In this document: positions 1 to 64,000 of the stretch, piece after piece
Layout: each line of letters opens with the position of its first letter
How positions within the stretch are numbered: the first letter of the stretch is position 1
Virus record (IMG/VR): IMGVR_UViG_3300045988_048622
Coordinates: 101,990 to 165,989 of that record
Direction: 5' to 3' (one strand)
Length of the DNA: 64,000 bases
From: a virus
Notes under the pieces: model-generated
The model's database searches: none
What the model was told of the DNA's origin: nothing
Seen by the model: the letters and a program-made list of their open reading frames with translations, nothing else
Translations under genes and position numbers: made by a program

Positions 1-181
1 ATGACTGTCACTACGCAAAGGAGACTTGAACAGTCCTTTCTTAACTGGAATACCCAGATAATAAGTCATGTAAGTCTCCTCATTGTTCTTAGATAGAAGA
101 AATTCCTTAGTAATTTTGGGTTCAAAAGTATAATCAAACATAGTCACTAAGGAATTTATGAATTACTCTACTAACAAATCA

Positions 182-877
182 TTATAGCAAGTTGTCAAGA
201 TCGAAGTCATTTCCTGGTGCAGCATCTACACCGGCAACATCTGCAATCGGGTCTTCTGACTTCATTTCGGTAGGCTTAGCTTTCAGATACTTCTGACGTT
301 CTCCCTCCTCATAGTCAGAGAAGAACAGCTTGTCACCAATATAGTTATCAGAGATGAACGACTCACCTTGTTTGTTAATACCTACGATACGAGGTATATC
401 AGCAACTACTTTACCATCACGGTTTCTACCAATCAACTTCAACTTAGTCTCTGTACCTTTAACTTTTTCAGTTATAGTAATCAGAGCCTTAGCTACATCA
501 TCGAAGCTCTTAAATTTAGAGCTAGCTGCTTGCATCTTTTCAAATCCTGCAGGATTGAGAACCTGTGCAGTCTGCTTAACTACAGCCATCAAAGTCTCGA
601 AGTTGGAAGGCATAATAACCTTTCCACCATTCTTACTATCAAACTCACGTCTCTCATCATCACCAGCTTTAGGGAAGAATTGAGTCACAGAGAAGTAACC
701 CTCTTCGTTCTCAAAGTTGATTGCTAGAACTTTATAATGAGCCGTTGGGTCCTTCTTCCCATCAAATTCCTTGATTTCGCAACCCATGAATTTTACATCA
801 TGGATATTCCAAGGGGTTAAAGGACGACGTGTGTTTCTTACTGCTGAGTCTGCTGATATACCAAAATTAAATGCCAT
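182..877 (-). CDS. hypothetical protein (possibly an ssDNA-binding/annealing-type early protein)
   Basis: 231-aa ORF at the head of the minus-strand replication block; no diagnostic motif recognised. Confidence 0.4.
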   Translation of the reverse strand: MAFNFGISADSAVRNTRRPLTPWNIHDVKFMGCEIKEFDGKKDPTAHYKVLAINFENEEGYFSVTQFFPKAGDDERREFDSKNGGKVIMPSNFETLMAVVKQTAQVLNPAGFEKMQAASSKFKSFDDVAKALITITEKVKGTETKLKLIGRNRDGKVVADIPRIVGINKQGESFISDNYIGDKLFFSDYEEGERQKYLKAKPTEMKSEDPIADVAGVDAAPGNDFDLDNLL

Positions 878-879
878 AA

Positions 880-1461
880 TTAATTCAAATTAAAATCAAA
901 TTTTTCTAAGTCTTTGTCATCTTCGTCTATGTTTATATTATCTAATGATTCTATATCGAGTTCATTCTCGATATCAATTATCTCATCAGGTACAGAGTTT
1001 TCTTCTTGTACCTTATCTCCTACTAGATAATAAATTCCTTTATCCTCTGTAGGCTCTAGTTTAAAGGTAGTACCATAAGCTGAGAGCTTTTCATTAGCTG
1101 CACCCCTATAACTTACAGTATTACTCTTCGTTAACTTGTTTCCACTTTTAGTTCCGAAAGCGGCATCAGTTCCAATAATAGGAACTGCTTTCTTATCCTT
1201 CTTCTTATACTTGATGTCTACTCGACAATCTGCACAAACCTGTAATAGGTCTACAGCTCCCTGAGTTAATATTAACTTGTTGGAATCAAGCGTAATAATA
1301 GGATCTGGATTAGCATCTACCTTGGCTGCAGAAGCCTTAGTAGATGTCTTGGTAGCACTTTTCGTTGCCTTAGTGTCAACAGAAATTTCTTCTTTCCCAA
1401 TATAGGTGATTTCACCAGTTTGTTCATTCACCTCGTAGTGAAACAGTATGTCTAACTTCAT
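880..1461 (-). CDS. hypothetical protein with acidic C-terminus
   Basis: 193-aa ORF with a D/E-rich tail; stop/start coupled to its neighbours. Confidence 0.4.
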   Translation of the reverse strand: MKLDILFHYEVNEQTGEITYIGKEEISVDTKATKSATKTSTKASAAKVDANPDPIITLDSNKLILTQGAVDLLQVCADCRVDIKYKKKDKKAVPIIGTDAAFGTKSGNKLTKSNTVSYRGAANEKLSAYGTTFKLEPTEDKGIYYLVGDKVQEENSVPDEIIDIENELDIESLDNINIDEDDKDLEKFDFNLN

Positions 1462-2156
1462 TACTCTCCTTCATTATAAGCGTCAATAACATGGATAATC
1501 TCATTCAAATCATTGTCAATCTCTAGGTCTTCAAACATACCAAAGGATGTCTTAGCCACACAAGTACCATCATTATTAGTGATTAACTTGTACTCCATTC
1601 TACCAGAATCTCCCTCACTTACCTTAGTGAAGAAAATATAAGTAAACAGACCTTCCAGTGTTACCTTTTCAGACAACAACTTTCCAACAGTTTTAATGAC
1701 AAACTTAGGATTTACATTGTCTCCAACATTCTCCGAGTGTGTCAAGAAGATCATCTTACAATCCTCTCTCATCTTTTCTGAATATCTCAGAATTTCCATA
1801 GCGTGTTGAGCTAGCTCACTAAATTTGGTATAACCAACTTCTGTTGCTCTATCAACGAACTCATAAGAGAGAACATATTGGAAGTCATCGATAATTACCT
1901 GTTTAATTTGAGGCATCATCTTGTCAATAATTTGAAGAATTTTCAGAATTTGATCCCATTTGGAACTAACGTAATAGTTACCACTTACGTTCTTTCCCTC
2001 TATTTTAATAGGGATATACTTCTTTTTCCATGCTCTAAAGGGGAGCGGTTTACCCGTAGTACTTATAATAAAAGTCTCTTCGGGATTAAGATTTCTTAAA
2101 CTTGTACTCTTTCCAGTACCTGATTCACCTACGATAGCAATTGTTTCAGCAGCCAT
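1461..2156 (-). CDS. P-loop ATPase (Sak4/RecA-like small ATPase)
   Basis: Walker A motif GESGTGKST near the N-terminus; about 230 aa, typical of phage Sak4-like recombination ATPases; stop/start overlap with flanking genes. Confidence 0.5.
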   Translation of the reverse strand: MAAETIAIVGESGTGKSTSLRNLNPEETFIISTTGKPLPFRAWKKKYIPIKIEGKNVSGNYYVSSKWDQILKILQIIDKMMPQIKQVIIDDFQYVLSYEFVDRATEVGYTKFSELAQHAMEILRYSEKMREDCKMIFLTHSENVGDNVNPKFVIKTVGKLLSEKVTLEGLFTYIFFTKVSEGDSGRMEYKLITNNDGTCVAKTSFGMFEDLEIDNDLNEIIHVIDAYNEGE

Positions 2157-3250
2157 TATTCTAATGCAAAATTAAAGTTTTCATTTGAATCATCTAATTC
2201 TGTAATAGCATCTAGCTCCTGTTCTACTATAGAACTACTATCTTCTAATATATAATTCGGATTTGTATACCTTTCATAATCATAAATTTCATCGGGCTTT
2301 GGAAGCTCGTGGAACATATTAATCCAGCCGAAGAAGTTCACTCCAACCTCAACATCACAATCACCATATCGGTTCTTAAGTACCATTATGCTTCTAAAAT
2401 AAGAATTTAGATGCTCGATATTATAATGTTTATAAGTTTTCAATCCATCCCTGTGCGGATTATACAGTGCAATCATGATATTACAATCCTGCACAGTATT
2501 ACCAGAGTCTTTAGCATCATGAATAGTAAACGCACTCTTTCCCTGCTTAAACCTTTCAATGTTTCCTTGCTCTCTATTAGCTTGTTGTATTACTACAGGA
2601 CTAACGCCACACTTATCTCTAAAGAAGAGAAGATAGCTAGAAAGTAAGTCTATGTCAGGTTTAGTACCAACTAGACCAATATGGTCTACTACAATATTAT
2701 AGATAAGATTAGGATTATTAGGCTTATATAGAAGTCTTGTCTCACTTTCAGAAAAAGTTCCCATTTCTTCTAACCTAGTTTTCAAGATAGCATACACCTT
2801 TTTTGGAGACACTTTCTTGTCATAGATTTCCAGCTTTTTACTAATCTTATCTACCCAGGGCATACATTGCTTAACTAGATCATAATGTTCCTCTGACAAA
2901 ATATATTCCTTTTCTCTTGAAAGAATCTTCTTAAAAGATAATTGTATTCCATACGTTTCGAAGATGTATATGGATAATAGCTTAATATATAAGGCTACTT
3001 CTCCCATCTCTAGACTAAAATATAATACCTTAAAATCATCATCATCAAGATGTTCCATTAGTGGTCTATAAACATAAGCATAAAGGGCAAATGAAGTTTT
3101 ACCTGCACCAGAGTTAGATAGAATCAGTGTGTAGGTTTCCCTAGTAACTCCATCAATAATACTCTCTAGTTTAGGAAGCTTCATAGATATACCATGATTT
3201 AACCCCAATCTACCTCTATCAATTTCATAAAGAAGTTTCTCAGAAATCAT
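2156..3250 (-). CDS. DnaB-like/RecA-fold replicative helicase
   Basis: Walker A motif LSNSGAGKTSFAL; 364 aa; sits with other replication genes. Confidence 0.5.
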   Translation of the reverse strand: MISEKLLYEIDRGRLGLNHGISMKLPKLESIIDGVTRETYTLILSNSGAGKTSFALYAYVYRPLMEHLDDDDFKVLYFSLEMGEVALYIKLLSIYIFETYGIQLSFKKILSREKEYILSEEHYDLVKQCMPWVDKISKKLEIYDKKVSPKKVYAILKTRLEEMGTFSESETRLLYKPNNPNLIYNIVVDHIGLVGTKPDIDLLSSYLLFFRDKCGVSPVVIQQANREQGNIERFKQGKSAFTIHDAKDSGNTVQDCNIMIALYNPHRDGLKTYKHYNIEHLNSYFRSIMVLKNRYGDCDVEVGVNFFGWINMFHELPKPDEIYDYERYTNPNYILEDSSSIVEQELDAITELDDSNENFNFALE

Positions 3251-3852
3251 AGTAATCTCATGGAATCATAATTAACTCCGCCTTCATCTTTTAGTGCTTC
3301 AAGTTCTTCCCACTTATGGTCTATTACAAAGTTAGCGATAGTGGTACATAGAATATTATGCTCTCTAGCCCACTTTACTAGCTCTATAATTTGATTATGA
3401 ATTTCTGGCTTCCATCTGATGGTCCTACCATAAAACCTATAGAAGTCTTCGATGGTATCAAATTTCTTAGACACGCTTCTAAGACCCACTTGTGAATTAT
3501 TAACTATCCCGAATTGAGGATAGGTATCCCATAATTCCTTACCTAGCTCAAATGAGCATTTGTAGAAATCTTTAACCACATTTTTGTTTAGTGGAATATC
3601 TAAGGGATTAAATACACTTCCTTTTTCAGGAATTTTATAGGATTTATGAATAATTCCAGCATTGCGAAGCCCAGTTAATAGTTCTATTGTAAAACCACGA
3701 GCACATACTCTAGAGGAGAAATACTCATGGACAATTTCTGGTTCGTCGCCTTCTTGGGCAATAAGAATAATTTCTAACAACAACAACTCGCTCGGATTTA
3801 TACTATATTTCTCACAAAACAGAAGCTGTTGTTTCAATTCAAGATTTCTCAC
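3247..3852 (-). CDS. hypothetical protein
   Basis: 201-aa ORF, translationally coupled to the helicase gene. Confidence 0.4.
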   Translation of the reverse strand: MRNLELKQQLLFCEKYSINPSELLLLEIILIAQEGDEPEIVHEYFSSRVCARGFTIELLTGLRNAGIIHKSYKIPEKGSVFNPLDIPLNKNVVKDFYKCSFELGKELWDTYPQFGIVNNSQVGLRSVSKKFDTIEDFYRFYGRTIRWKPEIHNQIIELVKWAREHNILCTTIANFVIDHKWEELEALKDEGGVNYDSMRLL

Positions 3853-4109
3853 GTGTACAAATTAATAGATTTTCTACTAATCTATACACTAAGTCTAGTT
3901 TACCTGTTAAGGTGTTAAAACTTAGTTACGTGATAAACTTTAGTCCTCAACTTTCTCGTTGGCGGTTTCAAGAAGTACTGCATAATCCTTCTTTAATTCC
4001 TTCAACTCAGATGTCAGTTTACTAACTTTAGCTTCTAGCGACTTACATTTCTTAGTAAGTGCAGATTTCATCTCATTATACTCTTTCTTAGTGTAATAAG
4101 TTTCCATAA

Positions 4110-5387
4110 TTAAAAACGATAAGTAAAATTTTGTATTTTTTTCTTATAAGGCTCATAGGGTTCTCCCCTTAGAACTTTCATAAGATTCTCTTCATCAATA
4201 GTTATATAATTCACTCCTTCATGTGACTTCTTGTACCATTCACACTCTACAGTGTTTTCAATAACAATTGTGAACATTTCAGCATACTTAGTAGGTTCTT
4301 CCTTACGTATTACCCTACCAGTTCTCTGCTTACTCTTTATAGGACTGGAATCTAGACCAAGAACAATACCAACAGATAAACCCTTACAGTCCAAACCCTC
4401 ATTAGCTAGCTGGACGCTATTAAGCACTCCAGAGCTAAGTGTGGAAAATTCCTCTATAGTTATTCTGTTTTTCTTTTTACTCTCTCTTCCAGTATAAACG
4501 TATCCTATACCTATGCTTTCAGCCATTTTCACATTAGCTGAAAAGGTAATGATTTTCTTATCGGACCTATACTTGATTATCTCCTTGGCTATTTCTAGCT
4601 TCTTAGCATGATTGTATATGAACTTTTTCCTACTCTGCAAAGCTCTCATAAATGCCGTAGCATGAAAAGTAATTTCCTTGAAAACTTCTTTCCTATCCAG
4701 CTTGCTGTTTCGGTTACATAGTTCGTCCCTATACTTAGCCCTATTGACAAATCCGTTTGGACCTAACATACTCATAACTAAGTCAAAATCAAAGTTAAAA
4801 TATTCAAAATGTTGAACAAACTCCTTGTTATATTTTCTATACAAGTCTATGTCATCTACCGTTATTATAACTTGATATTCTGAAAAGTTTGATACCCAAC
4901 CATTGGCTTTGGCTACTTCTATAGAAATATTATCAATCTCTGGACAGTATTTTTCTATGATACTGTGCTTTCCATCGAGTCTCTCTATAGTAGCAGTTAA
5001 GCCAAGAATAAGTTTATATTTTACCTTAGTAAATACAGAAGAGAAAGTATCAGCAGGACATCTGTGAATTTCATCCAGAATTAGAAGGTCACAATCATAC
5101 CCGTTCTTTGCCATGGAATTAATAATTCCAACTTCGACATTCAATCCATATCCCAAACTGTCTAGGATTCCAGACCATTGTTCTTGCAAAGTAGAATTTG
5201 GAACGACTACTAATACCTTGATAGAAGGATACTTAGAAATAAGTTTTCCTATAATAATAGTAGCAACCCTAGTCTTTCCATACCCAGTACAAGCAACTAT
5301 TGTACCTCTTCCTTTGGACTTAATCCACTTTTTGACGGACTCCTCCTGCCGCTCATCACGAGTGATAGGAGTAAAAAGGTCCTTCAT
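4110..5387 (-). CDS. SF2 DEAD/DEAH-box DNA helicase
   Basis: Motif I CTGYGKT, motif II LILDEIHRC, and C-terminal helicase-domain motifs (QRTGRVIR). Confidence 0.75.
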   Translation of the reverse strand: MKDLFTPITRDERQEESVKKWIKSKGRGTIVACTGYGKTRVATIIIGKLISKYPSIKVLVVVPNSTLQEQWSGILDSLGYGLNVEVGIINSMAKNGYDCDLLILDEIHRCPADTFSSVFTKVKYKLILGLTATIERLDGKHSIIEKYCPEIDNISIEVAKANGWVSNFSEYQVIITVDDIDLYRKYNKEFVQHFEYFNFDFDLVMSMLGPNGFVNRAKYRDELCNRNSKLDRKEVFKEITFHATAFMRALQSRKKFIYNHAKKLEIAKEIIKYRSDKKIITFSANVKMAESIGIGYVYTGRESKKKNRITIEEFSTLSSGVLNSVQLANEGLDCKGLSVGIVLGLDSSPIKSKQRTGRVIRKEEPTKYAEMFTIVIENTVECEWYKKSHEGVNYITIDEENLMKVLRGEPYEPYKKKIQNFTYRF

Positions 5388-6250
5388 TAGTCTATATTTC
5401 TAGTGATGTCCCAACCTTTAAGTTCGGCAACTTTCTTAATTTCTTCCATTTTGTCCTTCCATTGTTTGGCTTGACTTTCACATTGATTCTGGAAGCGATA
5501 AAGAACCTTGCTCGACAACAGTCTCAACTGATCACTAGTTAAGTTAGCATATTTATCTCGTTTCAATCTACACATAGATCTAAACTCAGCATAACTTAAT
5601 CCAGTATCACAGATTTTCAGAGCTATAGAAGGATTCAAACGAAGTTCCTTACTTACTACTAACAGTCTGTTAACAGCTTTACCTGTCACTGGGTCTTTAC
5701 GATACAAGTCTTTCTGCATTTCTTGCTGTGTAAACCACAGTCCCATTTTTACAATGAAGTTAAGCGTCAAATGAGAGTTGTCAAACAATCCCAAGGAATC
5801 TAAACAAGCATCCATAACTAAACTTACTGGTACTTCTCTAAACTCCACAGGGATTCCATTAAGAATCTCTCCAATTGGATAGACCTTAATAGCCTCATTA
5901 GTTAACACTTCCTTATTGTTTTTGATAACAGCTTTCAAGTCTTCCAAACAACGTGTGTTTGTGTATTGCTTTTCAGCTCTAAGCCATCTAATAAGAAGCT
6001 CTGCACGACATCTTTGTATTTGGTCGGACACAATTCCGAGTAATGTTACACGACCCGGATTCTTGGTATCAGAGTTGTACAACATTTGTTCACAATGATT
6101 GTAGAATCGTCTCAGCTGGTCATAACCTGCGTCTACCAATTTAATTTCCTCCTGGACCCCATTTACCTTAGGTCCTTTCCATACATAGCTATTAACGTCG
6201 TTTGCTTTATCGCTCAAAGCCTCTCTCAGCTTATCTCCTAATACAGTCAT
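5387..6250 (-). CDS. hypothetical protein
   Basis: 287-aa ORF coupled to the helicase gene. Confidence 0.4.
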   Translation of the reverse strand: MTVLGDKLREALSDKANDVNSYVWKGPKVNGVQEEIKLVDAGYDQLRRFYNHCEQMLYNSDTKNPGRVTLLGIVSDQIQRCRAELLIRWLRAEKQYTNTRCLEDLKAVIKNNKEVLTNEAIKVYPIGEILNGIPVEFREVPVSLVMDACLDSLGLFDNSHLTLNFIVKMGLWFTQQEMQKDLYRKDPVTGKAVNRLLVVSKELRLNPSIALKICDTGLSYAEFRSMCRLKRDKYANLTSDQLRLLSSKVLYRFQNQCESQAKQWKDKMEEIKKVAELKGWDITRNID

Positions 6251-6294
6251 AAATTATTCTTTAAAAATACTTCATAGTTCATCTAATTTTAATG

Positions 6295-6618
6295 TTAATC
6301 TAATAATATTTGTCCACATTCTAGAGACGGTTTTTCATGAATAAATTTCAGGAAAATTATATTCGTCTCCTTATATGGAACGAAATCTGTACCATCGTAC
6401 CATTTATCGATGCCTTCTTCTACATATCTTAGAGATACATATCCAACATCACCTAATTTCATAGAACACTGGTTCCAATTCGGAAATCGAACACACATTA
6501 TGTCTTTGTAATCTAGATTATCATATTCTAGACGTTCAAAGACATAATTTGCATAACCCATTCCGTCCTCACATTCAGCTACAAACTTAACATGGTAAGT
6601 TACTTCTTTGGTTTCCAC
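6295..6618 (-). CDS. hypothetical protein
   Basis: 107-aa ORF. Confidence 0.35.
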   Translation of the reverse strand: METKEVTYHVKFVAECEDGMGYANYVFERLEYDNLDYKDIMCVRFPNWNQCSMKLGDVGYVSLRYVEEGIDKWYDGTDFVPYKETNIIFLKFIHEKPSLECGQILLD

Positions 6619-6809
6619 ACCTCAAAGGTATTAATATCCTCGAACTTCCTGCAACCATAAGAGGCAAAGTCCCCTTGTAGTTTGTCCATATTTGGCAAAC
6701 AGGGATAGTTCTTACACCTAGTACAGCTACGTTCAGGATGTTTATAGTGAAAACCATCTTTGTCCTTAAACATTACTTCAGTAATAGGCATAATAATATT
6801 AATACACAT
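6600..6809 (-). CDS. small zinc-ribbon protein
   Basis: CTRC...YPC cysteine pairs; 69 aa. Confidence 0.35.
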   Translation of the reverse strand: MCINIIMPITEVMFKDKDGFHYKHPERSCTRCKNYPCLPNMDKLQGDFASYGCRKFEDINTFEVWKPKK

Positions 6810-7147
6810 GAGCCAGCAGCTCCATATTTGATTACGTTCTGCTTCTTCTTTAAAGACTTATTAAGACCTTCAATTGATCTATTTTTATCTTCAATTATGT
6901 TTCCATAATACAGTAACTGGACTCTGCGAACAGAATCCGTTTTCTCCCAACTTTTGTTTATAAGTTCTAAATTAGTTATTTGACTCTTCAATAAAGGAAC
7001 AGTTTCGGACAATTTCTGATGTTCAGCAAATATCAGATTAGTTGTCTTTAACTGTTCGCCGGTTATTGTAACGGTCGATGTATTCTGAGAAAAAGCACAA
7101 ATTGATGCTATCAGAACTAGACATAATAGTAGACACTTTCTCATCAT
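6773..7147 (-). CDS. secreted/membrane protein
   Basis: N-terminal signal peptide (LLLCLVLIASICAFSQN) and a C-terminal hydrophobic segment. Confidence 0.4.
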   Translation of the reverse strand: MMRKCLLLCLVLIASICAFSQNTSTVTITGEQLKTTNLIFAEHQKLSETVPLLKSQITNLELINKSWEKTDSVRRVQLLYYGNIIEDKNRSIEGLNKSLKKKQNVIKYGAAGSCVLILLCLLLK

Positions 7148-7343
7148 ACTCCTTGTCTATATATTTAATTTTCTCAACAATGGAATCATTAACTATATAA
7201 ATGCTATCTCTAATGATAGAATCCCTCACAATCTCTTGCACATTAGGAGTGCTAGGATTACTATCTCTCTTAGGGATAGACAAATATATAATTATTAATC
7301 CCATTATGACAATTAAAATATAGCAAAACTTAGTCTTGTTCAT
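7038..7343 (-). CDS. small membrane protein
   Basis: N-terminal transmembrane helix; 101 aa. Confidence 0.3.
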   Translation of the reverse strand: MNKTKFCYILIVIMGLIIIYLSIPKRDSNPSTPNVQEIVRDSIIRDSIYIVNDSIVEKIKYIDKEYDEKVSTIMSSSDSINLCFFSEYIDRYNNRRTVKDN

Positions 7344-7920
7344 TTATCTCAACACCTGCAGCCTTAGCCTCCTCTACGAGCTTAACGCATCCGACTACAT
7401 CTACACCTTCCTTCATTGCCAGTTTCACAACAAGTTTCTCATTGTCAGAGAGACCTTCCACTTTAGCTTTTAGAGCTTGCTTTTTGTCAAAACGAGCTTT
7501 CATCTGATTGTAACCCTTGATAATTCTCTCTGGATTCTCTTTAAGGAAATTAACCTCCTGCTTCAAGAAAGCCTTTACCAAGGTCTTACTAGCTACTCCT
7601 CTATCTCTAGTATAGATAGTAGGACATTTAGGGTCGTGCAAAGCTTTATTGTAGGCATTGGCTTTACCTCTCTCCTTGTCAAACGTATCAGTCGGGTGAC
7701 ATACACTGATACCAACAGATACGACTCTGCAAACCTCTGCGTAATCTGGATCGTCCACACAGACAAATTCGTCCATTTCGTTTACCCAACCTACCGCAAG
7801 TTTGCAACCATCCTCACTCTCTTCTGGAGATTGGCTTAAAGCACACGCTACAATCTTGTGTTCCTCACCCTTAAAGTCTACAAACGAGTCAATCAAATAC
7901 TCAGCTACATCCTGTTTCAT
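7330..7920 (-). CDS. hypothetical protein
   Basis: 196-aa ORF. Confidence 0.4.
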   Translation of the reverse strand: MKQDVAEYLIDSFVDFKGEEHKIVACALSQSPEESEDGCKLAVGWVNEMDEFVCVDDPDYAEVCRVVSVGISVCHPTDTFDKERGKANAYNKALHDPKCPTIYTRDRGVASKTLVKAFLKQEVNFLKENPERIIKGYNQMKARFDKKQALKAKVEGLSDNEKLVVKLAMKEGVDVVGCVKLVEEAKAAGVEINEQD

Positions 7921-8188
7921 TTTCTACAATTTTAAAACCGTTATTAATTAAATATTCTTCTGGAGCAAACTGTAATTCGAAAAACCTATGCAGTGAATAG
8001 TTCTTTCTCTTTACAGAAATTAAATTTTTCTTTTTAAGTGTGATAGGTTTATCAGAAGAATAATACTTCTCTTCCATGAGGGCTGCTCCCCATCCCCACA
8101 TTTGATAAACCGAACTACAGTAGATAAACTTATCATGTGTATATACAATCTGTTTATCCTTCTCGTAAGTCTTCCGTAAGGTCGTCAT
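7901..8188 (-). CDS. hypothetical protein
   Basis: 95-aa ORF. Confidence 0.3.
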   Translation of the reverse strand: MTTLRKTYEKDKQIVYTHDKFIYCSSVYQMWGWGAALMEEKYYSSDKPITLKKKNLISVKRKNYSLHRFFELQFAPEEYLINNGFKIVENETGCS

Positions 8189-8627
8189 AAAATACTTGAA
8201 TAGTTCTAAAGATAAACTTATTCTTTGCTGAATTATAACATTCGTTCCAGCTACGATTTTTGTAGTGGTCTAGAATTTCGGAAGCTCTTACATTATAATA
8301 TATATTTCTGCAAAAGCTTTCGTCCTCATCACATTCAGCAGAATTTATTGTATAATTTCCGATGCCAATAGCGTAATGATAATGGCTTCCAGAAATTTCA
8401 CTAAATCTATCTTCTAACTCATAATCTTCGTATATTATTACTCTAAACTTGAATTTGTCCTTACTAAGAAGTTTTGCCAGGCAATATGCTACATAGCAGC
8501 ACCCTCCGGCATTAATATCGTACTCTTCATCTAGAAACCTACAAAGTTTATTCAGCCTCTCCGCTAGAATTTCTTGTACTTCCGTAGATTTGGAGTTCAA
8601 TCTCCTCCTTTGCTTTTTTAAACTCAT
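8154..8627 (-). CDS. hypothetical Cys-rich protein
   Basis: 157-aa ORF with a GGCCYVAYC cysteine cluster. Confidence 0.35.
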   Translation of the reverse strand: MSLKKQRRRLNSKSTEVQEILAERLNKLCRFLDEEYDINAGGCCYVAYCLAKLLSKDKFKFRVIIYEDYELEDRFSEISGSHYHYAIGIGNYTINSAECDEDESFCRNIYYNVRASEILDHYKNRSWNECYNSAKNKFIFRTIQVFYDDLTEDLREG

Positions 8628-8850
8628 CCAAGTACTTACCTAAAGTTACAACTTCATCTTTTCCGAATTTTCTTCTAACTGCATAGTGGATACATCTCTC
8701 CACTGCAGACTCTAGCAGGAATCCATATCCTACTACCTTGAACTCTTTTCTCGGATTTTTACCACCAATATCGCATAACAACTCCAAGTCGAAACGAGGA
8801 GATGAATCGTTAATTGGAGTTAACCTGTAAAATGGGCCTTCAATTACCAT
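8548..8850 (-). CDS. hypothetical protein
   Basis: 100-aa ORF. Confidence 0.3.
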   Translation of the reverse strand: MVIEGPFYRLTPINDSSPRFDLELLCDIGGKNPRKEFKVVGYGFLLESAVERCIHYAVRRKFGKDEVVTLGKYLDEFKKAKEEIELQIYGSTRNSSGEAE

Positions 8851-8865
8851 CTCTTTTTTGAATTA

Positions 8866-9678
8866 CTATCCACATACATCTATCACTGTTAAATTATTAT
8901 TACTAGGCTTATATCCGTAATCACAATACGAATTAGTTATTATAACACGGTCGAAATTGTTACATAGGTTTACCAAGCCTTTAATATTTACAGCATGACA
9001 AACCATAATCTCGTACTTAACATCAGGATATCTTTCTTTAAGAACTTTAAGTTCTCCAAGGAATGTTCCTCCAGCATCGCACAAATCATCAATAAAAGTA
9101 AAGGTCGGATAATAACAATTAACCTCTCTTCCAATGGAAAACTCCCTAATTTTACCAGTTTCCAAATCTCTCACCTTATTGAACACAATATGTCCCCAAT
9201 TATTAGAGAGAATTTTGTACCTTTGGTAAGCCCCAGCATCTGGGAATACGATATTAGATTGAATATCCAGATGCGATTCAAAGTTAAACTTTTGAGGATA
9301 ACATCTAGTTCCTAACAATCCCTTAGTTCTTTCCGAATGGGGTTCCAAAATCATAACATAACGATAGTTCATAGTATTCAAGATACTACAGACCACCTTT
9401 AGAGAAAATGGGCGGTTAAAGCTCATCACTCTATCCATACGCATGGACATTAGATAGGTAATAAACAAATCCCACTCAATCTCTTGTCTATCAAGAATGT
9501 CTCCGACTTGAGTTAGAATAAATAATTCTTCAGCAGAAGTAATTCTACATATAACCTTTACTGAATCTTTCCTATCAAATTCGTCCGGAAAACTTATCTG
9601 AGGTTCTCCGTCAGGAAATCTAGTGAGGTTATACTTAATCTCACTCTTGTCCAAGTTAATTAAGTTTAATAATTTCAT
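8866..9678 (-). CDS. PRPP-synthetase-family pyrophosphokinase (Adps-like ADP-ribose pyrophosphokinase candidate)
   Basis: Prs-like N-terminal FPDGE motif (Prs: FSDGE) and PRPP-loop motif DDLCDAGGT (Prs: DDMIDTGGT); adjacent to a NAMPT homolog. Confidence 0.6.
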   Translation of the reverse strand: MKLLNLINLDKSEIKYNLTRFPDGEPQISFPDEFDRKDSVKVICRITSAEELFILTQVGDILDRQEIEWDLFITYLMSMRMDRVMSFNRPFSLKVVCSILNTMNYRYVMILEPHSERTKGLLGTRCYPQKFNFESHLDIQSNIVFPDAGAYQRYKILSNNWGHIVFNKVRDLETGKIREFSIGREVNCYYPTFTFIDDLCDAGGTFLGELKVLKERYPDVKYEIMVCHAVNIKGLVNLCNNFDRVIITNSYCDYGYKPSNNNLTVIDVCG

Positions 9679-10138
9679 CTACAACATATTTTAAAATTTC
9701 GTAACTTTCTTCCAAGCCCGCTCTATCATCCAATAGGATATTATAATAAGGCTTATAAGATTTAGGTAATACAGAGCTTTGATTTATCTGTAGCTCTCCA
9801 TCTGGAGCTAATCCAAGCATATCATAGACTATGGTAGACTTTCTATGTGATTCACTAATATCTTCATCACAAGTAAATAATACCAGTTCAAATCCTAGTC
9901 TAGCACATCTTTTTAGCAGCTCAATAACACAACTATAGTCTCCTCCATTATTATGGTAGTCAAAAATAGTGTTATCATAATCGAAAGCGACTATTAGCTT
10001 TCCATATTTCTTGTACTCTTCTAATAGTCGCTTCTTGCAAGCCTCTTTTCCAAATGGATGGTTAAAACTTTCCATAAAGCCCTTCATTAATCCGCTGTCT
10101 AATTTCTTTAAGAGTGTACTCCTTTTTAAGGACGCCAT
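9656..10138 (-). CDS. HAD-superfamily phosphatase
   Basis: HAD motif I FDYDNT (DxDxT) and motif IV-like LLDDRAG; sits between the Prs-like and NAMPT-like genes. Confidence 0.5.
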   Translation of the reverse strand: MASLKRSTLLKKLDSGLMKGFMESFNHPFGKEACKKRLLEEYKKYGKLIVAFDYDNTIFDYHNNGGDYSCVIELLKRCARLGFELVLFTCDEDISESHRKSTIVYDMLGLAPDGELQINQSSVLPKSYKPYYNILLDDRAGLEESYEILKYVVDEIIKLN

Positions 10139-11624
10139 CTTCGAACACAGTCTCTAAGCAGCCTCCGCTTTCTACCTCAGGAGTTACCTGGTCTTCAGCA
10201 TAGTAAACGCCATTAACGTCCTGATAGACAGCAATTAGACCTTTAAGAGAATTTTTAGTTCCATCATCTGTTTTAGGATGTTTGAATATTTCTTTCAATT
10301 CTCCATTAATTACACAAGCAGTAGCCTTAATTGCAAATCCTAAGCTATCTCTACTTGCATACTGATATGAAAATGAACCTACTCCTAGAACAAGATTGCA
10401 AGCTGCCATATGAGCATTCTCAAGTCTCATGTAGATTTGTTTCTGACGTTCTAGTGTAATAGAATCGCCATATAACAAGCCTATTTTTGTACTAGGATAA
10501 CGATAATCCCTAGAAGTAGTATTCCATCCAAAAATCTTACCAAGCATATAATAAGCACCGTAGTATTGACCTTCTGAAACTTCTACATACTCAGCATCAT
10601 CGTTAAATGGAGCGTAGCAACAATAATACTTACCCTCTTTCATTCTAGTATGGAAGTGAGGATTAGTTCTTAAACCACAAATAATATCAACAGGGTCTCC
10701 GCTATCTGGACGAATAACTACACGTCCATCACGAGCCATAATATCCTTCTTTAATTTGGGAAGGAAGTTTTCAATAACATTCCAGAAGTCCCAAGTATCA
10801 GAAACTATAGAAACGAACCCAGATGGATACAATTCGTTAATTAATCGCTTAAAGGTTTGAAGTTCATCCTCTTCTCCACCAGCACACATTACAGAATGTT
10901 CTGTAGCTGGAACAGTAGCAGCAATTAATTCATTGTCAGAATTTGCACCATAATATTCTTCTAGAGCAGCAATAGCTGGAATGGTCTCACTCCCAACGAA
11001 CGAGGTCATATGTGCCATGCCAGAAATGATAGCAGCCTCTAAACCAGCCATTCCTCTCATAGAGAAGTCATGACACAAGAAATCCAGATTTACATCTTCT
11101 GGAAATCCAGTATGTACTGCGTGTCTTTTAAGTTCCTTCTTATAGAGTCTTGCTCTAGTAGCAGAAGTGCAAGGCATCCACAGAGTACAACTAATTAAAG
11201 TCTCTAAATAATTAGTTAACCAGAAGAACTCTGACTTTGTATTAGTAATAGTCATCATGGGAACTCTGATAGGGCATACTGAACCTTCTGGCAACGCTTT
11301 AATGCGAATGGGAAGATAACCTAAATCATACAAGGCTTCAATATGTTTATATCCTACGGACTCAATTCCCACGAAGTTATGAACTCTTCGATAAAACATT
11401 TCTACAGCTTTCTCTTTGGGCAATCCAAAGAAATTCTTGTTAAATTCGTCAATCAAATACCTTTTAATTAAGTACTGGATTCCGAATACTACAGAACCTT
11501 CAGTGGCTTCTGGAAAGTATTTGTTACTTCTTGGAGTCCAATTACTGTAAACTTGTTCAGTACCTTCTGGGTACATTCTGTGGTGGCCCAATTTATAGCC
11601 ATCTGTTGCATTAATTATTTCCAT
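10062..11624 (-). CDS. nicotinamide phosphoribosyltransferase homolog (NAMPT/NadV-like; Namat candidate)
   Basis: Matches NAMPT along its length: ATDGYKLGHH, ALPEGSV, FWLTNYLET, HDFSMRG, VPATEHSVM, VSIVSDTWDFWN, IRPDSGDP. Confidence 0.75.
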   Translation of the reverse strand: MEIINATDGYKLGHHRMYPEGTEQVYSNWTPRSNKYFPEATEGSVVFGIQYLIKRYLIDEFNKNFFGLPKEKAVEMFYRRVHNFVGIESVGYKHIEALYDLGYLPIRIKALPEGSVCPIRVPMMTITNTKSEFFWLTNYLETLISCTLWMPCTSATRARLYKKELKRHAVHTGFPEDVNLDFLCHDFSMRGMAGLEAAIISGMAHMTSFVGSETIPAIAALEEYYGANSDNELIAATVPATEHSVMCAGGEEDELQTFKRLINELYPSGFVSIVSDTWDFWNVIENFLPKLKKDIMARDGRVVIRPDSGDPVDIICGLRTNPHFHTRMKEGKYYCCYAPFNDDAEYVEVSEGQYYGAYYMLGKIFGWNTTSRDYRYPSTKIGLLYGDSITLERQKQIYMRLENAHMAACNLVLGVGSFSYQYASRDSLGFAIKATACVINGELKEIFKHPKTDDGTKNSLKGLIAVYQDVNGVYYAEDQVTPEVESGGCLETVFEDGVLKKEYTLKEIRQRINEGLYGKF

Positions 11625-11637
11625 TCTAAAAATTATT

Positions 11638-12162
11638 TTAATAACTAATTGTTAATAAACTTTTCATGTCTTTACCACTAGCTAAATTCTTAAAACACTG
11701 AGTGATAAATTCCTTCGTTTCTGGGTGGATAGCCCTAGGAGAACTTATATACTTAATCCACCAGTTATATTCTCCTTGAAAACTATTACCATTGTATACT
11801 TTGCCGGCAGCTAGATAATCGCATACCAATTCCAGAGCATACTCTTTAGGCATCTTCACTGGAACGCCTCCAATGTCTAGCTTAGTTACCCAGTACTCGT
11901 AATGATGTGGATTTCTTCCTCTGTGATGTAAATAAGACCTAGAATATCCTAGAATTTCTTTTTCCTTGTTTAAGGGAGATGTGTTATCATCGTAAAATTT
12001 TACAGAACGAGAGAACTCATACCATCCGAATTTAGATAAGTCGTGCAAGATACCCTGTTTGTATAGACCTAACTGAAAACAGTAATAAGCTACCCAAAAC
12101 TTATGTCTAAGTATTCGCCTAAGATGTTTCAGTGTTATACACATACATTTAAGAATTTCCAT
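11638..12162 (-). CDS. hypothetical protein with HD-like His/Asp motifs
   Basis: Contains LHDLSKF and HHRGRNPHH; adjacent to the NAD module. Confidence 0.3.
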   Translation of the reverse strand: MEILKCMCITLKHLRRILRHKFWVAYYCFQLGLYKQGILHDLSKFGWYEFSRSVKFYDDNTSPLNKEKEILGYSRSYLHHRGRNPHHYEYWVTKLDIGGVPVKMPKEYALELVCDYLAAGKVYNGNSFQGEYNWWIKYISSPRAIHPETKEFITQCFKNLASGKDMKSLLTISY

Positions 12163-12485
12163 ATCTTCTTCACTATTCTAGTTAGAAAATTATTTCCTCT
12201 TAGATTGAACTTATGTGTATATCCAGACAACTTGTCTGGATTCCACACAGCATGAACTATATAGAATAAATATCCTACTGTGTATAGCATAATGTTCAGT
12301 ACTGGGATAAATCCTAGGATTAGTATTACTAAAACTAGCCACACTGGAACTTTAAGGTCATAGTCTTCTTCTTCTATAAGTGCCACACTTCTGCTATACC
12401 CATTGTAATAAACGGTTACATGGGTATCTTTCAAGATAAGCACCGTGATGATTACCATCACAGTGCATATTACTAGATACATCAT
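12135..12485 (-). CDS. small multi-pass membrane protein
   Basis: Hydrophobic helices; directly upstream of an SPFH lipoprotein gene. Confidence 0.4.
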   Translation of the reverse strand: MMYLVICTVMVIITVLILKDTHVTVYYNGYSRSVALIEEEDYDLKVPVWLVLVILILGFIPVLNIMLYTVGYLFYIVHAVWNPDKLSGYTHKFNLRGNNFLTRIVKKIWKFLNVCV

Positions 12486-13309
12486 TTGTTATTAGCTACG
12501 TCTTTAAATAAGGTGGGAACCTGACCATAAGTAGGAAGTTTTCCATCCCACTTCTTAATCATATCCTGCTGAACTATGAGAACTGACAAAGATGCTGAAA
12601 TCTTTCTATTATATTCAGCTTCTGCATCACCCTTAATCTTAAGAGCTTCTGCCTCTCCTTGTGCAGCTGCTACTTTCTTTTTAGCTTCTGCCTCAATAGT
12701 CTTAACTTCATTCTCTGCCTTCAAAGCTTGTTGAATTGCAGCATTCTTAGCATCAATAGAATTGACTAGCGTCTGTGGATATTGAAGACCAGAAGTCATT
12801 TGTTCAAGCTGAAAATTCTCAGCCAAGAGTTCCTTTGACAGTCTATCTTCTATAGACTTCTCAAACTCCTCACGTTTACTTACTAGTTCATCAGTAGTAT
12901 AGTTATTCAGCTGAATGCGAAAAGCATTCTTTACGTAATTATACAAAGTAGTGTTAATTACCTCTACAATATCTTCCTTTCTATACTTCTTAAATACTTC
13001 TGGTGATTTCCCGTCAACAATCTTCAAAGAAATTGTAGGGTCTACAGTAAATGATGATCCATCTTTAGCATTAATACTGAAAGGAGGATAGTCCACAGTC
13101 TGTACGAATGTAGGATATTCATATACAGCCGTAGTAACAGGATTGTACCATACCGCACCAGTAACAAGAGACACATCGTCTACTCCTTTACCATCTCCGT
13201 ATAGATTTACCTTGATGCCTTCATAACCAGCATCAATTCTCTCATAGCCACAACTAGATAAGCCAAACACTAAAGTTAATACACACAAAATCTTAATAAT
13301 TGTCTTCAT
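12482..13309 (-). CDS. SPFH/band-7 (HflC-like) lipoprotein
   Basis: Lipoprotein signal peptide with lipobox (VFGLSSCG) followed by a band-7-like domain and a coiled-coil tail (AQGEAEALKIKGDAEAEYNRKI). Confidence 0.55.
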   Translation of the reverse strand: MKTIIKILCVLTLVFGLSSCGYERIDAGYEGIKVNLYGDGKGVDDVSLVTGAVWYNPVTTAVYEYPTFVQTVDYPPFSINAKDGSSFTVDPTISLKIVDGKSPEVFKKYRKEDIVEVINTTLYNYVKNAFRIQLNNYTTDELVSKREEFEKSIEDRLSKELLAENFQLEQMTSGLQYPQTLVNSIDAKNAAIQQALKAENEVKTIEAEAKKKVAAAQGEAEALKIKGDAEAEYNRKISASLSVLIVQQDMIKKWDGKLPTYGQVPTLFKDVANNK

Positions 13310-13505
13310 TTTCCTTATTTAAGTAATGTTTCTTAATATATTTGAATATCCTATAAACTAAACTTGGGATTGCCACTAGTAATAGTAACAACCCCAAGAT
13401 ATTTGCAGCATACAATGATTCGGATAATAACCATAAGCTGATGTTGTAAATTACAACGATTAATAGAACGGCAACAAATGCCTTAATTAAGTTTTTCTCG
13501 ACCAT
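13293..13505 (-). CDS. small membrane protein
   Basis: 70 aa with two transmembrane helices; downstream partner of the SPFH gene. Confidence 0.35.
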   Translation of the reverse strand: MVEKNLIKAFVAVLLIVVIYNISLWLLSESLYAANILGLLLLLVAIPSLVYRIFKYIKKHYLNKENEDNY

Positions 13506-13746
13506 AGAATAATATATTCTCTATTGCCGCTTTTATTATACCATAGTAGTACATTATCCTCTGTAATATCTACATACGGGTCATAATAAATATACGCGGC
13601 AAACATTATGCACACAATTATAAACGCAATCATGATTTATCGAGTTTTAATAGACCCAGGTCTGGTAGTTGCAGCCTGAAAGTCTTTTCCTTGTTTATCC
13701 CACCATGCTTGCTTTGCTTTTAACCAAGCTACTTTTTTCTTATACT

Positions 13747-14763
13747 TCATTGTTCGGAAATTATTACGATACGATTAAATTCATTATCTCCAAATTCAGT
13801 GGTAATTCCGCATCCCTTAACAACCAATTTATCCTCTGGAGCACCATAGCTAATCAGAGCCTTCTTCATAGATTCTGCCCTAGCTACAGCAAGGTTATTA
13901 TTAAACTCTTCTGGACCTTCTTCCGAAGCATATCCCTCAATCACATAAGTTTTTCCACTATTAGAAATATAGGAAGCTAGTTCTGAGACAGCCACATTGG
14001 AAGTTTTAGAAATCTCTGAAGAATTTTGAAGGAATTGAATTTTTGGAGTCAAAAGCTCTACTTTAGTAATTTCGATTGTGTCCGTCTTAACAATTTCTAT
14101 TGGTTTACGAGCCATAAGTTCCTCATTCTTGGCTCTCAACTCATTAATAGAAGCGTTTAGGCTTTCAACCTCGGCATCACTATACAACTTCATAATTGGA
14201 AAGTCCCCTTTGCTAGACTTAAAGCGATAGGTAGCACCAATATAGACGTTAAACTCATGATTCAGAGGAGAAGTCTTGGGAAGTAACATATACTCAGGAG
14301 TAACATTTAATGCCCATCTATTAGAGATATTAAAGTTACATCTAACGGCTCCACGGGCGGATACATTATTATAGACATCTCCATAAGTATGATACCAACC
14401 AGCACCAACGATTAGTATAGGCTCAAACAGACGCCTATCTCCGTTATATCCACATATCAGGTTAGTAAGATTGGTAGTAACGTTAGCTGTCAAATTATGT
14501 GAATCAAAGAATGTTTTATTTCCTTGGTTCATTCCAGCCATCATGTCTAACTCCAAGCCAAAGATAGGAGTAATCTCCTTACCAATAGCAATGTTTACTA
14601 GTACATCATTTGGTTCTGCCCAACTTCTATGGTTATCCCAAATAGTAGTTCCAACATTACCAGAAATATACCAGTTATCCTTCATACTTCCAGTCTCAAC
14701 AACTTGTGCGCTAGCAAATGCACACATCAAACACAAACAAATAATACTAAAAATTCTCTTCAT
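13747..14763 (-). CDS. OmpA-family outer-membrane protein (beta-barrel plus OmpA_C peptidoglycan-binding domain)
   Basis: Signal peptide, aromatic-rich beta-strand N-domain, and C-terminal OmpA-like motif NNNLAVARAESMKKALISYG. Confidence 0.55.
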   Translation of the reverse strand: MKRIFSIICLCLMCAFASAQVVETGSMKDNWYISGNVGTTIWDNHRSWAEPNDVLVNIAIGKEITPIFGLELDMMAGMNQGNKTFFDSHNLTANVTTNLTNLICGYNGDRRLFEPILIVGAGWYHTYGDVYNNVSARGAVRCNFNISNRWALNVTPEYMLLPKTSPLNHEFNVYIGATYRFKSSKGDFPIMKLYSDAEVESLNASINELRAKNEELMARKPIEIVKTDTIEITKVELLTPKIQFLQNSSEISKTSNVAVSELASYISNSGKTYVIEGYASEEGPEEFNNNLAVARAESMKKALISYGAPEDKLVVKGCGITTEFGDNEFNRIVIISEQ

Positions 14764-14779
14764 AATTAAATTAGTTAAA

Positions 14780-15214
14780 TTAATCCCACCAAGTTCTCAT
14801 ACGTTCAAACCTAAGTTTATTGTACAAGTACCAGGCTTTTTCTCTTCTCAAATGGTCTTGAAGAATAGGTTTACTCAAATCAAGATCAGCAGCTTTAGGC
14901 CAGAATCGTTTCCAGTTCTTAATGTTTATGTGCCTATCTACGAATCCTTCAGACCCAGGTCTGAAATCACAATGATAGGCAGAATCTATCTCTAGAACAA
15001 TATCTAAAAGTCCTAGTGCGAGTTTTAGATTCTTTTCAACAACTTCGTTACCTTCAGCAATTCTAGATACTTTGAAGTATTCATACATTCTAATTAAAGC
15101 TTGTTTCTCTAGGGAGAGAACAAAACCATAATCAAACGGATAGAACTTCATAGCCTCTTTAATGAGTCTCTTGTTTTTGTTCTTTCTTAGTTTCATATTC
15201 TTGACTTGCTTCAA
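14780..15214 (-). CDS. hypothetical protein
   Basis: 144-aa ORF. Confidence 0.35.
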   Translation of the reverse strand: MKQVKNMKLRKNKNKRLIKEAMKFYPFDYGFVLSLEKQALIRMYEYFKVSRIAEGNEVVEKNLKLALGLLDIVLEIDSAYHCDFRPGSEGFVDRHINIKNWKRFWPKAADLDLSKPILQDHLRREKAWYLYNKLRFERMRTWWD

Positions 15215-15620
15215 CTGCTAATTTATCTGCTAAATTGTTCATTTCAGAAAAGAAATCGGAATTTGAAGTGTGTCCCTTAACCCAACAAAATTTTATGTCA
15301 GGACAAAACTGGCTTGCCTTAGCAAAAACTTTGTCATATAAGTTCCACAACTCTACATTCTTTTTTCTTTTCCATCCTTTTGTAGCACATCCTATTACAT
15401 ACTGAGAATCTGAATAGATGGTAAGAGATTCTATCTTACGACTTACTGCATTGAGAGCATATATTACAGCTAACAACTCACATTTGTTGTTAGTAGTATT
15501 TGGAATCATCTTGCTAAATTCATAGGATTTTTTCCCATCAATTACGAATACAACTCCTACTCCTCCTGTATTTCTAGATGAACTAAAAGCTCCGTCAGTA
15601 AAGACCTCTAAATTACTCAT
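15159..15620 (-). CDS. rnhA: ribonuclease HI
   Basis: RNase H catalytic motifs FTDGA, CELLAV, YSDSQYV, and GHTSN...NNLADKLA. Confidence 0.8.
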   Translation of the reverse strand: MSNLEVFTDGAFSSSRNTGGVGVVFVIDGKKSYEFSKMIPNTTNNKCELLAVIYALNAVSRKIESLTIYSDSQYVIGCATKGWKRKKNVELWNLYDKVFAKASQFCPDIKFCWVKGHTSNSDFFSEMNNLADKLAVEASQEYETKKEQKQETH

Positions 15621-16008
15621 TCTGAGTATTAGTCCTGAGATTAGTTCCTAGTAGTATTGCTATCTTTAGCAGGTCGTCTTGGTTATCACAAAATATATTA
15701 TCTAAAATATAGTTTGCGTAATCACTTATTCTAACTCTCTTTCCTACAGCTCCATACTTCCCATTAAGCCACTTAATTTGTGGAATAAAGTCTTCCAAAT
15801 TATCTCCAAGATGCCTCAAGGCTTTTCTAATAGAGACTGGAAACCACATTTTTTCTTTTATCCAATCTAAGTGACAATAACCAAAAGCAAAAGCTCTACT
15901 CAAATCCTTCTGAATGAATTCATCTAGCTCGAAATTTCTCTCATGCCTTCCTAATTCCTCAAAATCATCTTTTAAATCTAAACAGAACACTTCATTGAAC
16001 TCAATCAT
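15613..16008 (-). CDS. hypothetical protein
   Basis: 131-aa ORF. Confidence 0.35.
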   Translation of the reverse strand: MIEFNEVFCLDLKDDFEELGRHERNFELDEFIQKDLSRAFAFGYCHLDWIKEKMWFPVSIRKALRHLGDNLEDFIPQIKWLNGKYGAVGKRVRISDYANYILDNIFCDNQDDLLKIAILLGTNLRTNTQNE

Positions 16009-16390
16009 CGCTCCAAGATTCTATAACACCAATCAACTCTAGCATACCATATCTACACATAGCCTTAAATGGCCCAGTAGATATAGAAACAAATGTTGAT
16101 TTACTGTTTCTATAATTTCTTATTACTTGCGTAAGTAAGTCTCTAGCTAGTGCTCTTAGGTCAGAAATAGATGGAGCTCTGTACTCTCCAGGACTTATAT
16201 ACATCCTCCAAGGAGACTTTCCTACACATTTCCCATCATCGTCATATGTTCTATGACTCTTGTCCCAACTCATATATTCTAGAACCTTATCAAAGTCAAA
16301 GTTCTTCATGATGTAGTCACACTGAACATCAAGAGGTGGGGCATCACTAAAATTTCTTGTCTTCTTTACTTTCATTTTTATAACATTCAA
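16001..16390 (-). CDS. hypothetical protein
   Basis: 129-aa ORF. Confidence 0.35.
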   Translation of the reverse strand: MNVIKMKVKKTRNFSDAPPLDVQCDYIMKNFDFDKVLEYMSWDKSHRTYDDDGKCVGKSPWRMYISPGEYRAPSISDLRALARDLLTQVIRNYRNSKSTFVSISTGPFKAMCRYGMLELIGVIESWSDD

Positions 16391-16661
16391 CGAGGCGTTG
16401 CAGATTGGGAAGTTTGTCAGATCTCACACTGACAATTAAACCTCCTTTCCGCAGATTGTAACTCAATTTGATTCCGCAATGATTAAGAATTTCGATAAAC
16501 TCTTTCAATGCGTTACCTTTCAATACATTTCTATAGACTAGCTTCTGACCATCTTGATAACCTTCACGGTAGTATTCATTCGCAACATCGGAAATAAGCC
16601 ATCGTCTAATGGGTGAAACCTTTTCTAGGAGTTCACTAACTCTAGTTGCGATGAAATCCAT
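16347..16661 (-). CDS. hypothetical protein
   Basis: 104-aa ORF. Confidence 0.35.
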   Translation of the reverse strand: MDFIATRVSELLEKVSPIRRWLISDVANEYYREGYQDGQKLVYRNVLKGNALKEFIEILNHCGIKLSYNLRKGGLIVSVRSDKLPNLQRLVECYKNESKEDKKF

Positions 16662-16663
16662 AC

Positions 16664-16828
16664 TTACTGAATACTATCGTTAGATACTATAGAATCGACA
16701 GCAGTTGTGTCTACAACATTTTCAACGACTACAACAGAGTCTTCTGCAACTACAGTTGCCGGTTGAGTCTTGTGTGTGCAAGCTGACATAGCAGCAACTA
16801 ACACAAAAAGCAATAGTAACTTCTTCAT
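16664..16828 (-). CDS. small lipoprotein (54 aa)
   Basis: Hand-translated as MKKLLLLFVLVAAMSACTHK..., a signal peptide with a lipobox-like AMSAC; below the ORF-track length cutoff. Confidence 0.35.
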   Translation of the reverse strand: MKKLLLLFVLVAAMSACTHKTQPATVVAEDSVVVVENVVDTTAVDSIVSNDSIQ

Positions 16829-16859
16829 TTTCAATAATTTTAATTAGTTAAACATTTTA

Positions 16860-17290
16860 TCTATCAAAAAAAAGAGTGGTTCCAGTATCTGTGCTTCACC
16901 AGATACTTTCCCCACTCCTATCACTCCGAAGAGCTTGTACCATTATTAGGTTGGTCAACCTCCCTCTTCATCTTGTTGAGAATTTGGGATAATAGTCACC
17001 AAGTTTAAAGATTACTTGTAACTGAAGCAAAAGGCTAGAATCCCGAGGGGATTCCGTAACTCCTTCAACACATGGTTGACGAGCTATGTAGGAAGCTAAC
17101 GCGCAGGCAAAGATGAAGCCGTAGTCAAAGACCTAGCTACACTAACAAAGACTAAGACAAAGACTCTCAATTAGAGAGTAGGTTGTAAATTTTTGTGTAG
17201 CCAGCGAATAAAGATTAAATCCATGCGGATTTAAGAATATACTGTTCATAATTATTCCTGTTAAGTATGTTATGTTAGCTTCCTACGGAA
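16860..17290 (-). ncRNA. candidate structured non-coding RNA
   Basis: About 430 nt with no ORF and raised GC; a 13-nt segment gtaggaagctaac (about 17090) pairs with gttagcttcctac (about 17273), plus local GC hairpins. Confidence 0.25.
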
Positions 17291-17299
17291 GTCCTCTAA

Positions 17300-18211
17300 T
17301 TACTTAGAGGAAGAGTCGCCTTGTCTCCTAATCTCTTCGAAAATATCTAAAAGATTCTTAGGCAAAGCGATTTTTAGTTTGGAAATACGTTCCATTTCAG
17401 AAGTTTTCCAACTATTGAAACGACTTCTCAACTCTCCTAATTCGGAGGTATATTTGTCGTATTTTGCTTTAAATTCAGCCATTTTCTCACGATACTCTTG
17501 TTCTTGAGTGTTAGAAAGTTTATTAACCTCCTCCTTAAGCTCAGCTTTAAGAGCATTTAACTCCTTCTCGTAAGAACGATAGGTGTCTTGAAGAGACATG
17601 AACATATTGTCCACTTTTTCTATTTCGATGGTAGGGTCTTGGTAGTAGAGAATTAAATCTCTTCCAGAGCCTTCCTTATAGATAGGACAATTCTCAGCTG
17701 CATGAACTTCTTTTCGTGCTTTACTAAAGGCTCCTTTTGGATGAATATACTTTCCATAGGTAGAAGCAAACGCCTCTAATCTTAGGAATTTATTTCTCTT
17801 GTTAATATCCCACGACTTTATGATAGTCTCTTCAGTCGGAGAAGGTAGAGCTTCTGGATACTTAGGCTGCTCTGGCAGTCCTATTCCCTGACTTTCTGCC
17901 CAATCATCAAGCATAGTAGCAGATACTTTGCCAATCATTCCTTCTTTCTCTTTAATAGCTTCTCGTACCCAAGCACAAAAACTATTCATGGCAGCGACCT
18001 TTTCCAAATCATCTTTTATAAAGTCAAGGGACTTTTGTCCTACTGTCATTAACTGCTTTTCTCCTCCACCGATAGAGGCTACAGATACTTGAAAGAATTT
18101 CACATTATTCAAGCGTTCCTGTGCTGCTTGAATCATTTCTTGTGCGATGTTCGCATAGAAGTTTGCTGACGTAGAAGTCAACCCTTCATTTCCAAAAAAT
18201 ACACTGTTCAT
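17300..18211 (-). CDS. hypothetical protein with C-terminal coiled coil
   Basis: 303-aa ORF. Confidence 0.4.
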   Translation of the reverse strand: MNSVFFGNEGLTSTSANFYANIAQEMIQAAQERLNNVKFFQVSVASIGGGEKQLMTVGQKSLDFIKDDLEKVAAMNSFCAWVREAIKEKEGMIGKVSATMLDDWAESQGIGLPEQPKYPEALPSPTEETIIKSWDINKRNKFLRLEAFASTYGKYIHPKGAFSKARKEVHAAENCPIYKEGSGRDLILYYQDPTIEIEKVDNMFMSLQDTYRSYEKELNALKAELKEEVNKLSNTQEQEYREKMAEFKAKYDKYTSELGELRSRFNSWKTSEMERISKLKIALPKNLLDIFEEIRRQGDSSSK

Positions 18212-18402
18212 ATTAGTTACGTTTTGTTAGTTTATCCACAACATTAATTATTGATTCTTCTCCTGCTATAAATCCATCACGATGAACATTTCTAAGTAAA
18301 CTCTTCAGAGATTCTAATTCTTCATCTGACTTTAGAGTATTTTTTCTATATATTTCAATAAGTTCTTCTATATATCTTTCCATATTATTGATATTAAATT
18401 AG

Positions 18403-18488
18403 TACCCGAAGTGGGACTCGAACCCACACGCCCATTACTGGGCATCAGGGCTTAAATCTGACGTGTCTACCAATTCCACCATTCGGGC
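18403..18488 (-). tRNA. tRNA-Leu (anticodon TAA), type II
   Basis: Hand-folded cloverleaf: acceptor GCCCGAA/TTCGGGT, anticodon loop TTTAAGC, long variable arm, T-loop GGTTCGAGTCC. Confidence 0.7.
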
Positions 18489-18574
18489 ATAGTGATTAGC
18501 TATACTCACGTACCGCTAATCAACTTACTATAATAACAGTACAAGTGTTAAATTCAAAGTTAAAAACCGTTAAC

Positions 18575-18889
18575 TTATTTAAACTGCAAACAAATGTTAA
18601 TAAATTTATCGACATCAGTTCCGCAATCTACATAATTCGGAGTGTTAGCTTCGAAGTATTTGAGAACGGCCTCTGTTCCAAAAAGTCCTATCTCTTCGAA
18701 GTCATACCCCTCACCGTGAATATCCGATGTAGGCATATTTGGTCTGAATACTAACCAGGCTGTACCAGGAAATTCACAACACGTACAAACAGTCAATCCA
18801 CTTTCTCTTAGTTTATCTAAGATTTGTGGACTAACTGTTTTCAATACGACACAATTATCCGAGTTCTGCAAGTCGTTGTCTGATTTCAT
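18575..18889 (-). CDS. hypothetical protein
   Basis: 104-aa ORF. Confidence 0.3.
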   Translation of the reverse strand: MKSDNDLQNSDNCVVLKTVSPQILDKLRESGLTVCTCCEFPGTAWLVFRPNMPTSDIHGEGYDFEEIGLFGTEAVLKYFEANTPNYVDCGTDVDKFINICLQFK

Positions 18890-19229
18890 CTTCGGACATA
18901 CTTTCCATTTTCTCGGACTGTTTCTTAGCCAGCAGTTCAGTCAGGCGTGCCTTCTCAGCTGCCTTATCTTTAGCTGCTTCTCTAGCGGCCTTGTCTTTCA
19001 GCTTATCAGTGATAACATCTTTCACAATATTGAACTTTAACTCCAGTTCGCTATTGCTAGGAGTATCATTAGTTATGAAAGATTTTCTAGGACTCTTGGC
19101 TAATTCCTCGTCATAGGACACTGCCAGTCTGTCCAATGCAGGCAGACTTAAGTCCCACAAATCTTCCACACTCAAATTACCTTTACTAGTTGCAAAGCGC
19201 AACTTCATTTTAGACGCTTGTTTGTACAT
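18855..19229 (-). CDS. hypothetical coiled-coil protein
   Basis: 124-aa ORF. Confidence 0.3.
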   Translation of the reverse strand: MYKQASKMKLRFATSKGNLSVEDLWDLSLPALDRLAVSYDEELAKSPRKSFITNDTPSNSELELKFNIVKDVITDKLKDKAAREAAKDKAAEKARLTELLAKKQSEKMESMSEDEIRQRLAELG

Positions 19230-19231
19230 AA

Positions 19232-21247
19232 TTAGAATTTAATTTTAAATGGTTTATTATCGACTTTAACTACAACCTCGTCGTGAGACGTACTAGAGAA
19301 TCCTAGTCCACTCAACTGGTTATCGTTGTATTCTGCTTTAGCTCTAGAGCCAATAGCTTCGAATACTCTCTTATGATCTTTTTCGAGATCGGGTCTCAGA
19401 TATTCATTGAAGAATCCTCGAACTGGGTCAGGATTTTTACATCCATCAATCATGAAGAATAGGTGCTTGTTTCCTATTTCATTACCTTCCCAATAATTTG
19501 GAGAATACATGATGCAAGAAACAGTTTGGAAACGCATAGTATCAATGCCCCACTCGTTCATAGACTTATATGAGGTTGCACCTTCGGCAATTACCGGACT
19601 TAGGGTTATATTACCAATAGAATCTACCTTGATAGTTGCTACCGTAATATATTCTCTGTCTGGCACCATCTTATCATAGTTGAACTTATGAAGCTCTCCA
19701 TTGATTTCGATTTCTACCTCGAATCCAAAGTCTATATGCTCTCTTTTGCAGAAGTTATGCACTCTCACTACATATTGACCTGCTCTGAGTCTAGATTGGT
19801 CAGTCCAGATAATATTCTCGACTGCATCTCTGGTTTTACCAGAACCAGCGTTCATATCTACATCTAGTGTACCACCAGTTAATCCTCTCTTGTGTCCGTA
19901 ATAGATTTCATTACCACCAGGTTCTGTTACATGGAGGTCAAGGTCATCATAGTTAAACCAGTGTAGAGAACACCTTAGGAATCCATTTACGTTACCACCT
20001 GCTGCTTTCACTTTCTCCTTAAATGAATCCGCCATAGAGCCATTATACACCCAAGCGAAGTTATTCTTCCATTTGAACAGCTGACCTGCATCAGGGTTCT
20101 CTGGAGCAGTTAGGGTAACAAAATTAGGAATATGCTTATTCTCAACAAGAATTTGCACATCCTTAGAGTGCGGCAATACATTAGTTACAAACTCCGAAAT
20201 TGAGATTTCAGTAGCTTTGGTATACTCTTTAGGATTAACCGTTGAGGTCTCTTTTAAAGAGTCAAATATACCTCCTTTCATACGTGAACGAGTATCTCTA
20301 TTTACGAACAGAACGTCGTTTACAGAAATATCTTCTACACGAGCATGACGGCGAGGAAGGGCATCAGTTAACCCAAGTTCTTCAACCTTCTTCTGAGCAG
20401 CCTCAATTTGTTTCTTAGTAATAAGAGCAGTAGGTCTCTTATAGTTAGATGGAGCCATAATGTTCTCATAAGACTTAACAGCTCTTTCCAGGTCCACACC
20501 ATTACTTAAGTCAATCAGTAGAGTTCCCATAGCTGTATTTCTAATCTTAGCTATTGGAGATTTGAAGTTAAACCAACAATAGTTAGTGCGAACCTCTGGT
20601 GAGAGATTATCGGCCTCAAGCATAGTTCTTCTGAACTCTTGCAGAGTCTTTAGGAACTCTTCTCCGCGATAGAGATTATTATCCTCTATCAACTCAATTA
20701 CGGTTTCTACCGCACTTAGTTTAAGCTCGGAAAGAGAACGTTCAAAGACACCAGCTCTAGCTCTAACATCTCCGCGATAACCTGCGGCAGAATCGAAATG
20801 ATGTACTCTCTTGTTGAATTTAAACTTGTTAGGAATAGTCACGTACAAGTGAGTCCAAGTTCTAGTAGTTCCATCAGGAAAAAGTTGCACATTATGGTCA
20901 CAACCGTGAAACTCATTAACATCCTGAATGAATATATCTCCTATTCCAGCTTCCTTAACGAGTTTAGCCAAATCCGATGCGGTCTTTTCATAGCCAGGAG
21001 TGTGAACATCATCCCAGAAGGTTTTCACCTTGTAGGTTTGAGGGTCTATAGCGACTACCTTACCATAGTGACGTATGAAAGACTTACAAGCATTACAATT
21101 GTGATCTTGCCGAATTGTTTCGTCCTCAAAGGAGAGAAGATAACTCATCCACAAAAGGTCTTTGTCTACATTAACTACAAATAAATTATCTGCAATCATA
21201 GCATTGAAAGCAGACTCTACATCTTTCTTGAAATCTTTAAAATTCAT
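19232..21247 (-). CDS. large hypothetical protein (671 aa)
   Basis: Long ORF with a CNAC cysteine pair near the N-terminus; no family recognised by eye. Confidence 0.45.
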   Translation of the reverse strand: MNFKDFKKDVESAFNAMIADNLFVVNVDKDLLWMSYLLSFEDETIRQDHNCNACKSFIRHYGKVVAIDPQTYKVKTFWDDVHTPGYEKTASDLAKLVKEAGIGDIFIQDVNEFHGCDHNVQLFPDGTTRTWTHLYVTIPNKFKFNKRVHHFDSAAGYRGDVRARAGVFERSLSELKLSAVETVIELIEDNNLYRGEEFLKTLQEFRRTMLEADNLSPEVRTNYCWFNFKSPIAKIRNTAMGTLLIDLSNGVDLERAVKSYENIMAPSNYKRPTALITKKQIEAAQKKVEELGLTDALPRRHARVEDISVNDVLFVNRDTRSRMKGGIFDSLKETSTVNPKEYTKATEISISEFVTNVLPHSKDVQILVENKHIPNFVTLTAPENPDAGQLFKWKNNFAWVYNGSMADSFKEKVKAAGGNVNGFLRCSLHWFNYDDLDLHVTEPGGNEIYYGHKRGLTGGTLDVDMNAGSGKTRDAVENIIWTDQSRLRAGQYVVRVHNFCKREHIDFGFEVEIEINGELHKFNYDKMVPDREYITVATIKVDSIGNITLSPVIAEGATSYKSMNEWGIDTMRFQTVSCIMYSPNYWEGNEIGNKHLFFMIDGCKNPDPVRGFFNEYLRPDLEKDHKRVFEAIGSRAKAEYNDNQLSGLGFSSTSHDEVVVKVDNKPFKIKF

Positions 21248-21328
21248 AATCTTTATTAGTTAAATATTTGATTGCATAATATAATAGTTAGACCAGTCAT
21301 AACTGCGGTCTCAAAACCCATTACTTCC

Positions 21329-21595
21329 CTAGTTACTAATAGTATTGTTCCCATCAGAACTATTACTAGTAATCTTACTAATTCCTTTTTCCACCATTTC
21401 ATGCTCTAGCTTCTTCAAAGTTTCTACACTCTCCTCATTGAACTTATCCACTCCCAGCTCACTAATCTTATATATCATAAGAATTTGGTGAAATCTTAGA
21501 TAAGGATATTGGTCAATGATTTGACTCAATCTAGTTAATATCTTGAAATTGGCTTTCTTTCTAAATTTGATAGCTTCTTCAATTTGAGCTTCCAT
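21329..21595 (-). CDS. hypothetical protein
   Basis: 88-aa ORF. Confidence 0.3.
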   Translation of the reverse strand: MEAQIEEAIKFRKKANFKILTRLSQIIDQYPYLRFHQILMIYKISELGVDKFNEESVETLKKLEHEMVEKGISKITSNSSDGNNTISN

Positions 21596-22073
21596 ATTTA
21601 TTAAGTATATCTAATTCCAATTCCTTAACTTTACTTTCATACAAGGAATCCTCAGCGTAGCCAATTCTGTCTAGGAATTTGTAATAATCCTCTTCTGGGT
21701 TATACTTACTAAGGATAAATTGCTTATAAGCGAATACACAGCTTATCCAACTATCGAACTTGAAGTAAGACATTGTTCTGGAATTATACAATCCGAACAG
21801 ATTGTTATTGTCCTTACAAAGTTTCGATTTAAAATTGCCAGATTCCAGAACAGCCTGAGCTGTTATAATTGCTGGATTTGGAAAATCGTAATGCTTCAAA
21901 GTATTGTACAATACTTCTTCGTTTACTTCATCCAATAAGTAGAATGGATGCTCTGGCAGCAATACCATTTCCTCCTGTTTCTGATTGAAATGTATCAGAT
22001 GATGCAAAGAATAACCAGTTGCAAATCCGAATACAATACTAATCATAAGGATAATTAAAACTTTCTTTTTCAT
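21579..22073 (-). CDS. membrane-anchored peptidoglycan hydrolase (FlgJ-type N-acetylglucosaminidase family)
   Basis: N-terminal signal-anchor followed by AQAVLESGNFKS...NNLFGL, which matches the glucosaminidase family consensus. Confidence 0.55.
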   Translation of the reverse strand: MKKKVLIILMISIVFGFATGYSLHHLIHFNQKQEEMVLLPEHPFYLLDEVNEEVLYNTLKHYDFPNPAIITAQAVLESGNFKSKLCKDNNNLFGLYNSRTMSYFKFDSWISCVFAYKQFILSKYNPEEDYYKFLDRIGYAEDSLYESKVKELELDILNKYGSSN

Positions 22074-22227
22074 AAAACTTCTTCTTCTATTAATCTAATA
22101 TCCCAGTAATTTTGAGTTACCGCCCATTCTATAGCGTCTTTCTTCTCTAGAAAAAGAGGAGAGATCTTCTCATAGTTTATAGGGACTTGCCCGTCATATG
22201 CCGTGGGAATTGAAATATAATATACTT

Positions 22228-22530
22228 TCATATCTCAATTGAATTAATAAATCTCGCATCATTAGCTAATTGATATACAGTAGTATTTAGCTCTGGTACA
22301 TAGACTATATAGTAGTAATCAAAGAATTGATTATTATCCTCAAATCCTATGATTACTCCTTTTCGTCCTCCATCTACAATGCAGTCTCTATACATATATT
22401 TTGCAATATCTTGACGGATTCCGTCATGATTTATTACAGCCTGCAATGCAGAAAGTCCGTAGTAAGATGTATTTACACCCCTTATCTCATGTCCAAGCAA
22501 ATCTTTATCAAAAGGAGAACTTACTATCAT
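22228..22530 (-). CDS. hypothetical protein
   Basis: 100-aa ORF. Confidence 0.3.
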   Translation of the reverse strand: MIVSSPFDKDLLGHEIRGVNTSYYGLSALQAVINHDGIRQDIAKYMYRDCIVDGGRKGVIIGFEDNNQFFDYYYIVYVPELNTTVYQLANDARFINSIEI

Positions 22531-22850
22531 AACAATACTTTAGTTAGGTCCTCTACAGTTAGATTAGCTATCTTCGATAATTCACAGATTTGGTTTGAGA
22601 AATCTAGCCTTGTTTTAAGTTCTAAATCCCTCCATTGCCGTACCTCCTCTCGACTCTTTCTAAGTTCTTCTTGTAAGTAGGATATAGCCGCCCTTGCTGA
22701 CTTTAATTGCTCTGTAGAACAAACGACAAAGTGCTTAGCTCCCTTCTTATTTGTAGAAGGAAGAGCGGCCTCAGCCTCTTCAATACTATCGAACTGTCCT
22801 AAGATAAAAGGAATATTATTACATTCCTTAATTAAATAGTACTTACTCAT
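22527..22850 (-). CDS. hypothetical protein
   Basis: 107-aa ORF. Confidence 0.3.
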   Translation of the reverse strand: MSKYYLIKECNNIPFILGQFDSIEEAEAALPSTNKKGAKHFVVCSTEQLKSARAAISYLQEELRKSREEVRQWRDLELKTRLDFSNQICELSKIANLTVEDLTKVLL

Positions 22851-23067
22851 CTTTAATTCCTAGATAATCCTTTAATAATTGAATGTTTCCTTCTCTCAAA
22901 TGCCGAATAAAAGCCTCCCTTTCTCTCTCAAATAGCAGAATTTTACTCTCTAACAGGTCTATTCGTCTTTGTTGATTTTCCTCGTATTCTTCAATAGCGT
23001 CAGAAATTGCTTTAAGTATAGAAGATTCCTTCATAGCGCTACTCATTGTAGAACTCTTCGTCCCCAT
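22843..23067 (-). CDS. hypothetical protein
   Basis: 74-aa ORF. Confidence 0.3.
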   Translation of the reverse strand: MGTKSSTMSSAMKESSILKAISDAIEEYEENQQRRIDLLESKILLFEREREAFIRHLREGNIQLLKDYLGIKDE

Positions 23068-23464
23068 TATCGTCGCCTATAGGATTCTCCCATCCATACT
23101 TTACAGCAGTAGCCTTAAACAAAGGCAACCCATACATAGCATAATTCTCTTCAGGATAATTCTCTAAGCCCTCTTCTAGAACTTGATTCCACCTTAGTAC
23201 CACGTAGAACATTAGGCTAGCTGAAATGCCTCTCTGGTCTAGAGCCTTCTCAAAACCAAACTCCACGTCAGACTTAAGTTGCTCTAGGATATTCTCTCTA
23301 GTCCATTCCTTAGGCTCTGGATAAGGCTCATCACCATCGTACTTGAAGCCTATTTTTTCTAACTGCTCTTCTGTTAAAAACTTTGCTAATCTAGAACCGA
23401 AACGGTCATCGAGAACTACGGCATAGTCTTTGTAATTGTCTAAAATCTCATTTAACGTTTTCAT
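23039..23464 (-). CDS. hypothetical acidic protein
   Basis: 141-aa ORF. Confidence 0.3.
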   Translation of the reverse strand: MKTLNEILDNYKDYAVVLDDRFGSRLAKFLTEEQLEKIGFKYDGDEPYPEPKEWTRENILEQLKSDVEFGFEKALDQRGISASLMFYVVLRWNQVLEEGLENYPEENYAMYGLPLFKATAVKYGWENPIGDDNGDEEFYNE

Positions 23465-23467
23465 TTT

Positions 23468-23788
23468 TTACATATCTTTTAGGTAAATATTTTGAGGATA
23501 TTCCCCGAATACTGATAGAGTTACAGCACAAATCCATACCCTGTCATTGTAATTCTTATTTTTGCATAAGTAAGTTGCTCCACATTCATCCTCCTCAATT
23601 TTAGACAACGTTATCTTAGCTGCAGCTGGGTCAACCATCTGCAATCTAACAAACTTATTATCTAGAGAATCAAGAAGTTCATCTGCACCACCAACCATTG
23701 CTAGTTCCTCTGGTGTTCCGTCATAATCTGGCCACCAATAGAACCAGACTCCTCCAACCTTTACAAACTCAAATGTTTTTCTCATCAA
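23468..23788 (-). CDS. hypothetical protein
   Basis: 106-aa ORF. Confidence 0.3.
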   Translation of the reverse strand: MMRKTFEFVKVGGVWFYWWPDYDGTPEELAMVGGADELLDSLDNKFVRLQMVDPAAAKITLSKIEEDECGATYLCKNKNYNDRVWICAVTLSVFGEYPQNIYLKDM

Positions 23789-23845
23789 TTATTAATTATA
23801 TTAAACAAAAAATACCCCAACAACTTCCGCTGCTGGGGTACATAG

Positions 23846-23917
23846 TAACGCCAACGGGATTCGAACCCGTATGGCAGGCGTGAAAAGCCTGAATCCTAAC
23901 CATTAGATGATGGCGCT
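23846..23917 (-). tRNA. tRNA-Glu (anticodon TTC)
   Basis: Acceptor AGCGCCA/TGGCGTT, anticodon stem CAGGC/GCCTG with loop TTTTCAC, T-arm ACGGGTTCGAATCCCGT. Confidence 0.65.
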
Positions 23918-23920
23918 ATC

Positions 23921-24595
23921 CTACTGCACAATTAAGCTATAAGCTTCTTGCAACAGTTTAATAGTTGGAACCATATGGTTATCAACAACTATTATTTTAT
24001 AAATGTTCAGAATTTCTTTGTAGGTTAAAGATGTACAAGTTAGAAATATCTGCACATCTTCGTTTACAGAACCATTTGACAATCCCAAATCTACTTTAAT
24101 CATACTGGGTAATGTTCCAATCTGAGAAATATCCCAAGTAGATTTAGTTCTCCTGAAAACTTCCCGCTGTTTGGAGGTAAGTTGCTTTTCTTTCAATCTA
24201 GACTCGATAATAGTACCATCGAACGTTAACGAACCTCCATCGGTATTACTATTATTTAATGCTAGCTGAATCTTCTGAACTGCAGAGTCTTTAGGTTTTG
24301 GCTTAAGTTGTACTCCTTCCTTCAAGCCCTTAATAATCTGCAATGAAGGAATAAAGTCTTTTATTTGAGTTGCATTCCATACAAGAAATTTTCCAGGACT
24401 ATCCTTAACAGTAACTATATACTTAGTCCCTCCGTTCAATGGAATAATCACTTGTAAGTCTGCATCACTCATTTTACTTAAATGGTCTGATACTCTAACT
24501 TTGACGTTTCCAATGACAAAGTAGCGAGAAACAGTTGTTTCCGCTTCGATAATCTCAGTAGCAGTTGCTACTAAATACTTTTCTAATCTAGTCAT
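23921..24595 (-). CDS. hypothetical protein
   Basis: 224-aa ORF. Confidence 0.4.
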   Translation of the reverse strand: MTRLEKYLVATATEIIEAETTVSRYFVIGNVKVRVSDHLSKMSDADLQVIIPLNGGTKYIVTVKDSPGKFLVWNATQIKDFIPSLQIIKGLKEGVQLKPKPKDSAVQKIQLALNNSNTDGGSLTFDGTIIESRLKEKQLTSKQREVFRRTKSTWDISQIGTLPSMIKVDLGLSNGSVNEDVQIFLTCTSLTYKEILNIYKIIVVDNHMVPTIKLLQEAYSLIVQ

Positions 24596-24622
24596 AAAAA
24601 TTAATCTGATTTAATGGTTAAG

Positions 24623-24695
24623 ATCCCCCACCCGGATTCGAACCGACGACCTTCAGGTTATGAGCCTGACTAGCTACCTCTGCTATCATCCCGCG
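24623..24695 (-). tRNA. tRNA-Met-like (anticodon CAT; initiator-like body) with an anomalous acceptor stem
   Basis: D-arm, anticodon arm (TCAGG/CTCATAA/CCTGA) and T-arm resemble bacterial initiator tRNA, but the 5' (CGCGGGA) and 3' (TGGGGGA) acceptor strands are not complementary in my reading. Confidence 0.35.
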
Positions 24696-24698
24696 ATA

Positions 24699-24884
24699 TT
24701 ACAAATGCTTTTTAATTAGTTTACAATGATTATACTCTCCTCCCCATCTAATAGGAAACTCTTTTTCCTTAGCCTCTTTATACTTCTCTGCCTGTTTCTT
24801 GTCTAAAAAGATTTGGCAATCAGTTTCATAATTTTGAGGAGCATTAGCTGGGTGATAATTTACTACAACTACATATACTTTCAT
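24699..24884 (-). CDS. hypothetical small protein
   Basis: 61-aa ORF. Confidence 0.25.
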   Translation of the reverse strand: MKVYVVVVNYHPANAPQNYETDCQIFLDKKQAEKYKEAKEKEFPIRWGGEYNHCKLIKKHL

Positions 24885-24904
24885 AATTTTTTAAATAAAG
24901 TTTG

Positions 24905-24977
24905 TGGACACGCAGGGACTCGAACCCTATCTTCCGGTGTGCAAAACCAGCGCTCTAGCCATTTGAGCTAACGGCCC
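24905..24977 (-). tRNA. tRNA-Ala-like (anticodon TGC) with an anomalous acceptor stem
   Basis: Good D-arm, anticodon arm (CTGGT/TTTGCAC/ACCGG) and T-arm, but the 5' GGGCCGT and 3' CGTGTCC acceptor strands do not pair. Confidence 0.35.
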
Positions 24978-25504
24978 ATGTTTGAGATTTTCTTTTTAAT
25001 TGGTGACATACCCATAAATTTCCACTGTTAAGATTCCACAACTTAACAACACCAGATAAGTTTTTTGTTTGAATCATGTTCTAGTAGCATAAGTCCGCAA
25101 CCATACTACTCTCTCAGTTCATCGACTATCGTGTCAGAAAAGGTCTCTATGATTCCGCAGGGACTGGCTTTAACTTAAACCCCGAATGGATTTTACCTTG
25201 CCAGGTCAGGATATTATTACGTTTCTAGCACTCTGAATTGATTTAGCCTGTTTAATCTTATAATCACGAACTACTTCTTTCATATAAGAGTTAAATTCCT
25301 TCATGTCTTTCCATGAAATCTCATTAGCTAGTTTCGGAGTTTGAAACATTTTGTACTTTTCTAATAGGTCTTTCATTTCTCTCTTTAGTTTTCAAAGCAT
25401 TTTCACACGCTTGTTTCTTCATTACATATGGACAATCACAATTTCCACTGTAGTACCAACAACAATAATCACACTGATGCATAATCTAATATAAGGTCAA
25501 TAGC

Positions 25505-25575
25505 TGGGGCACATGGACTCGAACCATGATTCTTTGATTAACAGTCAAAAGTTCTGACCTTTGAACTATACCCCA
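25505..25575 (-). tRNA. tRNA-Asn (anticodon GTT)
   Basis: Acceptor GGGGTAT/GTGCCCC with G-U pairs, anticodon stem TTTGA/TCAAA with loop CTGTTAA, T-arm CATGGTTCGAGTCCATG. Confidence 0.6.
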
Positions 25576-25833
25576 ATAGTTAATTTTCTCCACGGGTGTA
25601 GATAAGTACCCCTTTGGTACTTACCTTTTAGTAGTATCTTTACTCTAGACCTCTATAAGGAGGCGGAATAGTTCCAGAAACTAACCATGTATAGCTCTTA
25701 GAACTCTGTTCAAAATACCACTTAGCAGCTTTCTTCACAACATTAATTACTTTCTTCATAACATCAAAGTTTAAAATTGTTAATAATTAATCTAATTCAG
25801 AGCCACAAAAGGAGTTTAGTTGCGGAGGTAGGA

Positions 25834-26469
25834 TTATTTCCAAATAAATTTATATGCAGTTTTCAATTTCCCTTTTACACATAAACTAATCTTCTAGCGA
25901 ACACCTCCATTATAAGTTTTAGCATAACCATTGTCTACTAACCAGTGTGCAGCATCGGCTATACTGTTCCAAGTCCTGATAAAGTTATTATTTAAATCAT
26001 ACTGAGATATTGATACAGGTTGCTTGCAACTTCCCAAATAAAATTTGTTCTTTGGTATATTGTTTATATTTATTACTTTAGAAACTGTATCAACAGAACA
26101 TTGCATTTTGGCGGAAACTTCAATCATTGTCATTCCGCTAGTATATAAAGATATTATTTCTTTATAATCGAATAAGATAGCTCCATCGCCTCCCATAGTA
26201 GCATTATAGCCATTTGAGTATGTGTCTAGCTTATCTATAAATTGAATTTCATAAGAAGCTAATTCCTCATCATCACATTCATACAGCTACTCAACTATGA
26301 AGTTCTCGATCCCATACTTATTCATGGCATCATATAAAGGTCTTTTGTTGCATCTTTCTTTCTAAAAGTCATAACAATGTTCCTTCCAGCGCTCTTCTAT
26401 AGAAGTAGTAGTTTTTCCTACGTATCGCTTGCTATTAATTAAATTTGTAATGCAATAAATATATGCCAT
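25834..26469 (-). CDS. GIY-YIG homing endonuclease (I-TevI/Seg-like), read with TAG as a sense codon
   Basis: N-terminal GIY-YIG motif (YIYCITN...RYVGKTT...ERWKEH...YGIENF). Three in-frame TAGs join ORF-track fragments 26362..26625 and 25894..26196 into one 211-aa protein starting MAYIYCITN. Confidence 0.65.
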
Positions 26470-26489
26470 ATTTTTAAATTTAAAATTAG

Positions 26490-26574
26490 AATCCGTGGAG
26501 GGATTCGAACCCTCATTAAAGATTTCTCTTTTCAGTTTTGCAGACTGATGGCTAAACCATTCACCCACACGGAT
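26490..26574 (-). tRNA. type II (Ser-like body) tRNA with anticodon GCA (nominally Cys)
   Basis: Acceptor ATCCGTG/CACGGAT, anticodon stem TCAGT/ACTGA with loop CTGCAAA, long variable arm (AAAGA-GAA-TCTTT), T-arm GAGGGTTCGAATCCCTC; body resembles the tRNA-Ser(GCT) at 30864-30951. Confidence 0.45.
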
Positions 26575-26575
26575 A

Positions 26576-26878
26576 TTAAGATTTAAAGTACTTCTCTCTA
26601 AATGGGATATTAAATAATGAATCATTAATATCCTTATCAGTTATTTCCCTACCTAGAGCCTTCTCCGCACATTCGCTACAGATAAACACATGGTGGTCTG
26701 GATAATAATCTTTACCTCCCCCTTTGTAATAAGAGGAGAATTTCTTTGCAGCTTCTTTTTCAAAATTGGTTAGCTTAAAGTAATTTATTATCTTGTTCCA
26801 AACCTCATCAATAAACATTGGAGAGTTATGGTCTCCATAATAAAATTCTTTATTACATACTGTACACTTTATTTTCAT
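26576..26878 (-). CDS. hypothetical Cys-rich protein
   Basis: 100 aa with CTVC...CSEC cysteine pairs. Confidence 0.3.
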   Translation of the reverse strand: MKIKCTVCNKEFYYGDHNSPMFIDEVWNKIINYFKLTNFEKEAAKKFSSYYKGGGKDYYPDHHVFICSECAEKALGREITDKDINDSLFNIPFREKYFKS

Positions 26879-26893
26879 AAAACTTAAATTTTG

Positions 26894-26965
26894 AGTAGGT
26901 AATGAGAATCGAACTCACATCCTCGGCATGGCAAGCCGATGCACTAACCATTGTGCTATACCCAC
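26894..26965 (-). tRNA. tRNA-Gly (anticodon GCC)
   Basis: Acceptor GTGGGTA/TACCTAC, anticodon stem TCGGC/GCCGA with loop TTGCCAT, T-arm GTGAGTTCGATTCTCAT. Confidence 0.6.
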
Positions 26966-26970
26966 AAATG

Positions 26971-27045
26971 TGCAGGTAGAGAGACTCGAACTCTCCCCTC
27001 CAGATTGGAAGTCTGGCGTGCTCAATCCATTAACACCACACCTGC
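26971..27045 (-). tRNA. tRNA-Gly (anticodon TCC)
   Basis: Acceptor GCAGGTG/TACCTGC, anticodon stem CCAGA/TCTGG with loop CTTCCAA, T-arm GAGAGTTCGAGTCTCTC. Confidence 0.65.
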
Positions 27046-27080
27046 ATAATGGAGAGTTTTACGATACTCTCCTAAACGAA

Positions 27081-27425
27081 TTACTCAGATAACAGCTCCT
27101 GCATATCAATCTCGCCAGCTACCTTAGTAATAGCGATTTTGAACGGATTCCCCTTGATTTTGTCAAACAAGTGAGCATCACGAGTTTCTTTCACCTCGTC
27201 AGGAACATTAAATTTCTTCTTGCCTTTCTCTATAGTTTTCCATGTAACCACCTCGCAGCGAGTTATCTCGTAAACGCTGTCGTTTCGGTCAACGTAAACC
27301 TTGAAAAAGTTCTTTTTGTAGTTGAACTTCTCAACCCTTTTGAAATTCTTGGGATGAGCGTGGAACTTCAAGTCGCATTTTCCATTAGCTAAGAAAATCA
27401 ATTCTGCCATAATAATACTCCGCAT
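27081..27425 (-). CDS. hypothetical protein
   Basis: 114-aa ORF. Confidence 0.35.
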   Translation of the reverse strand: MRSIIMAELIFLANGKCDLKFHAHPKNFKRVEKFNYKKNFFKVYVDRNDSVYEITRCEVVTWKTIEKGKKKFNVPDEVKETRDAHLFDKIKGNPFKIAITKVAGEIDMQELLSE

Positions 27426-27546
27426 AGTCGGAGATTCAAAGTTAAACTATGTTAATTCCAGTCTTTCGTCTGGCACTCCACCTCGTTTTAACCAATAGCT
27501 ACTATTATTCACTATTTGAGCTAAGCTCTAAACTGGGATAAAGGTA

Positions 27547-27897
27547 TTAGTCTATGTAAATAAACGGTTTTCCAAATTCTTCCATGAAGGACTCAAACCA
27601 TCCCTCCATTTCTTCGTCACTATCAAAATAGATAGATTCATCATGTCTTTTAGAGAACTCTAAAATGATATGAGGTTTCTGATATACTATTCCATCCTTG
27701 TAGAAGGCATATCTCTTCTCTAAAGATGAAATCATTTTTTCTTCCGTATAAGTTCCAAAACATGGGTCCCAATAATCTCGATGTATTTTCCAAAACAAGA
27801 ATCGGTAATCGTCCACATAACGTACCCAATCAGGATGCTTTCTAGTTTTAAAAACTAAAACTCTCTTTACTAAACTTCCATTAATATACTTGTCCAT
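27547..27897 (-). CDS. hypothetical protein
   Basis: 116-aa ORF. Confidence 0.35.
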   Translation of the reverse strand: MDKYINGSLVKRVLVFKTRKHPDWVRYVDDYRFLFWKIHRDYWDPCFGTYTEEKMISSLEKRYAFYKDGIVYQKPHIILEFSKRHDESIYFDSDEEMEGWFESFMEEFGKPFIYID

Positions 27898-28017
27898 ACT
27901 TTAATCCCAATATTCTGGGCAGTTTTTAGGTCCATTTGACCCATGGAATTGCCATTGTCTACCATTTCCTGAATAATTTCACTTAACTCTTTCATATTAC
28001 TTAATAAATAAAAGTTG

Positions 28018-28099
28018 TAGGGTAGGAGGGACTCGAACCCTCACGCCTTGCGGCACATGGGCCTAAACCATGCCTGTCTACCAATTCCAGCACTACCCC
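28018..28099 (-). tRNA. tRNA-Leu (anticodon TAG), type II
   Basis: Acceptor GGGGTAG/CTACCCT, anticodon stem CATGG/CCATG with loop TTTAGGC, long variable arm, T-arm GAGGGTTCGAGTCCCTC. Confidence 0.6.
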
Positions 28100-28108
28100 T
28101 TGCTCTAG

Positions 28109-28546
28109 TTAATTGTTATTATAATTGTGAAGTTGCATATGACAGTTAGAGCAAACTATCATTAGATTATCCAACTTATTATTATAATGGTTATTATCCT
28201 TGTGATGTAATTCTAAAGGAATTTTCATTCCCATCCACTCTGATAATCCACAACGCTCACACTTATCTTCTTTATATCCATCCTCTATTAATCTTATCCT
28301 CTTTCTAGAATTAGAAACATTAGGATTTTCTATCAGGTCTAAAGCATCTTTCCTCTTTGGGTCTAGTCTTTTTCCCTTAGAACCTTGATTCCCCTTATAC
28401 TCTATTCCCATCTTAATATAATAGGATTTTAAAGTATCAACCTTGCAATTTAGTCTTCTAGCTATTTCAGCATTAGACTCATTTTCTGAAATCCATTGTC
28501 GGATTTCCTATTCTCTTTCTAAAATGTCGATTCTTGCCTTTGCCAT
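28109..28546 (-). CDS. HNH homing endonuclease with N-terminal HTH, read with one TAG as a sense codon
   Basis: HNH core CERCG...HHKDNNHYNN...CSNCH; a sigma-70 region-4-like HTH (NAEIARRLNCKVDTLKSYY) upstream is joined in frame through a single TAG. Confidence 0.6.
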
Positions 28547-28580
28547 ATTAAATACTATAAATTCCGCCACTACCCCAAGG

Positions 28581-29030
28581 TTACAATTCCCCGTCTCTTA
28601 TTTTCTCAGCCATAGTACACATCTCTTGATAATACTTGACTACCTTATTGAACAATTCTTCAGGAACTATTGTACACTTTTCACTTCCCTGCCCAGGAAG
28701 CCATTGACGATTTATCATTCTCTTCTTTTCAAGACTTATTCTAGTTGTATTGCTATCTATGAAAACTTCATAGAAATCTTCTTTAACATCTTCTCTAAAG
28801 GCAGTAATATCTTTAGTTATCTTGAAATAACCAAATGATTGTCTATTGAAGTTTATTTGAAAGCATTTTCCCTCAAAACTTTTTAGAAGTTGATTATTTT
28901 CTTCTTCTTTTAGTCTCCTTCTTTCTGCTTCCTCTCTAGCAATATTATCTAAGTATTCACAATACTCTTGAAGAGAACAGCCAGGATGTTTCCTGGCATA
29001 TTCTTTCATTGGACTTTCTCTTGACCACAT
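28581..29030 (-). CDS. hypothetical protein
   Basis: 149-aa ORF. Confidence 0.35.
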   Translation of the reverse strand: MWSRESPMKEYARKHPGCSLQEYCEYLDNIAREEAERRRLKEEENNQLLKSFEGKCFQINFNRQSFGYFKITKDITAFREDVKEDFYEVFIDSNTTRISLEKKRMINRQWLPGQGSEKCTIVPEELFNKVVKYYQEMCTMAEKIRDGEL

Positions 29031-38097: not shown

Positions 38098-38559
38098 TTA
38101 TTTCTCTATCTTAGAGAAAGTATAATTTAATCTTTCTATAGATATGATGCAATCTTTTGCAAAGTTTATACCTTTTGTCTAATTATTAGCTGGAGGTTCC
38201 TCCCTAATAGTAATAGAATTTCTATTAGCAACATCACATTCTGGAAATATATAGATGTTATGAAGGTCGCAACATATCATAATATCTATTTCATCCTCGT
38301 TGTATTTGTGAACGGTCCCTTTGTTATAATTATTACTTGTTAAACTAAAGTTCAACGAGTTATTTACAGTTTTACTCGCAGTAGTTTTCACCTAAGTTCT
38401 GTAAAACTTGTTATTATAATATATAACAAAATCAAATGGTAGATTGTCAGACATTGGTAATAAAATATCTAATCCATATTTTGATAATTCACCAATGGCT
38501 ATACGCTCTCCTATTTCTCCGAGCTACTTTTTATTTCTTAATTCGTCTACATTTATCAT
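38098..38559 (-). CDS. PD-(D/E)XK nuclease paralog (Hjc-like), read with TAG as a sense codon
   Basis: Hand translation MINVDELRNKKQLGEIGERIAIGELSKYGLDILLPMSDNLPFDFVIYYNNKFYRTQVKTT... with three in-frame TAGs; same family as 36668-37069; ORF-track fragment 38179..38391 is its middle part. Confidence 0.45.
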
Positions 38560-38580
38560 AGCTTAATTATTTAAAGTTAG

Positions 38581-38651
38581 TTCTCCCTAAGAGAGTCGAA
38601 CTCTTGTCTTTCGATTAAAAGTCGAAAGCTCTACCGTTGAGCTAAGGGAGA
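38581..38651 (-). tRNA. tRNA-Lys (anticodon TTT)
   Basis: Acceptor TCTCCCT/AGGGAGA, D-arm GCTC/GAGC, anticodon stem TTCGA/TCGAA with loop CTTTTAA, T-arm AAGAGTTCGACTCTCTT. Confidence 0.65.
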
Positions 38652-38658
38652 ATAATAG

Positions 38659-38730
38659 TCTTTCCTTCCAGATTCGAACTGGAATTATCTGTTTAGAAGA
38701 CAGAGGTTCTATCCATTGAACTAAGGAAAG
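38659..38730 (-). tRNA. tRNA-Arg (anticodon TCT)
   Basis: Acceptor CTTTCCT/AGGAAAG, D-arm GTTC/GAAC, anticodon stem TCTGT/ACAGA with loop CTTCTAA, T-arm TCCAGTTCGAATCTGGA. Confidence 0.65.
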
Positions 38731-38792
38731 GATAACTAAGAGTTTGTCTACTATTATACAGTATAATCTAGATTTCTCTTAGTTAAGAATTG

Positions 38793-39752
38793 TTAAATCT
38801 TCTCTTCAGAGATTAGTGCGTTCCCACAAGTAATTCGGTCAGAATCTTCCTCCTTAGATGGAACAAACACTATAACATCCCAACCTTCTTTCAATAAAGG
38901 TTGTTCGAATTGACGATAAACATTATAATCAGAGTAGCCAGTTACTTCAAAACCATTCTCAACTGCGGATGCAGTTTCATGAATAGGGGTTATTTTCACA
39001 ATAAACTTCTCTTTATCGAAAAGTCTAGATAACTCCTTTGCATCCAGAATAGTCTGTGCAGTAACTGGGAAATTCAACGTATACTTTCTACCTTTCGGCA
39101 TAGGTAAACGACTAGCCATTTCTGAAATAGTAGCTAATGAATGACTTTTGTTGTCAAATAGCTCTCTTCTCTGTTCATCATCAGTAGAATTTATTGAGAA
39201 TTGAAGACCTGCCTCACCTCCGTAGAAATCATTCTTGATTCCACACCAAGTTTGTATGAAGTTCTCTAGTTTTCTATTAGCTCTAGGAAGCATAGTAGAA
39301 ACTACTGGATGGACAGTCTTAGCTATCAATCCACAACTCTTTACTACTTCTTTTAGAACAATCCCAAATGCTAGCACATTATCGTTCCAAGTTGGCTCTC
39401 CCATTCTTGCGAAATGCACATTGAATCTGTCAGTATTCCTAACAGTCTCATTCTTGATAATGTTTCTTATTTGCCATTCCATCTCTTCAATAGAAACGTT
39501 TCCATGGAATCCAAATTTCGGAACATCACAGAATTTGCATTCCATTGGACATCCTTTCTGAGTGGAAATAGTTGCAACCCACTTCTTATTAAGGTCAACT
39601 TCAGTATTAGCTACTCCGTTAATCTCCTTAGTTAATCCTAGGAAATTAGCTTTGATATTGTTCTCTTTTCCATAGTCTCCTACGGTTAGAAATTCAAGTT
39701 TATGTTCTGTATCAACATAAATCTTTCCTGTGTGAGTAAGTATTGTCTTCAT
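38793..39752 (+). CDS. radical-SAM RNA methyltransferase, RlmN/Cfr family
   Basis: STQKGCPMECKFCDVPKFG matches the RlmN/Cfr signature S.Q.GC...C.FC.T (CX3CX2C); a downstream MGEPTWND corresponds to the family's MGMGEPL motif; lone plus-strand gene inside the tRNA array. Confidence 0.6.
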
Positions 39753-40032
39753 TGTTCTTCAATTGCCTTCCAAATGATAATTAATATTATGAATACTACT
39801 ATATAGGTCATGGTACAATCCTCCAATCCAATCTATTCATCACTATTCTGAATTTGTTAGCTTCTGACCAGCTACGGAAAGACCTAACGATCTTCCCGTA
39901 ACTGTCCAACAGATAATATTTCATACTTAACTAGCTCTCCATTAATATGAATTGTACAAAGGATTATATTGCCTACAATAATCATAGTTTCCACCATAAT
40001 TATCTCACCGTTTATTTCGGTGATTCTTCTCA

Positions 40033-40284
40033 TTATTGCCATAAACTAAATACTTTTTTTGTTAGTGGATAGTTTCCTCTCCACTTTGTTGCATACTTAA
40101 ATACACGAGAATCGCCTGTACGACGCCAAGTAGATCGAAATAGCGGGAATAAAATCGCCATAACGACAAGTCCAAATACTAGAACAATGAAAGTTAAACC
40201 TTTCAGTATATGTTCTAATAACCAAACGGGTAAAGTAATGCCCCATCTAACAATTGCTAATAAATCTTCCATATTAGTTCTCAA
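40033..40284 (-). CDS. small membrane protein
   Basis: 83 aa with two transmembrane helices. Confidence 0.3.
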   Translation of the reverse strand: MRTNMEDLLAIVRWGITLPVWLLEHILKGLTFIVLVFGLVVMAILFPLFRSTWRRTGDSRVFKYATKWRGNYPLTKKVFSLWQ

Positions 40285-40507
40285 CTATCAGAGTGTTATG
40301 GATTCTCAATTCCTCTTCCGAAATCGGAATTAATTCTCCAAATACTCTTATGTATTTTTGTTCTTTGATTACTAATGATGTGGTAATTTCAGTGATTACC
40401 TCGATGTTAGCATTGTGCCATCTCTTTAAATACTGAGAATGTATTCTTCTAGACAATTCGTAGTTGTCTGAAGATGCTATTCTCGCAGCTTTGAATCTTT
40501 TTCTCAT
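40274..40507 (-). CDS. hypothetical protein
   Basis: 77-aa ORF. Confidence 0.3.
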   Translation of the reverse strand: MRKRFKAARIASSDNYELSRRIHSQYLKRWHNANIEVITEITTSLVIKEQKYIRVFGELIPISEEELRIHNTLIVEN

Positions 40508-40704
40508 GGTTTTCTTTTTAATTCGTTAAATCTTTTTCTTGCTAATTTTCCATTCACAAATGTTTCTGTAACTGTTCTGATGCCTTCTATGTGAATGGTA
40601 TACTCGAAGGCGTGGGTTCCAGTGAGAGTTATCACTCTTCCCCATGAATCTGTAAATCTTGCGCGAACAGTTGAATCGCAGTGTAATCTGTTGAATTTTC
40701 TCAT
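40504..40704 (-). CDS. hypothetical protein
   Basis: 66-aa ORF. Confidence 0.3.
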   Translation of the reverse strand: MRKFNRLHCDSTVRARFTDSWGRVITLTGTHAFEYTIHIEGIRTVTETFVNGKLARKRFNELKRKP

Positions 40705-40758
40705 TTTCTTTTTCTTTTAATCCTGACTACCTATTTCTAGGTAGTTTCGTCTTAATTT

Positions 40759-41376
40759 TCAAAGACTCATCAGAGGATCTTCATATAAACCCAATTTATA
40801 CAATTGCATTATTTCTTCATCTTTACTTTTAGGGTCTAATATAGAAAGACCTTTTCTTATTTTTTCTAATCTTTCTAAATTGTTTTTCCTCGATAAATCG
40901 TTCATGCATGTAACTGCACTGAATCCGTAGTCTGTTTCAGTCATTATAAATAGTCCTGTATCTGTGACAACTGTAGAATCAAATATTTTTCCTAAGCAAA
41001 AATCTTTGCAGATATTCCTTAGTATATTATCTAGTCCTACAATTTTAAACCTCTCGTTATACCTATCTAAAAAATGACGTGTAAACTCCAGTACTGTAGT
41101 ATCAGTAGAATAAGCATATATTCTTTTGCCACATTTAGTAAATACCGTATAATTTAAACTATTTCTACTTAGACATTTCCATACTAAATAATATCTGTTA
41201 TTTCCAACTTTCATCTGAGTTATTTCTCCAAAGTGTGGAAAAGTCATTTGATTTTTCATTTTCAACAGTATTCGCCTTTTCTTTACGGCCATTCTTTCTG
41301 CAATTTTATCTATTGAGTCTATATCGCGGTTAAATTCCCTGACAATATCTTTACCTGTCATCGTATCTACAATCAT
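40759..41376 (-). CDS. hypothetical protein
   Basis: 205-aa ORF. Confidence 0.4.
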   Translation of the reverse strand: MIVDTMTGKDIVREFNRDIDSIDKIAERMAVKKRRILLKMKNQMTFPHFGEITQMKVGNNRYYLVWKCLSRNSLNYTVFTKCGKRIYAYSTDTTVLEFTRHFLDRYNERFKIVGLDNILRNICKDFCLGKIFDSTVVTDTGLFIMTETDYGFSAVTCMNDLSRKNNLERLEKIRKGLSILDPKSKDEEIMQLYKLGLYEDPLMSL

Positions 41377-41450
41377 AAATTACTATCTATTAAATTATTA
41401 AAAGTGCTGTTTTACTTCTAAGCCAGCAAAGGGCGAAGGACTTCCAATTC

Positions 41451-41786
41451 TCAGTTTAATTCGTATCCAAATTTTCTAAAAGCTTCTACTACTAGAGTCA
41501 ATGTATGCTTTCCTACATTTCTAACTCTTAGTATATCTCTCTTTGAATACTGTTTAACGAAAGTACTTAGAGTTATGGTTACGTCATTAGTAACAGACCT
41601 TAAAGCATTATTTGCCCTAACATCTAGCTCTTCAAATAGAACGTAGATAGGAACATCTATTTGCTCCTTCTTAATTTTCTCTGTCTCGTAGATTACTCCT
41701 AGAGAATCTAACACTTTCTTATAGAGCTTAGATTCTTCTGCATTGATAGACTGTTCTTTAATCTTGATAATTTCCATGATAAACAT
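41451..41786 (-). CDS. hypothetical protein
   Basis: 111-aa ORF. Confidence 0.35.
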   Translation of the reverse strand: MFIMEIIKIKEQSINAEESKLYKKVLDSLGVIYETEKIKKEQIDVPIYVLFEELDVRANNALRSVTNDVTITLSTFVKQYSKRDILRVRNVGKHTLTLVVEAFRKFGYELN

Positions 41787-42120
41787 TTTTATTAATTATT
41801 ACTAGAACTATTAGTTTCAGCTTGAATAGCTTACTTATCTCCTAAACCACGTAAAGGTTGTTCTTATCTTAGGAGTAGAGGCACCGCTGTGCCTCACAAT
41901 TGTCTCAGAACTTTCCTGTGCCTATAGCCAAATGGCTATTTTCGATTATATAGTGTATAATCTCACAATACTTTGCCTTATCTCTCGATAAGACATCTCT
42001 CCAGTATCAAGGAGCATACTGTTTGGTATAAGAGATGCTCTGCATTAGTCTCTGGGCGTACCCATTATAGTCCTTAACAGCAAATAGAGCCTACAAGTAG
42101 CTGTAGTCCTCAAATACTAA

Positions 42121-42190
42121 GTTCCCCACTCCGGGTTTGAACCAGAATCTCCTTCTTTAGAGGAAGGCGCAATGCATTATACTAATGGGG
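42121..42190 (-). tRNA. amber-suppressor tRNA (anticodon CTA), copy 2 with a different body
   Basis: Acceptor TCCCCAT/GTGGGGA, anticodon stem CCTTC/GAAGG with loop CTCTAAA (C34 U35 A36 = CUA), T-arm TCTGGTTCAAACCCGGA; lies in an ORF-free 1.2 kb region. Confidence 0.55.
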
Positions 42191-43033
42191 AAAACTCTAT
42201 CTTGGCAACTAGTATAAGATAGGGAGTTATTCAACTACTTAATTCTCAGTTTCCTATACTGAAAATCAAATAGCTACGTTACTAACGTTCACTAAGAATA
42301 TAGGTAGCTAATCCATATTCTTGCGACTGAGTTCGAGGTAGGAAATATACCCTTATGAGGTATCCTCTTATCAGCTAGCCTTATTAATCTAGCGGCTTAT
42401 ACCAGGCAACTTCTAATACAATTGCATAACATATAAAAATATGACATACATGGTCTACTGGTATGTCAGCAGTACTTTCATATATTGCTATAAGTGACCA
42501 ATCTTATAGCTCAATCCTCCTTACTCATGAGATAAGTTTGCGAACTCTCATTTTCATTAATAGCAGTTATTTTCGGATATTGGGCTATCTGCGTAACCCC
42601 GCTTTTTGTTGCCTTTTTATAGGCTAATGTTAGAGTAAATAATCATTGTAGTATGAGTTATAAAACTCGTCCTACTGGCGATTTTTTGAAAACTGGAAAA
42701 AGTAGGAAAATCTGCCTTTGAGTTTGTGGAACATTCTTCTCCTTACTTGCCCATATTTTCTTTTGTGAAACTGAATTTTCAAAAGAAATGATAGTCTTTC
42801 CTATCAGCCAGACATAAAAACTAAAACTACTACAAAAGTTAACTCGGTTTTGATTTTTTTTTGTTTTGTTGTTGATTTCTCCGTTGACCAATGATGGAGT
42901 TCATATGGGCATTTTATTTATACTCGTAATACCTTAGAGTTGCACGTTTGACTTATTTTAAATCTCGTTGTGCGCTGAGATTGACTCTAAGATTCGGTCA
43001 CACTCTCACTTATTTATACACGAGAGAGTCGTG

Positions 43034-43228
43034 TTAATCTACAAAGACAATTCTTATTACTTTTGGGATGTCTTCTTCTGACTTTTGATAAGTCATAATC
43101 CATGCTTCAGAAGTTTTACAATAAACTCTGTCCGCCTTGAGATTTAACTTTTCTCCAGTCTTTGGGTCATAGATTATTCCCCAGCTATACAAACACTTTT
43201 TCGTTCTGAACTTTTTTCTCGTGTCCAT
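43034..43228 (-). CDS. hypothetical protein
   Basis: 64-aa ORF. Confidence 0.3.
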   Translation of the reverse strand: MDTRKKFRTKKCLYSWGIIYDPKTGEKLNLKADRVYCKTSEAWIMTYQKSEEDIPKVIRIVFVD

Positions 43229-43279
43229 AACTACAAAGATTATTTGTATATAAAAGAAAGGGGATTTCTCCCCAATCTT

Positions 43280-43726
43280 TTACTCGTAATCCTCAACCTC
43301 AAGTTTGTAAGTTCTCTTGGTGTAAGCCGGAACTCCTCCGTGTGCTTCGATGTCCTCAGAGGTGATGCTCTTTACCACAAATGTTACTTTATGGTCAATG
43401 CACCAAACAAGAAAATTTGCATTTTCCAAAGGAGTAGAACCAATAGCAGGAGCTTCGTCGTCGATAGTTACACCAGCGAAGTGTTTAGCTCCAATTGATG
43501 CACCGCTGTCAGTTGTGAAAGTGATAGGCACAAATCTTGCTTGTCCTTCTCTTTGTGTATTGTTTGTCAATTCCATTTTGTTCATAGCAACAATCTGGAA
43601 CTTATCGCCCTTCTTCAAGCCGACAACAACTGAACGTTCATTACCTTCCAAACCTAATGAGTTTACCACTGATTTAGCACGTTCTTCTACGCTGAGATTA
43701 CTGTTCTTTAATTCTTCGAGTGTCAT
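43280..43726 (-). CDS. hypothetical protein
   Basis: 148-aa ORF; last gene of the minus-strand block. Confidence 0.4.
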   Translation of the reverse strand: MTLEELKNSNLSVEERAKSVVNSLGLEGNERSVVVGLKKGDKFQIVAMNKMELTNNTQREGQARFVPITFTTDSGASIGAKHFAGVTIDDEAPAIGSTPLENANFLVWCIDHKVTFVVKSITSEDIEAHGGVPAYTKRTYKLEVEDYE

Positions 43727-44044
43727 AATACTAAAAATTTTTAATTTGTTAATACTGTGAGTTACTTTTGTTTTTGTTTTAGTTTTATATCAATATACAG
43801 GGGGGGACTAAAGGGGTTGTGGACCGCCATAACAGTCTCTCATATAATTTTCGGAATCTAGGTAATTTTCACCTGTATATAAATTCCGAATTTATTAAAC
43901 CCCCAGGGGGCTATTTATATAAAGTACCTGTACCCATTTGCGGATAACTAAATGAAATATGTATAATATTAGAATTAGAATTTTTTAACTTTGTATTTAA
44001 CTTTTCAGAAGGTATTGTTGTATATAACTAAAAAAGAAACAATT

Positions 44045-44446
44045 ATGATTACAGACTTAGAAACATTACTAAATTAGGACGAGTTTAAGAATCTCGTTGA
44101 TGCAATTAATAAGAACTAGGAGTATTATCTATCAAGTAATGGTCTAACCATTAAAGCGGAATCTACAGATGATTCTTTATTCTTATTAATATCTTATGAG
44201 AGATAGAAAGAGGAAAGCTGTCTAGCTAATGAAGAAGTAGGCAAATTCCAGAAATACTTAGAATCTTTAGATGATGATTTATTTATAGATGTCTGCGAAT
44301 ATCTAGGGGAATCCGAACTGAATAAAATTCAAGAATGTTTGGAAAGTGGAAAATTGGAATCAGTAAGAGCTGGAATTACTAAATTCAGAATGGCATTATC
44401 TAATGTGGTAACTATGAAAATAGAACAACTGAAAGCATATGTATGA
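44045..44446 (+). CDS. hypothetical protein (TAG read as a sense codon)
   Basis: 133-aa ORF open only if four TAG codons are read through; ends at TGA; first gene of the plus-strand block. Confidence 0.4.
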
Positions 44447-44583
44447 ACAAATAGCTCAAATAAGAATACTCCTTGCTAATGTAAATGCAACCATGTAGGC
44501 TTTATTTCACGAAAACGAACAGCTAAGGAAAGAACTAGAGAAATTGGCAGCGGAGAATAAATCTCTAAAAGAGAAATAAATAC

Positions 44584-44655
44584 TGCCCTATGGTGTAATG
44601 GTCAGCACAGATGACTCTAAATCATTTAGTCTGGGTTCGAATCCTAGTAGGGCAA
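44584..44655 (+). tRNA. amber-suppressor tRNA (anticodon CTA), tRNA-Gln-derived
   Basis: Acceptor TGCCCTA/TAGGGCA, D-arm TGGTGTAATGGT nearly identical to the tRNA-Gln(TTG) at 30391-30462, anticodon stem GATGA/TCATT with loop CTCTAAA (CUA), T-arm CTGGGTTCGAATCCTAG. Confidence 0.75.
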
Positions 44656-44672
44656 CGCCAAAATTAATAGTT

Positions 44673-44900
44673 ATGATAAATTTAAATGAGAATTATGCTG
44701 TAACTCCAACAGGAGCTAAGACCCTTATTATTGAAGAGGGAGATGATTGGAATAAAGTTTGCGATAAGGTAGTTGGATGTAGATTTGATTACATATTTGT
44801 ACCTCAAGAATTTGAGAATCAAGCCTGCTACTTTCTTCCACAAATAAGTATTCAAGGAAAGCAGATAGGTAAGATATGTACTTATAAAGTAGTGAAATGA
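44673..44900 (+). CDS. hypothetical protein
   Basis: ORF-track 44598..44900 trimmed to the first ATG after the tRNA. Confidence 0.35.
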   Translation: MINLNENYAVTPTGAKTLIIEEGDDWNKVCDKVVGCRFDYIFVPQEFENQACYFLPQISIQGKQIGKICTYKVVK

Positions 44901-45211
44901 AACAGTGTGCAGTCGTATTGAATGGTAATGATGTTGTCAAAGTTTCTAATTTAAAAAGAAAGTATGACAAAATAATGAGTAATCCCAATATGAAAATATT
45001 GGAGGAGTGTGATAAGGAAATGCTAGATGAGAAATACAACTACTGGAATAGAACATTAAATAGAAATATAGAAGAGGAGAAAAATGAGGAAGCAAAACTC
45101 CATCATTTTAGGAATCCAAAAACAGGTTGCACTATAGCAAGTATCTATCCAGATTTAGAGGAATGTAAATCATATATAAAAGACTGGATGGATTATGTTA
45201 AACTTGACTGA
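44897..45211 (+). CDS. hypothetical protein
   Basis: 104-aa ORF. Confidence 0.35.
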   Translation: MKQCAVVLNGNDVVKVSNLKRKYDKIMSNPNMKILEECDKEMLDEKYNYWNRTLNRNIEEEKNEEAKLHHFRNPKTGCTIASIYPDLEECKSYIKDWMDYVKLD

Positions 45212-45379
45212 TAAATACAATGAACTAACTAAGCCAAATTTAAAAGAGTTATCTGAAACTATACTCCTAGCAGCAGAATCTTTAATTGAGATTGTTGCAG
45301 AAGAAGGAAAACAAAATGAACAATGGTTTCTAGATTACCTAGATGAATTAAATAGACTAAGTGTAATATACTAAAATAT

Positions 45380-45616
45380 ATGGATAAAGAATTTAAATTT
45401 GAAGTCTTTATTAACGGTCAACTAATAAATATGATAAAAGCCGGATATTTAGAAAGTACACTTAGAAGTGTTCCGGAGAATAAATCATTACTGATTGATA
45501 TATGGAATGTAGTTGACAATTCAGTTAGAAATCTAATTAAAAATGGACTATATAAAGACACTACACTAGAAAAAGCAATAATTGATAATACATTTGAGGG
45601 ATATGATAGACTTTAA
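45380..45616 (+). CDS. hypothetical protein
   Basis: 78-aa ORF. Confidence 0.35.
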   Translation: MDKEFKFEVFINGQLINMIKAGYLESTLRSVPENKSLLIDIWNVVDNSVRNLIKNGLYKDTTLEKAIIDNTFEGYDRL

Positions 45617-45818
45617 AAAGACATTGACAAACTTACATAATGAATTTCCAGAATTTGACTTGGATACATTATTTAAAATAGTAGATGCTATAGTAGAAAC
45701 TTCTACTCCTACAATAACCATCCCAAGTGGTATTAGATAGCCATCAGATAAACCTTGGTGGGAGGATGGTATAAATAGAATCACTTGTACTTATGATACA
45801 AAGTATAATGTTAAATAA
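45603..45818 (+). CDS. hypothetical small protein (one TAG read as a sense codon)
   Basis: ATG at 45603; reading through one TAG extends it to TAA at 45816-45818. Confidence 0.25.
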
Positions 45819-46122
45819 AAATAGGCGAACCTAATCTCTAGGCTCGCCTATTTTGTTATATAATATAGTACCAATCAGTTCTCTCCATGACTCCCTTTTC
45901 TCTAAGCTATTTATTATCTAAATGATAATCTCCGTTTCTGAAATTCAATTCCTTTTTAGAATAATCCCAATAAAAATATCCTCTCCATCCAGGAAGTAAG
46001 AGAGTACGACCTGTTGCCGCGTGTAAAGTTGCTTTGTTATAGTCCATGTTACTTTTTAAATATAAATAGTAAATATAGATATATTCTTAATACAATCTCT
46101 TTAATGCACTTAATAATGTTTT

Positions 46123-46464
46123 TCATCGTTTCTTAGTTTTAATAAATCCATAAGTTCCCTTCTTTAATCTAGTAGTAGGAATCCATCCATTATCTAGAAT
46201 AGACCTATGTCCACTCGGTTTATGTATCTTAGCCCCATCTTCGTGTTTCCATTTAGAAGCATTTCTAGCAAAATTAGCTCGCTTCTTCTAAAGAAGGGTA
46301 GCGTTAGGATTGTTTAGTACATGCTTAGCGTGTTCTTGTACAGATTCTCCTGCTGCCTTGGCAGATGCTGTAAATTTGCCTCTGTTCTTCTCTTTAATGT
46401 GAATGCCCGACCCATTTTTGAAAATTGGACACCCAAATGTTGTAATTTTCTTACTGTTAGACAT
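46123..46464 (-). CDS. hypothetical basic protein (one TAG read as a sense codon)
   Basis: 113-aa minus-strand ORF MSNSKKITTFGCPIFKNG...; a single in-frame TAG joins two fragments, each under 60 aa. Confidence 0.35.
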
Positions 46465-46578
46465 TTTTAATATAATGTATTATTTATTGATTTGTATCTT
46501 ACAAAGAATATTAATATACTTGAAAAGTATCAAATAAATATAGATAAATGTGATAAATGATTAAATGAATTATGACTA

Positions 46579-47493
46579 ATGGACAAAAGTAAAATTACAA
46601 AACAAAATGGGAACATAGCTTTTGAGGAAGAAGCTCATATTTATTATGATGTTACAAAGCCAGAACAGAAGTTTATATCTGTAACGACTTTAATTCATTC
46701 TTTCACCCAACCATTTGATAAGGAGTTCTGGTCAGCATATAAAGCACTAGAGAAACTCTTACCTAAAGAAGATTGGGCTATAGAAAAAAAGTCTTTGTTG
46801 AACACTAAGAAATTTGATAAAGTTCTACTTGAACTTCATAACATTACAGAAGACGAGTTTAATAAAGAGCAACAAACTATCTTAGATGCTTGGGATTTAG
46901 AGAATAGAAACTCATGCGAGAGGGGAACTAAAATCCATGCAGATTTGGAAAACTCTTTCTATAAAAAGAAACAGAACATAGACCTTAGTAAATATCAAAT
47001 AGGTGGCAAGTTCGAGTGTATAAAAGACCACAATGAATTAGACTTAGAGAATGGTGTATATCCTGAGTATTTAATATCTAGAGTATCGGATGATGGAAAG
47101 CTAAGAATAGCAGGACAGATTGACTTATTAGTTAAAAGAGGAAATAAGATAATTATAGGAGACTGGAAGACCAATAAGAAAATAGAAACTAAGAGTTTCT
47201 TCAATTCTAAAACCAAAACTTCTGTTAAGATGAAATATCCTCTAAATAATTTAGATGATGTTAATTACTGGCACTATACTTTACAATTAAGTACTTATGC
47301 TTGGATGATTCAAAAGAAAAATCCAGAGTTTGAAATAGAGGATTTGGTTTTGGTACATTTCGACCATAATGACAATATGACAGTATATCATTTGCCATAT
47401 CTAAAAGATGAGGTTATAAAAATGCTAGCCTTCTATAAGAAGGAATCTATATTGGCAGAAAATAAAAGAAAACGTCAACGTATTGAATATTAA
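46579..47493 (+). CDS. PD-(D/E)XK nuclease (YqaJ/Cas4-like exonuclease fold)
   Basis: Core motif ...GQIDLLVKRGNKIIIGDWKTNKK... (D...D/E-x-K). Confidence 0.5.
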   Translation: MDKSKITKQNGNIAFEEEAHIYYDVTKPEQKFISVTTLIHSFTQPFDKEFWSAYKALEKLLPKEDWAIEKKSLLNTKKFDKVLLELHNITEDEFNKEQQTILDAWDLENRNSCERGTKIHADLENSFYKKKQNIDLSKYQIGGKFECIKDHNELDLENGVYPEYLISRVSDDGKLRIAGQIDLLVKRGNKIIIGDWKTNKKIETKSFFNSKTKTSVKMKYPLNNLDDVNYWHYTLQLSTYAWMIQKKNPEFEIEDLVLVHFDHNDNMTVYHLPYLKDEVIKMLAFYKKESILAENKRKRQRIEY

Positions 47494-47495
47494 TT

Positions 47496-47711
47496 ATGAC
47501 ACTAGAGGAAATAGAAGAAAGATTTGAGATATGTAGACGCTGTCCAATATGTGACCAAGATAATGGATTATGTAATGGGCATTTGTATCTAAATCCAAAG
47601 AATAATGATATAAGTATAAGCCCTAAAGAAGGGTATATAAAGGGATGTGGATGTTTACTAGAGAAGAAGATTCCAAACGAAAAGAAACATTGCCCAGCAG
47701 GGAAATGGTAA
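47496..47711 (+). CDS. small Cys-rich zinc-binding protein
   Basis: CRRCPICDQ...CNGH...GCGC...HCPAGKW. Confidence 0.4.
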   Translation: MTLEEIEERFEICRRCPICDQDNGLCNGHLYLNPKNNDISISPKEGYIKGCGCLLEKKIPNEKKHCPAGKW

Positions 47712-47797
47712 TCTATGGAACTCCTATATTATATAAACCAGATAAGCATTATATACTTACTGTCCAAAATATAAACGAGAAGGAGGAAGAAGATATG

Positions 47798-48028
47798 ATA
47801 TGGAAATGGATTAAAGCAATATTTATTAAACCTTTAACAATATTGAAAAGTATATATTTCAATATATTCGGAATAAATCAAGATTTGACAACCAAAAGAT
47901 TAAAAATTTGTGACGCTTGTTCCCATAAATTACAAACATCTGTTGGGGAAGTGTGCGATGAATGTGGTTGTATATTAGAGAATAAAACAAGAATTGAAGA
48001 TGAACATTGTGATTTATGTAAATGGTAA
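47798..48028 (+). CDS. small Cys-rich zinc-binding protein (paralog of 47496-47711)
   Basis: CDACSH...CDECGC...HCDLCKW; start trimmed from ORF-track 47645 to the in-frame ATG at 47798. Confidence 0.35.
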   Translation: MWKWIKAIFIKPLTILKSIYFNIFGINQDLTTKRLKICDACSHKLQTSVGEVCDECGCILENKTRIEDEHCDLCKW

Positions 48029-48036
48029 AATGAATT

Positions 48037-48639
48037 ATGGAAACTTTAAGAACAGAATTAAACAGTAACGAAAAACTAGCACTATCATTAACTGGAATGG
48101 AAGGTACGGGAGAACATTTTATTTTAAATGGAGAGGCTGCAGACCAAACATTATTAAGAGAAAAACAAGAAAAGTTTAATACCGCAGTAGATGAGTTAGA
48201 AGATAAATTCTCTAAACATAATCAGGCACTAGAGGATTACGCTAAATCATTATCTAACGATATGAATGGAGTTGAAATTATGCCGATGTATGGGTATGCA
48301 TTAATTAAACCCTTTGAACAAAACCCATTCCAAAAAATAAAAACTACTAAAAGCGGTCTTATTACTGATTTAGGTGGATTTACTCCTACTTATAAATCTA
48401 ATGAGACTGGAGAAATTGAAGAAGAGCAACAATTTATTAAGGTAGGAACTGTGATAGAAGTAGGACATAAGTGTGAGTTCTTGAAGCCTGGAGATATTGT
48501 ATTTTATACAATAGCTAGTGAATGTATGGTTCCATTCTATAAACTAGGATTTGTAGTAGTTAATGAGAATAGAATCATGGCTGTAGTTAATGAGAAACTA
48601 ACTGAAAGAAGAGACGAATTGAAGCATGGAAACAATTGA
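48037..48639 (+). CDS. hypothetical protein
   Basis: 200-aa ORF in the standard code. Confidence 0.4.
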   Translation: METLRTELNSNEKLALSLTGMEGTGEHFILNGEAADQTLLREKQEKFNTAVDELEDKFSKHNQALEDYAKSLSNDMNGVEIMPMYGYALIKPFEQNPFQKIKTTKSGLITDLGGFTPTYKSNETGEIEEEQQFIKVGTVIEVGHKCEFLKPGDIVFYTIASECMVPFYKLGFVVVNENRIMAVVNEKLTERRDELKHGNN

Positions 48640-48849
48640 TGAAAAAGTTTATTTTAAGCCTGGGGATTGTGTTACTTTACGGTAGTGTAAAGTAATGCAC
48701 TCTCCAGTTATGCTTGTTCTAAGAAGAGAAGCAGCTTTATTTAAAGATAACCAAGGATTACGAGGACTAAGATGTAGATGGTTTACTGATTCTGGATTAA
48801 TGCAGGAAGCAGTATTTAATACAAAGGATTTAATTAAAGTAGAAGAGTA

Positions 48850-49422
48850 ATGGCTAATTAGGAAGAATTACAGAAAGCATTCATGGCATACTTGATACAA
48901 GATGCCCAAGCACAAGGGATACAACTACAATCAGAGCAAGATTTATAGGCTTACGCTGAGTAGCTTGGAGAAGATGGAATCAAAGCCAAGTATCAAGAAT
49001 TTATGTAGAAGATGCAAGGCGGAGTTATGGCTAGACTTGGAGCTAAACTAGAATACTATAAAAAATTAAAAGGAGTATGCCCAGAAGGAGAGGAACTTGT
49101 TTATTTTAAACAGGGAGGAAGAATCTGCAAAGCTTGCCAAAAAGCATAGAAAGGAACTAAGGTTACTAAGAAAGCTAATGAAGTTGACAAGTTCAAGGCT
49201 GGAAGAGCTTAGTATAAAAAGGATATGAAATCTGCAAAGGATGAAGCATCCAGAGATTCTGTATCTATTAATAAATATAATGACTAGGAGGTCATGGCAA
49301 ATAGAGGACACAAGGGAAACTTTAAAAATGGAAAATGGGTTCCAGATAGAACAAAGTATGCTAAGAAAGATGCTTGTGGTTCTAAAATGAAAGTAAGTAA
49401 ATGCGGTTCTAAAATGAAATAA
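48850..49422 (+). CDS. hypothetical protein (TAG read as a sense codon)
   Basis: 190-aa ORF with nine in-frame TAGs, all in Q-rich context (QDAQAQGIQLQSEQDLQAYAEQL); C-terminal CxxC pairs. Confidence 0.5.
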
Positions 49423-49452
49423 AAAGATTAAAGATGTTAATGTTAATGATTG

Positions 49453-50019
49453 ATGAGTATGAATGTATTTAATTATAACACTTTAACTAAATAGTTAGAA
49501 ATAAATGAACCAGAGCTTCTTCTAGTTAAAGAGTTTAAGGCTTTGATACAGAGAGATAAATCTGTTGACAAGGAACGAGTAACTAGAGAATTATCTTACA
49601 TTTATCTAGCTATTGATTGGAAGAGTCCCTATAGCCAATATTCAGAACATGAAAGACATGATGAAGCTATTAGTGACTCTGGACTATCTGAATCCGAATT
49701 TAATGACCCGTTATTCAGGGAAGCCTGTAGAAAATACCGAGCATTGTAGGATTCTAACAAATCAATAAAACTTCTAGAAGCAGCTAAAAGAGCAGCTGAC
49801 TAGTTTATTGATTATTTTGATACTATAGTAGATTTAAATGAACGTGATAATAATGGCAAACCCGTCTTTCAAGCTGAAAAGGTAATGAAAGAAATGGCTA
49901 CTCTTCATAAAGTTCATGAAGAATTAGTAACACTAGAAGAGCAGGTTAAGAAAGAGCTTACAGAACAATCTACTGTAAGAGGTGGAGCTACAGACGGCTT
50001 TGACCCAGGAGACTTTTAA
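49453..50019 (+). CDS. hypothetical protein directly upstream of TerL (possible small terminase subunit)
   Basis: 188-aa ORF with three TAGs; its position immediately 5' of the large terminase is the only support for a TerS call. Confidence 0.35.
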
Positions 50020-50021
50020 TT

Positions 50022-52382
50022 ATGCCTAGAAAGAAAAAAATATTACCTGAAGAAATCTAGAATATAGTAGATTAGGTAAGAGAGAAAGAACAAAAAGAGG
50101 ATGCCAAAGAAGCTAGAGAACTAGTATAGAAGATAAGAGAGGAAAGAGGCAAAAATGCTGATTATTGGGATGTAAAAAGAGGAGATAAGATAGAGGTATT
50201 TGACCCTACTTTATCTTATGAAATAACTGGATATAGACCAATAGATGAAACACATGGTCTTGATTTCGACCCAGATTGGTTTACTGAGACCAGAGAAGTA
50301 TATAGAAAAACTGGAAAGTATTGTCCATATCTAAAAGATAGTAAGAGATATAATGAGTTTTGGAAGGAATAGTATAGAAGATGTAAATATGGAATGACTG
50401 TTAATGGTTATACAATTACTGGAGATAACTATTTCTTCCTAAACTTCTACTAGCTTCCTATTATTGATGATAACAAGGCATCTGGAGAAGGAACAAGTAG
50501 TGACTTTCCTATATTTTTCGCATCTCATTATATGTTCTTTCATTATCTATAGATGGCTAGAGTTCTGCATAAACACGCAGCTCTTATGAAAGCTCGTTCT
50601 ATTGGATTCTCTGAAATAAATGCATCCTTATCTGCAAGAATGTATTCAGTAATCAGAAGAAGCAGAGTAATGATTACCTGTTTTAATGATACCTTCCTTA
50701 AAGGTACTTTTAGTAAGTTTGATAATGCTTTAACATTCTTGAATACTTGTACAGGAGGAGGATTCTTCAAACTACGTTTGATTGACCAAGACTTAAGAAA
50801 GAAGTCCGGTAAACAGATTAAGGTAAACGGACAGTTTGAGGATGTTGGATTTAAATCGGAAGTAGTTGGAATAAACGGAGCTAAGGCATCTAATATTCGT
50901 GGAGACCGTGTTGACTTATTAATATATGATGAAGCAGGATCTTGGCCTGGACTAGATACTGCTGTAGTGTAGGGACAAGAGCTTTGTGAAGTTCAAGGTA
51001 AACCTCGTGGAACAATGTTATTTGGAGGTACTGGTGGTGATATGGGCGCTCCATTAGCAGGTCTTAAGAAGATATATTATAATCCAAAAGCTTACAAAGT
51101 TCTTCCATTTAGACATAATTATACCCAGGATGGGACTACTATTGAAAGTGGGTTCTTCATTCCATATTTTGTCTAGTCTCTAAATTCAGAATACATGGAC
51201 CATAGAGGTGTATGTAATACAGTAGAATATAAGAAGTATCTATAGGAAGAGCGCGACAATTTATTAGCAGTTCCAGATGACTATCTAAAGAAGTGTGCTG
51301 AACGATGTTGGAATGCAGAAGAAGCATTTAATCTTGAAGGTGTTAACAAGTTCAACAAGATTCTTATTGCGGACCAGTTAGCTAATATAAGACTTAAGAA
51401 AATAGGACCAAGACCAGAATCTGGATACATAGACTATTTCTATAAAAATAATAAACACACCTAGGATAATATAGATGGTTTTAAATGGATTCCTAATATT
51501 AACGGAAAAGTAAAAATACTTGAACATCCTGTATGGTCTGATTTGTATAAAGAGTAGATGGATAAACTTAGATAGGAAGCCGAGGAAAGGGGAGAAGAAT
51601 TTGAATCTCCAGCGTACAAAGAAATGCATGATTTATATGTTGCAGGAATAGACGGTATTGATATAGGAGCTAGTCAAACTTCAAAAGAAACAAGAGATCC
51701 TTCTGATTTCTGTATAACTATAAAAAAAAGAGCATTTGGTCTAAACGAACCGTAGTATGTTGCTATGTATAAAGACAGACCTAATGACATTAGAGAAGCC
51801 TATAAAATAGCTATGTGTTTAGCTAGATACTATAATTGTAGAATAAACATAGAAGCTACCCGTGTAGGTATGATTACCTGGGCTAGAGAAAAGGGTTGTT
51901 TAAACTACTTTATGAAAAGACCTAGAGCTACTCTAACAGACGTCAAGAATGGAACTACTAAATAGTACGGAACACCCGCTACCAAAACTATTATAGAACA
52001 ACATACTGATTTGACAGCAGCCTTTATTGAGGATTTCTGTCATACTATATGGTTTGAAGAAATGTTAGACCAATTTACTGGATATAATGATGAGAATAAA
52101 GGTAAATTCGATATTGTAGCAGCTGTGGGAATGACAGAATTGGCAGACTAGGAATTGTCAGGAAGATAGCCAGTGCTTGTTGAAAAAGAAGTTGAACAAT
52201 TCCAAGATTATGGTTATTATTACGACGAGAGAGGAATCAAAAGATTTGGGGTTATACCAACTTCTAAGACTTTTGAAACTAACATACAAAAAAATGAATA
52301 CGATGACCCATACAGAATTGAAACAAGTGATCCTAGGTTATATGAGAGACTTGTACAAAATGGAATACGTAGGTGGGCTTGA
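50022..52382 (+). CDS. terL: terminase large subunit (TAG read as a sense codon)
   Basis: 786-aa ORF continuous through about 20 in-frame TAGs and ending at TGA; Walker B-like VDLLIYDEAG; C-terminal RNase-H-like nuclease segment (GIDGIDIGASQTSKETRDPSDF); ORF-track fragments 50553.., 51765.. and 52173.. share its frame. Confidence 0.7.
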
Positions 52383-52638
52383 AATTCAGAACCTAGATCC
52401 AGTTGGTTATAAGGTATCGTTTAACTTTGATAGGTCAGAGATGCCTTTAGTCATTATAGCTGATTTACCTGATGAAGAATTTCTCCCATTTATAAAGGAA
52501 GAATTAAGAAGTAGGAAGTTACAAAGAGTTAAATACTATAATGCAACTAAACTTCCTCCAGAACAGCATAATTTATGTTATGAAAGAAAAAGAACTGATA
52601 GACAAGACGAACGAGGCTATTGCGGAGCTTGTATATGA
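52360..52638 (+). CDS. questionable small ORF overlapping the TerL 3' end
   Basis: Frame-1 ORF (ORF-track 52177..52638) trimmed to an internal ATG; may not be a real gene. Confidence 0.15.
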   Translation: MEYVGGLEIQNLDPVGYKVSFNFDRSEMPLVIIADLPDEEFLPFIKEELRSRKLQRVKYYNATKLPPEQHNLCYERKRTDRQDERGYCGACI

Positions 52639-54751
52639 TAAGTACGAATTATAGAAAGCCTATAATTACTATAACGGAAAGAGAGACCCAGAATAGTTTC
52701 GTTACCTGGAAGAAAACTTTGGAATAGGTAGTCCTACTTCTGTAGAATTTACACCATTACTAAAAAAGCACGTAGATGCTCTAGTAGGGGAATATCTAGG
52801 AACCCCTATCCTTCCGAAGATTTCTTGTAAGGATTCAGATACCATTAGTAATATCACCAGAGAAAAATAGTTAGAAATAACTAAAGGAATAGTTAAATTT
52901 CTTAGAGACCATTTAAGTAATTCTATTCTGAAATTTATCGACGGAAAAGATATTACAGATAAAGCCGTGAAGACTTAGTTAGATAAAATTATTCAAGACA
53001 TTGATTAGTCTTTTATTTCTCAATATGAGATAGCTGCATAGAATATTATTCATTATATTATGCAGTCTAGAGAAACCGATTTAATAACTAAACTCCGATA
53101 GTTACTTACAGATTTATTAATTACTGGCTATACATTTTTCAGAGTAAAATCATCATCTTCTGGAACTAACATAGAAATAGAAGTTCTGAATCCTTTAAAT
53201 ACTTTCGTAGATAGGAATCCAGAATCTCCATATGTTAGAAATTCGTATAGAGTAGTAGTTAGAAAATGGATGAGTAAAAGCTAGATATTAGCTAAATACG
53301 GAAAAGAAATCTCTAGAGAAGATCTGAAAAGACTAAAAGATGAATGGAGAGCCGATGATTCAGCTGCAGTTTATAGAAGAGTTTATGGTGACACTTGTAC
53401 TATAGTAAACGAAGACTAGAATCATGAAACTATTCCTGGATATCCAGATAATGAATATAGTGCTCATAGATTTTAGTTAATTCCTGTTTATGATGTAGAG
53501 TGGATAGAAACTGATGACGATTTTGTAATGTAGAGATACAATACCATTAGAATTGGAGAAGAAATATATATTCTGAGAGGTCTAGACAAGACTGTTATGA
53601 GGTCAAAAGATAATCCTAATTTCTGCTCTTTGTCTGTGAATGGGGTATATTTCTTAAATCGTTCTCAACAACCGTACTCTCTGATATTAAAGTGTGCACA
53701 TCTACAGGATAGATATGACTTGTTAAATTATTATAGGGATAACCTGATAGCTAACAGCGGTACTGCTGGAGTAATCATGGATATGTCATTGCTTCCTACT
53801 AACCTAGGCGTAAAATGGCCAGAAAGAGTGTAGAAATGGTTAGCATACAAGAAGGGTGGTATCATGTGGATTGATTCTACTTAGGAAGGGAGAAATGACG
53901 GAGCGCAAGCACCTAACTAGATATACAATGGATTTGATGATACCTTAAAAGCTTAGGCTGTATAGGCTATTGAATTAGCAATTCAATCAGTAGAACAAAC
54001 TACATCATCTATAACTGGAGTATTTAGAGAAAGATTAAATGGAATAGAAACTCACGATGCTGTAACTAATATTAAGCAAGGTGTTACTAACTCTTACATA
54101 GTAACCAAGCATTATTTCTAGTAGATGGACCTAATCACTTGTGAGATATTATTGGATAGTCTAAACTAGGCTAAAATAACATATAAGAAAGGATTGACTG
54201 GTACTATTATACTTGGAGATAAATACTAGCAGATATTTACAGCACTTCCAGAATATTTTACGGTTACTGATTATGACATCCATATAACTTCTAGCTCTGA
54301 AGTAATGGAAGATTTACAAACTATTAAAGCCATTATTCCAGAGTTTGTTAAAAGTCAGCAAATGGATCCTGACATCATATTTGAAGCACTAACTGCTAAG
54401 AGTCTTACAGACCTTAAATATAAGGTTAAGAAAGCAGTATAGATTCGTAAAGAAGAAAACAATTAGCTATAGCAGCTATAGGAAAAACTGGAAGAAACTT
54501 CACAATAGGCACAGCAGTTACAGCAAGAACTATAGAAAGCTTAGTAGAAGATAGAAAGTTTGGATGAATAGAGATTAGGATTAGAGTAGCAGAAAATGTA
54601 GTTAGAATATAAAGTTAACTGGCTCAAAGCTCAATCTGATTCTACATATAAAGATAGACAAATGGATATAGAAGAAAAGAGAACTGAAATAGAGTTAGCT
54701 TAGCTTCATGATGGAAATCCATATAATGACAAAATAAGACAAATACATTAA
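52541..54751 (+). CDS. portal protein (TAG read as a sense codon)
   Basis: About 736 aa (alternative start 52580), continuous through more than 30 TAGs to TAA at 54749-54751; frame checked codon by codon from 53831. Size, position after TerL, and the Q-rich C-terminal coiled coil (QQLQEKLEETSQQAQQLQQELQKAQQKIESL) fit a portal. Confidence 0.55.
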
Positions 54752-54752
54752 T

Positions 54753-55487
54753 ATGGCAACTGGAACAATTGTATATAATAAGGATTAGCAATAGATTTAT
54801 CCTATTTCAGATGGTTCAGTAATTATTAGTAATGCTTCTGGTTCCAAATCAAATGTGGAAGAAGATTTAAAGAAACTATTTAAATAGGTGTCAGATCTTT
54901 CTGGTTCTAGTGAAGCGGTAAATAATATTATTATTAAGATTCATTACTTACCTGCTGATACTGCTGAAGAATCTGAGATAAAATTATCTACTAAATAGTG
55001 GACTGATACTTTTGAACTTCCAACTGAAGAGAATCCATACATCTGGAAAAGAACTAAATTTACTTTCTAGGGAGCTGACGAATCTCAGGGAACTACTATT
55101 TATGAGATTGTGGCAAGCGATGTTTCTACTATTATCTAGAATATATACACTAGAACTGAGGGAATAACTCCAGTTATTGAGTATAAGCAGAAAACAGATG
55201 AGGATGGAAATCCTCTATATGTAGATTCAGAAGGACATGAAACAACGACTGTTACTCCAACTAAGGCATATGACTATAATTATTATTGGAATGGGAAACC
55301 AGCTGGTAAATTAAATAGTCTACCACCGACTCCTGAAGGTTAGTCATATACATGGACAGACTATCCTCAAGATATTAGTTTATCATTTAGTTCAGTTTTT
55401 ATGTCTAGACGTATACGACAAGAAGGTAAGTGGAAACCATTTTCTACTCCTGCTCAATATGGTCAATGGTCTACTACTGAGTCTTAA
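54753..55487 (+). CDS. virion structural protein, hypothetical (TAG read as a sense codon)
   Basis: 244-aa ORF with seven TAGs. Confidence 0.45.
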
Positions 55488-55497
55488 TTATTATAAT

Positions 55498-56226
55498 ATG
55501 GAATTTAGTATTGATATACATACCCAGATTAACGGGGAAATAACTATTGAAGACTTTTCAAAGGAATATGGATAGTATATTGATGAAGATTTAGAGGTAG
55601 TAACTTCCTATGATTCTTATAAGTATAGTGAAAGTGCTACCCTAAATACTATCATAAAAGTTAGTATAGGAGATGCTACTTTGATAGACGTACTTCTCAA
55701 TGACCATACAGAGGATTTAGACTCTTGTACATTTAAGGTGAAAGAAGATGGATATTATGTAGTAGACCACATAATTCTTCCTAATATGAAATGGTATGAA
55801 AATTCATCTGATGAATACAAGGAGTATTATGAAACTATCTATATAACTGATGGAGAGAAACTATATAAAGAAGTAGATGGAGAGCTAGAGGAATGTACTG
55901 TAAAAGAAATCCTTGAGAGAAATATAGAAGGAACTACTATCAAAAAATGTAAGGTAGATGTATTCTTTACAGGAAATCTGCAATAGTGTTATATTAACTA
56001 CTGTAAGAAACTCTTTGACTCTTTATTAAATAAGTGTCTAACTAGAGAACATGATGCAGATATATTTGCAAGAGATTTTATCTGGATGACACTTAACATT
56101 ATAGATTATTTAATAGGCTTTAAACAATTCATGGAAGCTGAAAGATTGTTAGCAATGTTCCGTACTTGCGGTGGATTCTGTAACAATCACCATGAACATA
56201 AACGTATAGGTTGTGGATGCTCTTAA
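55498..56226 (+). CDS. hypothetical protein, Cys-rich C-terminus (TAG read as a sense codon)
   Basis: 242 aa; extends ORF-track 55681..55986 upstream through one TAG and downstream past a TAG to TAA at 56224-56226. Confidence 0.45.
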
Positions 56227-56381
56227 AAGAAAGGCTATTAAAAGGTATGAGGATTTCCTTAAAAGGGTTAGAAAGGGATATAGACCAGATTATTAGGATA
56301 TTTTGAATCTAATTTGTTTTATTAACCTACCCGTAAAATTAGATAATCACGAATTTATTAAATAGCAATTATTGAATCATA

Positions 56382-57971
56382 ATGATACAGCCTATTTATA
56401 CTTCGGTAAGCAATGCTGATATAAAGCCTTGTGGAAAGAAAGGACATTTAATAAAAAGTGAACCTATACCTCTCCTAAGAAACAACTATCTTGGAGAATA
56501 TAGAACTGAATTAGAAAGAGCTAAGGTTAGAAAGAATCTAGGTATCGCTGATGAGTAGAGTCTTCTTTGGGGAAATATAGAAGGAACTATAGAAGCCTAG
56601 AAAGATTTAGTATAGTACATAGAATAGAAATGGACTTATACTAGTGATGTTGCAGAGAATATCAATACTGTAAAAGATGCCTTAGATTATGCTTTATTCT
56701 TTATAAGTTAGTACGAAGCTAATACAGAAGAAATAGAGGAAATAAAAGTTGATATAAGTAATATCAGAACTTCTATTACTGTACTTAAGGAAGAACTTGA
56801 AGAAGAAATTGAATCTAACAGAACTGGCATAAACAATCTTTCTGAGAAAATAACCTAGATTAATGAGGCAATAGAGGATATTAATGAGTCTATCAAAAAT
56901 ATAGATGTTGACAAAAACATCTAGAATTGGATAACTAATAGTCTAAGAAACTCCAAAACCATAGAAATAAAGGATGATAATACTCTAGAAGTAATTCTAT
57001 CTTAGTAGGAGGATAATGCAATACATCTGATTCAGTAGGAAATTCCTCCAGTAGAGGAGGAAGGAGAACCTTCCACAGTAGTTCTACCTGGAATATATGT
57101 AAAAGACCTGGAACCATCTCTAACAGAGGTAAAGGAAGAAGTTAAGGGAGTATAGGAAGCTTAGAAGAACACTGATTCTAAAGTAGATTCTAATACTGAA
57201 AATATCACAAATATATAGACAAGTTTAGAAACTATAGCTACTTATTAGACGGAACTCCCAGATGATACTACTTCAACAGTAATTGAAGGGACTACAGTAG
57301 AGAAACTTAAGGGCAAGCCCTTTAATGAGATTATTGATACTTTACTATTTCCAACAGTAGTTAGAGATTTAGTATACCCATAGCTTTATTATAGTTTTAC
57401 TTCTCAAATAGTAGAAGTAGGAACTGCTTTATTAACTCCTACACTTACATTTATAAAGAATGATGCTGGAGAAGAAACTGACAGACAAGAAACTATTACT
57501 TATAACAGTTCTCCTGTAGAGTCTGATACATATAATTCTATTGGTACTTATACTCACTCTGGTACAGTGAGTTATGCCGCTGGAGAATATTTGATAAACA
57601 ATAAAGGAGAAGTTACAGATAAGAGAGTAGAAGCTGGTTCTATTTCCGCTACCGCTTAGGTAGTAGCCACATATCCTTGGTATTCTGGTAATACTGATAG
57701 TGTGATTAAATAGGCGCTAGTTCCTTTTGGACAATCGTCTGGAACTATCACATTTTCACTAAGTGGTAAGGCTATTATAAAATTGCCAGGAAGTAACACA
57801 TAGTTAAATTCATTTACCGTAGATGGGGGACTTGGATATTTAAATGTAGACCTAAGTGGTTGGGAAACGTCTACCGAGTAGATAAATGGATTTACTTACA
57901 AGGTATGGACTAAGAAAGATACTTACTCCTCAGCATTGCCACATCAAATTAACTTTATTCTATCACAATAA
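56382..57971 (+). CDS. structural protein with central coiled coil (tail/fibre-like), TAG read as a sense codon
   Basis: 529-aa ORF with about 25 TAGs; heptad-rich centre and beta-rich C-terminus. Confidence 0.45.
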
Positions 57972-59809
57972 TGGCATTTAAATATACAGGTGATGCTACC
58001 TTAGGTGTCGCTTTAACCGTAGAAACTCCGAAGCCTCTCGATAATAGAACAGTCGTTAATAACTTAGACGAACTTTATTCTATTCCAGAGAAGTATGCTT
58101 ATCAAGGTATGACCGTTGCTAACATAGATAACGGAAATATTTATATGCTAATTGATAAGTCTAAGATTAAATACAAGGAAGGATGGAAAGCATCCTATGA
58201 ATCTATCTAGATAATCACCTGTACAGAGGCTGAATATAAAGAATGGTCTGAGAATACTACAGACGATTTTAGGCCCATAGATGAAAGTAAAACGTATCTT
58301 CATGCTGAGACATATTATTATATATATGAGGATAGCTTAGACGATGACTAGTTTTACCTATCCGCAGAATGGGGAAAAAAGATAGAAGAGCAATTAAAAC
58401 AGAAGGCCCTTAATACTACTGTAGTATAGATTAGAACAGACTTAGATAACACTATTGCCAGCCTATCAGATTACGCTACACTGGAAGAATTAACTACTAA
58501 TTATGTCTCTAACGATTCTTTAGCTCTATCCCTGACTAAGTATTATACTAAGGAAGAAACAAACGATATTTTCGTTACTAAAGAAAGCCTTAGAGGAGAG
58601 GGAATGGAAGGAGATGATTTTGTCTTCGTTACAAAGAAAGAATATGAGGAAGATTAGTAGGCTATCCAAGACGAGTTAGATAAAACTCTTAAGGTAGATG
58701 GAGATGGCTCCTTAGAAAGCATCACTGTTGGGTAGATAAAATCTCCTGTGGCGGAGGGAGAGAGCTAGTTAGTAGTAGACGTTAGGTCTGAAGGATTATT
58801 TATAGGTGAAGATTAGATTGCTACTGAATCGGATATTCCGAACTTAGTAACATTAACTGAAGAAGAGTATCTAAAGTTAGTAGAGGAAGGGACGGTAGAA
58901 CCTGATACATATTACTATGTATATGACGTTACAAATGATGCAAAGGTTTATATTACTAAGGAATATTTGGATTAGAATTATCATACTACTAATCAATATC
59001 AGTCCTGGGTTGCTACAAATTATTACTCCAAGAAGTAGATTGATGAAATAGTTCAAGGTTTGCAAAAACTTGGAAACTACGTTACTACAGAAGATATTAA
59101 GGCTTATTATACTATTTAGCAGGTTGATGACAAATTTCTTACTAAGGAAAATGCTCAGTCTACTTATGCTACTCAATAGTCATTATCTGATTTATCAGAT
59201 TAGATAGCCGAAGATTACGTAACAAAAGAAAGTTTAAGGGGAGACTCTCCTGAAACCGGAGATGATGATTTCATATTTGTTACCTAGAAAAAATATCAGG
59301 ATGATTAGGCTGCTGCTGCTAAAGAATTTAGCACTGAGCTTTTGAAATCTACATCAGTAGAAACTTCTGATATTACTATTTAGAAAATTGGAGAAAAAGA
59401 AGTACAATAGGGAACAACTGGAGAACCTTCTGAGGAAACAGGAACTGAGCAAGTTATTGAGAGTTCTGTTAAACTTACCACAGAAGATAACAGGCTATTT
59501 GCTGGAGGCAAGCAAGTTGCTATTACTGAAGAAGTACCAAAACTTGTATGCTTACCACAAGCTGATTATGATGACCTAGTTGAGAATAGTAAGACTGAAG
59601 AAGATACTTATTATTGCACCTATGGAGAAAAAGATTTACAAGATACTGGATATGTTAGAAGCGAATATCTTATAGAGAGATACTACACCAAAGCTGAGGT
59701 AGAAGAACTAATTAGCTAGGCCGTAGCCGAATTGTAGAAAAAGATAGACGCTTTATAGCCAGGTTCTAGTGTAGAGGTAGATGGAGAAAATGAACAATTA
59801 ATATTTTAA
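57971..59809 (+). CDS. structural protein (tail fibre-like), TAG read as a sense codon
   Basis: 612-aa ORF; its start overlaps the upstream stop (taATG); about 30 TAGs; extends ORF-track 57971..58210. Confidence 0.45.
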
Positions 59810-59814
59810 ACAAT

Positions 59815-60027
59815 ATGGGAACAATTTATATTGAAGGACAGTTTAAGAGTTCTGCCAAACCAGTAAAAGTTGTTGGAGGAAGTATAGGAGGAGGCTCTGG
59901 AGTAGACTAGGAAGTTCTCAAGAACTATGCTACTAAAGCAGAATTGTAGAAGGCTGTTGAGGACCTAACTGCTTCCATAGAGGGAATAGATCACGATGTA
60001 GTTGATGAAACTTTAATAATACAATGA
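59815..60027 (+). CDS. small hypothetical protein
   Basis: 70 aa with two TAGs. Confidence 0.3.
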
Positions 60028-60028
60028 T

Positions 60029-61849
60029 ATGGCAGCAATCAAATCTATAAAGGTTGGGGAAACCACATACGATTTAAAAGCTACTTACGATGGTGCTGGA
60101 AATGTTATAGATACGACATATGCCAAAGCTAATGCAATTCCAACTAAAACTTCTTAGTTACAGAATGATAGTGGATATTTGACTGAGCATTAGGATATTA
60201 GTGAATTAGCTACTAAGGGTGAGCTTGAAGGCAAAGTAGATAAGGAGTTAGGAAAGGGACTTTCTGAAGCCAATTATACTAAAACTGAGAAGGAAAAGTT
60301 AAGTACTATAGCTAATAAGGCTAATAATTATGTACACCCAACTACTTCTGGAAATAAACATATTCCATCTGGAGGAGCGTCTGGATAGATGCTAGTTTTC
60401 TCAGCAGATGGTACTGCTGAATGGGCAGATTCAAGTTCTAAGCTAGAAGAGCAATTTACAGCACTAAATAAGGCTTGGGAAGAATTGTAGAAGGCACAAC
60501 AAAAGCTTGATAAGTAGGTTACTGAGCTAAATAGTAATATGGATTTATACTCCTATGGAGTAGAATGGGATGTTACAGTAGCATCTCCGGAACTTACTAG
60601 AATAGGTAATCCTTTGTTGCATAAATCTCTTCCTATTCAGTCAGCGTATAGAGGTTGTGTAGCAAACAATGATGTAGTAAATTACTATCTGTTTCCAGAT
60701 GACTGGTCTTATAAAGAAGACGGCGAAACTCCATCTGCCTTAGATGGAACTGATGGAACAGTAAGAGTTAATACTCCTAAATTTTATGGAAAATCTGGCA
60801 GCGATGGAAACAAAAGATGGGTTAGAACTTCTACTGTCAAAATTGATGATTCATGGGTAGAAATTCCTGAACTATTAATAGATGCATACAGAAGTACAGT
60901 TGATACCACAGTCTCCGCAACTCCAAAAGCTGTATCAGTAGTTAATACTACTACTGCATTTAGAGGTGGAGGAAATAGAGCTAACTACGATGATTATCTA
61001 ACTACAGGATTAGAAACTAAGGATATATTCAGAAGTGATTTAGGAAAGCCTAGAACTAATATTTCTAGAGCTACTATGAGAACTTATGCTACAAATGCAG
61101 GTTCTGAATTGCTATGCTATGAATATTACAAATGGATATTCTACTGGAATTATGTTATTGAATATGCTAATTTTAATTCTTAGGCTGCATATAATGCAGA
61201 GTTAACTGCGGATGGATATCATCAAGGGGGTTTGGGACCTGGAGTTACAGATTGGGCTAACGCAGCTACAAGTTGGTCAGGATATAATGCAACATATCCA
61301 CTTACGCCTTGTGGTTACTGCAATGAATTTGGTAACTTCACTGGAATCAAAGATTTAGTTATTCCAGAGTGTACTGCAACAAACGAAACAGATACAGTAG
61401 CGACTAAGACATTTAAAGTTCCAAGATGGAGAGGTTTTGATAATCCATTTGGAGATATTTGGACAAACCTAGATGGAGTAGTTATTCAAAGAACTGCGGC
61501 AAATGAAATCAGTAGTGTGTATACTACCACAAACAAGGAAGAGTTTACTGACGTAATTGGCAGCAAGACCATAGCAGGATACGAGGTAGCGCAAGATGGA
61601 TACATTAAAGAGTTTGACTTAGGAGAGACAGCAGAGATTATACCATCTTCTTGTACTGGAGCCTCAGCTACAACTTATATATGTGACTACCACTCTTGCA
61701 ATGCTACCTCTACAGAGCTTCGCACGCTGCTGGTGGGCGGCGACGCGAATTCTGGCGGCAGTGCGGGTCTCGGCTTTTTCTATTCTAGCGGTGGCGTCGG
61801 CGATGCCTATTCCAGTGTCGGGTTTAGGACTCTAAATAGAGTATCTTAA
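60029..61849 (+). CDS. DGR target protein 1 (probable receptor-binding/tail-fibre protein with C-terminal lectin-like VR)
   Basis: 606-aa ORF (about 10 TAGs) joining ORF-track 60539..61183 and 61232..61849; its C-terminal 100 nt form VR1. Confidence 0.7.
61727..61825 (+). repeat. DGR variable region VR1
   Basis: Aligns to the TR at a fixed offset of 199 nt; all mismatches fall where the TR has A. Confidence 0.8.
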
Positions 61850-61925
61850 GATAAAATATAGAAAATCGATTTAGATATAAATCGTAGGATATTACTTCTA
61901 AAAACCGTTGATTGGCAAAAAAGAA

Positions 61926-62024
61926 CTGCTAGTAGGCAGCAACGCGAATAATGGCAGCAATGCAGGTCTCAGCTATTTCAATTCTAACAATGACGTCAGC
62001 AATGCCAATTCCAATGTCGAGTTA
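61926..62024 (+). repeat. DGR template repeat (TR)
   Basis: Adenine-rich, non-coding copy of VR1 and VR2 lying between the target gene and the RT. Confidence 0.8.
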
Positions 62025-62163
62025 TTATATATTTAGAACAATTTATTTTATTTTTTTAGTTTGCTAAGTAATATCCTTGCCTCTAGGCAAAAGATAACGT
62101 AGTGTTGAATGAAGGGTGTTAGTAGGTTAATTCTCGAACGCTTCCGATGAAATATATAAAAAA

Positions 62164-63375
62164 TTGAAACGTGTAGGATATTTGCACGAGAAAGTATACG
62201 CTGAAGATAACATCGAACTAGCTGACGATAAAGCTAGAAGAAATAAGTCTATTAGATGTGGAATCAAGCAGCATGATAAGAATAGATTAAAAGAAAATAA
62301 GGAATTATCCGATAAGTTAAGGGATTTGATTTATCAAACCTCTGAATATAGTACCTTTATAATATACGAACCTAAAGAAAGATTAATCTTTAGACTTCCA
62401 TACTATCCAGATAGAATAACTCACCATGCTATAATGAATATTATGGAGCCTATTTGGACTAGTATATTTATAGACCAAACATATTCCTCTATACGAAATA
62501 GAGGTATTCATAAAGTAGAGTATGATTTGTTTAAGGTGTTATAGAAACATCCAGAAGAAACAAAGTATTGCTTGAAAATGGATATAAAAAAATTCTATCC
62601 TTCTATAACTCACGACATTTTATACGAAATGTTATAGAGAAAGATAAAGGATAAAAAACTATTAAAACTGTTGAAAGAAATAATTTATTCAGCGAAGGGA
62701 GTTCCTATTGGAAATTATCTATCACAATTCTTTGCAAATTTATATCTGACATATTTTGACCACTGGGTAAAAGAGGAGTTAAAATGTAAGTACTACTTTC
62801 GATATGCTGACGATATTGTGATTCTTGGTAATGACAAGAATTATTTGAGAAATGTATTAGTATCTATAAAACTATATTTGAAACAGGTTCTTAACCTAGA
62901 GTTGAAGCCTAATTATCAAATATTCCCTGTAGAAAGCAGAGGTATTGATTTCGTAGGCTATAAATTCTATCATACTCATGTTCTACTGAGAAAATCTATA
63001 AAAATGAGGATGTTTAGGCTTATAAATCTATATAAATAGAATAAGATTGATAAAGATGAATTGAATAGAAGAATGAGGTCTTATTTTGGATGGATGAAAT
63101 TTTGCAACTCTAAGAACTTGCTGAGAAAGGTAGAGGAGTTAACTGGATTGAAATTCTCTAACTGGAATGGAAAAGAAGTTAACATATCTAAGTTTTATAA
63201 TAAATATATTCACATTGTAGAGGTTGTTGATTATGACAATCATTTTCGAGTGCATTTCATGTATAACAATAAACCCTACTATTTTAAAAGTAAGAATAGG
63301 AGATTACACTATTCTTTGCTTAGATACAAATTTCCTATAAATTTTAAAATAACACCTTATGTTAGAGCCGAATAG
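62164..63375 (+). CDS. DGR reverse transcriptase (TAG read as a sense codon)
   Basis: Three ORF-track fragments (62164.., 62671.., 63061..) share one frame and are separated only by TAGs. RT motifs present: IIYEPKERLIFRLPYYPDRI, KMDIKKFYPSITHD, GVPIGNYLSQFFANLYL (the DGR-type SQ motif), YFRYADDIVILG (YxDD). Confidence 0.8.
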
Positions 63376-63382
63376 AATACAA

Positions 63383-63748
63383 ATGAACGTTTGTCCTTAG
63401 GTAATTCAAAAACTTGGGAACGGTACTTATTATTATAATTACGATATAAGAGAAGTTGAGGCTGAAGTTGAAATACTAGATGAGAAAAACAGTACTAAAT
63501 TTGAAACTTAGTACAATTTCATCTAGGTTTTACTTAATGGGCAACCTAATTATAAGGATTGCGTAAGAGCTATTATTAGAAGTTTTATAACCATAGATGA
63601 AGAATTTGATTTAATCAACTCGTATAATAGTTATACAAAAAACCTTAGCACAGATTCTTCTATCATAACAGATTATCAAGAATATCTTACTAAATTAATG
63701 GATATTAAAAACAAAGTCAAAAAAGATTTTGGACTTGTGAATAAATAA
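63383..63748 (+). CDS. hypothetical protein downstream of the RT
   Basis: 121 aa with three TAGs; not Avd-like. Confidence 0.3.
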
Positions 63749-63795
63749 TTTAAAATTGTTAAGTATTGTACTTTACAATATTAAAAATCTAATAA

Positions 63796-64000
63796 ATGGA
63801 AAATTACAAAAATTTAAATTTCTCCGCTGAACAAATAAACCAAAAGCTAGCTTGGGTTGGAGATAAGTCTAAGTTAGCAACTACATTATAGGAGACCCCT
63901 GTAAACTAGTTTATGTTTACTAAAGACTAGAAAACTTTAAAAACTATCATAGACGCAAATAACTAGATAATTACCGTAGAGACTAATGATATGATAACAG
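63796..64000 (+). CDS. hypothetical protein, 5' partial (continues past the window)
   Basis: Begins MENYKNLNFSAEQINQKL and is open through TAGs to the window end. Confidence 0.3.

Follow-up and report, generated by a model that had tools for sequence, protein, structure and literature searches.

Three overlapping genes of a crAss-like phage, encoding a Namat-like enzyme, a small HAD-superfamily phosphatase and an Adps-like enzyme, probably constitute an NAD+ reconstitution operon in which the phosphatase feeds the pathway. They were found in a window of 64,000 nucleotides, the whole stretch of DNA analysed here, taken from IMG/VR record IMGVR_UViG_3300045988_048622. The core pathway is already known. 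It consists of Adps and Namat, is called NARP1 and has been described in phages Bas63, SPbetaL1 and ICP1 (Osterman et al., bioRxiv 10.1101/2024.02.11.579819). What is new is the HAD phosphatase, apparently a third member of the NARP1 operon that has not been described before.

Organization of the gene cluster

The three open reading frames of the original prediction are all present at the positions given there, on the minus strand (Table 1). The Adps and Namat genes share a strand and only the HAD gene, which overlaps both, separates them. The overlap between the Namat stop and the HAD start is 26 nt, that between the HAD stop and the Adps start 23 nt. The HAD frame is open over 9656-10138 and can be read back to 10138, but the start is placed at 10087 because public gene calls of 99%-identical homologues give a protein of 143 residues. 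No terminator-like site was found on the coding strand inside the triad. A scan for sigma-70 promoters returned 18 sites against a mean of 22 in shuffled sequence, and is uninformative on operon boundaries. The locus lies in a crAss-like gut phage, within the block of early/middle genes that use the standard code, and the NARP1 genes are set here, in a phage, amid genes for replication and nucleotide metabolism.

Table 1. The triad and the adjoining gene, in order of transcription
Gene	Position	Strand	Product and place
DUF5662 protein	11638-12162	-	174 aa, directly upstream of the triad
NAMPT-like / Namat-like	10062-11624	-	520 aa, first of the triad
Cap-less HAD-superfamily phosphatase	9656-10087	-	143 aa, second of the triad
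Prs-like / Adps-like ADP-ribose pyrophosphokinase	8866-9678	-	270 aa, third of the triad

An HD-like protein had been noted next door. The neighbour exists and is a DUF5662 protein; its HD character is weakly supported, and it is possibly an HD-type metal-dependent phosphohydrolase. We considered this protein as a fourth pathway member and do not count it as core. The gene is rare in reference phages, ten records of which carry DUF5662, and adjoins the triad only in related crAss-like contigs. With its position kept in close relatives only, it probably does not belong to the core.

The Prs-like protein

The two motifs that had suggested a Prs-family enzyme, RFPDGE and FIDDLCDAGGT, are both found, and the protein matches phrog_619, 'ribose-phosphate pyrophosphokinase', with an E value of 2e-52. 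It fails every NCBIfam Prs equivalog and curated Prs threshold, scoring 56.6 bits against TIGR01251 where the cut-off is 113, and a Pfam search gave no match, to the Prs domain or otherwise. The marks of a canonical Prs (a DDMIDTGGT loop, a KRR flexible loop and a full C-terminus) are absent. The loop reads DDLCDAGGT, the hairpin (NKVRDLETGKI) is of the Adps type and the C-terminus is short, with 63 residues past the PP loop as against 83-85 in Prs.

Published signatures of Adps are the PP loop, Lys185 and the loss of C-terminal helices (PMC13586617). In the window protein D197, D198, Leu, C200 and D201 form a PP loop of the Adps-type DDxCD pattern, F206 is also present, PHS occupies residues 113-115, and K168 aligns with the catalytic lysine, K185, of ICP1. 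Aligned against the ICP1 Adps, for which the reference sequence was taken from the phage record, residues R87, H121, D161, K185, D212, D213 and D216 correspond to R80, H114, D147, K168, D197, D198 and D201. ICP1 F92 is replaced by methionine, as it is in the FelixO1 Adps. In a neighbour-joining tree, the basal split of which carries no bootstrap value and the Prs references of which form a narrow outgroup (Gammaproteobacteria only, at least 80% identical to E. coli Prs), the protein groups with the verified Adps of ICP1 and with that of FelixO1, and a long branch separates it from the eight Prs. A search of our PDB copy for a solved Adps structure found none, the best match being a Sulfolobus Prs (E 1e-7). 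Judged by sequence, the assignment of this protein to the Adps clade, and not to the bona fide PRPP synthetases, is supported.

The NAMPT-like protein

Pfam matches to NAMPT_N and NAPRTase agree with the description of this protein as a full-length NAMPT homologue. It matches phrog_448 (E 7e-182) and passes the NCBIfam PRK09198 cut-off. The best match to a solved structure is with 9w5x/9w5w, at 502 bits, more than twice the score of any Nampt structure (about 220 for human NAMPT); by residue numbering 9w5x/9w5w is the SPbetaL1 Namat. Matches from phages split into one group above 277 bits and another below 215 bits, and in a neighbour-joining tree the protein sits with NARP1-linked proteins.

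Namats are recognized by a selectivity clamp, in which SCH follows GSX-phi-X-phi-X-phi-TRD with aromatic X and the third residue of SCL is R, K or Y (PMC12774641). Here SCH is GSFSYQYASRD (residues 416-426), with serine in place of the threonine, and SCL is SNKY (residues 33-36), with lysine third and tyrosine fourth as in Bas63-type Namats. In three phage Nampts (KP15, AS-gz and BUCT-ZZ01) the clamp is replaced by GGGLLQ and a short beta1-beta2 loop. The catalytic histidine (in ATEHS), R305 and the GDS motif are kept. Comparison with F189, R192, D215, R306, D308 and the phospho-histidine of the SPbetaL1 enzyme reveals conservation throughout except at D215, the equivalent of which is glutamate in the window Namat (E214) and in every crAss-like homologue. 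Asp215 of SPbetaL1 contacts nicotinamide, and the D215A change lowers activity about 8-fold. Since glutamate replaces this nicotinamide-contacting residue, the activity of the crAss-like Namats may be tuned differently. An insertion of about 35 residues after residue 317 is present in the Namat of the window's lineage. Placement of the protein in the Namat clade is supported, again from its sequence.

The original prediction of an Adps plus Namat pair, of NARP1 type, is supported. The first protein, below all Prs cut-offs, has Adps-type residues and grouping; the second has the Namat clamp and lies closest to the SPbetaL1 Namat. For both genes the outcome is the opposite of a housekeeping clade devoid of signature residues.

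The HAD phosphatase

The HAD protein displays four catalytic motifs (DxDxT/V, S/T, K and DD, motif I being DYDNT) on a Rossmannoid fold, and these motifs are intact throughout. A Pfam search returned no family and no Macro match. The PHROG label of the family, 'phosphoheptose isomerase', is rejected as a mislabel, motifs and fold being those of a phosphatase. The nearest characterised structural relative is the 3'-phosphatase of T4 Pnkp; Pnkp, unlike the window protein, is fused to a kinase, and it acts on nucleic-acid ends. Also among the closest known proteins is BT_0820 (PDB 2obb), which has no assigned function and shares only some 21% identity. Among 51 longer representatives of the family we found no fusion to Adps or Namat.

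Linkage of the phosphatase to Adps and Namat

The Namat-HAD-Adps triad also occurs in DAC17, and the triad is found in three other contig families with HAD identities of 48-55%. When IMG/VR loci were located through the HAD protein alone, 74 out of 79 proved to have the two NARP1 genes no more than 5 kb away, a raw figure that overstates independence, the linked loci being mostly from related crAss-like phages. Clustered at 60% identity, 12 of the 16 HAD groups are linked to both genes and two more to one; in clusters L084 and L089 neither gene lies within 5 kb of the HAD gene. Adps alone adjoins HAD in Lak-B1, and Namat alone does so in PTm5. At least four gene orders exist (Namat-HAD-Adps, Adps-HAD-Namat, Adps-Namat-HAD and HAD-Adps-Namat), and this variation points to selection on linkage rather than an inherited order.

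The carriers comprise the abundant crAss-like phages of the human gut, the Prevotella Lak megaphages and phages of Bacillus, Aeromonas and Tenacibaculum. That several phage groups, unrelated to one another, keep the phosphatase gene syntenic with NARP1 genes bears out the earlier suggestion that the phosphatase may be an accessory step. An Adps homologue is present in 1531 phage records, this HAD in 85. Neither the window nor the HAD loci yielded an Adpp-like Macro sequence in a tblastn search of low sensitivity with two Adpp queries. Our search of the literature for a connection between NARP1 and a HAD phosphatase yielded only the Metis paper, in which the HAD is a component of host defence. 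The published survey of genes next to NARP1 was confined to proteins of three Macro Pfam families and may have missed a family that, like this HAD, has no Pfam model.

Comparison with known systems

In common with NARP1, the window combines in one operon a Prs homologue of the Adps clade and a NAMPT homologue of the Namat clade, which carry the residues published for catalysis and selectivity, the Asp215 position excepted. It differs in having a third gene between the two, with Namat first and Adps last, and crAss-like Namats differ in having glutamate at the nicotinamide-contacting aspartate and serine for threonine in SCH.

The phosphatase had been described as lying outside the known pathway. 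This holds for a HAD-type enzyme, but NARP1-AP, in which the operon of Vibrio phage Gary is arranged Adps, Macro-domain phosphatase Adpp, Namat, was described in January 2026 (bioRxiv 10.64898/2026.01.28.702374). Both systems embed a small phosphatase gene in a NARP1 operon, here between Namat and Adps, and some HAD loci have the order Adps-phosphatase-Namat, the slot that Adpp occupies in Gary. The enzyme is different: a cap-less HAD, with an aspartyl-phosphate intermediate and Mg2+, not a Poa1p-like Macro domain.

RyDEP-NARP1 of mycobacteriophage DyoEdafos has a glycosidase, RyDEP, acting on cyclic ADPR signals (bioRxiv 10.64898/2026.05.28.727677). The proposed logic is alike, in that an accessory enzyme of a NARP1 operon turns a NAD+-derived molecule into linear ADPR, but RyDEP is no phosphatase and is unrelated to the HAD protein in sequence or fold. 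NARP2 (Nampt with Nmnat/Nudix, Vibrio phage KVP40) also restores NAD+ with a NAMPT-family enzyme and nicotinamide. Its Nampts, however, are of the GGGLLQ type with a short beta1-beta2 loop and are paired with an adenylyltransferase, not with Adps; no NARP2-type adenylyltransferase is found among the direct neighbours of the triad.

A proposed pathway

How might the three enzymes work together? Host NADase effectors cut NAD+ to nicotinamide and ADP-ribose, as is established in other hosts. By homology, the Adps-like enzyme would pyrophosphorylate ADPR at its 1''-OH with the beta,gamma-pyrophosphate of ATP, forming ADPR-PP and leaving AMP, and the Namat-like enzyme would then combine ADPR-PP with nicotinamide to form NAD+ and PPi. 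Conserved synteny and analogy suggest that the HAD protein may be a Mg2+-dependent phosphomonoesterase that feeds this pathway, stripping the phosphate off a phosphorylated ADPR that Adps could not use and so supplying ADPR. The leading candidate substrate is ADPR-1''-phosphate, the product of NAD+ phosphorylases with a RES domain, of which aRES is one. The substrate could also be 2'-phospho-ADPR, from cleavage of NADP+, or a compound that arises when ADPR-cyclic-phosphate, a by-product of the pathway itself, breaks down. On this reading the operon would be a functional analogue of NARP1-AP in which an enzyme of unrelated fold stands in for the Macro phosphatase Adpp.

There is precedent for such a role. 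Accessory enzymes of NARP1 operons that give linear ADPR have been shown twice, with Adpp (10.64898/2026.01.28.702374) and RyDEP (10.64898/2026.05.28.727677). The phosphorylase aRES is predicted in Bacteroides thetaiotaomicron, Prevotella, Bacillus cereus, Aeromonas and Tenacibaculum, and no phage of Bacillus or Bacteroides figures in the list of NARP1 operons with a Macro gene (both 10.64898/2026.01.28.702374). The HAD gene is carried by phages whose hosts belong to the genera with predicted aRES.

Alternative explanations

The NARP1 core may be real and the HAD enzyme a phosphatase of nucleotides or nucleic-acid ends, for example a 5'(3')-deoxyribonucleotidase, that does not act on ADPR derivatives. 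We consider this possible though rather doubtful. The closest characterised structural relatives of the protein do act on nucleic-acid 3'-phosphates or deoxynucleotides, not on ADPR derivatives. Some family members are fused to, or precede, nucleoside 2-deoxyribosyltransferase-like domains, and such partners suggest that the substrates of the family may be nucleotides in general. The enzyme might then partner N-glycosidases of the nucleoside 2-deoxyribosyltransferase fold, or erase a nucleotide alarm signal much as MisB of Metis removes m6dAMP; it would then accompany NARP1 while serving a second, distinct purpose in counter-defence or in the nucleotide pool. MisB, however, is a capped PF13419 HAD, whereas the window family is cap-less with no Pfam match, and a separate function leaves unexplained the adjacency to Adps and Namat, the overlapping frames and the recurrence in several phage groups and gene orders.

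It is unlikely, in our estimation, that the operon is a second, independently evolved phosphatase-extended NARP1 whose substrate is not ADPR-1''-phosphate but another phosphorylated product of NAD(P)+ breakdown. Examples would be 2'-phospho-ADPR from NADP+, or what is released by some NAD+-cleaving defence of Bacteroidales and Bacillus yet to be discovered.

That the HAD enzyme aids NARP1 without feeding in a substrate from another defence appears improbable. Its task would be to drive the reactions onward or dispose of their products: it might hydrolyse pyrophosphate or AMP, for example, or recycle the ADPR-phosphate that forms as ADPR-PP decays to ADPR-cyclic-phosphate. The synteny fits such a helper as well as it does the supply of ADPR to Adps, and some HAD enzymes are pyrophosphatases. 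The spontaneous decay of ADPR-PP to ADPR-cyclic-phosphate has been reported (10.1101/2024.02.11.579819). On the other hand, most NARP1 operons manage without such a helper (1531 Adps against 85 HAD records), the hosts already own a pyrophosphatase, and a HAD monoesterase alone would be unable to open a cyclic phosphate.

Ordinary salvage, the alternative raised in the original prediction, in which a true PRPP synthetase and a true NadV make NMN and the phosphatase is an unrelated passenger, is rejected as very improbable: both proteins do fall within the Prs and NAMPT superfamilies, one passes the PRK09198 cut-off, and Namats keep some PRPP-dependent NMN synthesis in vitro (PMC12774641), but it is contradicted by the curated HMM cut-offs, by the signature residues and by the clades in which the proteins fall, and the NMN route needs an NMN adenylyltransferase, which is not seen among the direct neighbours.

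Significance

NAD+ depletion is among the commonest anti-phage strategies of bacteria, and the rebuilding of NAD+ by phages is a young field (2024-2026). NARP1-AP, whose Macro-domain enzyme is unrelated, is the one published case of NARP1 extended by a phosphatase. The input of NARP1 has so far been shown to be widened by accessory enzymes of two kinds; a third, of another fold, would if true represent convergent evolution. It would also provide a handle on the NAD+-degrading defences of Bacteroidales, about which little is known experimentally. Should the substrate be another phosphorylated NAD(P)+ product, the HAD gene would point to an undescribed chemistry of host defence.

Gene cluster and genomic setting

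The DUF5662, NAMPT-like, HAD phosphatase and Prs-like proteins are encoded by four successive minus-strand ORFs, the last three of which we call the triad. Overlaps of 26 nucleotides (NAMPT-like and HAD genes) and 23 nucleotides (HAD and Prs-like genes) join the triad, and no terminator-like sites were found on the coding strand inside the cluster. Helicases, a DnaB-like helicase and an RNase H are neighbours, which marks this as a standard-code block of replication and nucleotide metabolism. The window matches only two phages at nucleotide level, DAC15 and DAC17 of Bacteroides (Crassvirales), and there only along part of the NAMPT-like gene (72%). DAC17 has the identical order of triad genes, and identical copies of the cluster occur in IMG/VR contigs of 95-188 kb. 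From these nearest relatives, rather than a hallmark-gene phylogeny, we infer that the window is crAss-like phage DNA. Just upstream lie genes for an SPFH/Band_7 lipoprotein and for a protein that weakly matches phage membrane proteins (PHROGs 'moron'); other crAss-like contigs also have a Band_7 gene alongside the triad, but on the opposite side.

Elsewhere, outside the standard-code block that holds the cluster, one plus-strand block is almost devoid of ORFs of at least 120 aa in the standard code, and TAG readthrough opens frames of 435-792 codons there. Two minus-strand segments are grouped with it, and tRNAs with anticodon CTA, reading TAG, lie either side of the strand switch. The pattern suggests that late genes are TAG-recoded, a phenomenon known from crAss-like phages. 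The 21 tRNA genes, a large set for a phage, are dispersed among short ORFs, almost all of them on the minus strand.

Coordinates of features in the window and in loci retrieved through HAD homologues (L numbers)
Sequence	Feature	Position	Strand	Size or remark
Window	Prs-like (Adps-like) protein	8866-9678	-	270 aa
Window	Small HAD phosphatase	ORF 9656-10138	-	143 aa in 99%-identical public gene calls, giving a start at 10087
Window	NAMPT-like (Namat-like) protein	10062-11624	-	520 aa
Window	DUF5662 protein	11638-12162	-	174 aa
Window	SPFH/Band_7 lipoprotein and membrane-protein-like genes	12482-13309 and 13747-14763	-	
Window	tRNA genes	18402-44656		21 genes
Window	Segments grouped with the putative TAG-recoded block	25834-26640 and 27081-27731	-	
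Window	tRNA, anticodon CTA	42121-42191	-	
Window	tRNA, anticodon CTA	44584-44656	+	
Window	Putative TAG-recoded block	50004-63438	+	
L055	Kinase-nucleotidase fusion	3970-5001		343 aa
L083	Split Namat gene	5587-8860		421-aa ORF inserted
L086	Isochorismatase-family gene	5398-5931		
L087	Apparently split Adps gene	2977-4963		
L090	Deoxyribosyltransferase-like gene	5441-5917		
L175	Prevotella phage Lak-B1 locus	MK250020.1 409457-425864		548-kb megaphage

Identity of the Prs-like and NAMPT-like proteins

The original prediction was of a NARP1-like pair, in which Adps converts ADPR and ATP to ADPR-PP and Namat combines this with nicotinamide to form NAD+; a canonical Prs and NadV pair was the named alternative. 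The FPDGE and DDLCDAGGT motifs that it cited are present in the Prs-like protein. A Pfam search with this protein gave nothing at E < 0.01; its TIGR01251 score is 56.6 bits (cut-off 113), and it falls far under every Prs equivalog. The closest solved structure is an archaeal Prs (E 1e-7), with E. coli Prs at 2e-4. Using tblastn, homologues were found in 1531 records of the reference phage collection, including Felixounaviruses, the genus of Bas63 (up to E 7e-19), and Vibrio phage ICP1 (6e-11). Activity and structure are reported for ICP1 Adps (PMC13586617); alignment reveals Arg80, His114, Asp147, Lys168, Asp197, Asp198 and Asp201 in common, with Lys168 of the window protein at the position of the ICP1 catalytic Lys185.

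Comparison with eight bacterial Prs identifies several features shared by the window and phage proteins: Cys in the DDxCD of the PP loop (DDMID in Prs), Phe rather than Leu in the adenine lid, a K-x-R-D-x-x-T-G hairpin in place of DKRRPRANV, and P-H-S in place of L-H-A. The tail after the PP loop is 63 residues as opposed to 83-85 in Prs, in line with a report that Adps has lost two helices at the C-terminus (PMC13586617). In a neighbour-joining tree, where the Prs references are all gammaproteobacterial and the basal split carries no bootstrap value, the protein groups with ICP1 and FelixO1 Adps on a long branch from Prs. The failed curated thresholds, the signature residues and the grouping with verified Adps argue for Adps rather than Prs.

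The NAMPT-like protein passes NCBIfam PRK09198, although NCBIfam models do not distinguish Namat from Nampt. Among solved structures 9w5x/9w5w rank first with 502 bits, human NAMPT entries scoring about 220; the residue numbering (D13, Y15, R40, F392, Y396, T398-D400) identifies 9w5x/9w5w as the SPbetaL1 Namat of PMC12774641. Matches occur in 2046 phage records, and those listed form two groups, the upper (at least 34% identity, >277 bits) including Staphylococcus, Bacillus, ICP1 and Felixounavirus sequences, the lower (<31%, <215 bits) the T4-like and cyanophage Nampts. The Namat signature is GS-X-phi-X-phi-X-phi-TRD with X aromatic (PMC12774641). The window protein has GSFSYQYASRD at this clamp, whilst three phage Nampts, one adjoining a NadM/Nudix gene, have GGGLLQ-x-V-[TN]-RD. 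Its selectivity loop, S-N-K-Y, is longer than that of Nampts and fits the rule that, with Lys in third position, stacking falls to the residue after it (PMC12774641). The catalytic His and the equivalents of SPbetaL1 Arg306, Asp308 and Gly360-Asp361 are kept, and the nicotinamide-contacting Asp215 is Glu (window residue 214) in every crAss-like Namat. Structure score, clamp and loop indicate Namat rather than Nampt or NadV. Placement in housekeeping clades lacking signature residues was looked for with both proteins and the results favour NARP1, which is very likely the core of the cluster. The window lineage also has a Namat insertion of about 35 residues (approximately 318-352, LRTNPHF...YCCYAPF); the insert that FelixO1-type Namats have at this site is longer.

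The HAD phosphatase and its linkage to NARP1

Asp36, Asp38, Thr40, Lys112, Asp120 and Asp121 are invariant across 44 homologues and the motif II Thr is conserved. By alignment this is the full HAD catalytic set, kept in family members of identity as low as 29%. The HAD protein stays below threshold for every Pfam and NCBIfam model; PF00702 is touched by 18 of the 44 members, with E values no better than about 0.02. The HAD motifs contradict the PHROG annotation as 'phosphoheptose isomerase'. The family is small: when 1.84 billion cluster representatives were searched with a profile, 985 members were found at E <= 0.001.

The triad also occurs in three contig families whose HAD proteins share 48-55% identity with that of the window. 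Searching IMG/VR with nothing but the HAD protein gave 79 loci, and in 74 of them Adps and Namat both lie within 5 kb of the HAD gene. The median gap between aligned segments, in these and the reference loci fetched alongside, is negative, i.e. an overlap. Among 16 HAD clusters at 60% identity, 12 are linked to both genes, two to one and two to neither. The order is Namat-HAD-Adps in crAss-like phages, Adps-HAD-Namat in eight loci (Aeromonas phage PhAER-3 among them), Adps-Namat-HAD in Bacillus phage Eyuki (Herelleviridae), HAD-Adps-Namat in L086, HAD-Adps in Prevotella phage Lak-B1 and HAD-Namat in Tenacibaculum phage PTm5. That linkage outlasts rearrangement across unrelated phages is our main argument that the HAD enzyme works with NARP1, and a functional tie is probable. 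In the reference collection the HAD gene occurs in 85 records compared to 1531 with an Adps homologue.

Several loci are unusual. In L086 the HAD and Adps genes are separated by an isochorismatase-family (nicotinamidase-like) gene, and the clamp of the Namat there is altered, reading GSFSMQCVEEDGVLKPFTRD, with Ala also standing at the position of Asp215. The Namat gene of L083 is split by an ORF with no significant Pfam match, which we suspect to be a homing-endonuclease insertion; the Adps gene of L087 appears split as well. In L055 the Namat gene and that of the small HAD protein flank one for a P-loop kinase fused to an NT5C-type HAD nucleotidase, which gives this operon two HAD enzymes. 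No Namat was found within 8 kb of the Lak-B1 HAD-Adps pair.

Possible function of the HAD enzyme

The RES-domain enzyme aRES converts NAD+ and phosphate to ADPR-1''-phosphate, which NARP1 cannot use, and the Macro-domain phosphatase Adpp, located between Adps and Namat in some phages, regenerates ADPR (10.64898/2026.01.28.702374). The NARP1 of mycobacteriophage DyoEdafos has an inserted glycosidase that linearises cyclic ADPR signals (10.64898/2026.05.28.727677). By analogy with these two accessory enzymes, the HAD enzyme may remove phosphate from phospho-ADPR species; that ADPR-1''-phosphate is its specific substrate is a tentative and somewhat doubtful proposal. Predictions of aRES cover the host genera of HAD-carrying phages, Bacillus and Bacteroides phages are absent from the published list of Macro-containing NARP1 operons (10.64898/2026.01.28.702374), and two Adpp queries gave no match in the window or HAD loci. 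These observations are consistent with a phospho-ADPR role, though none is decisive.

The substrate could instead be a nucleotide. Enzymes with the closest characterised folds have nucleic-acid ends or deoxynucleotides as substrates. Of the longer family members, 20 were tested and four proved to be fused to domains of nucleoside 2-deoxyribosyltransferase type (PF15891, or PF14359 of the same clan). Some HAD genes, moreover, have no NARP1 neighbours. Fusion to, or succession by, such domains (PF15891; DUF4406) recurs in L090, where the gene follows HAD, and in the longer proteins P0324, P0357, P0313 and P0247, and may indicate that the two act together on N-glycosides of nucleotides.

With respect to the proposed tie to NARP1, a literature search found no paper linking a HAD phosphatase to the pathway. 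The survey of NARP1 neighbours retained only matches to three Macro Pfam families (10.64898/2026.01.28.702374), so a HAD protein outside any Pfam family may have gone unreported. The NARP1 pathway, reported from 4.3% of phage genomes (10.1101/2024.02.11.579819), is already known; the variant extended by a HAD enzyme is new and directly testable.

What the first reader, a model, noticed from the sequence alone, without database searches (positions are those of the whole stretch)
38793..39752. RlmN/Cfr-family radical-SAM methyltransferase embedded in the tRNA array
The CX3CX2C cluster context (S-T-Q-K-G-C-P-M-E-C-K-F-C-D-V-P) and the downstream MGEPT motif match the RlmN/Cfr family. RlmN makes m2A in 23S rRNA and tRNA A37; Cfr makes m8A2503 and confers multidrug resistance. 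A phage copy sitting between tRNA genes suggests modification of the phage's own tRNAs, possibly the suppressors, or of host ribosomes. It is the only plus-strand gene in that stretch.
Basis: partly seen in the sequence, partly recalled or inferred. Interest (0 to 1): 0.55.

Follow-up and report, generated by a model that had tools for sequence, protein, structure and literature searches.

The report
Divergent RlmN-like radical-SAM phage enzyme
This gut-phage gene encodes a real radical-SAM enzyme whose fold is closest to the RNA methylases RlmN and Cfr, but it belongs to a large uncharacterised sister family that lacks one of their two catalytic cysteines and their RNA-binding domain, so it is probably neither an rRNA/tRNA m2A methylase nor an antibiotic-resistance gene.

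Summary
The ORF and both motifs are real (38793-39752, 319 aa), but the gene is on the minus strand, co-oriented with the tRNAs. It is not "the only plus-strand gene".

- It scores 39 bits against the RlmN model (cutoff 290) and 29-31 bits against the Cfr models (cutoffs 530-550).
- It lacks the N-terminal domain.
- The E. coli C355 equivalent is kept (C309; 31/34 relatives), but the C118 equivalent is never Cys (T61; 0/34).

It belongs to PHROG 24834, with more than 7,000 homologs, mostly from gut phages.

The closest cellular relatives are fusions of a QueT-like ECF transporter, the rSAM domain and an MTA/SAH nucleosidase. A more distant clade sits in isochorismatase-flavoprotein-rSAM operons. 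Both contexts suggest a small-molecule substrate.

The tRNA-array location holds only in the ~97-100%-identical clade. Relatives at 80-84% identity, and Bacteroides phage Versailles, have no nearby tRNAs.

Orthology to queuine lyase QueL was tested and rejected. The substrate remains unknown.

The parts
38793..39752 (-). CDS, 319 aa: radical-SAM enzyme of the RlmN/Cfr fold (PHROG 24834 family)
39528..39551 (-). CX3CX2C motif (C68, C72, C75), the [4Fe-4S]/SAM cluster ligands
   Evidence: Coordinates; the three Cys are conserved in 34/34, 33/34 and 34/34 relatives and align to E. coli RlmN C125/C129/C132
39570..39572 (-). Thr61, at the position of E. coli RlmN C118 (the adduct-resolving Cys); not Cys
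   Evidence: BLASTP register I62<->V119; MAFFT column holds 0/34 Cys (I, T, N, A, V, M, L)
39390..39404 (-). MGEPT, equivalent to the RlmN 'MGMGEP' SAM-binding motif
   Evidence: Coordinates; aligned to RlmN; G117/E118/P119 in alignment numbering (real 118-120) are invariant or nearly so in the family
39585..39680 (-). Subfamily-specific N-terminal insertion GDYGKENNIKANFLGL...(residues 25-56). Shared with the QueT-rSAM-MTAN fusions; absent from RlmN/Cfr and from the isochorismatase-operon clade
   Evidence: Alignment A1 columns 57-96; invariant G24-D25-Y26-G27 (alignment numbering) in A3; present in P0131-P0133
38826..38828 (-). Cys309 in 'RITCGNAL', the equivalent of E. coli RlmN C355 / Cfr 'AACGQL' (methyl-carrier Cys on the flexible C-terminal loop)
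   Evidence: MAFFT with RlmN: 31/34 Cys; the profile alignment to Cfr puts the family 'nCGQ' on Cfr 'AACGQL'; low pLDDT of residues 301-318 fits a mobile loop
38580..38730 (-). tRNA-Arg(TCT) and tRNA-Lys(TTT) immediately downstream on the same strand; probably the same transcript
   Evidence: ARAGORN and Rfam; 62-nt gap; no minus-strand terminator-like site between them; the same rSAM-Arg-Lys-Pro-Tyr-Tyr-His order occurs in L137-L143 and L151

Best explanation
The gene encodes a functional radical-SAM enzyme from an uncharacterised, phage-rich sister family of the class-A radical-SAM methylases RlmN and Cfr. SHOWN: it has the RlmN/Cfr fold and core motifs, an intact CX3CX2C site, and the C-terminal loop Cys (C309 = E. 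coli RlmN C355). It has no C118 equivalent and no N-terminal RlmN domain, and it is clearly separated from the curated RlmN and Cfr models. INFERRED mechanism: as in RlmN/Cfr, one SAM methylates C309. A second SAM is cleaved at the [4Fe-4S] cluster to give a 5'-deoxyadenosyl radical, which activates the S-methyl group for attack on an sp2 carbon of the substrate. Because the resolving Cys is absent, product release must differ from RlmN. INFERRED substrate: not 23S rRNA A2503, and probably not RNA at all. The more likely substrate is a free purine-like or 7-deazapurine-like metabolite. The closest cellular relatives are single polypeptides joining a QueT-type ECF substrate-capture domain, this rSAM domain and an MTA/SAH nucleosidase (an enzyme known to clear SAH and 5'-dA, the two by-products of the two-SAM reaction). 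The next clade is encoded with an isochorismatase-type hydrolase and a CxxC-less thioredoxin-reductase-like flavoprotein. In the phage it would act early, as a stand-alone auxiliary enzyme on a host metabolite. Its position in front of the tRNA array is a feature of this phage lineage only.
For: Fold and homology: (profile covers positions 2-301, including the CGQ loop). Cysteines. Not RlmN or Cfr: (39 bits vs 290; 31 vs 530; 29 vs 550); Pfam gives only Radical_SAM at 19 bits. Size of the family: 795 clusters at 50% identity; 7,087 proteins. Fusions: P0131/P0133 carry QueT (37-40 bits, cutoff 33.7) + Radical_SAM + PNP_UDP_1; P0132/P0160 are QueT-like + rSAM. The P0133 C-terminal domain scores 228 bits against the MTA/SAH nucleosidase model (cutoff 169). 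The fusions are 42-43% identical to the window protein over its full length and share its N-terminal insertion. They are chromosomal bacterial genes. Second clade: isochorismatase + TrxR-like flavoprotein immediately upstream (14 and 25 of 91 neighbours), fused forms P0206/P0224/P0225/P0245, and flavoproteins without CxxC. tRNA linkage not conserved. Standard-code (early) block.
Against: No substrate was identified. The only characterised homologs (RlmN, Cfr) act on RNA. The QueT assignment rests on Pfam scores just above threshold in two of four fusions, and NCBIfam gives no hit. The fusions are rare: 2 short contigs in the metagenome scan and 2 word-index hits. No riboswitch lies upstream of them. 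The MTA/SAH nucleosidase fusion would suit any radical-SAM enzyme. Homologs do lie in or near tRNA arrays in at least three unrelated phage lineages: this window, Stenotrophomonas phage ANB28 and Pectobacterium phage Wc4. Lack of the N-terminal domain does not exclude nucleic-acid binding. Retention of C309 could reflect a role other than methyl carrier, for example as an H-atom donor.
Confidence: 0.4

Rival explanations
1. It is a minimal RlmN/Cfr-type RNA methyltransferase that puts a methyl group on C2 or C8 of an adenosine in tRNA (A37 of phage or host tRNAs, perhaps the suppressors) or in 23S rRNA. It would use another residue, or water, in place of C118.
For: RlmN and Cfr are the only significant homologs. 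The C355 equivalent is conserved. The gene is 62 nt upstream of, and co-oriented with, a tRNA array. Homologs lie inside or beside tRNA arrays in Stenotrophomonas phage ANB28 and Pectobacterium phage Wc4, and near tRNAs in L089, L097, L099 and L113. RNA-repair genes (RtcB, RlaP, CCA-adding-like) sometimes lie nearby.
Against: C118 is absent from every family member. From my own knowledge (Grove 2011; Schwalm 2016), RlmN C118A stalls as a covalent enzyme-RNA adduct. The N-terminal domain is absent. Scores are about 10-fold below the curated cutoffs. Of 60 homolog loci, 42 have no tRNA within 4-8 kb, including those 80-84% identical. Versailles has no tRNA in the 50 kb scanned. Relatives are fused to a membrane transporter or sit in metabolic-type operons.
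Confidence: 0.22
2. It is a functional analogue (not a homolog) of queuine lyase QueL, or another queuosine-precursor salvage enzyme. It would turn scavenged queuine/queuosine-type compounds into preQ1 (or a related 7-deazaguanine) by radical, non-methylating chemistry, feeding Q34 modification of GUN-anticodon tRNAs (the phage encodes Asn, His and 2x Tyr) or a 7-deazaguanine DNA modification.
For: The QueT-like transporter + rSAM + nucleosidase fusions mirror the C. difficile queK-qrtT-queL operon, which encodes a nucleosidase, an ECF S-component and a radical-SAM lyase (PMC11477304, PMC11130926). A non-orthologous replacement for QueL has been proposed for streptococci (PMC12632869). The sample is from the gut, where Q-precursor salvage dominates (PMC11130926). 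A QueE-like gene lies 4 kb from the homolog in Vibrio phage D479.
Confidence: 0.15
3. It modifies the phage's own DNA, by C-methylation or another radical modification of a purine, to evade host restriction.
For: In Versailles the gene lies in the replication/recombination module, next to a ParB-like gene and a resolvase. DNA methyltransferases are the most frequent annotated neighbours (7 of 136). In the ~79-kb gut phages it abuts an SMC/SbcC-like ATPase. It is expressed from the early, standard-code block.
Against: No m2A or m8A DNA modification is known (my knowledge). There is no conserved partner such as a glycosylase or transferase. The transporter fusions and metabolic operons of relatives do not fit a DNA substrate. 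These neighbourhoods are generic for phage early regions.
Confidence: 0.1

Closest known systems
RlmN (dual-specificity 23S rRNA A2503 / tRNA A37 C2-methyltransferase; class A radical-SAM methylase)
   Different: 39 bits against a 290-bit cutoff. No C118 equivalent. About 100 N-terminal residues of RlmN, including its N-terminal domain, have no counterpart; instead there is a 32-residue subfamily-specific insertion. Relatives occur in transporter fusions and metabolic operons rather than as a housekeeping gene.
Cfr (23S rRNA A2503 C8-methyltransferase; PhLOPSA resistance)
   Different: 26-31 bits against cutoffs of 440-550 for the Cfr models. Lacks the Cys of Cfr's 'FCISSQ' (the C118 equivalent). 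Nothing links it to the ribosome or to resistance elements.
QueL, queuine lyase (radical SAM; PDB 6p78; C. difficile CD1684)
   Same: A radical-SAM enzyme. The closest cellular relatives of the window protein carry a QueT-type transporter domain and a nucleosidase domain, echoing the queK-qrtT-queL operon (PMC11477304).
PHROG 24834 / 'COG0820-like' phage radical-SAM proteins (uncharacterised)
   Same: The window protein is a full-length member (E=1.4e-103). Homologs occur in Bacteroides phage Versailles (52% identity) and in Vibrio, Pectobacterium, Stenotrophomonas, Salmonella, Aeromonas and Moorella phages and a crAss-like Kehishuvirus. BFVD gives structural matches to a 'COG0820' Caudovirales protein and to a Pseudomonas phage 201phi2-1 protein.
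   Different: None; this is the family it belongs to. The family has no assigned function. Source annotations as '23S rRNA (adenine2503-C2)-methyltransferase' are automatic transfers.

Membership tests
RlmN/Cfr (class A radical-SAM RNA methyltransferases) | CX3CX2C [4Fe-4S]/SAM motif in the context S-S/T-Q-x-G-C | tested here: met
   C68/C72/C75 in STQKGCPMECKFC; aligned to E. coli RlmN C125/C129/C132
RlmN/Cfr (class A radical-SAM RNA methyltransferases) | C-terminal loop Cys that carries the methyl group (E. coli C355, 'AACGQL') | tested here: met
   C309 in RITCGNAL; Cys in 31/34 relatives; aligned to the Cfr/RlmN CGQ
RlmN/Cfr (class A radical-SAM RNA methyltransferases) | Second mechanistic Cys that resolves the Cys-CH2-adenine adduct (E. 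coli C118) | tested here: not met
   Thr61 in the window protein; 0/34 Cys in that column
RlmN/Cfr (class A radical-SAM RNA methyltransferases) | N-terminal accessory domain preceding the radical-SAM core | tested here: not met
   The family profile starts at Cfr residue 67 and RlmN residue ~101. The window protein has only 60 residues before the cluster strand, against 118 in E. coli RlmN.
RlmN/Cfr (class A radical-SAM RNA methyltransferases) | Score above the curated family models (TIGR00048 RlmN; NF000424/TIGR04432 Cfr) | tested here: not met
   39.4 bits vs 290; 31.3 vs 530; 28.8 vs 550
RlmN/Cfr (class A radical-SAM RNA methyltransferases) | Fold closest to RlmN/Cfr among radical-SAM enzymes | tested here: met
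RlmN/Cfr (class A radical-SAM RNA methyltransferases) | Catalyses m2A or m8A formation on A2503 of 23S rRNA or A37 of tRNA | not testable with these tools
   Needs biochemistry or mass spectrometry
QueL (queuine lyase) | Sequence or structural homology to QueL (PDB 6p78) | tested here: not met
QueL (queuine lyase) | Genomic linkage to queK/qrtT under a preQ1 riboswitch | tested here: not met
   No such neighbours in the window or in homolog loci. No Rfam riboswitch upstream of the QueT-fused relatives. Only the QueT-like fusion domain itself points that way.
PHROG 24834 (uncharacterised phage radical-SAM family) | Full-length match to the family profile | tested here: met
   E=1.4e-103, residues 2-316 on profile 5-324 of 336

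The most novel reading that the evidence does not exclude
PHROG 24834 and its cellular relatives are class-A-type radical-SAM enzymes that act on a free purine or 7-deazapurine metabolite (for example a queuosine precursor taken up by the fused QueT-like domain) rather than on RNA. They would use the conserved methyl-carrier Cys but a new, C118-independent way of releasing the product. Phages of many hosts would carry the enzyme to rewire a host nucleobase or cofactor pool early in infection.
Probability: 0.25. Interest if true: 0.75.

Novelty: new variant of a known kind. Interest (0 to 1): 0.5.

Why it matters
RlmN and Cfr are the only characterised class-A radical-SAM methylases, and their two-cysteine mechanism is a textbook case. 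Here a very abundant family (more than 7,000 sequences, mostly gut-phage) keeps the fold and the methyl-carrier Cys but never the resolving Cys. It turns up fused to a vitamin-type transporter and a SAM by-product nucleosidase. So either the chemistry or the substrate class must differ from anything described. In practical terms, automatic annotations of these genes as '23S rRNA (adenine2503-C2)-methyltransferase' or as Cfr-like resistance determinants are not justified, which matters for resistome surveys of viromes. A cultured system exists for testing: Bacteroides phage Versailles on B. caecimuris.

Tried and rejected

2. Riboswitch upstream of the fused genes, to identify the ligand. Nothing was found above noise in L090, L091, L175, L176 or L177. 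The window has no riboswitch either.

3. A conserved link to tRNA arrays. Only 18 of 60 homolog loci have any tRNA within 4-8 kb, and loci 80-84% identical have none. I did not compute a background expectation.

4. A conserved protein partner in phage neighbourhoods. A Pfam census of 136 neighbours from 52 non-redundant loci found nothing recurrent beyond DNA methylases (7) and scattered RNA-repair and NAD genes. tblastn of all window ORFs against the distant loci gave only sporadic shared genes.

5. A link to NAD. The homolog directly follows a Prs-like/NAMPT-like pair in Vibrio phage 496E54-1, and the window has the same pair 28 kb away. The isochorismatases of the second clade are not specifically nicotinamidases: all NCBIfam hits are weak and mixed. 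I left this as an unexplained coincidence.

6. Isoelectric point as an indicator of RNA binding. It was uninformative: 6.0 for the window protein and a median of 6.3 for a family that ranges from 5.1 to 9.1.

7. Longer homologs (386-513 aa) appear to be merged or extended gene calls with no recognisable extra domain by eye; they were not scanned.

8. The C. difficile QueL sequence and the 2019 PNAS paper could not be retrieved.

9. The afdb50 fold library was not available.

10. The third homology search, with the QueT-like domain, found only two near-identical fragments.

11. Literature searches for phage RlmN-like enzymes, radical SAM in crAss-like phages, and a 2-methyladenine radical-SAM enzyme found nothing relevant.

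12. Technical slip: alignments A1 and A3 and the structure model lack Met1, because I trimmed the start codon instead of the stop. Residue numbers in those outputs are one lower than the real numbering used in this report.

Full report
**1. The observation**

The ORF listing gives one ORF at 38793..39752 on the minus strand, 319 aa, starting with ATG. Its translation contains STQKGCPMECKFCDVP (residues 63-78) and MGEPT (117-121); one search gives the nucleotide coordinates. All 20 ARAGORN tRNAs between 18402 and 42191 are also on the minus strand, as are the flanking ORFs.

The stop codon is 62 nt upstream of tRNA-Arg(TCT), which is followed by tRNA-Lys(TTT). No minus-strand terminator-like site lies between them. 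The next tRNA upstream is the suppressor tRNA(CTA), 2.4 kb away.

The window is a phage. It has a portal, a reverse transcriptase, homing-endonuclease-like genes and a large tRNA set. The plus-strand block after 44.5 kb is TAG-recoded: ORF coverage is 31% under the standard code and 85% with TAG read through. The minus-strand block that holds this gene uses the standard code.

The gene is real and under selection:
- PHROG 24834 matches at E=1.4e-103.
- 7,087 proteins match at E<=1e-3, up to 98% identical, many on 185-195 kb contigs.
- The identical protein is found on other contigs.

**2. Which family**

Single-sequence evidence is weak but points one way:
- Pfam reports only Radical_SAM, at 19 bits, below its threshold.
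- NCBIfam ranks RlmN first (39.4 bits, cutoff 290) and then the Cfr models (26-31 bits, cutoffs 440-550).
- phmmer against the PDB finds only RlmN at E~1e-5.
- BLASTP to E. coli RlmN gives 29% identity over 161 residues.

A profile of 32 diverse family members (A1) makes the relationship solid. Cfr matches at 2.9e-18 and RlmN at 3.6e-18 to 1.5e-17, over profile positions 2-301 and including the C-terminal CGQ loop. The next PDB hit is at 0.0048.

**3. Why it is not an RlmN or a Cfr**

- The curated model scores are roughly ten-fold below cutoff.
- In a MAFFT alignment of E. coli RlmN with the window protein and 33 relatives, the cluster cysteines are conserved and the C355 equivalent is Cys in 31/34 (C309, 'RITCGNAL'). 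The C118 column holds I/T/N/A/V/M/L and never Cys; the window protein has Thr61 there (consistent).
- The family begins at the equivalent of RlmN residue ~100, so RlmN's N-terminal domain is absent. The window's subfamily instead has a 32-residue insertion (GDYGKENNIKANFLGL...) before the first core strand.

From established knowledge (my own, not retrieved here: Grove et al. 2011, Boal et al. 2011, Schwalm et al. 2016), C355 carries the methyl group and C118 resolves the Cys-CH2-adenine adduct; C118A RlmN stalls as a covalent enzyme-RNA complex. A family that always keeps one Cys and never the other cannot run the RlmN cycle unchanged.

**4. What the relatives say**

An exhaustive HMMER search of representatives at 50% identity finds 795 clusters. 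Two kinds of context stand out.

(a) The closest non-phage relatives, 42-43% identical over the full length and sharing the N-terminal insertion, are fusions:
- Architectures are QueT-type ECF S-component + rSAM + PNP_UDP_1 (P0131, P0133) or QueT-like + rSAM (P0132, P0160).
- The C-terminal domain of P0133 is a bona fide MTA/SAH nucleosidase (228 bits, cutoff 169). From general knowledge, that enzyme removes SAH and 5'-deoxyadenosine, the two by-products of the RlmN-type two-SAM reaction.
- These genes are chromosomal and monocistronic in bacteria.
- They are rare.
- No riboswitch lies upstream.

(b) A more distant clade (30-37% identity), found in Elusimicrobia, Aminicenantes, Myxococcota, Thermoplasmata, Heimdallarchaeia and other phyla, is encoded directly after an isochorismatase-family hydrolase and a thioredoxin-reductase-like flavoprotein. 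The two account for 14 and 25 of 91 neighbours. rSAM-isochorismatase and flavoprotein-rSAM fusions also occur. The flavoproteins lack the CxxC disulfide, which fits an electron-donor role. The hydrolases cannot be assigned more precisely.

A membrane-transporter fusion and a hydrolase/reductase operon both suggest a small-molecule substrate rather than RNA.

**5. The queuosine lead**

The protein is therefore not a QueL homolog. A functional analogy remains possible, but it rests only on the Pfam QueT assignment (37-40 bits, threshold 33.7, in two of four fusions). No TGT/DpdA/QueC/QueD/QueE genes were detected in the window or among neighbours of homologs.

**6. Is the tRNA neighbourhood meaningful?**

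For a link:
- The order rSAM-Arg-Lys-Pro-Tyr-Tyr-His is conserved in the 97-100%-identical clade (L137-L143, L151).
- Homologs also lie within a tRNA array in Stenotrophomonas phage ANB28, 4 kb from the 24-tRNA array of Pectobacterium phage Wc4, and near a few tRNAs in L089, L097, L099 and L113.

Against a link:
- 42 of the 60 scanned loci have no tRNA within 4-8 kb.
- These include thirteen loci whose protein is 80-84% identical to the window's and which share no neighbours with it. In the ~79-kb gut phages of this group the gene sits between a 195-aa ORF and an SMC-like ATPase.
- Bacteroides phage Versailles (52% identity) has no tRNA in the 50 kb scanned and carries the gene in its replication/recombination module.
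- A census of 136 neighbouring ORFs from 52 non-redundant loci shows no recurrent partner.

The tRNA location is lineage-specific. Phage tRNA arrays generally sit among early auxiliary genes, so the co-location is weak evidence at best.

**7. Best explanation and rivals**

What is shown: the gene encodes an intact, widely conserved radical-SAM enzyme of the RlmN/Cfr fold. It belongs to a distinct family that keeps the methyl-carrier Cys but has neither the resolving Cys nor the N-terminal domain.

What I infer, with moderate confidence (about 0.4): it still uses methyl-Cys/5'-dA radical chemistry on an sp2 carbon, releases its product differently from RlmN, and acts on a free purine-like or 7-deazapurine-like metabolite rather than on A2503 or A37.

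Rivals:
- A minimal tRNA/rRNA methylase (0.22).
- A non-homologous queuine-lyase-type salvage enzyme (0.15).
- A DNA-modifying enzyme (0.10).

The remainder is unassigned. A role as a Cfr-like resistance determinant is very unlikely.

**8. Novelty and verdict**

The family is already catalogued (PHROG 24834; 'COG0820'-type automatic names such as '23S rRNA (adenine2503-C2)-methyltransferase'). It is uncharacterised, and the papers I could search contain nothing on it. Relative to RlmN/Cfr it is a new variant of a known kind: same fold and half of the catalytic apparatus, but a different domain make-up and genomic associations.

Interest is moderate (0.5). The single-cysteine architecture, the transporter/nucleosidase fusions and the abundance in gut phages make it a worthwhile enzymology target. 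Nothing here yet shows an unprecedented function.

Noticed in passing
window 42221-42414 (-): A strong RAGATH-14 RNA match (RF03145, 183.8 bits, gathering score 149.1) lies 30 nt from the suppressor tRNA(CTA) at 42121-42191. It sits at the boundary between the standard-code and TAG-recoded halves of the window.
   Followed up: no
window 44500-64000 (+) versus 1-43000 (-): The plus-strand (structural/late) block is TAG-recoded: ORF coverage is 31% under the standard code and 85% with TAG read through, with up to 32 in-frame TAGs per gene. The minus-strand block uses the standard code. Two tRNA(CTA) genes (42121-42191 -, 44584-44656 +) flank the switch.
   Followed up: partly
window 8866-9678 (-) and 10062-11624 (-): A Prs-like ribose-phosphate diphosphokinase (56 bits) sits next to a NAMPT/NAPRT-family protein (NF006629, 522 bits). 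This is an NAD salvage pair resembling the phage NARP1 module (recalled from my own knowledge). In Vibrio phage 496E54-1 the rSAM homolog directly follows the same pair.
   Followed up: partly
window 38098-38559 (-) and about 36670-37070 (-): PDDEXK_5 endonuclease-like genes are interspersed among the tRNAs. The gene called on the identical public contig at 38098-38559 reads through a stop codon that splits it under code 11; the second gene's window position is converted from L083 12684-13085.
   Followed up: no
window 29033-29446 (-): An ORF with a tRNA-ligase cyclic-phosphodiesterase domain (PF08302) lies inside the tRNA region, hinting at tRNA repair functions.
   Followed up: no
window 12482-13309 (-) and 31013-32971 (-): There are two SPFH/Band_7 (prohibitin-like) proteins. 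The first has homologs near the rSAM gene in L115 (60% identity) and in Stenotrophomonas phage ANB28. Two related phage records annotate the feature under the rSAM match as 'prohibitin family protein'.
   Followed up: no
window 24905-24977 (-), 24631-24686 (-), 36577-36661 (-): The two tRNA callers disagree. Rfam reports two extra tRNA-like hits that ARAGORN does not call (39.5 and 30.2 bits, the latter partial). ARAGORN's tRNA-Tyr at 36577-36661 is not reported by Rfam at the gathering threshold.
   Followed up: no
window 62164-63438 (+, TAG-recoded): A reverse transcriptase (RVT_1) ORF lies in the late block. Bacteroides phage Versailles, which carries the closest cultured homolog of the rSAM, also encodes a reverse transcriptase.
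   Followed up: no
loci L039-L082 (for example L043 2369-4840): A conserved three-gene operon, isochorismatase-family hydrolase / CxxC-less TrxR-like flavoprotein / RlmN-like rSAM, is spread across many bacterial and archaeal phyla and has fused variants. Its function is unknown, and in L039 it sits next to a Schlafen/AlbA_2 ATPase.
   Followed up: partly
L089 6395-9011: In one phage, five tRNA genes and a Ro60/TROVE + vWA protein lie just upstream of the rSAM homolog. This looks like an RNA quality-control module on a phage contig.
   Followed up: no

What the first reader, a model, noticed from the sequence alone, without database searches (positions are those of the whole stretch)
44000..64000. 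TAG stop-codon reassignment across the plus-strand structural block
From about 44,000 to the window end, plus-strand genes (TerL, portal, structural proteins, DGR target, RT) are continuous only if TAG is read as a sense codon. TAA and TGA still terminate them; TerL ends at TGA and the portal at TAA. TAGs sit in glutamine-rich contexts such as QDAQAQGIQLQSEQDLQAYAEQL. By contrast the large minus-strand genes of block 1 are open in the standard code. This matches the TAG-to-Gln recoding seen in crAss-like and other gut phages, where late genes depend on a phage suppressor tRNA.
Basis: partly seen in the sequence, partly recalled or inferred. Interest (0 to 1): 0.75.

Follow-up and report, generated by a model that had tools for sequence, protein, structure and literature searches.

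The report
TAG-to-glutamine recoding in gut phage
The packaging, portal, tail and reverse-transcriptase genes of this large crAss-like gut phage read the stop codon TAG as glutamine, with two phage suppressor tRNAs next door; this is real but already well described for this phage group.

Summary
From 48,626 to the window end, every plus-strand gene is open only if TAG is a sense codon. There are 119 in-frame TAG, 0 TAA and 0 TGA in 4,710 codons. ORF coverage is 27% under the standard code and 94% with TAG as sense.

Three corrections apply.
- The dense recoded block starts at about 48.6 kb, not 44 kb. Four plus-strand genes at 44.9-48.6 kb have no TAG, and this holds in every fetched relative that covers them.
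- Four homing-endonuclease genes on the minus strand, inside the tRNA array, are also recoded.
- The window carries two tRNA(CUA) genes, at 42,121-42,191 (-) and 44,584-44,656 (+).

TAG means glutamine. In recoded relatives it interchanges with CAA/CAG: Gln is enriched 15.3-fold among aligned partners, and no other residue exceeds 1.4-fold. One suppressor closely resembles the phage's own tRNA-Gln(UUG). The other has orthologues with CUG, CUA or UUA anticodons.

The phage is a divergent crAss-like phage; relatives sit on 170-195 kb contigs. This matches the Zeta group of Yutin et al. 2021, where late-gene TAG recoding with suppressor tRNAs is published. TAG-as-Gln in crAss-like phages has also been confirmed by metaproteomics. 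Verdict: confirmed, interpretation supported, already known.

The parts
48626..64000 (+). Densely TAG-recoded late block, which runs off the window end. Genes with TAG counts: small ORF 48,626-48,850 (1); 48,850-49,422 (7); 49,453-50,019 (3); TerL 50,022-52,382 (16); portal 52,541-54,751 (32); 54,753-55,487 (7); 55,459-56,226 (2); tail-like 56,382-57,971 (19); 57,971-59,809 (20); tail/DGR target 60,029-61,849 (6); RT 62,131-63,438 (4); 63,359-63,748 (3).
   Evidence: ORF maps, per-gene TAG counts, PHROG matches spanning the TAGs, PDB portal match.
50022..52382 (+). Terminase large subunit: 786 aa, 16 in-frame TAG, stop TGA.
   Evidence: phrog_6681, E = 8.5e-62, covering residues 92-713. Full-length homologues at 75-94% identity. 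Codon-level TAG<->CAA/CAG interchange.
52541..54751 (+). Portal protein: 736 aa, 32 in-frame TAG (4.3% of codons), stop TAA.
   Evidence: phrog_6547, E = 1.1e-47. PhicrAss001 gp20 (PDB 7QOG), E = 1.1e-11, over residues 329-665.
44584..44656 (+). supB: suppressor tRNA with anticodon CUA, Gln-type. It sits at the head of the plus-strand unit.
   Evidence: ARAGORN; Rfam tRNA 66.3 bits. Its nearest tRNA in the window is tRNA-Gln(UUG), with which it shares U1:A72, G2:C71, the D-arm and A73. Present, with compensatory stem changes, in the fetched relatives whose loci reach this position.
42121..42191 (-). supA: second suppressor tRNA with anticodon CUA. It is 71 nt long, with a small D-loop lacking GG.
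   Evidence: ARAGORN; Rfam tRNA 43.9 bits. Orthologues carry CUA, UUA or CUG (Gln) anticodons with compensatory stem changes.
42221..42414 (-). RAGATH-14 RNA, about 29 nt upstream of supA on the same strand. Whether it belongs to the recoding system is unknown.
   Evidence: Rfam RF03145, 183.8 bits against a gathering score of 149.1. The same adjacency is seen in most related loci.
44045..44446 (+). Isolated recoded ORF of 133 aa with 3 TAG, function unknown, immediately upstream of supB.
   Evidence: Orthologues in more than 20 relatives carry 1-4 TAG and no TAA/TGA; those in L002 and L003 have none.
44897..48639 (+). TAG-free plus-strand genes: 104-aa ORF, PD-(D/E)XK exonuclease 46,579-47,493, Zn-ribbon-like protein 47,645-48,028, GroES-like protein 48,037-48,639. 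Small ORFs lie between them, and one small ORF (45,603-45,818) has a single TAG.
   Evidence: Homologues in relatives show 0 TAG in about 6,300 aligned codons, against 295 TAG in about 10,400 late codons.
182..43726 (-). Early/replication block, compatible with the standard code. It includes DnaB, a Toprim primase, a DEAD/SNF2 helicase, an AAA ATPase, NAMPT, RNase H and a glucosaminidase, plus 19 sense tRNAs. The larger genes have no internal TAG.
36668..37084 (-). Recoded PD-(D/E)XK (PDDEXK_5) homing-endonuclease-like gene, 4 in-frame TAG.
   Evidence: Pfam PF11645, E = 6.7e-19, over residues 16-126, spanning the TAGs.
38098..38562 (-). Recoded PDDEXK_5 endonuclease gene, 3 in-frame TAG.
   Evidence: Pfam PF11645, E = 2.2e-23, over residues 10-137.
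33925..34296 (-). Recoded PDDEXK_5 endonuclease gene, 2 in-frame TAG; its start codon is unclear.
   Evidence: Pfam PF11645, E = 5.5e-10.
25834..26640 (-). Recoded GIY-YIG/NUMOD1 homing-endonuclease gene, 3 in-frame TAG.
   Evidence: Pfam PF01541, E = 1.2e-9, over residues 58-146, spanning two TAGs.
30390..30462 (-). Phage tRNA-Gln(UUG), the closest sense-tRNA relative of supB.

Best explanation
The window comes from a large crAss-like gut phage; related contigs are 170-195 kb. Its genome is written in two dialects. The leftward replication block, and a short set of rightward genes at 44.9-48.6 kb, contain no internal TAG, so a standard-code host can translate them on entry. The packaging, portal, tail, DGR and reverse-transcriptase genes from 48.6 kb onward use TAG as their commonest glutamine codon (119 TAG against 78 CAA and 32 CAG). 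TAA and TGA remain stops. The same is true of one small ORF at 44.0 kb and of four homing-endonuclease genes in the tRNA array.

Two phage tRNAs with anticodon CUA flank the divergent early/late junction. Both belong to glutamine-type tRNA lineages. They are inferred to be charged by the host GlnRS and to out-compete RF1 at UAG, so TAG-containing genes yield full-length protein only once these tRNAs have accumulated.

Shown here: the TAG-specific loss of stop behaviour; its equivalence to CAA/CAG; the gene-class partition and its conservation in relatives; and the presence, structure and conservation of the two suppressor tRNAs.

Inferred: that the host uses the standard code; that the tRNAs are charged with Gln; the order of expression; and that the purpose is to delay late, structural and selfish genes.
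For: Only TAG-as-sense restores ORFs.
- Coverage of 48.6-64 kb is 27% (standard), 93.7% (TAG sense), 29.3% (TGA sense) and 40.4% (TAA sense).
- Late genes have 0 TAA, 0 TGA and 119 TAG in frame. Off frame the three triplets are similar: 427, 306 and 290.

Family and structure matches run straight across the TAGs.
- TerL matches phrog_6681 over residues 92-713.
- The portal matches phrog_6547 and PDB 7QOG gp20.
- The RT matches phrog_1423, E = 3.8e-113.

Codon-level comparison with recoded relatives points to Gln.
- 86 of the 262 non-TAG residues aligned opposite TAG (both directions, relatives L001 and L002) are Gln. That is a 15.3-fold enrichment; no other residue exceeds 1.4-fold.
- The TAG partner profile fits the Gln profile better than the next best (Lys) by 243 log-likelihood units.
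- In the three-relative comparison (L001-L003), window CAG codons pair most often with TAG. Tyr, Trp and Leu codons essentially never do.
- There is no +4 nucleotide bias after TAG, so it behaves as an ordinary sense codon.

Suppressor tRNAs.
- supB (CUA) is nearest to the phage tRNA-Gln(UUG). It is conserved with compensatory changes.
- supA orthologues carry CUA (20 loci), UUA (10 loci) or the Gln sense anticodon CUG (1 locus), also with compensatory changes.

The partition is conserved. In about 30 related loci the late genes have 295 TAG, 0 TAA and 0 TGA in about 10,400 aligned codons. Homologues of the four rightward TAG-free genes have 0 TAG in about 6,300 codons.

Precedent.
- Yutin 2021 (PMC7886860) describes Zeta-group crAss-like phages of 145-192 kb. 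[quoted passage not shown]
- Borges et al. give the timing model and report a recoded homing endonuclease in an early gene.
- Peters 2022 (PMC9523058) validated TAG = Q in crAss-like phages by metaproteomics.
- RefSeq cr52_1 (Suoliviridae) has 11 TAG in TerL, with a CUA tRNA annotated as tRNA-Gln directly upstream.
Against: Nothing contradicts TAG = Gln. The weak points are the following.
- No protein-level evidence exists for this phage.
- The host and its genetic code are unknown.
- The window encodes no release factor or glutaminyl-tRNA synthetase (Pfam lists), so how RF1 is out-competed is unexplained.
- Distant standard-code TerL homologues are only weakly informative. Gln sits at 2-5 of about 11-16 aligned TAG positions, against a 3.5-4% background.
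- The timing model is not perfectly clean. The promoter-proximal ORF 44,045-44,446 is recoded, although it lies upstream of supB.
- A probable membrane-anchored glucosaminidase (possible endolysin) on the early strand is TAG-free. Borges et al. found lysis genes to be the most strongly recoded.
- supA is missing or degraded in some relatives (L019, L027), so it cannot be essential.
Confidence: 0.9

Rival explanations
1. TAG is read as glutamine, but its main role is not to time late genes. It could be an anti-host or anti-competitor weapon, with suppressor tRNAs causing readthrough of host or rival-phage TAG stops. Or it could be a near-neutral result of low GC content plus capture of a suppressor tRNA.
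For: - Yutin 2021 proposes the anti-defence reading.
- The window is AT-rich (28-41% GC).
- TAG is at most a rare stop in early genes: among the 21 larger early genes, 18 end in TAA and 3 in TGA, and about 5 further candidates end in TAG. This fits Borges' drift-then-capture path.
- The recoded ORF at 44,045 lies upstream of supB.
- The putative endolysin is TAG-free.
Against: The partition by gene class is sharp and conserved across about 30 relatives: 0 TAG in replication genes and in the four rightward genes, against about 2.5% of late codons. Pure drift would not maintain this. Selfish homing endonucleases inside the early block are recoded, which fits delayed expression.
Confidence: 0.3
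2. TAG encodes some other amino acid: pyrrolysine (ARAGORN's label), or lysine, glutamate, tyrosine, leucine, serine or tryptophan from a differently charged suppressor.
For: - ARAGORN labels both tRNAs 'Pyl' simply because of the CUA anticodon.
- supA is not obviously Gln-like by overall similarity; Arg and Lys tRNAs score highest.
- U1:A72 also occurs in the phage Lys and Asn tRNAs.
Against: - Gln is enriched 15.3-fold among partners of TAG. Lys is at 1.41-fold and Glu at 1.34-fold, and Tyr, Trp and Leu are near zero.
- A supA orthologue carries the Gln anticodon CUG.
- No Pyl genes or PylRS-like Pfam hits appear in the gene lists.
- Metaproteomics in related phages found Q (PMC9523058).
Confidence: 0.03
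3. The TAGs are real stops: the block is made of pseudogenes, or the TAGs are assembly or sequencing errors, or the genes are expressed by context-dependent programmed readthrough rather than by reassignment.
For: Under table 11 the genes are fragmented.
Against: - 119 TAG against 0 TAA/TGA in frame, while off-frame counts are similar.
- The proteins are full length and conserved at 75-94% identity on many independent assemblies, each with its own set of TAG positions.
- There is no +4 context signal.
- 32 TAG in one essential gene cannot be leaky readthrough.
Confidence: 0.01
4. The host itself uses a TAG-sense code, so the phage simply mirrors its host and no code switch happens during infection.
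For: The host is unknown, so this was not tested directly.
Against: About 6,300 codons of early genes avoid in-frame TAG completely, while TAG is common off frame (319 of 12,596). A few early genes appear to end at TAG with a TAA/TGA backup 0-8 codons later. The phage also carries its own suppressor tRNAs. Borges et al. report that such phages infect standard-code hosts, including as prophages.
Confidence: 0.03

Closest known systems
Zeta-group crAss-like phages with TAG->Gln late-gene recoding (Yutin et al. 2021, Nat Commun, PMC7886860)
   Same: - Human-gut phage, with relatives on 170-195 kb contigs (the Zeta range is 145-192 kb).
- TerL and portal only distantly related to other crAss-like phages.
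- Replication block with DnaG-type primase, DnaB, SNF2/DEAD helicase and AAA ATPase.
- Many tRNAs, including suppressors.
- Reassignment confined to late genes.
- Many endonuclease insertions, and an intein in the TerL of one relative (P0003).
   Different: Placement in the Zeta clade was not tested by phylogeny here. The window has no split genes or introns in TerL or the portal. The paper's main text does not describe the details found here: two distinct suppressor genes flanking the early/late junction, supA anticodons switching among CUG, CUA and UUA, and RAGATH-14 next to supA. Its supplement could not be read.
Stop-codon recoding as a regulator of late/lytic genes (Borges et al., bioRxiv 10.1101/2021.08.26.457843); genetic code 15
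   Same: Standard-code replication genes, alternatively coded structural genes as one contiguous unit, phage suppressor tRNA(CUA), TAG preferred over CAA/CAG in some late genes, and homing endonucleases recoded inside an early region.
   Different: The window has no RF2 or aaRS 'code-change module'. The only lysis-type enzyme seen here (a glucosaminidase) is TAG-free, whereas that study found lysis genes the most strongly recoded.
CrAssphage cr52_1 (NC_055888, Suoliviridae, Buchavirus copri)
   Same: TerL (11 TAG) and portal (10 TAG) are recoded. A tRNA with anticodon CUA, annotated tRNA-Gln, lies just upstream of TerL. Its acceptor end resembles supB (TGCCCTAT...).
   Different: Only 28.6% TerL identity. 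Its genome is 104 kb. Its suppressor lies directly before TerL, rather than 5.4 kb upstream behind a set of TAG-free genes.
Classical E. coli amber suppressor supE (tRNA-Gln CUA), and GlnRS mischarging of CUA-anticodon tRNAs (my own knowledge, not checked here)
   Same: A Gln-type tRNA with a CUA anticodon inserts Gln at UAG in competition with RF1.
   Different: In the phage this is a fixed, genome-wide coding strategy with TAG at about 2.5% of late codons. It is not a leaky suppressor of rare mutations.

Membership tests
Phage TAG->Gln stop-codon reassignment (code 15 type) | In-frame TAG in conserved essential genes, while TAA and TGA still terminate | tested here: met
   119 TAG, 0 TAA and 0 TGA in 4,710 late codons. 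All 11 late genes end in TAA (10) or TGA (1).
Phage TAG->Gln stop-codon reassignment (code 15 type) | TAG positions correspond to glutamine in homologues | tested here: met
   Codon-level partners of TAG include 86 Gln of 262, a 15.3-fold enrichment. The Gln profile is the best fit by 243 log units. Raw TAG<->CAA/CAG interchange is seen. Distant standard-code homologues give only weak support.
Phage TAG->Gln stop-codon reassignment (code 15 type) | Phage-encoded suppressor tRNA with anticodon CUA | tested here: met
   Two genes, at 42,121-42,191 (-) and 44,584-44,656 (+), found by ARAGORN and Rfam. Both form cloverleaves and are conserved with compensatory changes.
Phage TAG->Gln stop-codon reassignment (code 15 type) | Recoding concentrated in late/structural genes, with replication genes compatible with the standard code | tested here: met
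   Early genes have at most 2 TAG in 6,319 codons; late genes have 119 in 4,710. Exceptions: four recoded homing endonucleases in the early block and four TAG-free genes on the late strand.
Phage TAG->Gln stop-codon reassignment (code 15 type) | Gln actually inserted at TAG in the proteins | not testable with these tools
   This needs proteomics. It has been done for other crAss-like phages (PMC9523058).
Phage TAG->Gln stop-codon reassignment (code 15 type) | Host uses the standard code | not testable with these tools
   The host is unknown. Indirect support comes from TAG-free early genes and from a few early genes that end at TAG with a nearby TAA/TGA backup.
crAss-like phages (Crassvirales in the broad sense; Zeta group of Yutin 2021) | TerL and portal homologous to those of crAss-like phages | tested here: met
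   TerL hits Crassvirales records at 26-29% identity and phrog_6681. The portal hits PhicrAss001 gp20 (7QOG), E = 1.1e-11.
crAss-like phages (Crassvirales in the broad sense; Zeta group of Yutin 2021) | Replication block with DnaG-family primase, DnaB and SNF2 helicases, and an AAA+ ATPase | tested here: met
   Pfam hits on contigs carrying the window's identical proteins: Toprim_2 (weak), DnaB_C, ResIII/Helicase_C and AAA_24 (weak).
crAss-like phages (Crassvirales in the broad sense; Zeta group of Yutin 2021) | Genome size of 145-192 kb and phylogenetic placement in the Zeta clade | tested here: inconclusive
   Relatives with 75-94% identical TerL lie on contigs of 160-196 kb, and related IMG/VR contigs are 94-282 kb. 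No tree with Zeta reference genomes was built.
crAss-like phages (Crassvirales in the broad sense; Zeta group of Yutin 2021) | Giant multidomain RNAP genes and signature structural genes (IHF, gene75 and others) | not tested
   These lie outside this 64 kb window.
Pyrrolysine decoding of UAG | A pylT-type tRNA together with pylS and pylBCD genes | tested here: not met
   No such Pfam families appear in the gene lists. supB is a tRNA-Gln look-alike, and the partners of TAG are Gln. 'Pyl' is only ARAGORN's default label for a CUA anticodon.

The most novel reading that the evidence does not exclude
The second suppressor, supA, may be a regulated code-switch module. In this lineage it almost always lies about 30 nt downstream of the uncharacterised structured RNA RAGATH-14, separated by a conserved hairpin. 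Its anticodon changes among CUG (Gln sense), CUA (amber) and UUA (ochre type) between very close relatives, while TAA is never reassigned. RAGATH-14 could control the production or processing of this tRNA. If so, the lineage would show a sense tRNA being converted to a stop-reading tRNA, coupled to an RNA regulator of genetic-code change.
Probability: 0.12. Interest if true: 0.6.

Novelty: already known. Interest (0 to 1): 0.22.

Why it matters
In practice, this window and its relatives must be annotated with TAG as a sense codon (table 15), or about two thirds of the late region is lost. The gene callers behind the public protein collection already do this for these contigs.

Biologically, it is one more clean example that a phage can run two genetic codes in one genome, apparently to gate late and selfish genes behind its own suppressor tRNAs. 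It adds no new principle.

The small additions are leads for anyone studying how the code switch is carried out:
- a sharp, conserved partition by gene class rather than by strand;
- recoded homing endonucleases inside the early block;
- two independent Gln-type suppressors at the early/late junction;
- one suppressor whose anticodon changes among CUG, CUA and UUA, next to RAGATH-14.

Tried and rejected
- Megablast of 48-64 kb against the phage collection found nothing. Identification therefore relied on protein searches.
- The protein-level tally opposite TAG in the 120 closest TerL homologues gave 75% Q. I rejected it as circular: those homologues come from recoded contigs translated with TAG = Q ('translates_to_query: no'). 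I replaced it with codon-level comparisons.
- Distant standard-code TerLs (Azobacteroides phage, MT835470) were aligned. At 26-45% identity the TAG positions are variable, so the Gln enrichment is only weak.
- The sigma-70 promoter scan around the junction was at chance level (31 found against 33.7 expected), and the terminator hits were not informative.
- The +4 nucleotide context after TAG showed no bias. This argues against context-dependent readthrough.
The late region of the UUA-carrying contig L005 therefore could not be fetched; other UUA loci (for example L013) were used instead.
- TAA reassignment in genomes with supA(UUA) was rejected: 0 in-frame TAA in 1,691 late codons.
- Literature on RAGATH-14: no paper in the library names it. 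The discovery paper's main text does not mention it, and its supplements are not held.
- An Rfam E-value scan of 41.3-46.6 kb found nothing beyond RAGATH-14 and the two tRNAs.
- A radical-SAM-like ORF (38,793-39,752) was considered as a possible tRNA-modification enzyme. The Pfam hit is below threshold (19.2 bits against a 29.5 cut-off), so it was not pursued.

Full report
**Observation**

The window splits into two blocks. A minus-strand block runs from 1 to about 43.7 kb, and a plus-strand block from about 44 kb to the end. GC and AT skew flip sign at about 44 kb.

Only reading TAG as sense restores long ORFs in the right-hand block.
- ORFs of at least 150 aa cover 16.8% of 44-64 kb under the standard code and 79.5% with TAG as sense. 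Making TGA or TAA sense gives only 20.2% and 36.4%.
- On the coding strand of 48,621-64,000, ORFs of at least 100 codons cover 27%, 93.7%, 29.3% and 40.4% respectively.
- The 11 late genes contain 119 TAG, 0 TAA and 0 TGA in 4,710 in-frame codons. In the two other frames the three triplets are about equally common (427 TAA, 306 TGA, 290 TAG of 9,398).
- The larger minus-strand genes have at most 2 TAG in 6,319 codons, although TAG is common off frame (319 of 12,596). Fisher p = 1e-41.

TerL (50,022-52,382) has 16 TAG and ends in TGA. The portal (52,541-54,751) has 32 TAG and ends in TAA. The quoted Q-rich peptide lies in ORF 48,850-49,422. The DGR target has 6 TAG and the RT has 4.

**Corrections to the observation**

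Recoding does not start at 44 kb and does not follow the strand.
- Four plus-strand genes have no TAG: 44,897-45,211, the PD-(D/E)XK exonuclease 46,579-47,493, 47,645-48,028, and the GroES-like gene 48,037-48,639.
- The dense recoded block begins with a small ORF at 48,626. One isolated recoded ORF (44,045-44,446, 3 TAG) lies just upstream of a tRNA.
- Four homing-endonuclease-like genes on the minus strand, inside the tRNA array, carry in-frame TAG beneath significant Pfam matches. Three are PDDEXK_5 genes (36,668-37,084, 38,098-38,562 and 33,925-34,296). One is a GIY-YIG/NUMOD1 gene (25,834-26,640).
- About five early genes have TAG as their last or near-last codon, with TAA or TGA 0-8 codons later. 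Either code then gives almost the same protein.

**Gene identities**

PHROG and Pfam matches run uninterrupted across the TAGs.
- TerL matches phrog_6681, E = 8.5e-62, over residues 92-713.
- The portal matches phrog_6547, E = 1.1e-47.
- The tail/DGR target matches phrog_5302, E = 3.5e-82.
- The RT matches phrog_1423, E = 3.8e-113.
- The portal also aligns to the solved PhicrAss001 portal gp20 (PDB 7QOG), E = 1.1e-11, over residues 329-665, a stretch that contains many TAGs.

None of the TAGs coincides with a homologue's C-terminus.

**Which amino acid**

The 120 best TerL homologues (75-94% identity) show Q at 75% of the window's TAG positions. This tally is circular. Those proteins come from contigs that are themselves recoded and were translated with TAG = Q.

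I therefore compared codons directly.
- Across orthologous late genes of three relatives (L001-L003), the window's TAG codons align with TAG (104), CAA (62) and CAG (9). The next commonest partners are GAA and ACT (13 each).
- The window's CAG codons align most often with TAG.
- Tyr, Trp and Leu codons almost never align with TAG, although they are single mutations away from it.
- Among the non-TAG residues aligned opposite TAG (both directions, relatives L001 and L002), Gln is enriched 15.3-fold over background. The next are Lys at 1.41 and Glu at 1.34.
- The TAG partner profile fits the Gln substitution profile better than any other amino acid's, by 243 log-likelihood units.
- Distant standard-code TerLs (Azobacteroides phage and MT835470, both with 0 TAG) show only a modest Gln excess, because these positions vary at 26-45% identity.
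- TAG shows no +4 nucleotide bias compared with other codons.

In late genes TAG is the majority Gln codon: 119 TAG, 78 CAA and 32 CAG.

**Suppressor tRNAs**

ARAGORN finds 21 tRNAs. Nineteen are sense tRNAs on the minus strand. Two have anticodon CUA and flank the divergent junction: supA at 42,121-42,191 (-) and supB at 44,584-44,656 (+). Rfam confirms both.

*supB.* It is closest to the phage's tRNA-Gln(UUG). The two share U1:A72, G2:C71, an almost identical D-arm and A73. supB is conserved in relatives, with compensatory changes in the acceptor and anticodon stems.

*supA.* It is a different, shorter tRNA with a small D-loop.
- In 36 related IMG/VR loci found through two RAGATH-14 motifs, 33 could be evaluated. 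In 31 of these the tRNA at this position has a stop or Gln anticodon.
- The anticodon is CUA in 20 loci, UUA in 10 and CUG (Gln sense) in one (L043). L043 also has a compensatory change in the acceptor stem.
- One further locus has an aberrant anticodon loop. L019 has a truncated remnant, and L027 has lost the tRNA.
- The CUG allele places supA in a Gln-type lineage as well.
- Genomes with the UUA allele still have supB(CUA). Their late genes show 42 TAG, 0 TAA and 0 TGA in 1,691 aligned codons, so TAA is not reassigned there.

**Conservation of the partition**

Across the related loci, homologues of the late genes carry 295 TAG, 0 TAA and 0 TGA in about 10,400 aligned codons. Homologues of the four TAG-free plus-strand genes carry 0 TAG in about 6,300 codons. 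The division into TAG-free and TAG-using genes is therefore maintained by selection. It is not an accident of this genome.

**What the phage is**

- There is no nucleotide match in the phage collection.
- TerL hits two unannotated human-gut phage records at 42-45% identity, and Crassvirales TerLs at 26-29%.
- Near-identical DNA exists in NCBI assembly GCA_900527105.1 (UMGZ01077925.1). Relatives sit on 160-196 kb contigs.
- The early block encodes DnaB, a Toprim primase, a DEAD/SNF2 helicase, an AAA ATPase, NAMPT, RNase H and a glucosaminidase.
- This matches the Zeta group of crAss-like phages in Yutin et al. 2021 (PMC7886860). That group has genomes of 145-192 kb, and different branches use TAG->Gln, TGA->Trp or the standard code. 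[quoted passage not shown] The genomes also carry multiple tRNAs including suppressors, and exceptional numbers of endonuclease-bearing introns and inteins.
- I did not build a tree, so Zeta membership is likely but not shown.
- The RefSeq Suoliviridae phage cr52_1 shows the same design. It has 11 TAG in TerL, with a CUA tRNA annotated tRNA-Gln directly upstream.

**Mechanism**

The best-supported account is the published one (Borges et al., bioRxiv 10.1101/2021.08.26.457843). A standard-code host translates the TAG-free genes on entry. The phage suppressor tRNAs accumulate and are charged with Gln by the host GlnRS. TAG-containing late genes, and here the homing endonucleases, then yield full-length protein.

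Shown here: the codon usage, the Gln equivalence, the conserved partition, and the tRNAs. Inferred: the host's code, the charging of the tRNAs, the order of expression, and the adaptive purpose.

Points that do not fit neatly:
- The promoter-proximal ORF at 44,045 is recoded, although it precedes supB.
- The only lysis-type enzyme in the window is a TAG-free, membrane-anchored glucosaminidase.
- The window encodes no release factor or GlnRS.
- supA is dispensable in some relatives.

An anti-host or drift explanation for why the code changed remains a live rival. It does not alter what the feature is.

**Rivals for what the feature is**

- Pyrrolysine or another amino acid is excluded by the partner profile, the Gln-type tRNAs and the absence of Pyl genes.
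- Pseudogenes, errors or leaky readthrough are excluded by the specificity for TAG, by conservation across many independent assemblies, and by 32 TAG in one essential gene.
- A TAG-sense host is unlikely, because the early genes avoid TAG completely.

**Verdict**

The phenomenon is already known for this phage group and has been validated by metaproteomics in other crAss-like phages (Peters et al. 2022, PMC9523058). Public gene calls for these contigs already use TAG as sense.

The minor leads worth recording are the RAGATH-14-supA unit and supA's anticodon switching among CUG, CUA and UUA.

Noticed in passing
window 42221-42414 (-), next to 42121-42191 (-); also L005 2096-2399, L006 315-578, and IMG/VR loci L012-L047: RAGATH-14 RNA (RF03145, 183.8 bits), whose function I believe is uncharacterised, lies about 29 nt upstream of suppressor tRNA supA on the same strand. 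A conserved hairpin (CTATCTT...AAGATAG) separates them. In 31 of 33 evaluable related IMG/VR loci the next gene downstream is this tRNA. L027 keeps RAGATH-14 but has lost the tRNA, and L019 keeps only a remnant. L044, from a different lineage, has a RAGATH-14-like sequence with no adjacent tRNA. The adjacency may be mere synteny within one phage lineage.
   Followed up: partly
L005 2329-2399; L013, L014, L022, L023, L025, L026, L031, L035, L037, L038 (UUA); L043 11530-11600 (CUG): The supA orthologue changes anticodon between very close relatives: CUA, UUA (ochre type) and CUG (Gln sense), with compensatory stem changes. Genomes with UUA show no in-frame TAA in late genes (0 of 1,691 codons). 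What a UUA-anticodon tRNA does there, given that most genes end in TAA, is unexplained.
   Followed up: partly
window 61727-61824 (VR), 61926-62023 (TR), RT 62131-63438: A diversity-generating retroelement. A 98-nt variable repeat at the C-terminus of the tail/target gene and a template repeat 199 nt downstream are 79% identical. The mismatches are at template adenines. Both the target and the RT are TAG-recoded.
   Followed up: partly
window 25834-26640, 33925-34296, 36668-37084, 38098-38562 (all -): Four homing-endonuclease-like genes (one GIY-YIG, three PDDEXK_5) are interspersed among the tRNA genes. All four are TAG-recoded, unlike their non-selfish neighbours.
   Followed up: yes
window 8863-9690, 16344-16679, 21311-21742, 23012-23467, 23903-24610 (all -): Early-block genes in which TAG is the last or near-last codon, followed by TAA or TGA 0-8 codons later (for example TAG-TAA and TAG-TGA in tandem). 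These look like stops that work under either code.
   Followed up: partly
window 41796-43033: A stretch of about 1.2 kb with no convincing ORF at the start of the leftward block. It contains supA and RAGATH-14. An Rfam E-value scan found nothing else there.
   Followed up: partly
window 38793-39752 (-): A 319-aa protein with a CxxxCxxC motif and a sub-threshold Radical_SAM hit (19.2 bits against a 29.5 cut-off), sitting among the tRNA genes. It could be an RNA- or tRNA-modifying enzyme.
   Followed up: no
window 21579-22073 (-): A glucosaminidase (PF01832, E = 4.5e-15) with an N-terminal hydrophobic segment. It is a possible membrane-anchored endolysin, but it lies on the early strand and is TAG-free.
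   Followed up: partly
P0003 (TerL relative, 1131 aa); L005 21247-21809: One close TerL relative carries Hint/intein and LAGLIDADG-type Pfam domains, indicating an intein in TerL. Relative L005 has a tmRNA-like Rfam hit (70.2 bits) that the window lacks.
   Followed up: no
window 24631-24686 and 24905-24977 (-): Two further tRNA-like Rfam hits (30.2 and 39.5 bits) that ARAGORN did not report. They may be degenerate or unusual tRNAs.
   Followed up: no

What the first reader, a model, noticed from the sequence alone, without database searches (positions are those of the whole stretch)
61727..63375. Complete diversity-generating retroelement: target VR1, template repeat and reverse transcriptase
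The last ~100 nt of the 60029-61849 gene (VR1) and a non-coding copy 199 nt downstream (TR) differ only at positions where the TR has adenine. For example, TR aacgcgaataatggcagcaatgcaggtctcagctatttc aligns with VR gacgcgaattctggcggcagtgcgggtctcggctttttc. That adenine-specific pattern is the signature of DGR mutagenic retrohoming. The adjacent ORF has the DGR-RT motifs (IGNYLSQ, YADD). The varied codons fall in a Gly/Ser/Tyr-rich C-terminal segment (GGSAGLGFFYSSGGVGDAYSSVG), typical of a C-type-lectin-fold ligand-binding pocket, so this is probably a hypervariable receptor-binding protein.
Basis: seen in the sequence. Interest (0 to 1): 0.8.

Follow-up and report, generated by a model that had tools for sequence, protein, structure and literature searches.

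The report
Two-target DGR in recoded crAss-like phage
This is a real, active diversity-generating retroelement in a large gut phage that reads TAG as glutamine; it is a known kind of element, but one template here rewrites two genes, a tail protein next to it and a small unknown protein 26 kb away.

Summary
VR1 (61727-61825) and TR (61926-62024) align without gaps over 99 nt. All 22 mismatches are at TR adenines (P about 3.5e-15). The adjacent ORF is a DGR-type reverse transcriptase.

The element is active in nature. Twenty related phage contigs share an identical TR, and each has a different VR1.

- The target and RT genes are intact only if TAG is read as glutamine. The window comes from an amber-recoded, distant crAss-like phage whose relatives are about 185-190 kb.
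- The same TR diversifies a second target, VR2 (35076-35174, minus strand). It lies in a 186-aa protein in the standard-code replication/tRNA block.
- No Avd accessory gene and no IMH or hairpin element was found.

DGRs with amber-interrupted RTs, tail-fibre targets and no Avd are already published for zeta crAss-like phages (PMC12386605). The cassette is therefore a new member of a known kind.

New details:
- The remote second target belongs to a large, uncharacterised family of small proteins.
- The TR-RT spacer is a divergent Rfam RT-17 RNA.
- In this RT clade, template adenines followed by G become G about 95% of the time, even at silent sites.

The C-type-lectin fold could not be verified.

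The parts
60029..61849 (+). Target gene 1 (606 aa if TAG is read as Gln): a tail protein with VR1 at residues 567-599. In-frame TAG codons start at 60155, 60191, 60386, 60488, 60515 and 61181.
   Evidence: Translation. phrog_5302 'tail protein', E=3.5e-82, over residues 147-602. Full-length 606-aa homologues with Q at the TAG sites are in public catalogues.
61727..61825 (+). VR1, a variable repeat of 99 nt. It has 61.6% GC, against 35% for the window.
   Evidence: 22 of 22 mismatches to the TR are at TR adenines. Twenty distinct VR1 sequences occur in 20 contigs with an identical TR; 26 of 31 adenine columns vary against 7 of 68 non-adenine columns.
61926..62024 (+). TR, the template repeat, intergenic. 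It has 31 adenines, 8 AAT and 2 AAC codons in the VR frame, and no stop codon is reachable by A>N changes.
   Evidence: It is 99/99 identical in 20 related contigs. There is one TR per genome.
62073..62161 (+). [quoted passage not shown] It has a hairpin CCUUGCC-UCUA-GGCAAAA and a second helix enclosing UAGUAG...CGAA.
   Evidence: Rfam RT-17 scores 28.7 bits (gathering score 40.4), E=0.001-0.007, over the full model. Seven relatives reach the gathering score at the same position, abutting the RT start. 7 of 12 predicted pairs show compensatory changes in 17 sequences.
62164..63438 (+). DGR reverse transcriptase: TTG start, 424 aa if all TAGs are read through, 403 aa if the TAG at 63373 terminates. 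TAG codons are 127 (62542), 158 (62635), 292 (63037) and 404 (63373). IGNYLSQ is at 62707-62727 and YADD at 62803-62814. It has about 75-95 aa of C-terminal extension beyond the end of bRT. The last 55 nt overlap the next gene (ATG at 63384).
   Evidence: Pfam RVT_1, E=1e-19. PDB 8ub7_A, E=4.8e-45. phrog_1423. Codon 404 is GAG or AAG in some relatives. Coordinates.
34959..35519 (-). Target gene 2 (186 aa, no in-frame TAG). It lies in the standard-code replication/tRNA block, and its stop overlaps the start of a membrane-protein gene (34480-34959).
   Evidence: phrog_11581, unknown function. It belongs to a family of more than 7,700 small Bacteroidota and phage proteins with no Pfam domain. The gene pair is adjacent in 34 of 36 relatives.
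35076..35174 (-). VR2, the second variable repeat (core 35079-35170), at residues 116-148 of target 2. It is about 26.5 kb from the TR on the opposite strand.
   Evidence: 25 of its 29 differences from the TR are at TR adenines; the other four are at the repeat edges. Thirty-six loci give 36 distinct VR2 sequences. VR2 carries the C>T changes of its own genome's TR (contigs 065173 and 061465).
44584..44656 (+). Amber suppressor tRNA (anticodon CUA). It resembles the phage's own tRNA-Gln(UUG) at 30390-30462.
   Evidence: ARAGORN. It is most similar to tRNA-Gln among the window's 21 tRNAs.
42121..42191 (-). Second tRNA with anticodon CUA. Its amino-acid identity is unclear.
   Evidence: ARAGORN. 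No close match to any other tRNA in the window.

Best explanation
This is an active diversity-generating retroelement of an amber-recoded, distant crAss-like gut phage. It has one reverse transcriptase, one template repeat and two targets. The proposed mechanism runs as follows. An RNA covering the TR (61926-62024) and the structured RT-17-type spacer (62073-62161) is made. The RT (62164-63438) copies the TR into cDNA and misreads adenines. The cDNA then replaces the homologous segment of two genes in trans. One is VR1, at the C-terminus of the adjacent tail protein. The other is VR2, in a small protein of unknown function 26.5 kb away on the other strand. The RT has TAG codons at positions 127 and 158, before its catalytic motifs. 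Full-length RT can therefore be made only once TAG is decoded as Gln by the phage's suppressor tRNA. Mutagenesis should thus be confined to the phase of infection when recoded (virion) genes are translated. Shown here: the A-specific TR/VR pattern, an invariant TR with hypervariable VR1 and VR2 across natural genomes, both VRs tracking TR variants, the DGR-type RT, the conserved spacer RNA, and TAG standing for Gln. Inferred: the RNA intermediate, the timing imposed by recoding, trans-acting homology-guided integration, and ligand binding by the two proteins.
For: A-specific mismatches: VR1 22 of 22; VR2 25 of 29, with the other four at the repeat edges. Population data: 20 contigs with an identical TR carry 20 distinct VR1 sequences, and 26 of 31 adenine columns vary against 7 of 68 non-adenine columns. 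Thirty-six loci give 36 distinct VR2 sequences, with variation in all 30 adenine columns scored. TR C>T variants at index 17/29/44/92 reappear in VR1 and VR2 of the same contigs. There is exactly one TR-exact match per contig. Genomes of at least 177 kb carry three copies (TR plus two VRs) in 15 of 17 cases and never four. RT: RVT_1; best PDB hit 8ub7_A at E=4.8e-45, with the IGxxxSQ and YxDD motifs and the bRT R74 and I181 equivalents conserved. Spacer RNA: RT-17 below threshold in the window but above the gathering score in 7 relatives, with compensatory pairs. Recoding: the plus-strand block 48850-64000 has up to 32 in-frame TAGs per gene, while the minus-strand block has almost none. TAG interchanges mainly with CAA/CAG (55 of 75 substitutions). 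A CUA tRNA resembles tRNA-Gln. The same VR-TR-RT architecture occurs in 43 of 46 divergent relatives examined. Literature: zeta crAss-like phages of 182-189 kb with amber recoding, a CUA suppressor, a DGR with an amber-interrupted RT, a tail-fibre target and no Avd (PMC12386605).
Against: No Avd-family protein was found in any window ORF, and none was apparent in the 10 kb downstream in a close relative (read by eye only). The Bordetella model needs Avd. No IMH-like extension and no conserved hairpin follows the VRs, so how targets are recognised is unknown. No direct evidence for the RNA, the cDNA or RT activity is available from sequence alone. The late-gating idea assumes that the suppressor tRNA is expressed late, which was not tested. 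Variation between contigs from different samples shows past activity. It does not give the rate of activity, and it says nothing about this particular genome.
Confidence: 0.93

Rival explanations
1. A decayed or fossil DGR: the VR/TR differences record past activity, but the element no longer works because of the in-frame stops in the RT and the lack of Avd.
For: Under the standard code the RT is split into four pieces. No Avd was found. No IMH or hairpin was found.
Against: The stops are all TAG. They lie in a block where every gene has TAGs, and they interchange with CAA/CAG. Suppressor tRNAs are encoded. The RT is 97-99% conserved over its full length in many genomes. Every genome with the same TR has a different VR1 and VR2, which requires recent and repeated homing.
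Confidence: 0.03
Instead it is diversified by another DGR elsewhere in the roughly 185-kb genome, or it is simply a diverged paralogous segment.
For: VR2 is 26.5 kb away on the opposite strand, and it has four non-adenine differences at the repeat edges. The window covers only about a third of the genome.
Against: An exact TR-specific 27-mer occurs once per contig in 30 contigs, including near-complete genomes. The A>N-degenerate core occurs three times and never four. VR2 carries the same C>T changes as the RT-adjacent TR of its own genome. Non-adenine core positions are invariant while all adenine positions vary.
Confidence: 0.03
3. A non-DGR retroelement (retron, group II intron or defence RT) that happens to lie beside a repeat.
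For: NCBIfam gives only sub-threshold hits to group II, retron and Drt models. No DGR-specific profile was available in the libraries.
Against: All those hits are far below their cut-offs (113 bits against 300, and similar). The best solved relative by 30 orders of magnitude is the bRT-type chain. The GxxxSQ motif and the A-specific TR/VR pair are DGR hallmarks.
Confidence: 0.01

Closest known systems
[quoted passage not shown]
   Same: Genomes of about 182-189 kb. Amber recoding with a CUA suppressor tRNA, and about 24-27 tRNAs. A DGR in the virion-gene block with the order tail-fibre gene, VR, TR, RT. An RT with the GxxxSQ motif, interrupted by amber codons, about 400-414 aa, with a variable C-terminus. 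No Avd gene.
   Different: That paper describes one tail-fibre target for these phages and does not appear to report a remote second target. I could not compare sequences directly, because those genomes were not in the searchable phage collection (one search found no match). Membership in that exact group is therefore inferred from shared properties and a crAss-like TerL.
Bordetella phage BPP-1 DGR (mtd-avd-TR-brt), the prototype
   Same: Adenine-specific TR-to-VR transfer. An RT homologous to bRT, with R74 and I181 conserved. The VR at the 3' end of a tail-fibre-type gene. [quoted passage not shown] AAY-rich TR codons that cannot mutate to stops.
   Different: No Avd, no IMH/IMH* and no conserved cruciform. 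Two targets instead of one. The RT carries an extra C-terminal region of about 75-95 aa. The RT gene needs stop-codon suppression. The mutation spectrum differs: A>G dominates, and it is near-obligate before G.
DGRs of Mu-like prophages in Bacteroidota with tandem small targets (for example Porphyromonadaceae bacterium KH3CP3RA, locus L155)
   Same: The RT is about 57-60% identical over residues 1-323 in this group of relatives. The RT-17 spacer RNA scores above the gathering score in them. The targets are small proteins of 125-160 aa from the same family as target 2, sharing the motifs TxEDA, ALNEGW, W-PWF, then the VR, then CFK-EE.
   Different: In those elements the small proteins are the TR-adjacent targets, and the RT lacks the C-terminal extension (330 aa). 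In the window the small target is remote, carries an insertion of about 30 aa, and is paired with a membrane-protein gene.
Context-dependent adenine misincorporation by BPP-1 bRT (PMC12875486, 2026)
   Same: The base immediately 3' of the template adenine is the main determinant of what is inserted. The published model has the RT re-use that preceding template base. A before G being read as G fits that model.
   Different: For bRT, the effect highlighted in the text I read was dG opposite A in NAC contexts (26.8%), with an average misincorporation of 30.65%. Here the A-before-G effect is about 94-96%, and A before C rarely gives C (4-5%). My data are natural, post-selection VRs, not cDNA.

Membership tests
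Diversity-generating retroelement (DGR) | A TR/VR repeat pair whose differences are confined to TR adenines | tested here: met
   VR1 22 of 22, P=3.5e-15. VR2 25 of 29, with the other four at the edges.
Diversity-generating retroelement (DGR) | An RT of the DGR clade with the [LIV]GxxxSQ motif 4 and YxDD | tested here: met
   IGNYLSQ and YADD are present. The best PDB relative is 8ub7_A (bRT-type), E=4.8e-45, against 1e-15 or weaker for other RT classes. The R74 and I181 equivalents are conserved. No DGR-specific HMM was available, and no phylogeny was made.
Diversity-generating retroelement (DGR) | The TR is non-coding, adjacent to the RT, and conserved while the VR varies | tested here: met
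   The TR ends 139 nt upstream of the RT start. It is identical in 20 contigs that carry 20 different VR1 sequences.
Diversity-generating retroelement (DGR) | An accessory protein Avd (or an HRDC-type accessory) | tested here: not met
   No PF05635 or other accessory hit in any window ORF at E<=0.001. The small ORF downstream of the RT has no Pfam hit at E<=0.01. The 10 kb downstream in relative L011 shows only tail-type genes, read by eye. Published zeta crAss DGRs mostly lack Avd, so this feature is not universal.
Diversity-generating retroelement (DGR) | IMH/IMH* elements and a hairpin or cruciform 3' of the VR (BPP-1 model) | tested here: not met
   Homology ends at GTCG(G/A)G. A 7-bp hairpin at 61867-61884 follows VR1, but it is absent after VR2 and in divergent relatives.
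Diversity-generating retroelement (DGR) | The VR lies in a C-type-lectin (or Ig) fold ligand-binding domain | tested here: inconclusive
Rfam RT-17 RNA (RF03020) | A score at or above the gathering threshold, and the consensus structure | tested here: inconclusive
   The window copy scores 28.7 bits against a threshold of 40.4, over the full model. Seven relatives score 40.6-57.7 bits at the same position. Covariation supports both helices.
TAG-to-Gln recoded phage (genetic code 15) | In-frame TAG in conserved genes, a TAG/Gln-codon interchange, and a suppressor tRNA(CUA) | tested here: met
   Up to 32 TAGs per gene in the virion block. TAG interchanges with CAA/CAG in 55 of 75 substitutions. 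Two tRNA(CUA) genes are present, one of them Gln-like.
Zeta crAss-like phages (Crassvirales-related) | Terminase or capsid phylogeny placing the phage within the group | not tested
   The only evidence is TerL at 26-29% identity to annotated crAss-like TerL and 42-45% to unannotated gut phage contigs, plus matching genome size, recoding and DGR layout. No tree was built and no zeta reference genomes were at hand.

The most novel reading that the evidence does not exclude
One amber-gated RT and a single template diversify a tail fibre and, in trans, a small protein with no predicted signal peptide. That protein is encoded in the replication/tRNA module, and its gene overlaps a conserved membrane-protein gene. 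This would be DGR hypervariation of a probably non-virion phage protein, for example a recognition module for superinfection exclusion, anti-defence or host takeover. In addition, the RT of this clade would follow an intrinsic templating rule: an adenine followed by G is copied as G. That would let an A-rich template encode fixed G-rich scaffold codons, with true randomisation only at AAY-type adenines.
Probability: 0.3. Interest if true: 0.7.

Novelty: new member of a known kind. Interest (0 to 1): 0.45.

Why it matters
The cassette itself adds little, because DGRs in amber-recoded zeta crAss-like phages are published. Three things make it more useful than a routine annotation.

1. It is a clean natural example of one template serving two unrelated targets on opposite strands 26 kb apart, with no IMH or hairpin. 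That argues for purely homology-guided integration in trans. It also points to a very large, unnamed family of small DGR targets in Bacteroidota whose function is unknown.

2. The RT cannot be made without stop-codon suppression. This links targeted hypermutation to the phage's genetic-code switch.

3. Hundreds of natural TR/VR pairs give a selection-free readout at silent sites. They show a strong neighbour rule (A before G becomes G) in an RT clade distant from the only enzyme studied so far. That matters for predicting the real sequence space of DGR libraries and for engineering DGR mutagenesis tools.

Tried and rejected
- Megablast of 58000-64000 against annotated phages found no match.
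- NCBIfam gave only sub-threshold group II, retron and Drt hits for the RT, and nothing for the targets.
- Targets against PDB by sequence: nothing for target 2 alone or as a profile, and nothing for the target 1 C-terminal profile. Pfam at E<=10 on seven diverse target-1 domains also found nothing.
- Profile-profile comparison of the two target families aligned only the VR (27 columns, probability 34%). They are not shown to be homologous.
- An Avd search over all window ORFs was negative.
- A search for a conserved hairpin or IMH 3' of the VRs was negative.
- I considered that the small-target family might be the Hankyphage target. It is not: that target is a 2,225-aa protein.
- I considered protein-level selection (Ser to Gly) as the explanation for the always-G sites. 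I rejected it because four-fold degenerate sites behave the same way.
- The exact VR2-flank pattern scan returned only 7 loci. A protein-based locus search replaced it.
- I could not confirm the PDB accession 8ub7 in the bRT structure preprint. The identification rests on chain length and on residues R74 and I181.
Full report
**1. The observation**

The best ungapped register between the end of the 60029-61849 gene and the downstream copy is an offset of 199 nt. Over 99 nt, VR1 (61727-61825) and TR (61926-62024) differ at 22 positions. All 22 are TR adenines: 16 A>G, 5 A>T and 1 A>C. All 68 non-adenine positions are identical. The probability of that placement by chance is 3.5e-15. The downstream ORF carries IGNYLSQ and YADD.

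Two corrections are needed. First, under the standard code the target gene and the RT are broken by in-frame TAG codons. The target has 6. The RT has 3, and its apparent stop is also a TAG. Second, a scan of the whole window with the TR, allowing any base at adenines, finds a third copy. This is VR2 at 35076-35174 on the minus strand. Of its 29 differences from the TR, 25 are at adenines and the other four are at the edges.

**2. The genome: a TAG-recoded, crAss-like phage**

The window falls into two blocks:
- Minus-strand genes from about 180 to 43,700 have almost no in-frame TAG. Pfam hits there include a DnaB-like helicase, an SNF2-type helicase, RNase H and NAMPT. This block also holds 19 tRNA genes.
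- Plus-strand genes from about 48,850 to 64,000 include a terminase-like protein, a P22-type portal, tail proteins and the DGR. They contain up to 32 TAG codons per gene.

Several results point to TAG encoding glutamine:
- Two tRNAs with anticodon CUA are encoded. One of them resembles the phage's own tRNA-Gln(UUG).
- In RT genes of relatives, TAG interchanges chiefly with CAA/CAG, in 55 of 75 substitutions.
- Public protein catalogues hold the full 606-aa target with Q at the TAG sites.

The putative large terminase is 26-29% identical to annotated crAss-like terminases. Relatives sit on contigs of about 183-192 kb. These properties match the amber-recoded zeta crAss-like phages described in PMC12386605, at 182-189 kb, with a CUA suppressor and a DGR. 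I did not test membership of that group by phylogeny.

**3. The reverse transcriptase**

- The RT matches Pfam RVT_1 (E=1e-19).
- Its best solved relative is the 328-aa chain 8ub7_A (E=4.8e-45). Group II intron and retron RTs score about 1e-15.
- That chain has Arg74 and Ile181, the residues named for the Bordetella bRT in PMC7826257. The window RT keeps both, as R73 and I182.
- It has about 75-95 residues beyond the bRT C-terminus. More distant relatives, matched only over residues 1-323, lack this extension.
- The TAG at codon 404 is GAG or AAG in some relatives. The frame is therefore read through to the TAA at 63436-63438 and overlaps the next gene.
- TAG codons 127 and 158 precede the catalytic motifs at residues 182-188 and 214-217. 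An active RT therefore requires amber suppression.

**4. Evidence that the element is active and serves both targets**

- The RT has 306 relatives in the viral contig collection.
- Among contigs with a TR identical to the window's, there are 20 loci and 20 different VR1 sequences. Variation occurs in 26 of 31 adenine columns. Only 7 of 68 non-adenine columns vary, mostly as singletons.
- For VR2, 36 loci give 36 different sequences. Every adenine column scored varies, and the non-adenine core is invariant.
- In lineages whose TR carries C>T at index 17/29/44/92, both VR1 and VR2 of the same contig carry those changes.
- A TR-exact 27-mer occurs once per contig.
- The A>N-degenerate core occurs exactly three times in 15 of 17 near-complete genomes, and never four times.

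One TR therefore feeds two VRs.

**5. Cis elements and accessory genes**

The 139-nt TR-RT spacer contains a full-length but sub-threshold match to Rfam RT-17 at 62073-62161 (28.7 bits against a gathering score of 40.4). Seven relatives reach the gathering score at the same position. In an alignment of 17 spacers, 7 of 12 predicted pairs show compensatory changes.

The paper that defined the RT-1 to RT-19 motifs described them as motifs found near RT genes. It assigned RT-10 to the BPP-1 TR-RT spacer and speculated that further RT motifs function in other DGRs (PMC5737381). The position found here supports that role for RT-17.

No Avd-family protein was detected in any ORF of the window. The published survey also reports Avd in only two zeta phages. 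No IMH-like extension or conserved hairpin follows the VRs. A 7-bp hairpin at 61867-61884 follows VR1, but it is absent after VR2 and in divergent relatives. Homology to the TR is the only determinant the two targets visibly share.

**6. The two targets**

Target 1 (606 aa) matches a PHROG 'tail protein' family over residues 147-602 (E=3.5e-82). VR1 covers residues 567-599.

Target 2 (186 aa) has no Pfam, NCBIfam or PDB hit:
- It belongs to a family of more than 7,700 small hypothetical proteins from Bacteroidota and their phages.
- In some relatives, members of this family are the TR-adjacent targets, sometimes in tandem. One example lies in a Mu-like prophage.
- Its gene overlaps a membrane-protein gene, and the pair is adjacent in 34 of 36 relatives.

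For related tail fibres it rests on published AlphaFold3 models.

**7. An unexpected regularity in the mutation spectrum**

In both VRs, eight TR adenines are G in nearly all copies (VR1 154 of 160; VR2 274 of 288). These are exactly the eight adenines followed by G in the TR.

I then examined 43 independent TR/VR pairs found de novo in divergent relatives, covering 27 different TRs:

| TR context | n | VR base |
|---|---|---|
| A before G | 218 | G 94%, A 6%, C/T about 0 |
| A before C | 164 | G 54%, A 38%, C 4%, T 4% |
| A before A | 361 | all four bases (17-29% each) |
| A before T | 312 | A 55%, C 23%, G 11%, T 11% |

Protein-level selection does not explain this:
- At third positions of four-fold degenerate codons followed by G, the VR base is G in 73 cases, A in 3, and never C or T, across 11 sequence contexts.
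- The second adenine of AAC and of AAT gives the same amino-acid outcomes, yet the two spectra differ (chi-square P=1.7e-17).

A dependence on the 3' neighbour was reported in 2026 for the BPP-1 enzyme. The authors' model has the RT re-use the preceding template base (PMC12875486). My pattern fits that idea for A before G. It is far stronger, however, and it differs for A before C. The data are natural VRs, so integration or repair biases are not excluded. The rule also explains why the VRs are 62% GC while the TR is 44%.

**8. Verdict**

This is a genuine, active DGR. As a cassette it is a further member of a class already described in zeta crAss-like phages.

Points beyond the published description:
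- a second, remote target in the standard-code replication/tRNA module, belonging to a large uncharacterised family of small proteins;
- RT-17 as the spacer RNA;
- the absence of recognisable target-recognition elements;
- the A-before-G rule.

Mechanistic steps that remain inferred:
- the RNA intermediate;
- trans integration guided by homology;
- late gating by amber suppression;
- ligand binding by the two targets.

Noticed in passing
window 61926-62024 (TR) versus 61727-61825 and 35076-35174; loci L001-L080 and L118-L154: TR adenines followed by G are G in about 95% of VR copies, and never C or T. This holds at four-fold degenerate silent sites too (73 G, 3 A of 76). Adenines before A or T give all four bases. 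AAC and AAT second adenines have different spectra (P=1.7e-17). This is consistent in kind with the 3'-neighbour effect published for bRT in 2026, but much stronger and different in detail.
   Followed up: yes
window 62073-62161; L060, L066, L067, L068, L070, L071, L075 just upstream of the RT: The TR-RT spacer is an Rfam RT-17 RNA: below threshold in the window, above the gathering score in 7 relatives, with compensatory base pairs. RT-17 was previously described only as a motif 'near RT genes', so this supports a role as a DGR spacer RNA.
   Followed up: yes
window 1-64000; switch near 43700-48850: Two genetic-code regimes. The minus-strand replication/tRNA block has almost no in-frame TAG. 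The plus-strand virion block has up to 32 TAGs per gene. There are 21 tRNA genes, including two with anticodon CUA (42121-42191 minus strand; 44584-44656 plus strand).
   Followed up: partly
window 63373-63438: The RT's apparent stop is a TAG that is GAG or AAG in some relatives. If read through, the RT gains 21 residues and overlaps the next gene (ATG at 63384) by 55 nt. The tail varies in length and sequence among relatives.
   Followed up: partly
window about 43000-45000: GC skew changes sign where the two gene blocks diverge (the cumulative minimum is near 44 kb). If this marks a bidirectional origin, the sense strands of both VR1 and VR2 would be lagging-strand templates. An antisense cDNA could anneal to them in a recombineering-like integration. 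Gene-orientation bias could produce the same skew.
   Followed up: partly
window 34480-34959 (minus strand): A gene for a 159-aa protein with an N-terminal hydrophobic, signal-like segment and C-terminal hydrophobic stretches (read by eye). It overlaps the stop of the VR2 gene by one base. The pair is adjacent in 34 of 36 relatives and lies between tRNA genes.
   Followed up: partly
window 15159-15620 (minus strand): A stand-alone RNase H gene (Pfam RNase_H, E=1.3e-23). It probably serves replication. It could also remove the RNA strand of the DGR RNA:cDNA hybrid, because the DGR RT has no RNase H domain.
   Followed up: no
L155 8503-10601 (Porphyromonadaceae bacterium KH3CP3RA, contig FOSU01000012.1): A related DGR inside a Mu-like prophage. 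Two tandem small target genes (155 and 128 aa) precede a 330-aa RT. They lie among early or regulatory genes rather than tail genes.
   Followed up: partly
window 36668-37069 and 38098-38559 (minus strand): Two PD-(D/E)XK_5 endonuclease genes sit inside the tRNA array. They may be homing endonucleases or mobile insertions.
   Followed up: no
window 10062-11624, 12482-13309 and 31013-32971 (minus strand): Auxiliary genes unusual for a phage: a nicotinamide phosphoribosyltransferase (NAMPT/NAPRTase) and two SPFH/Band-7 proteins. One of the latter has a long Ala/Glu/Lys-rich repeat region.
   Followed up: no
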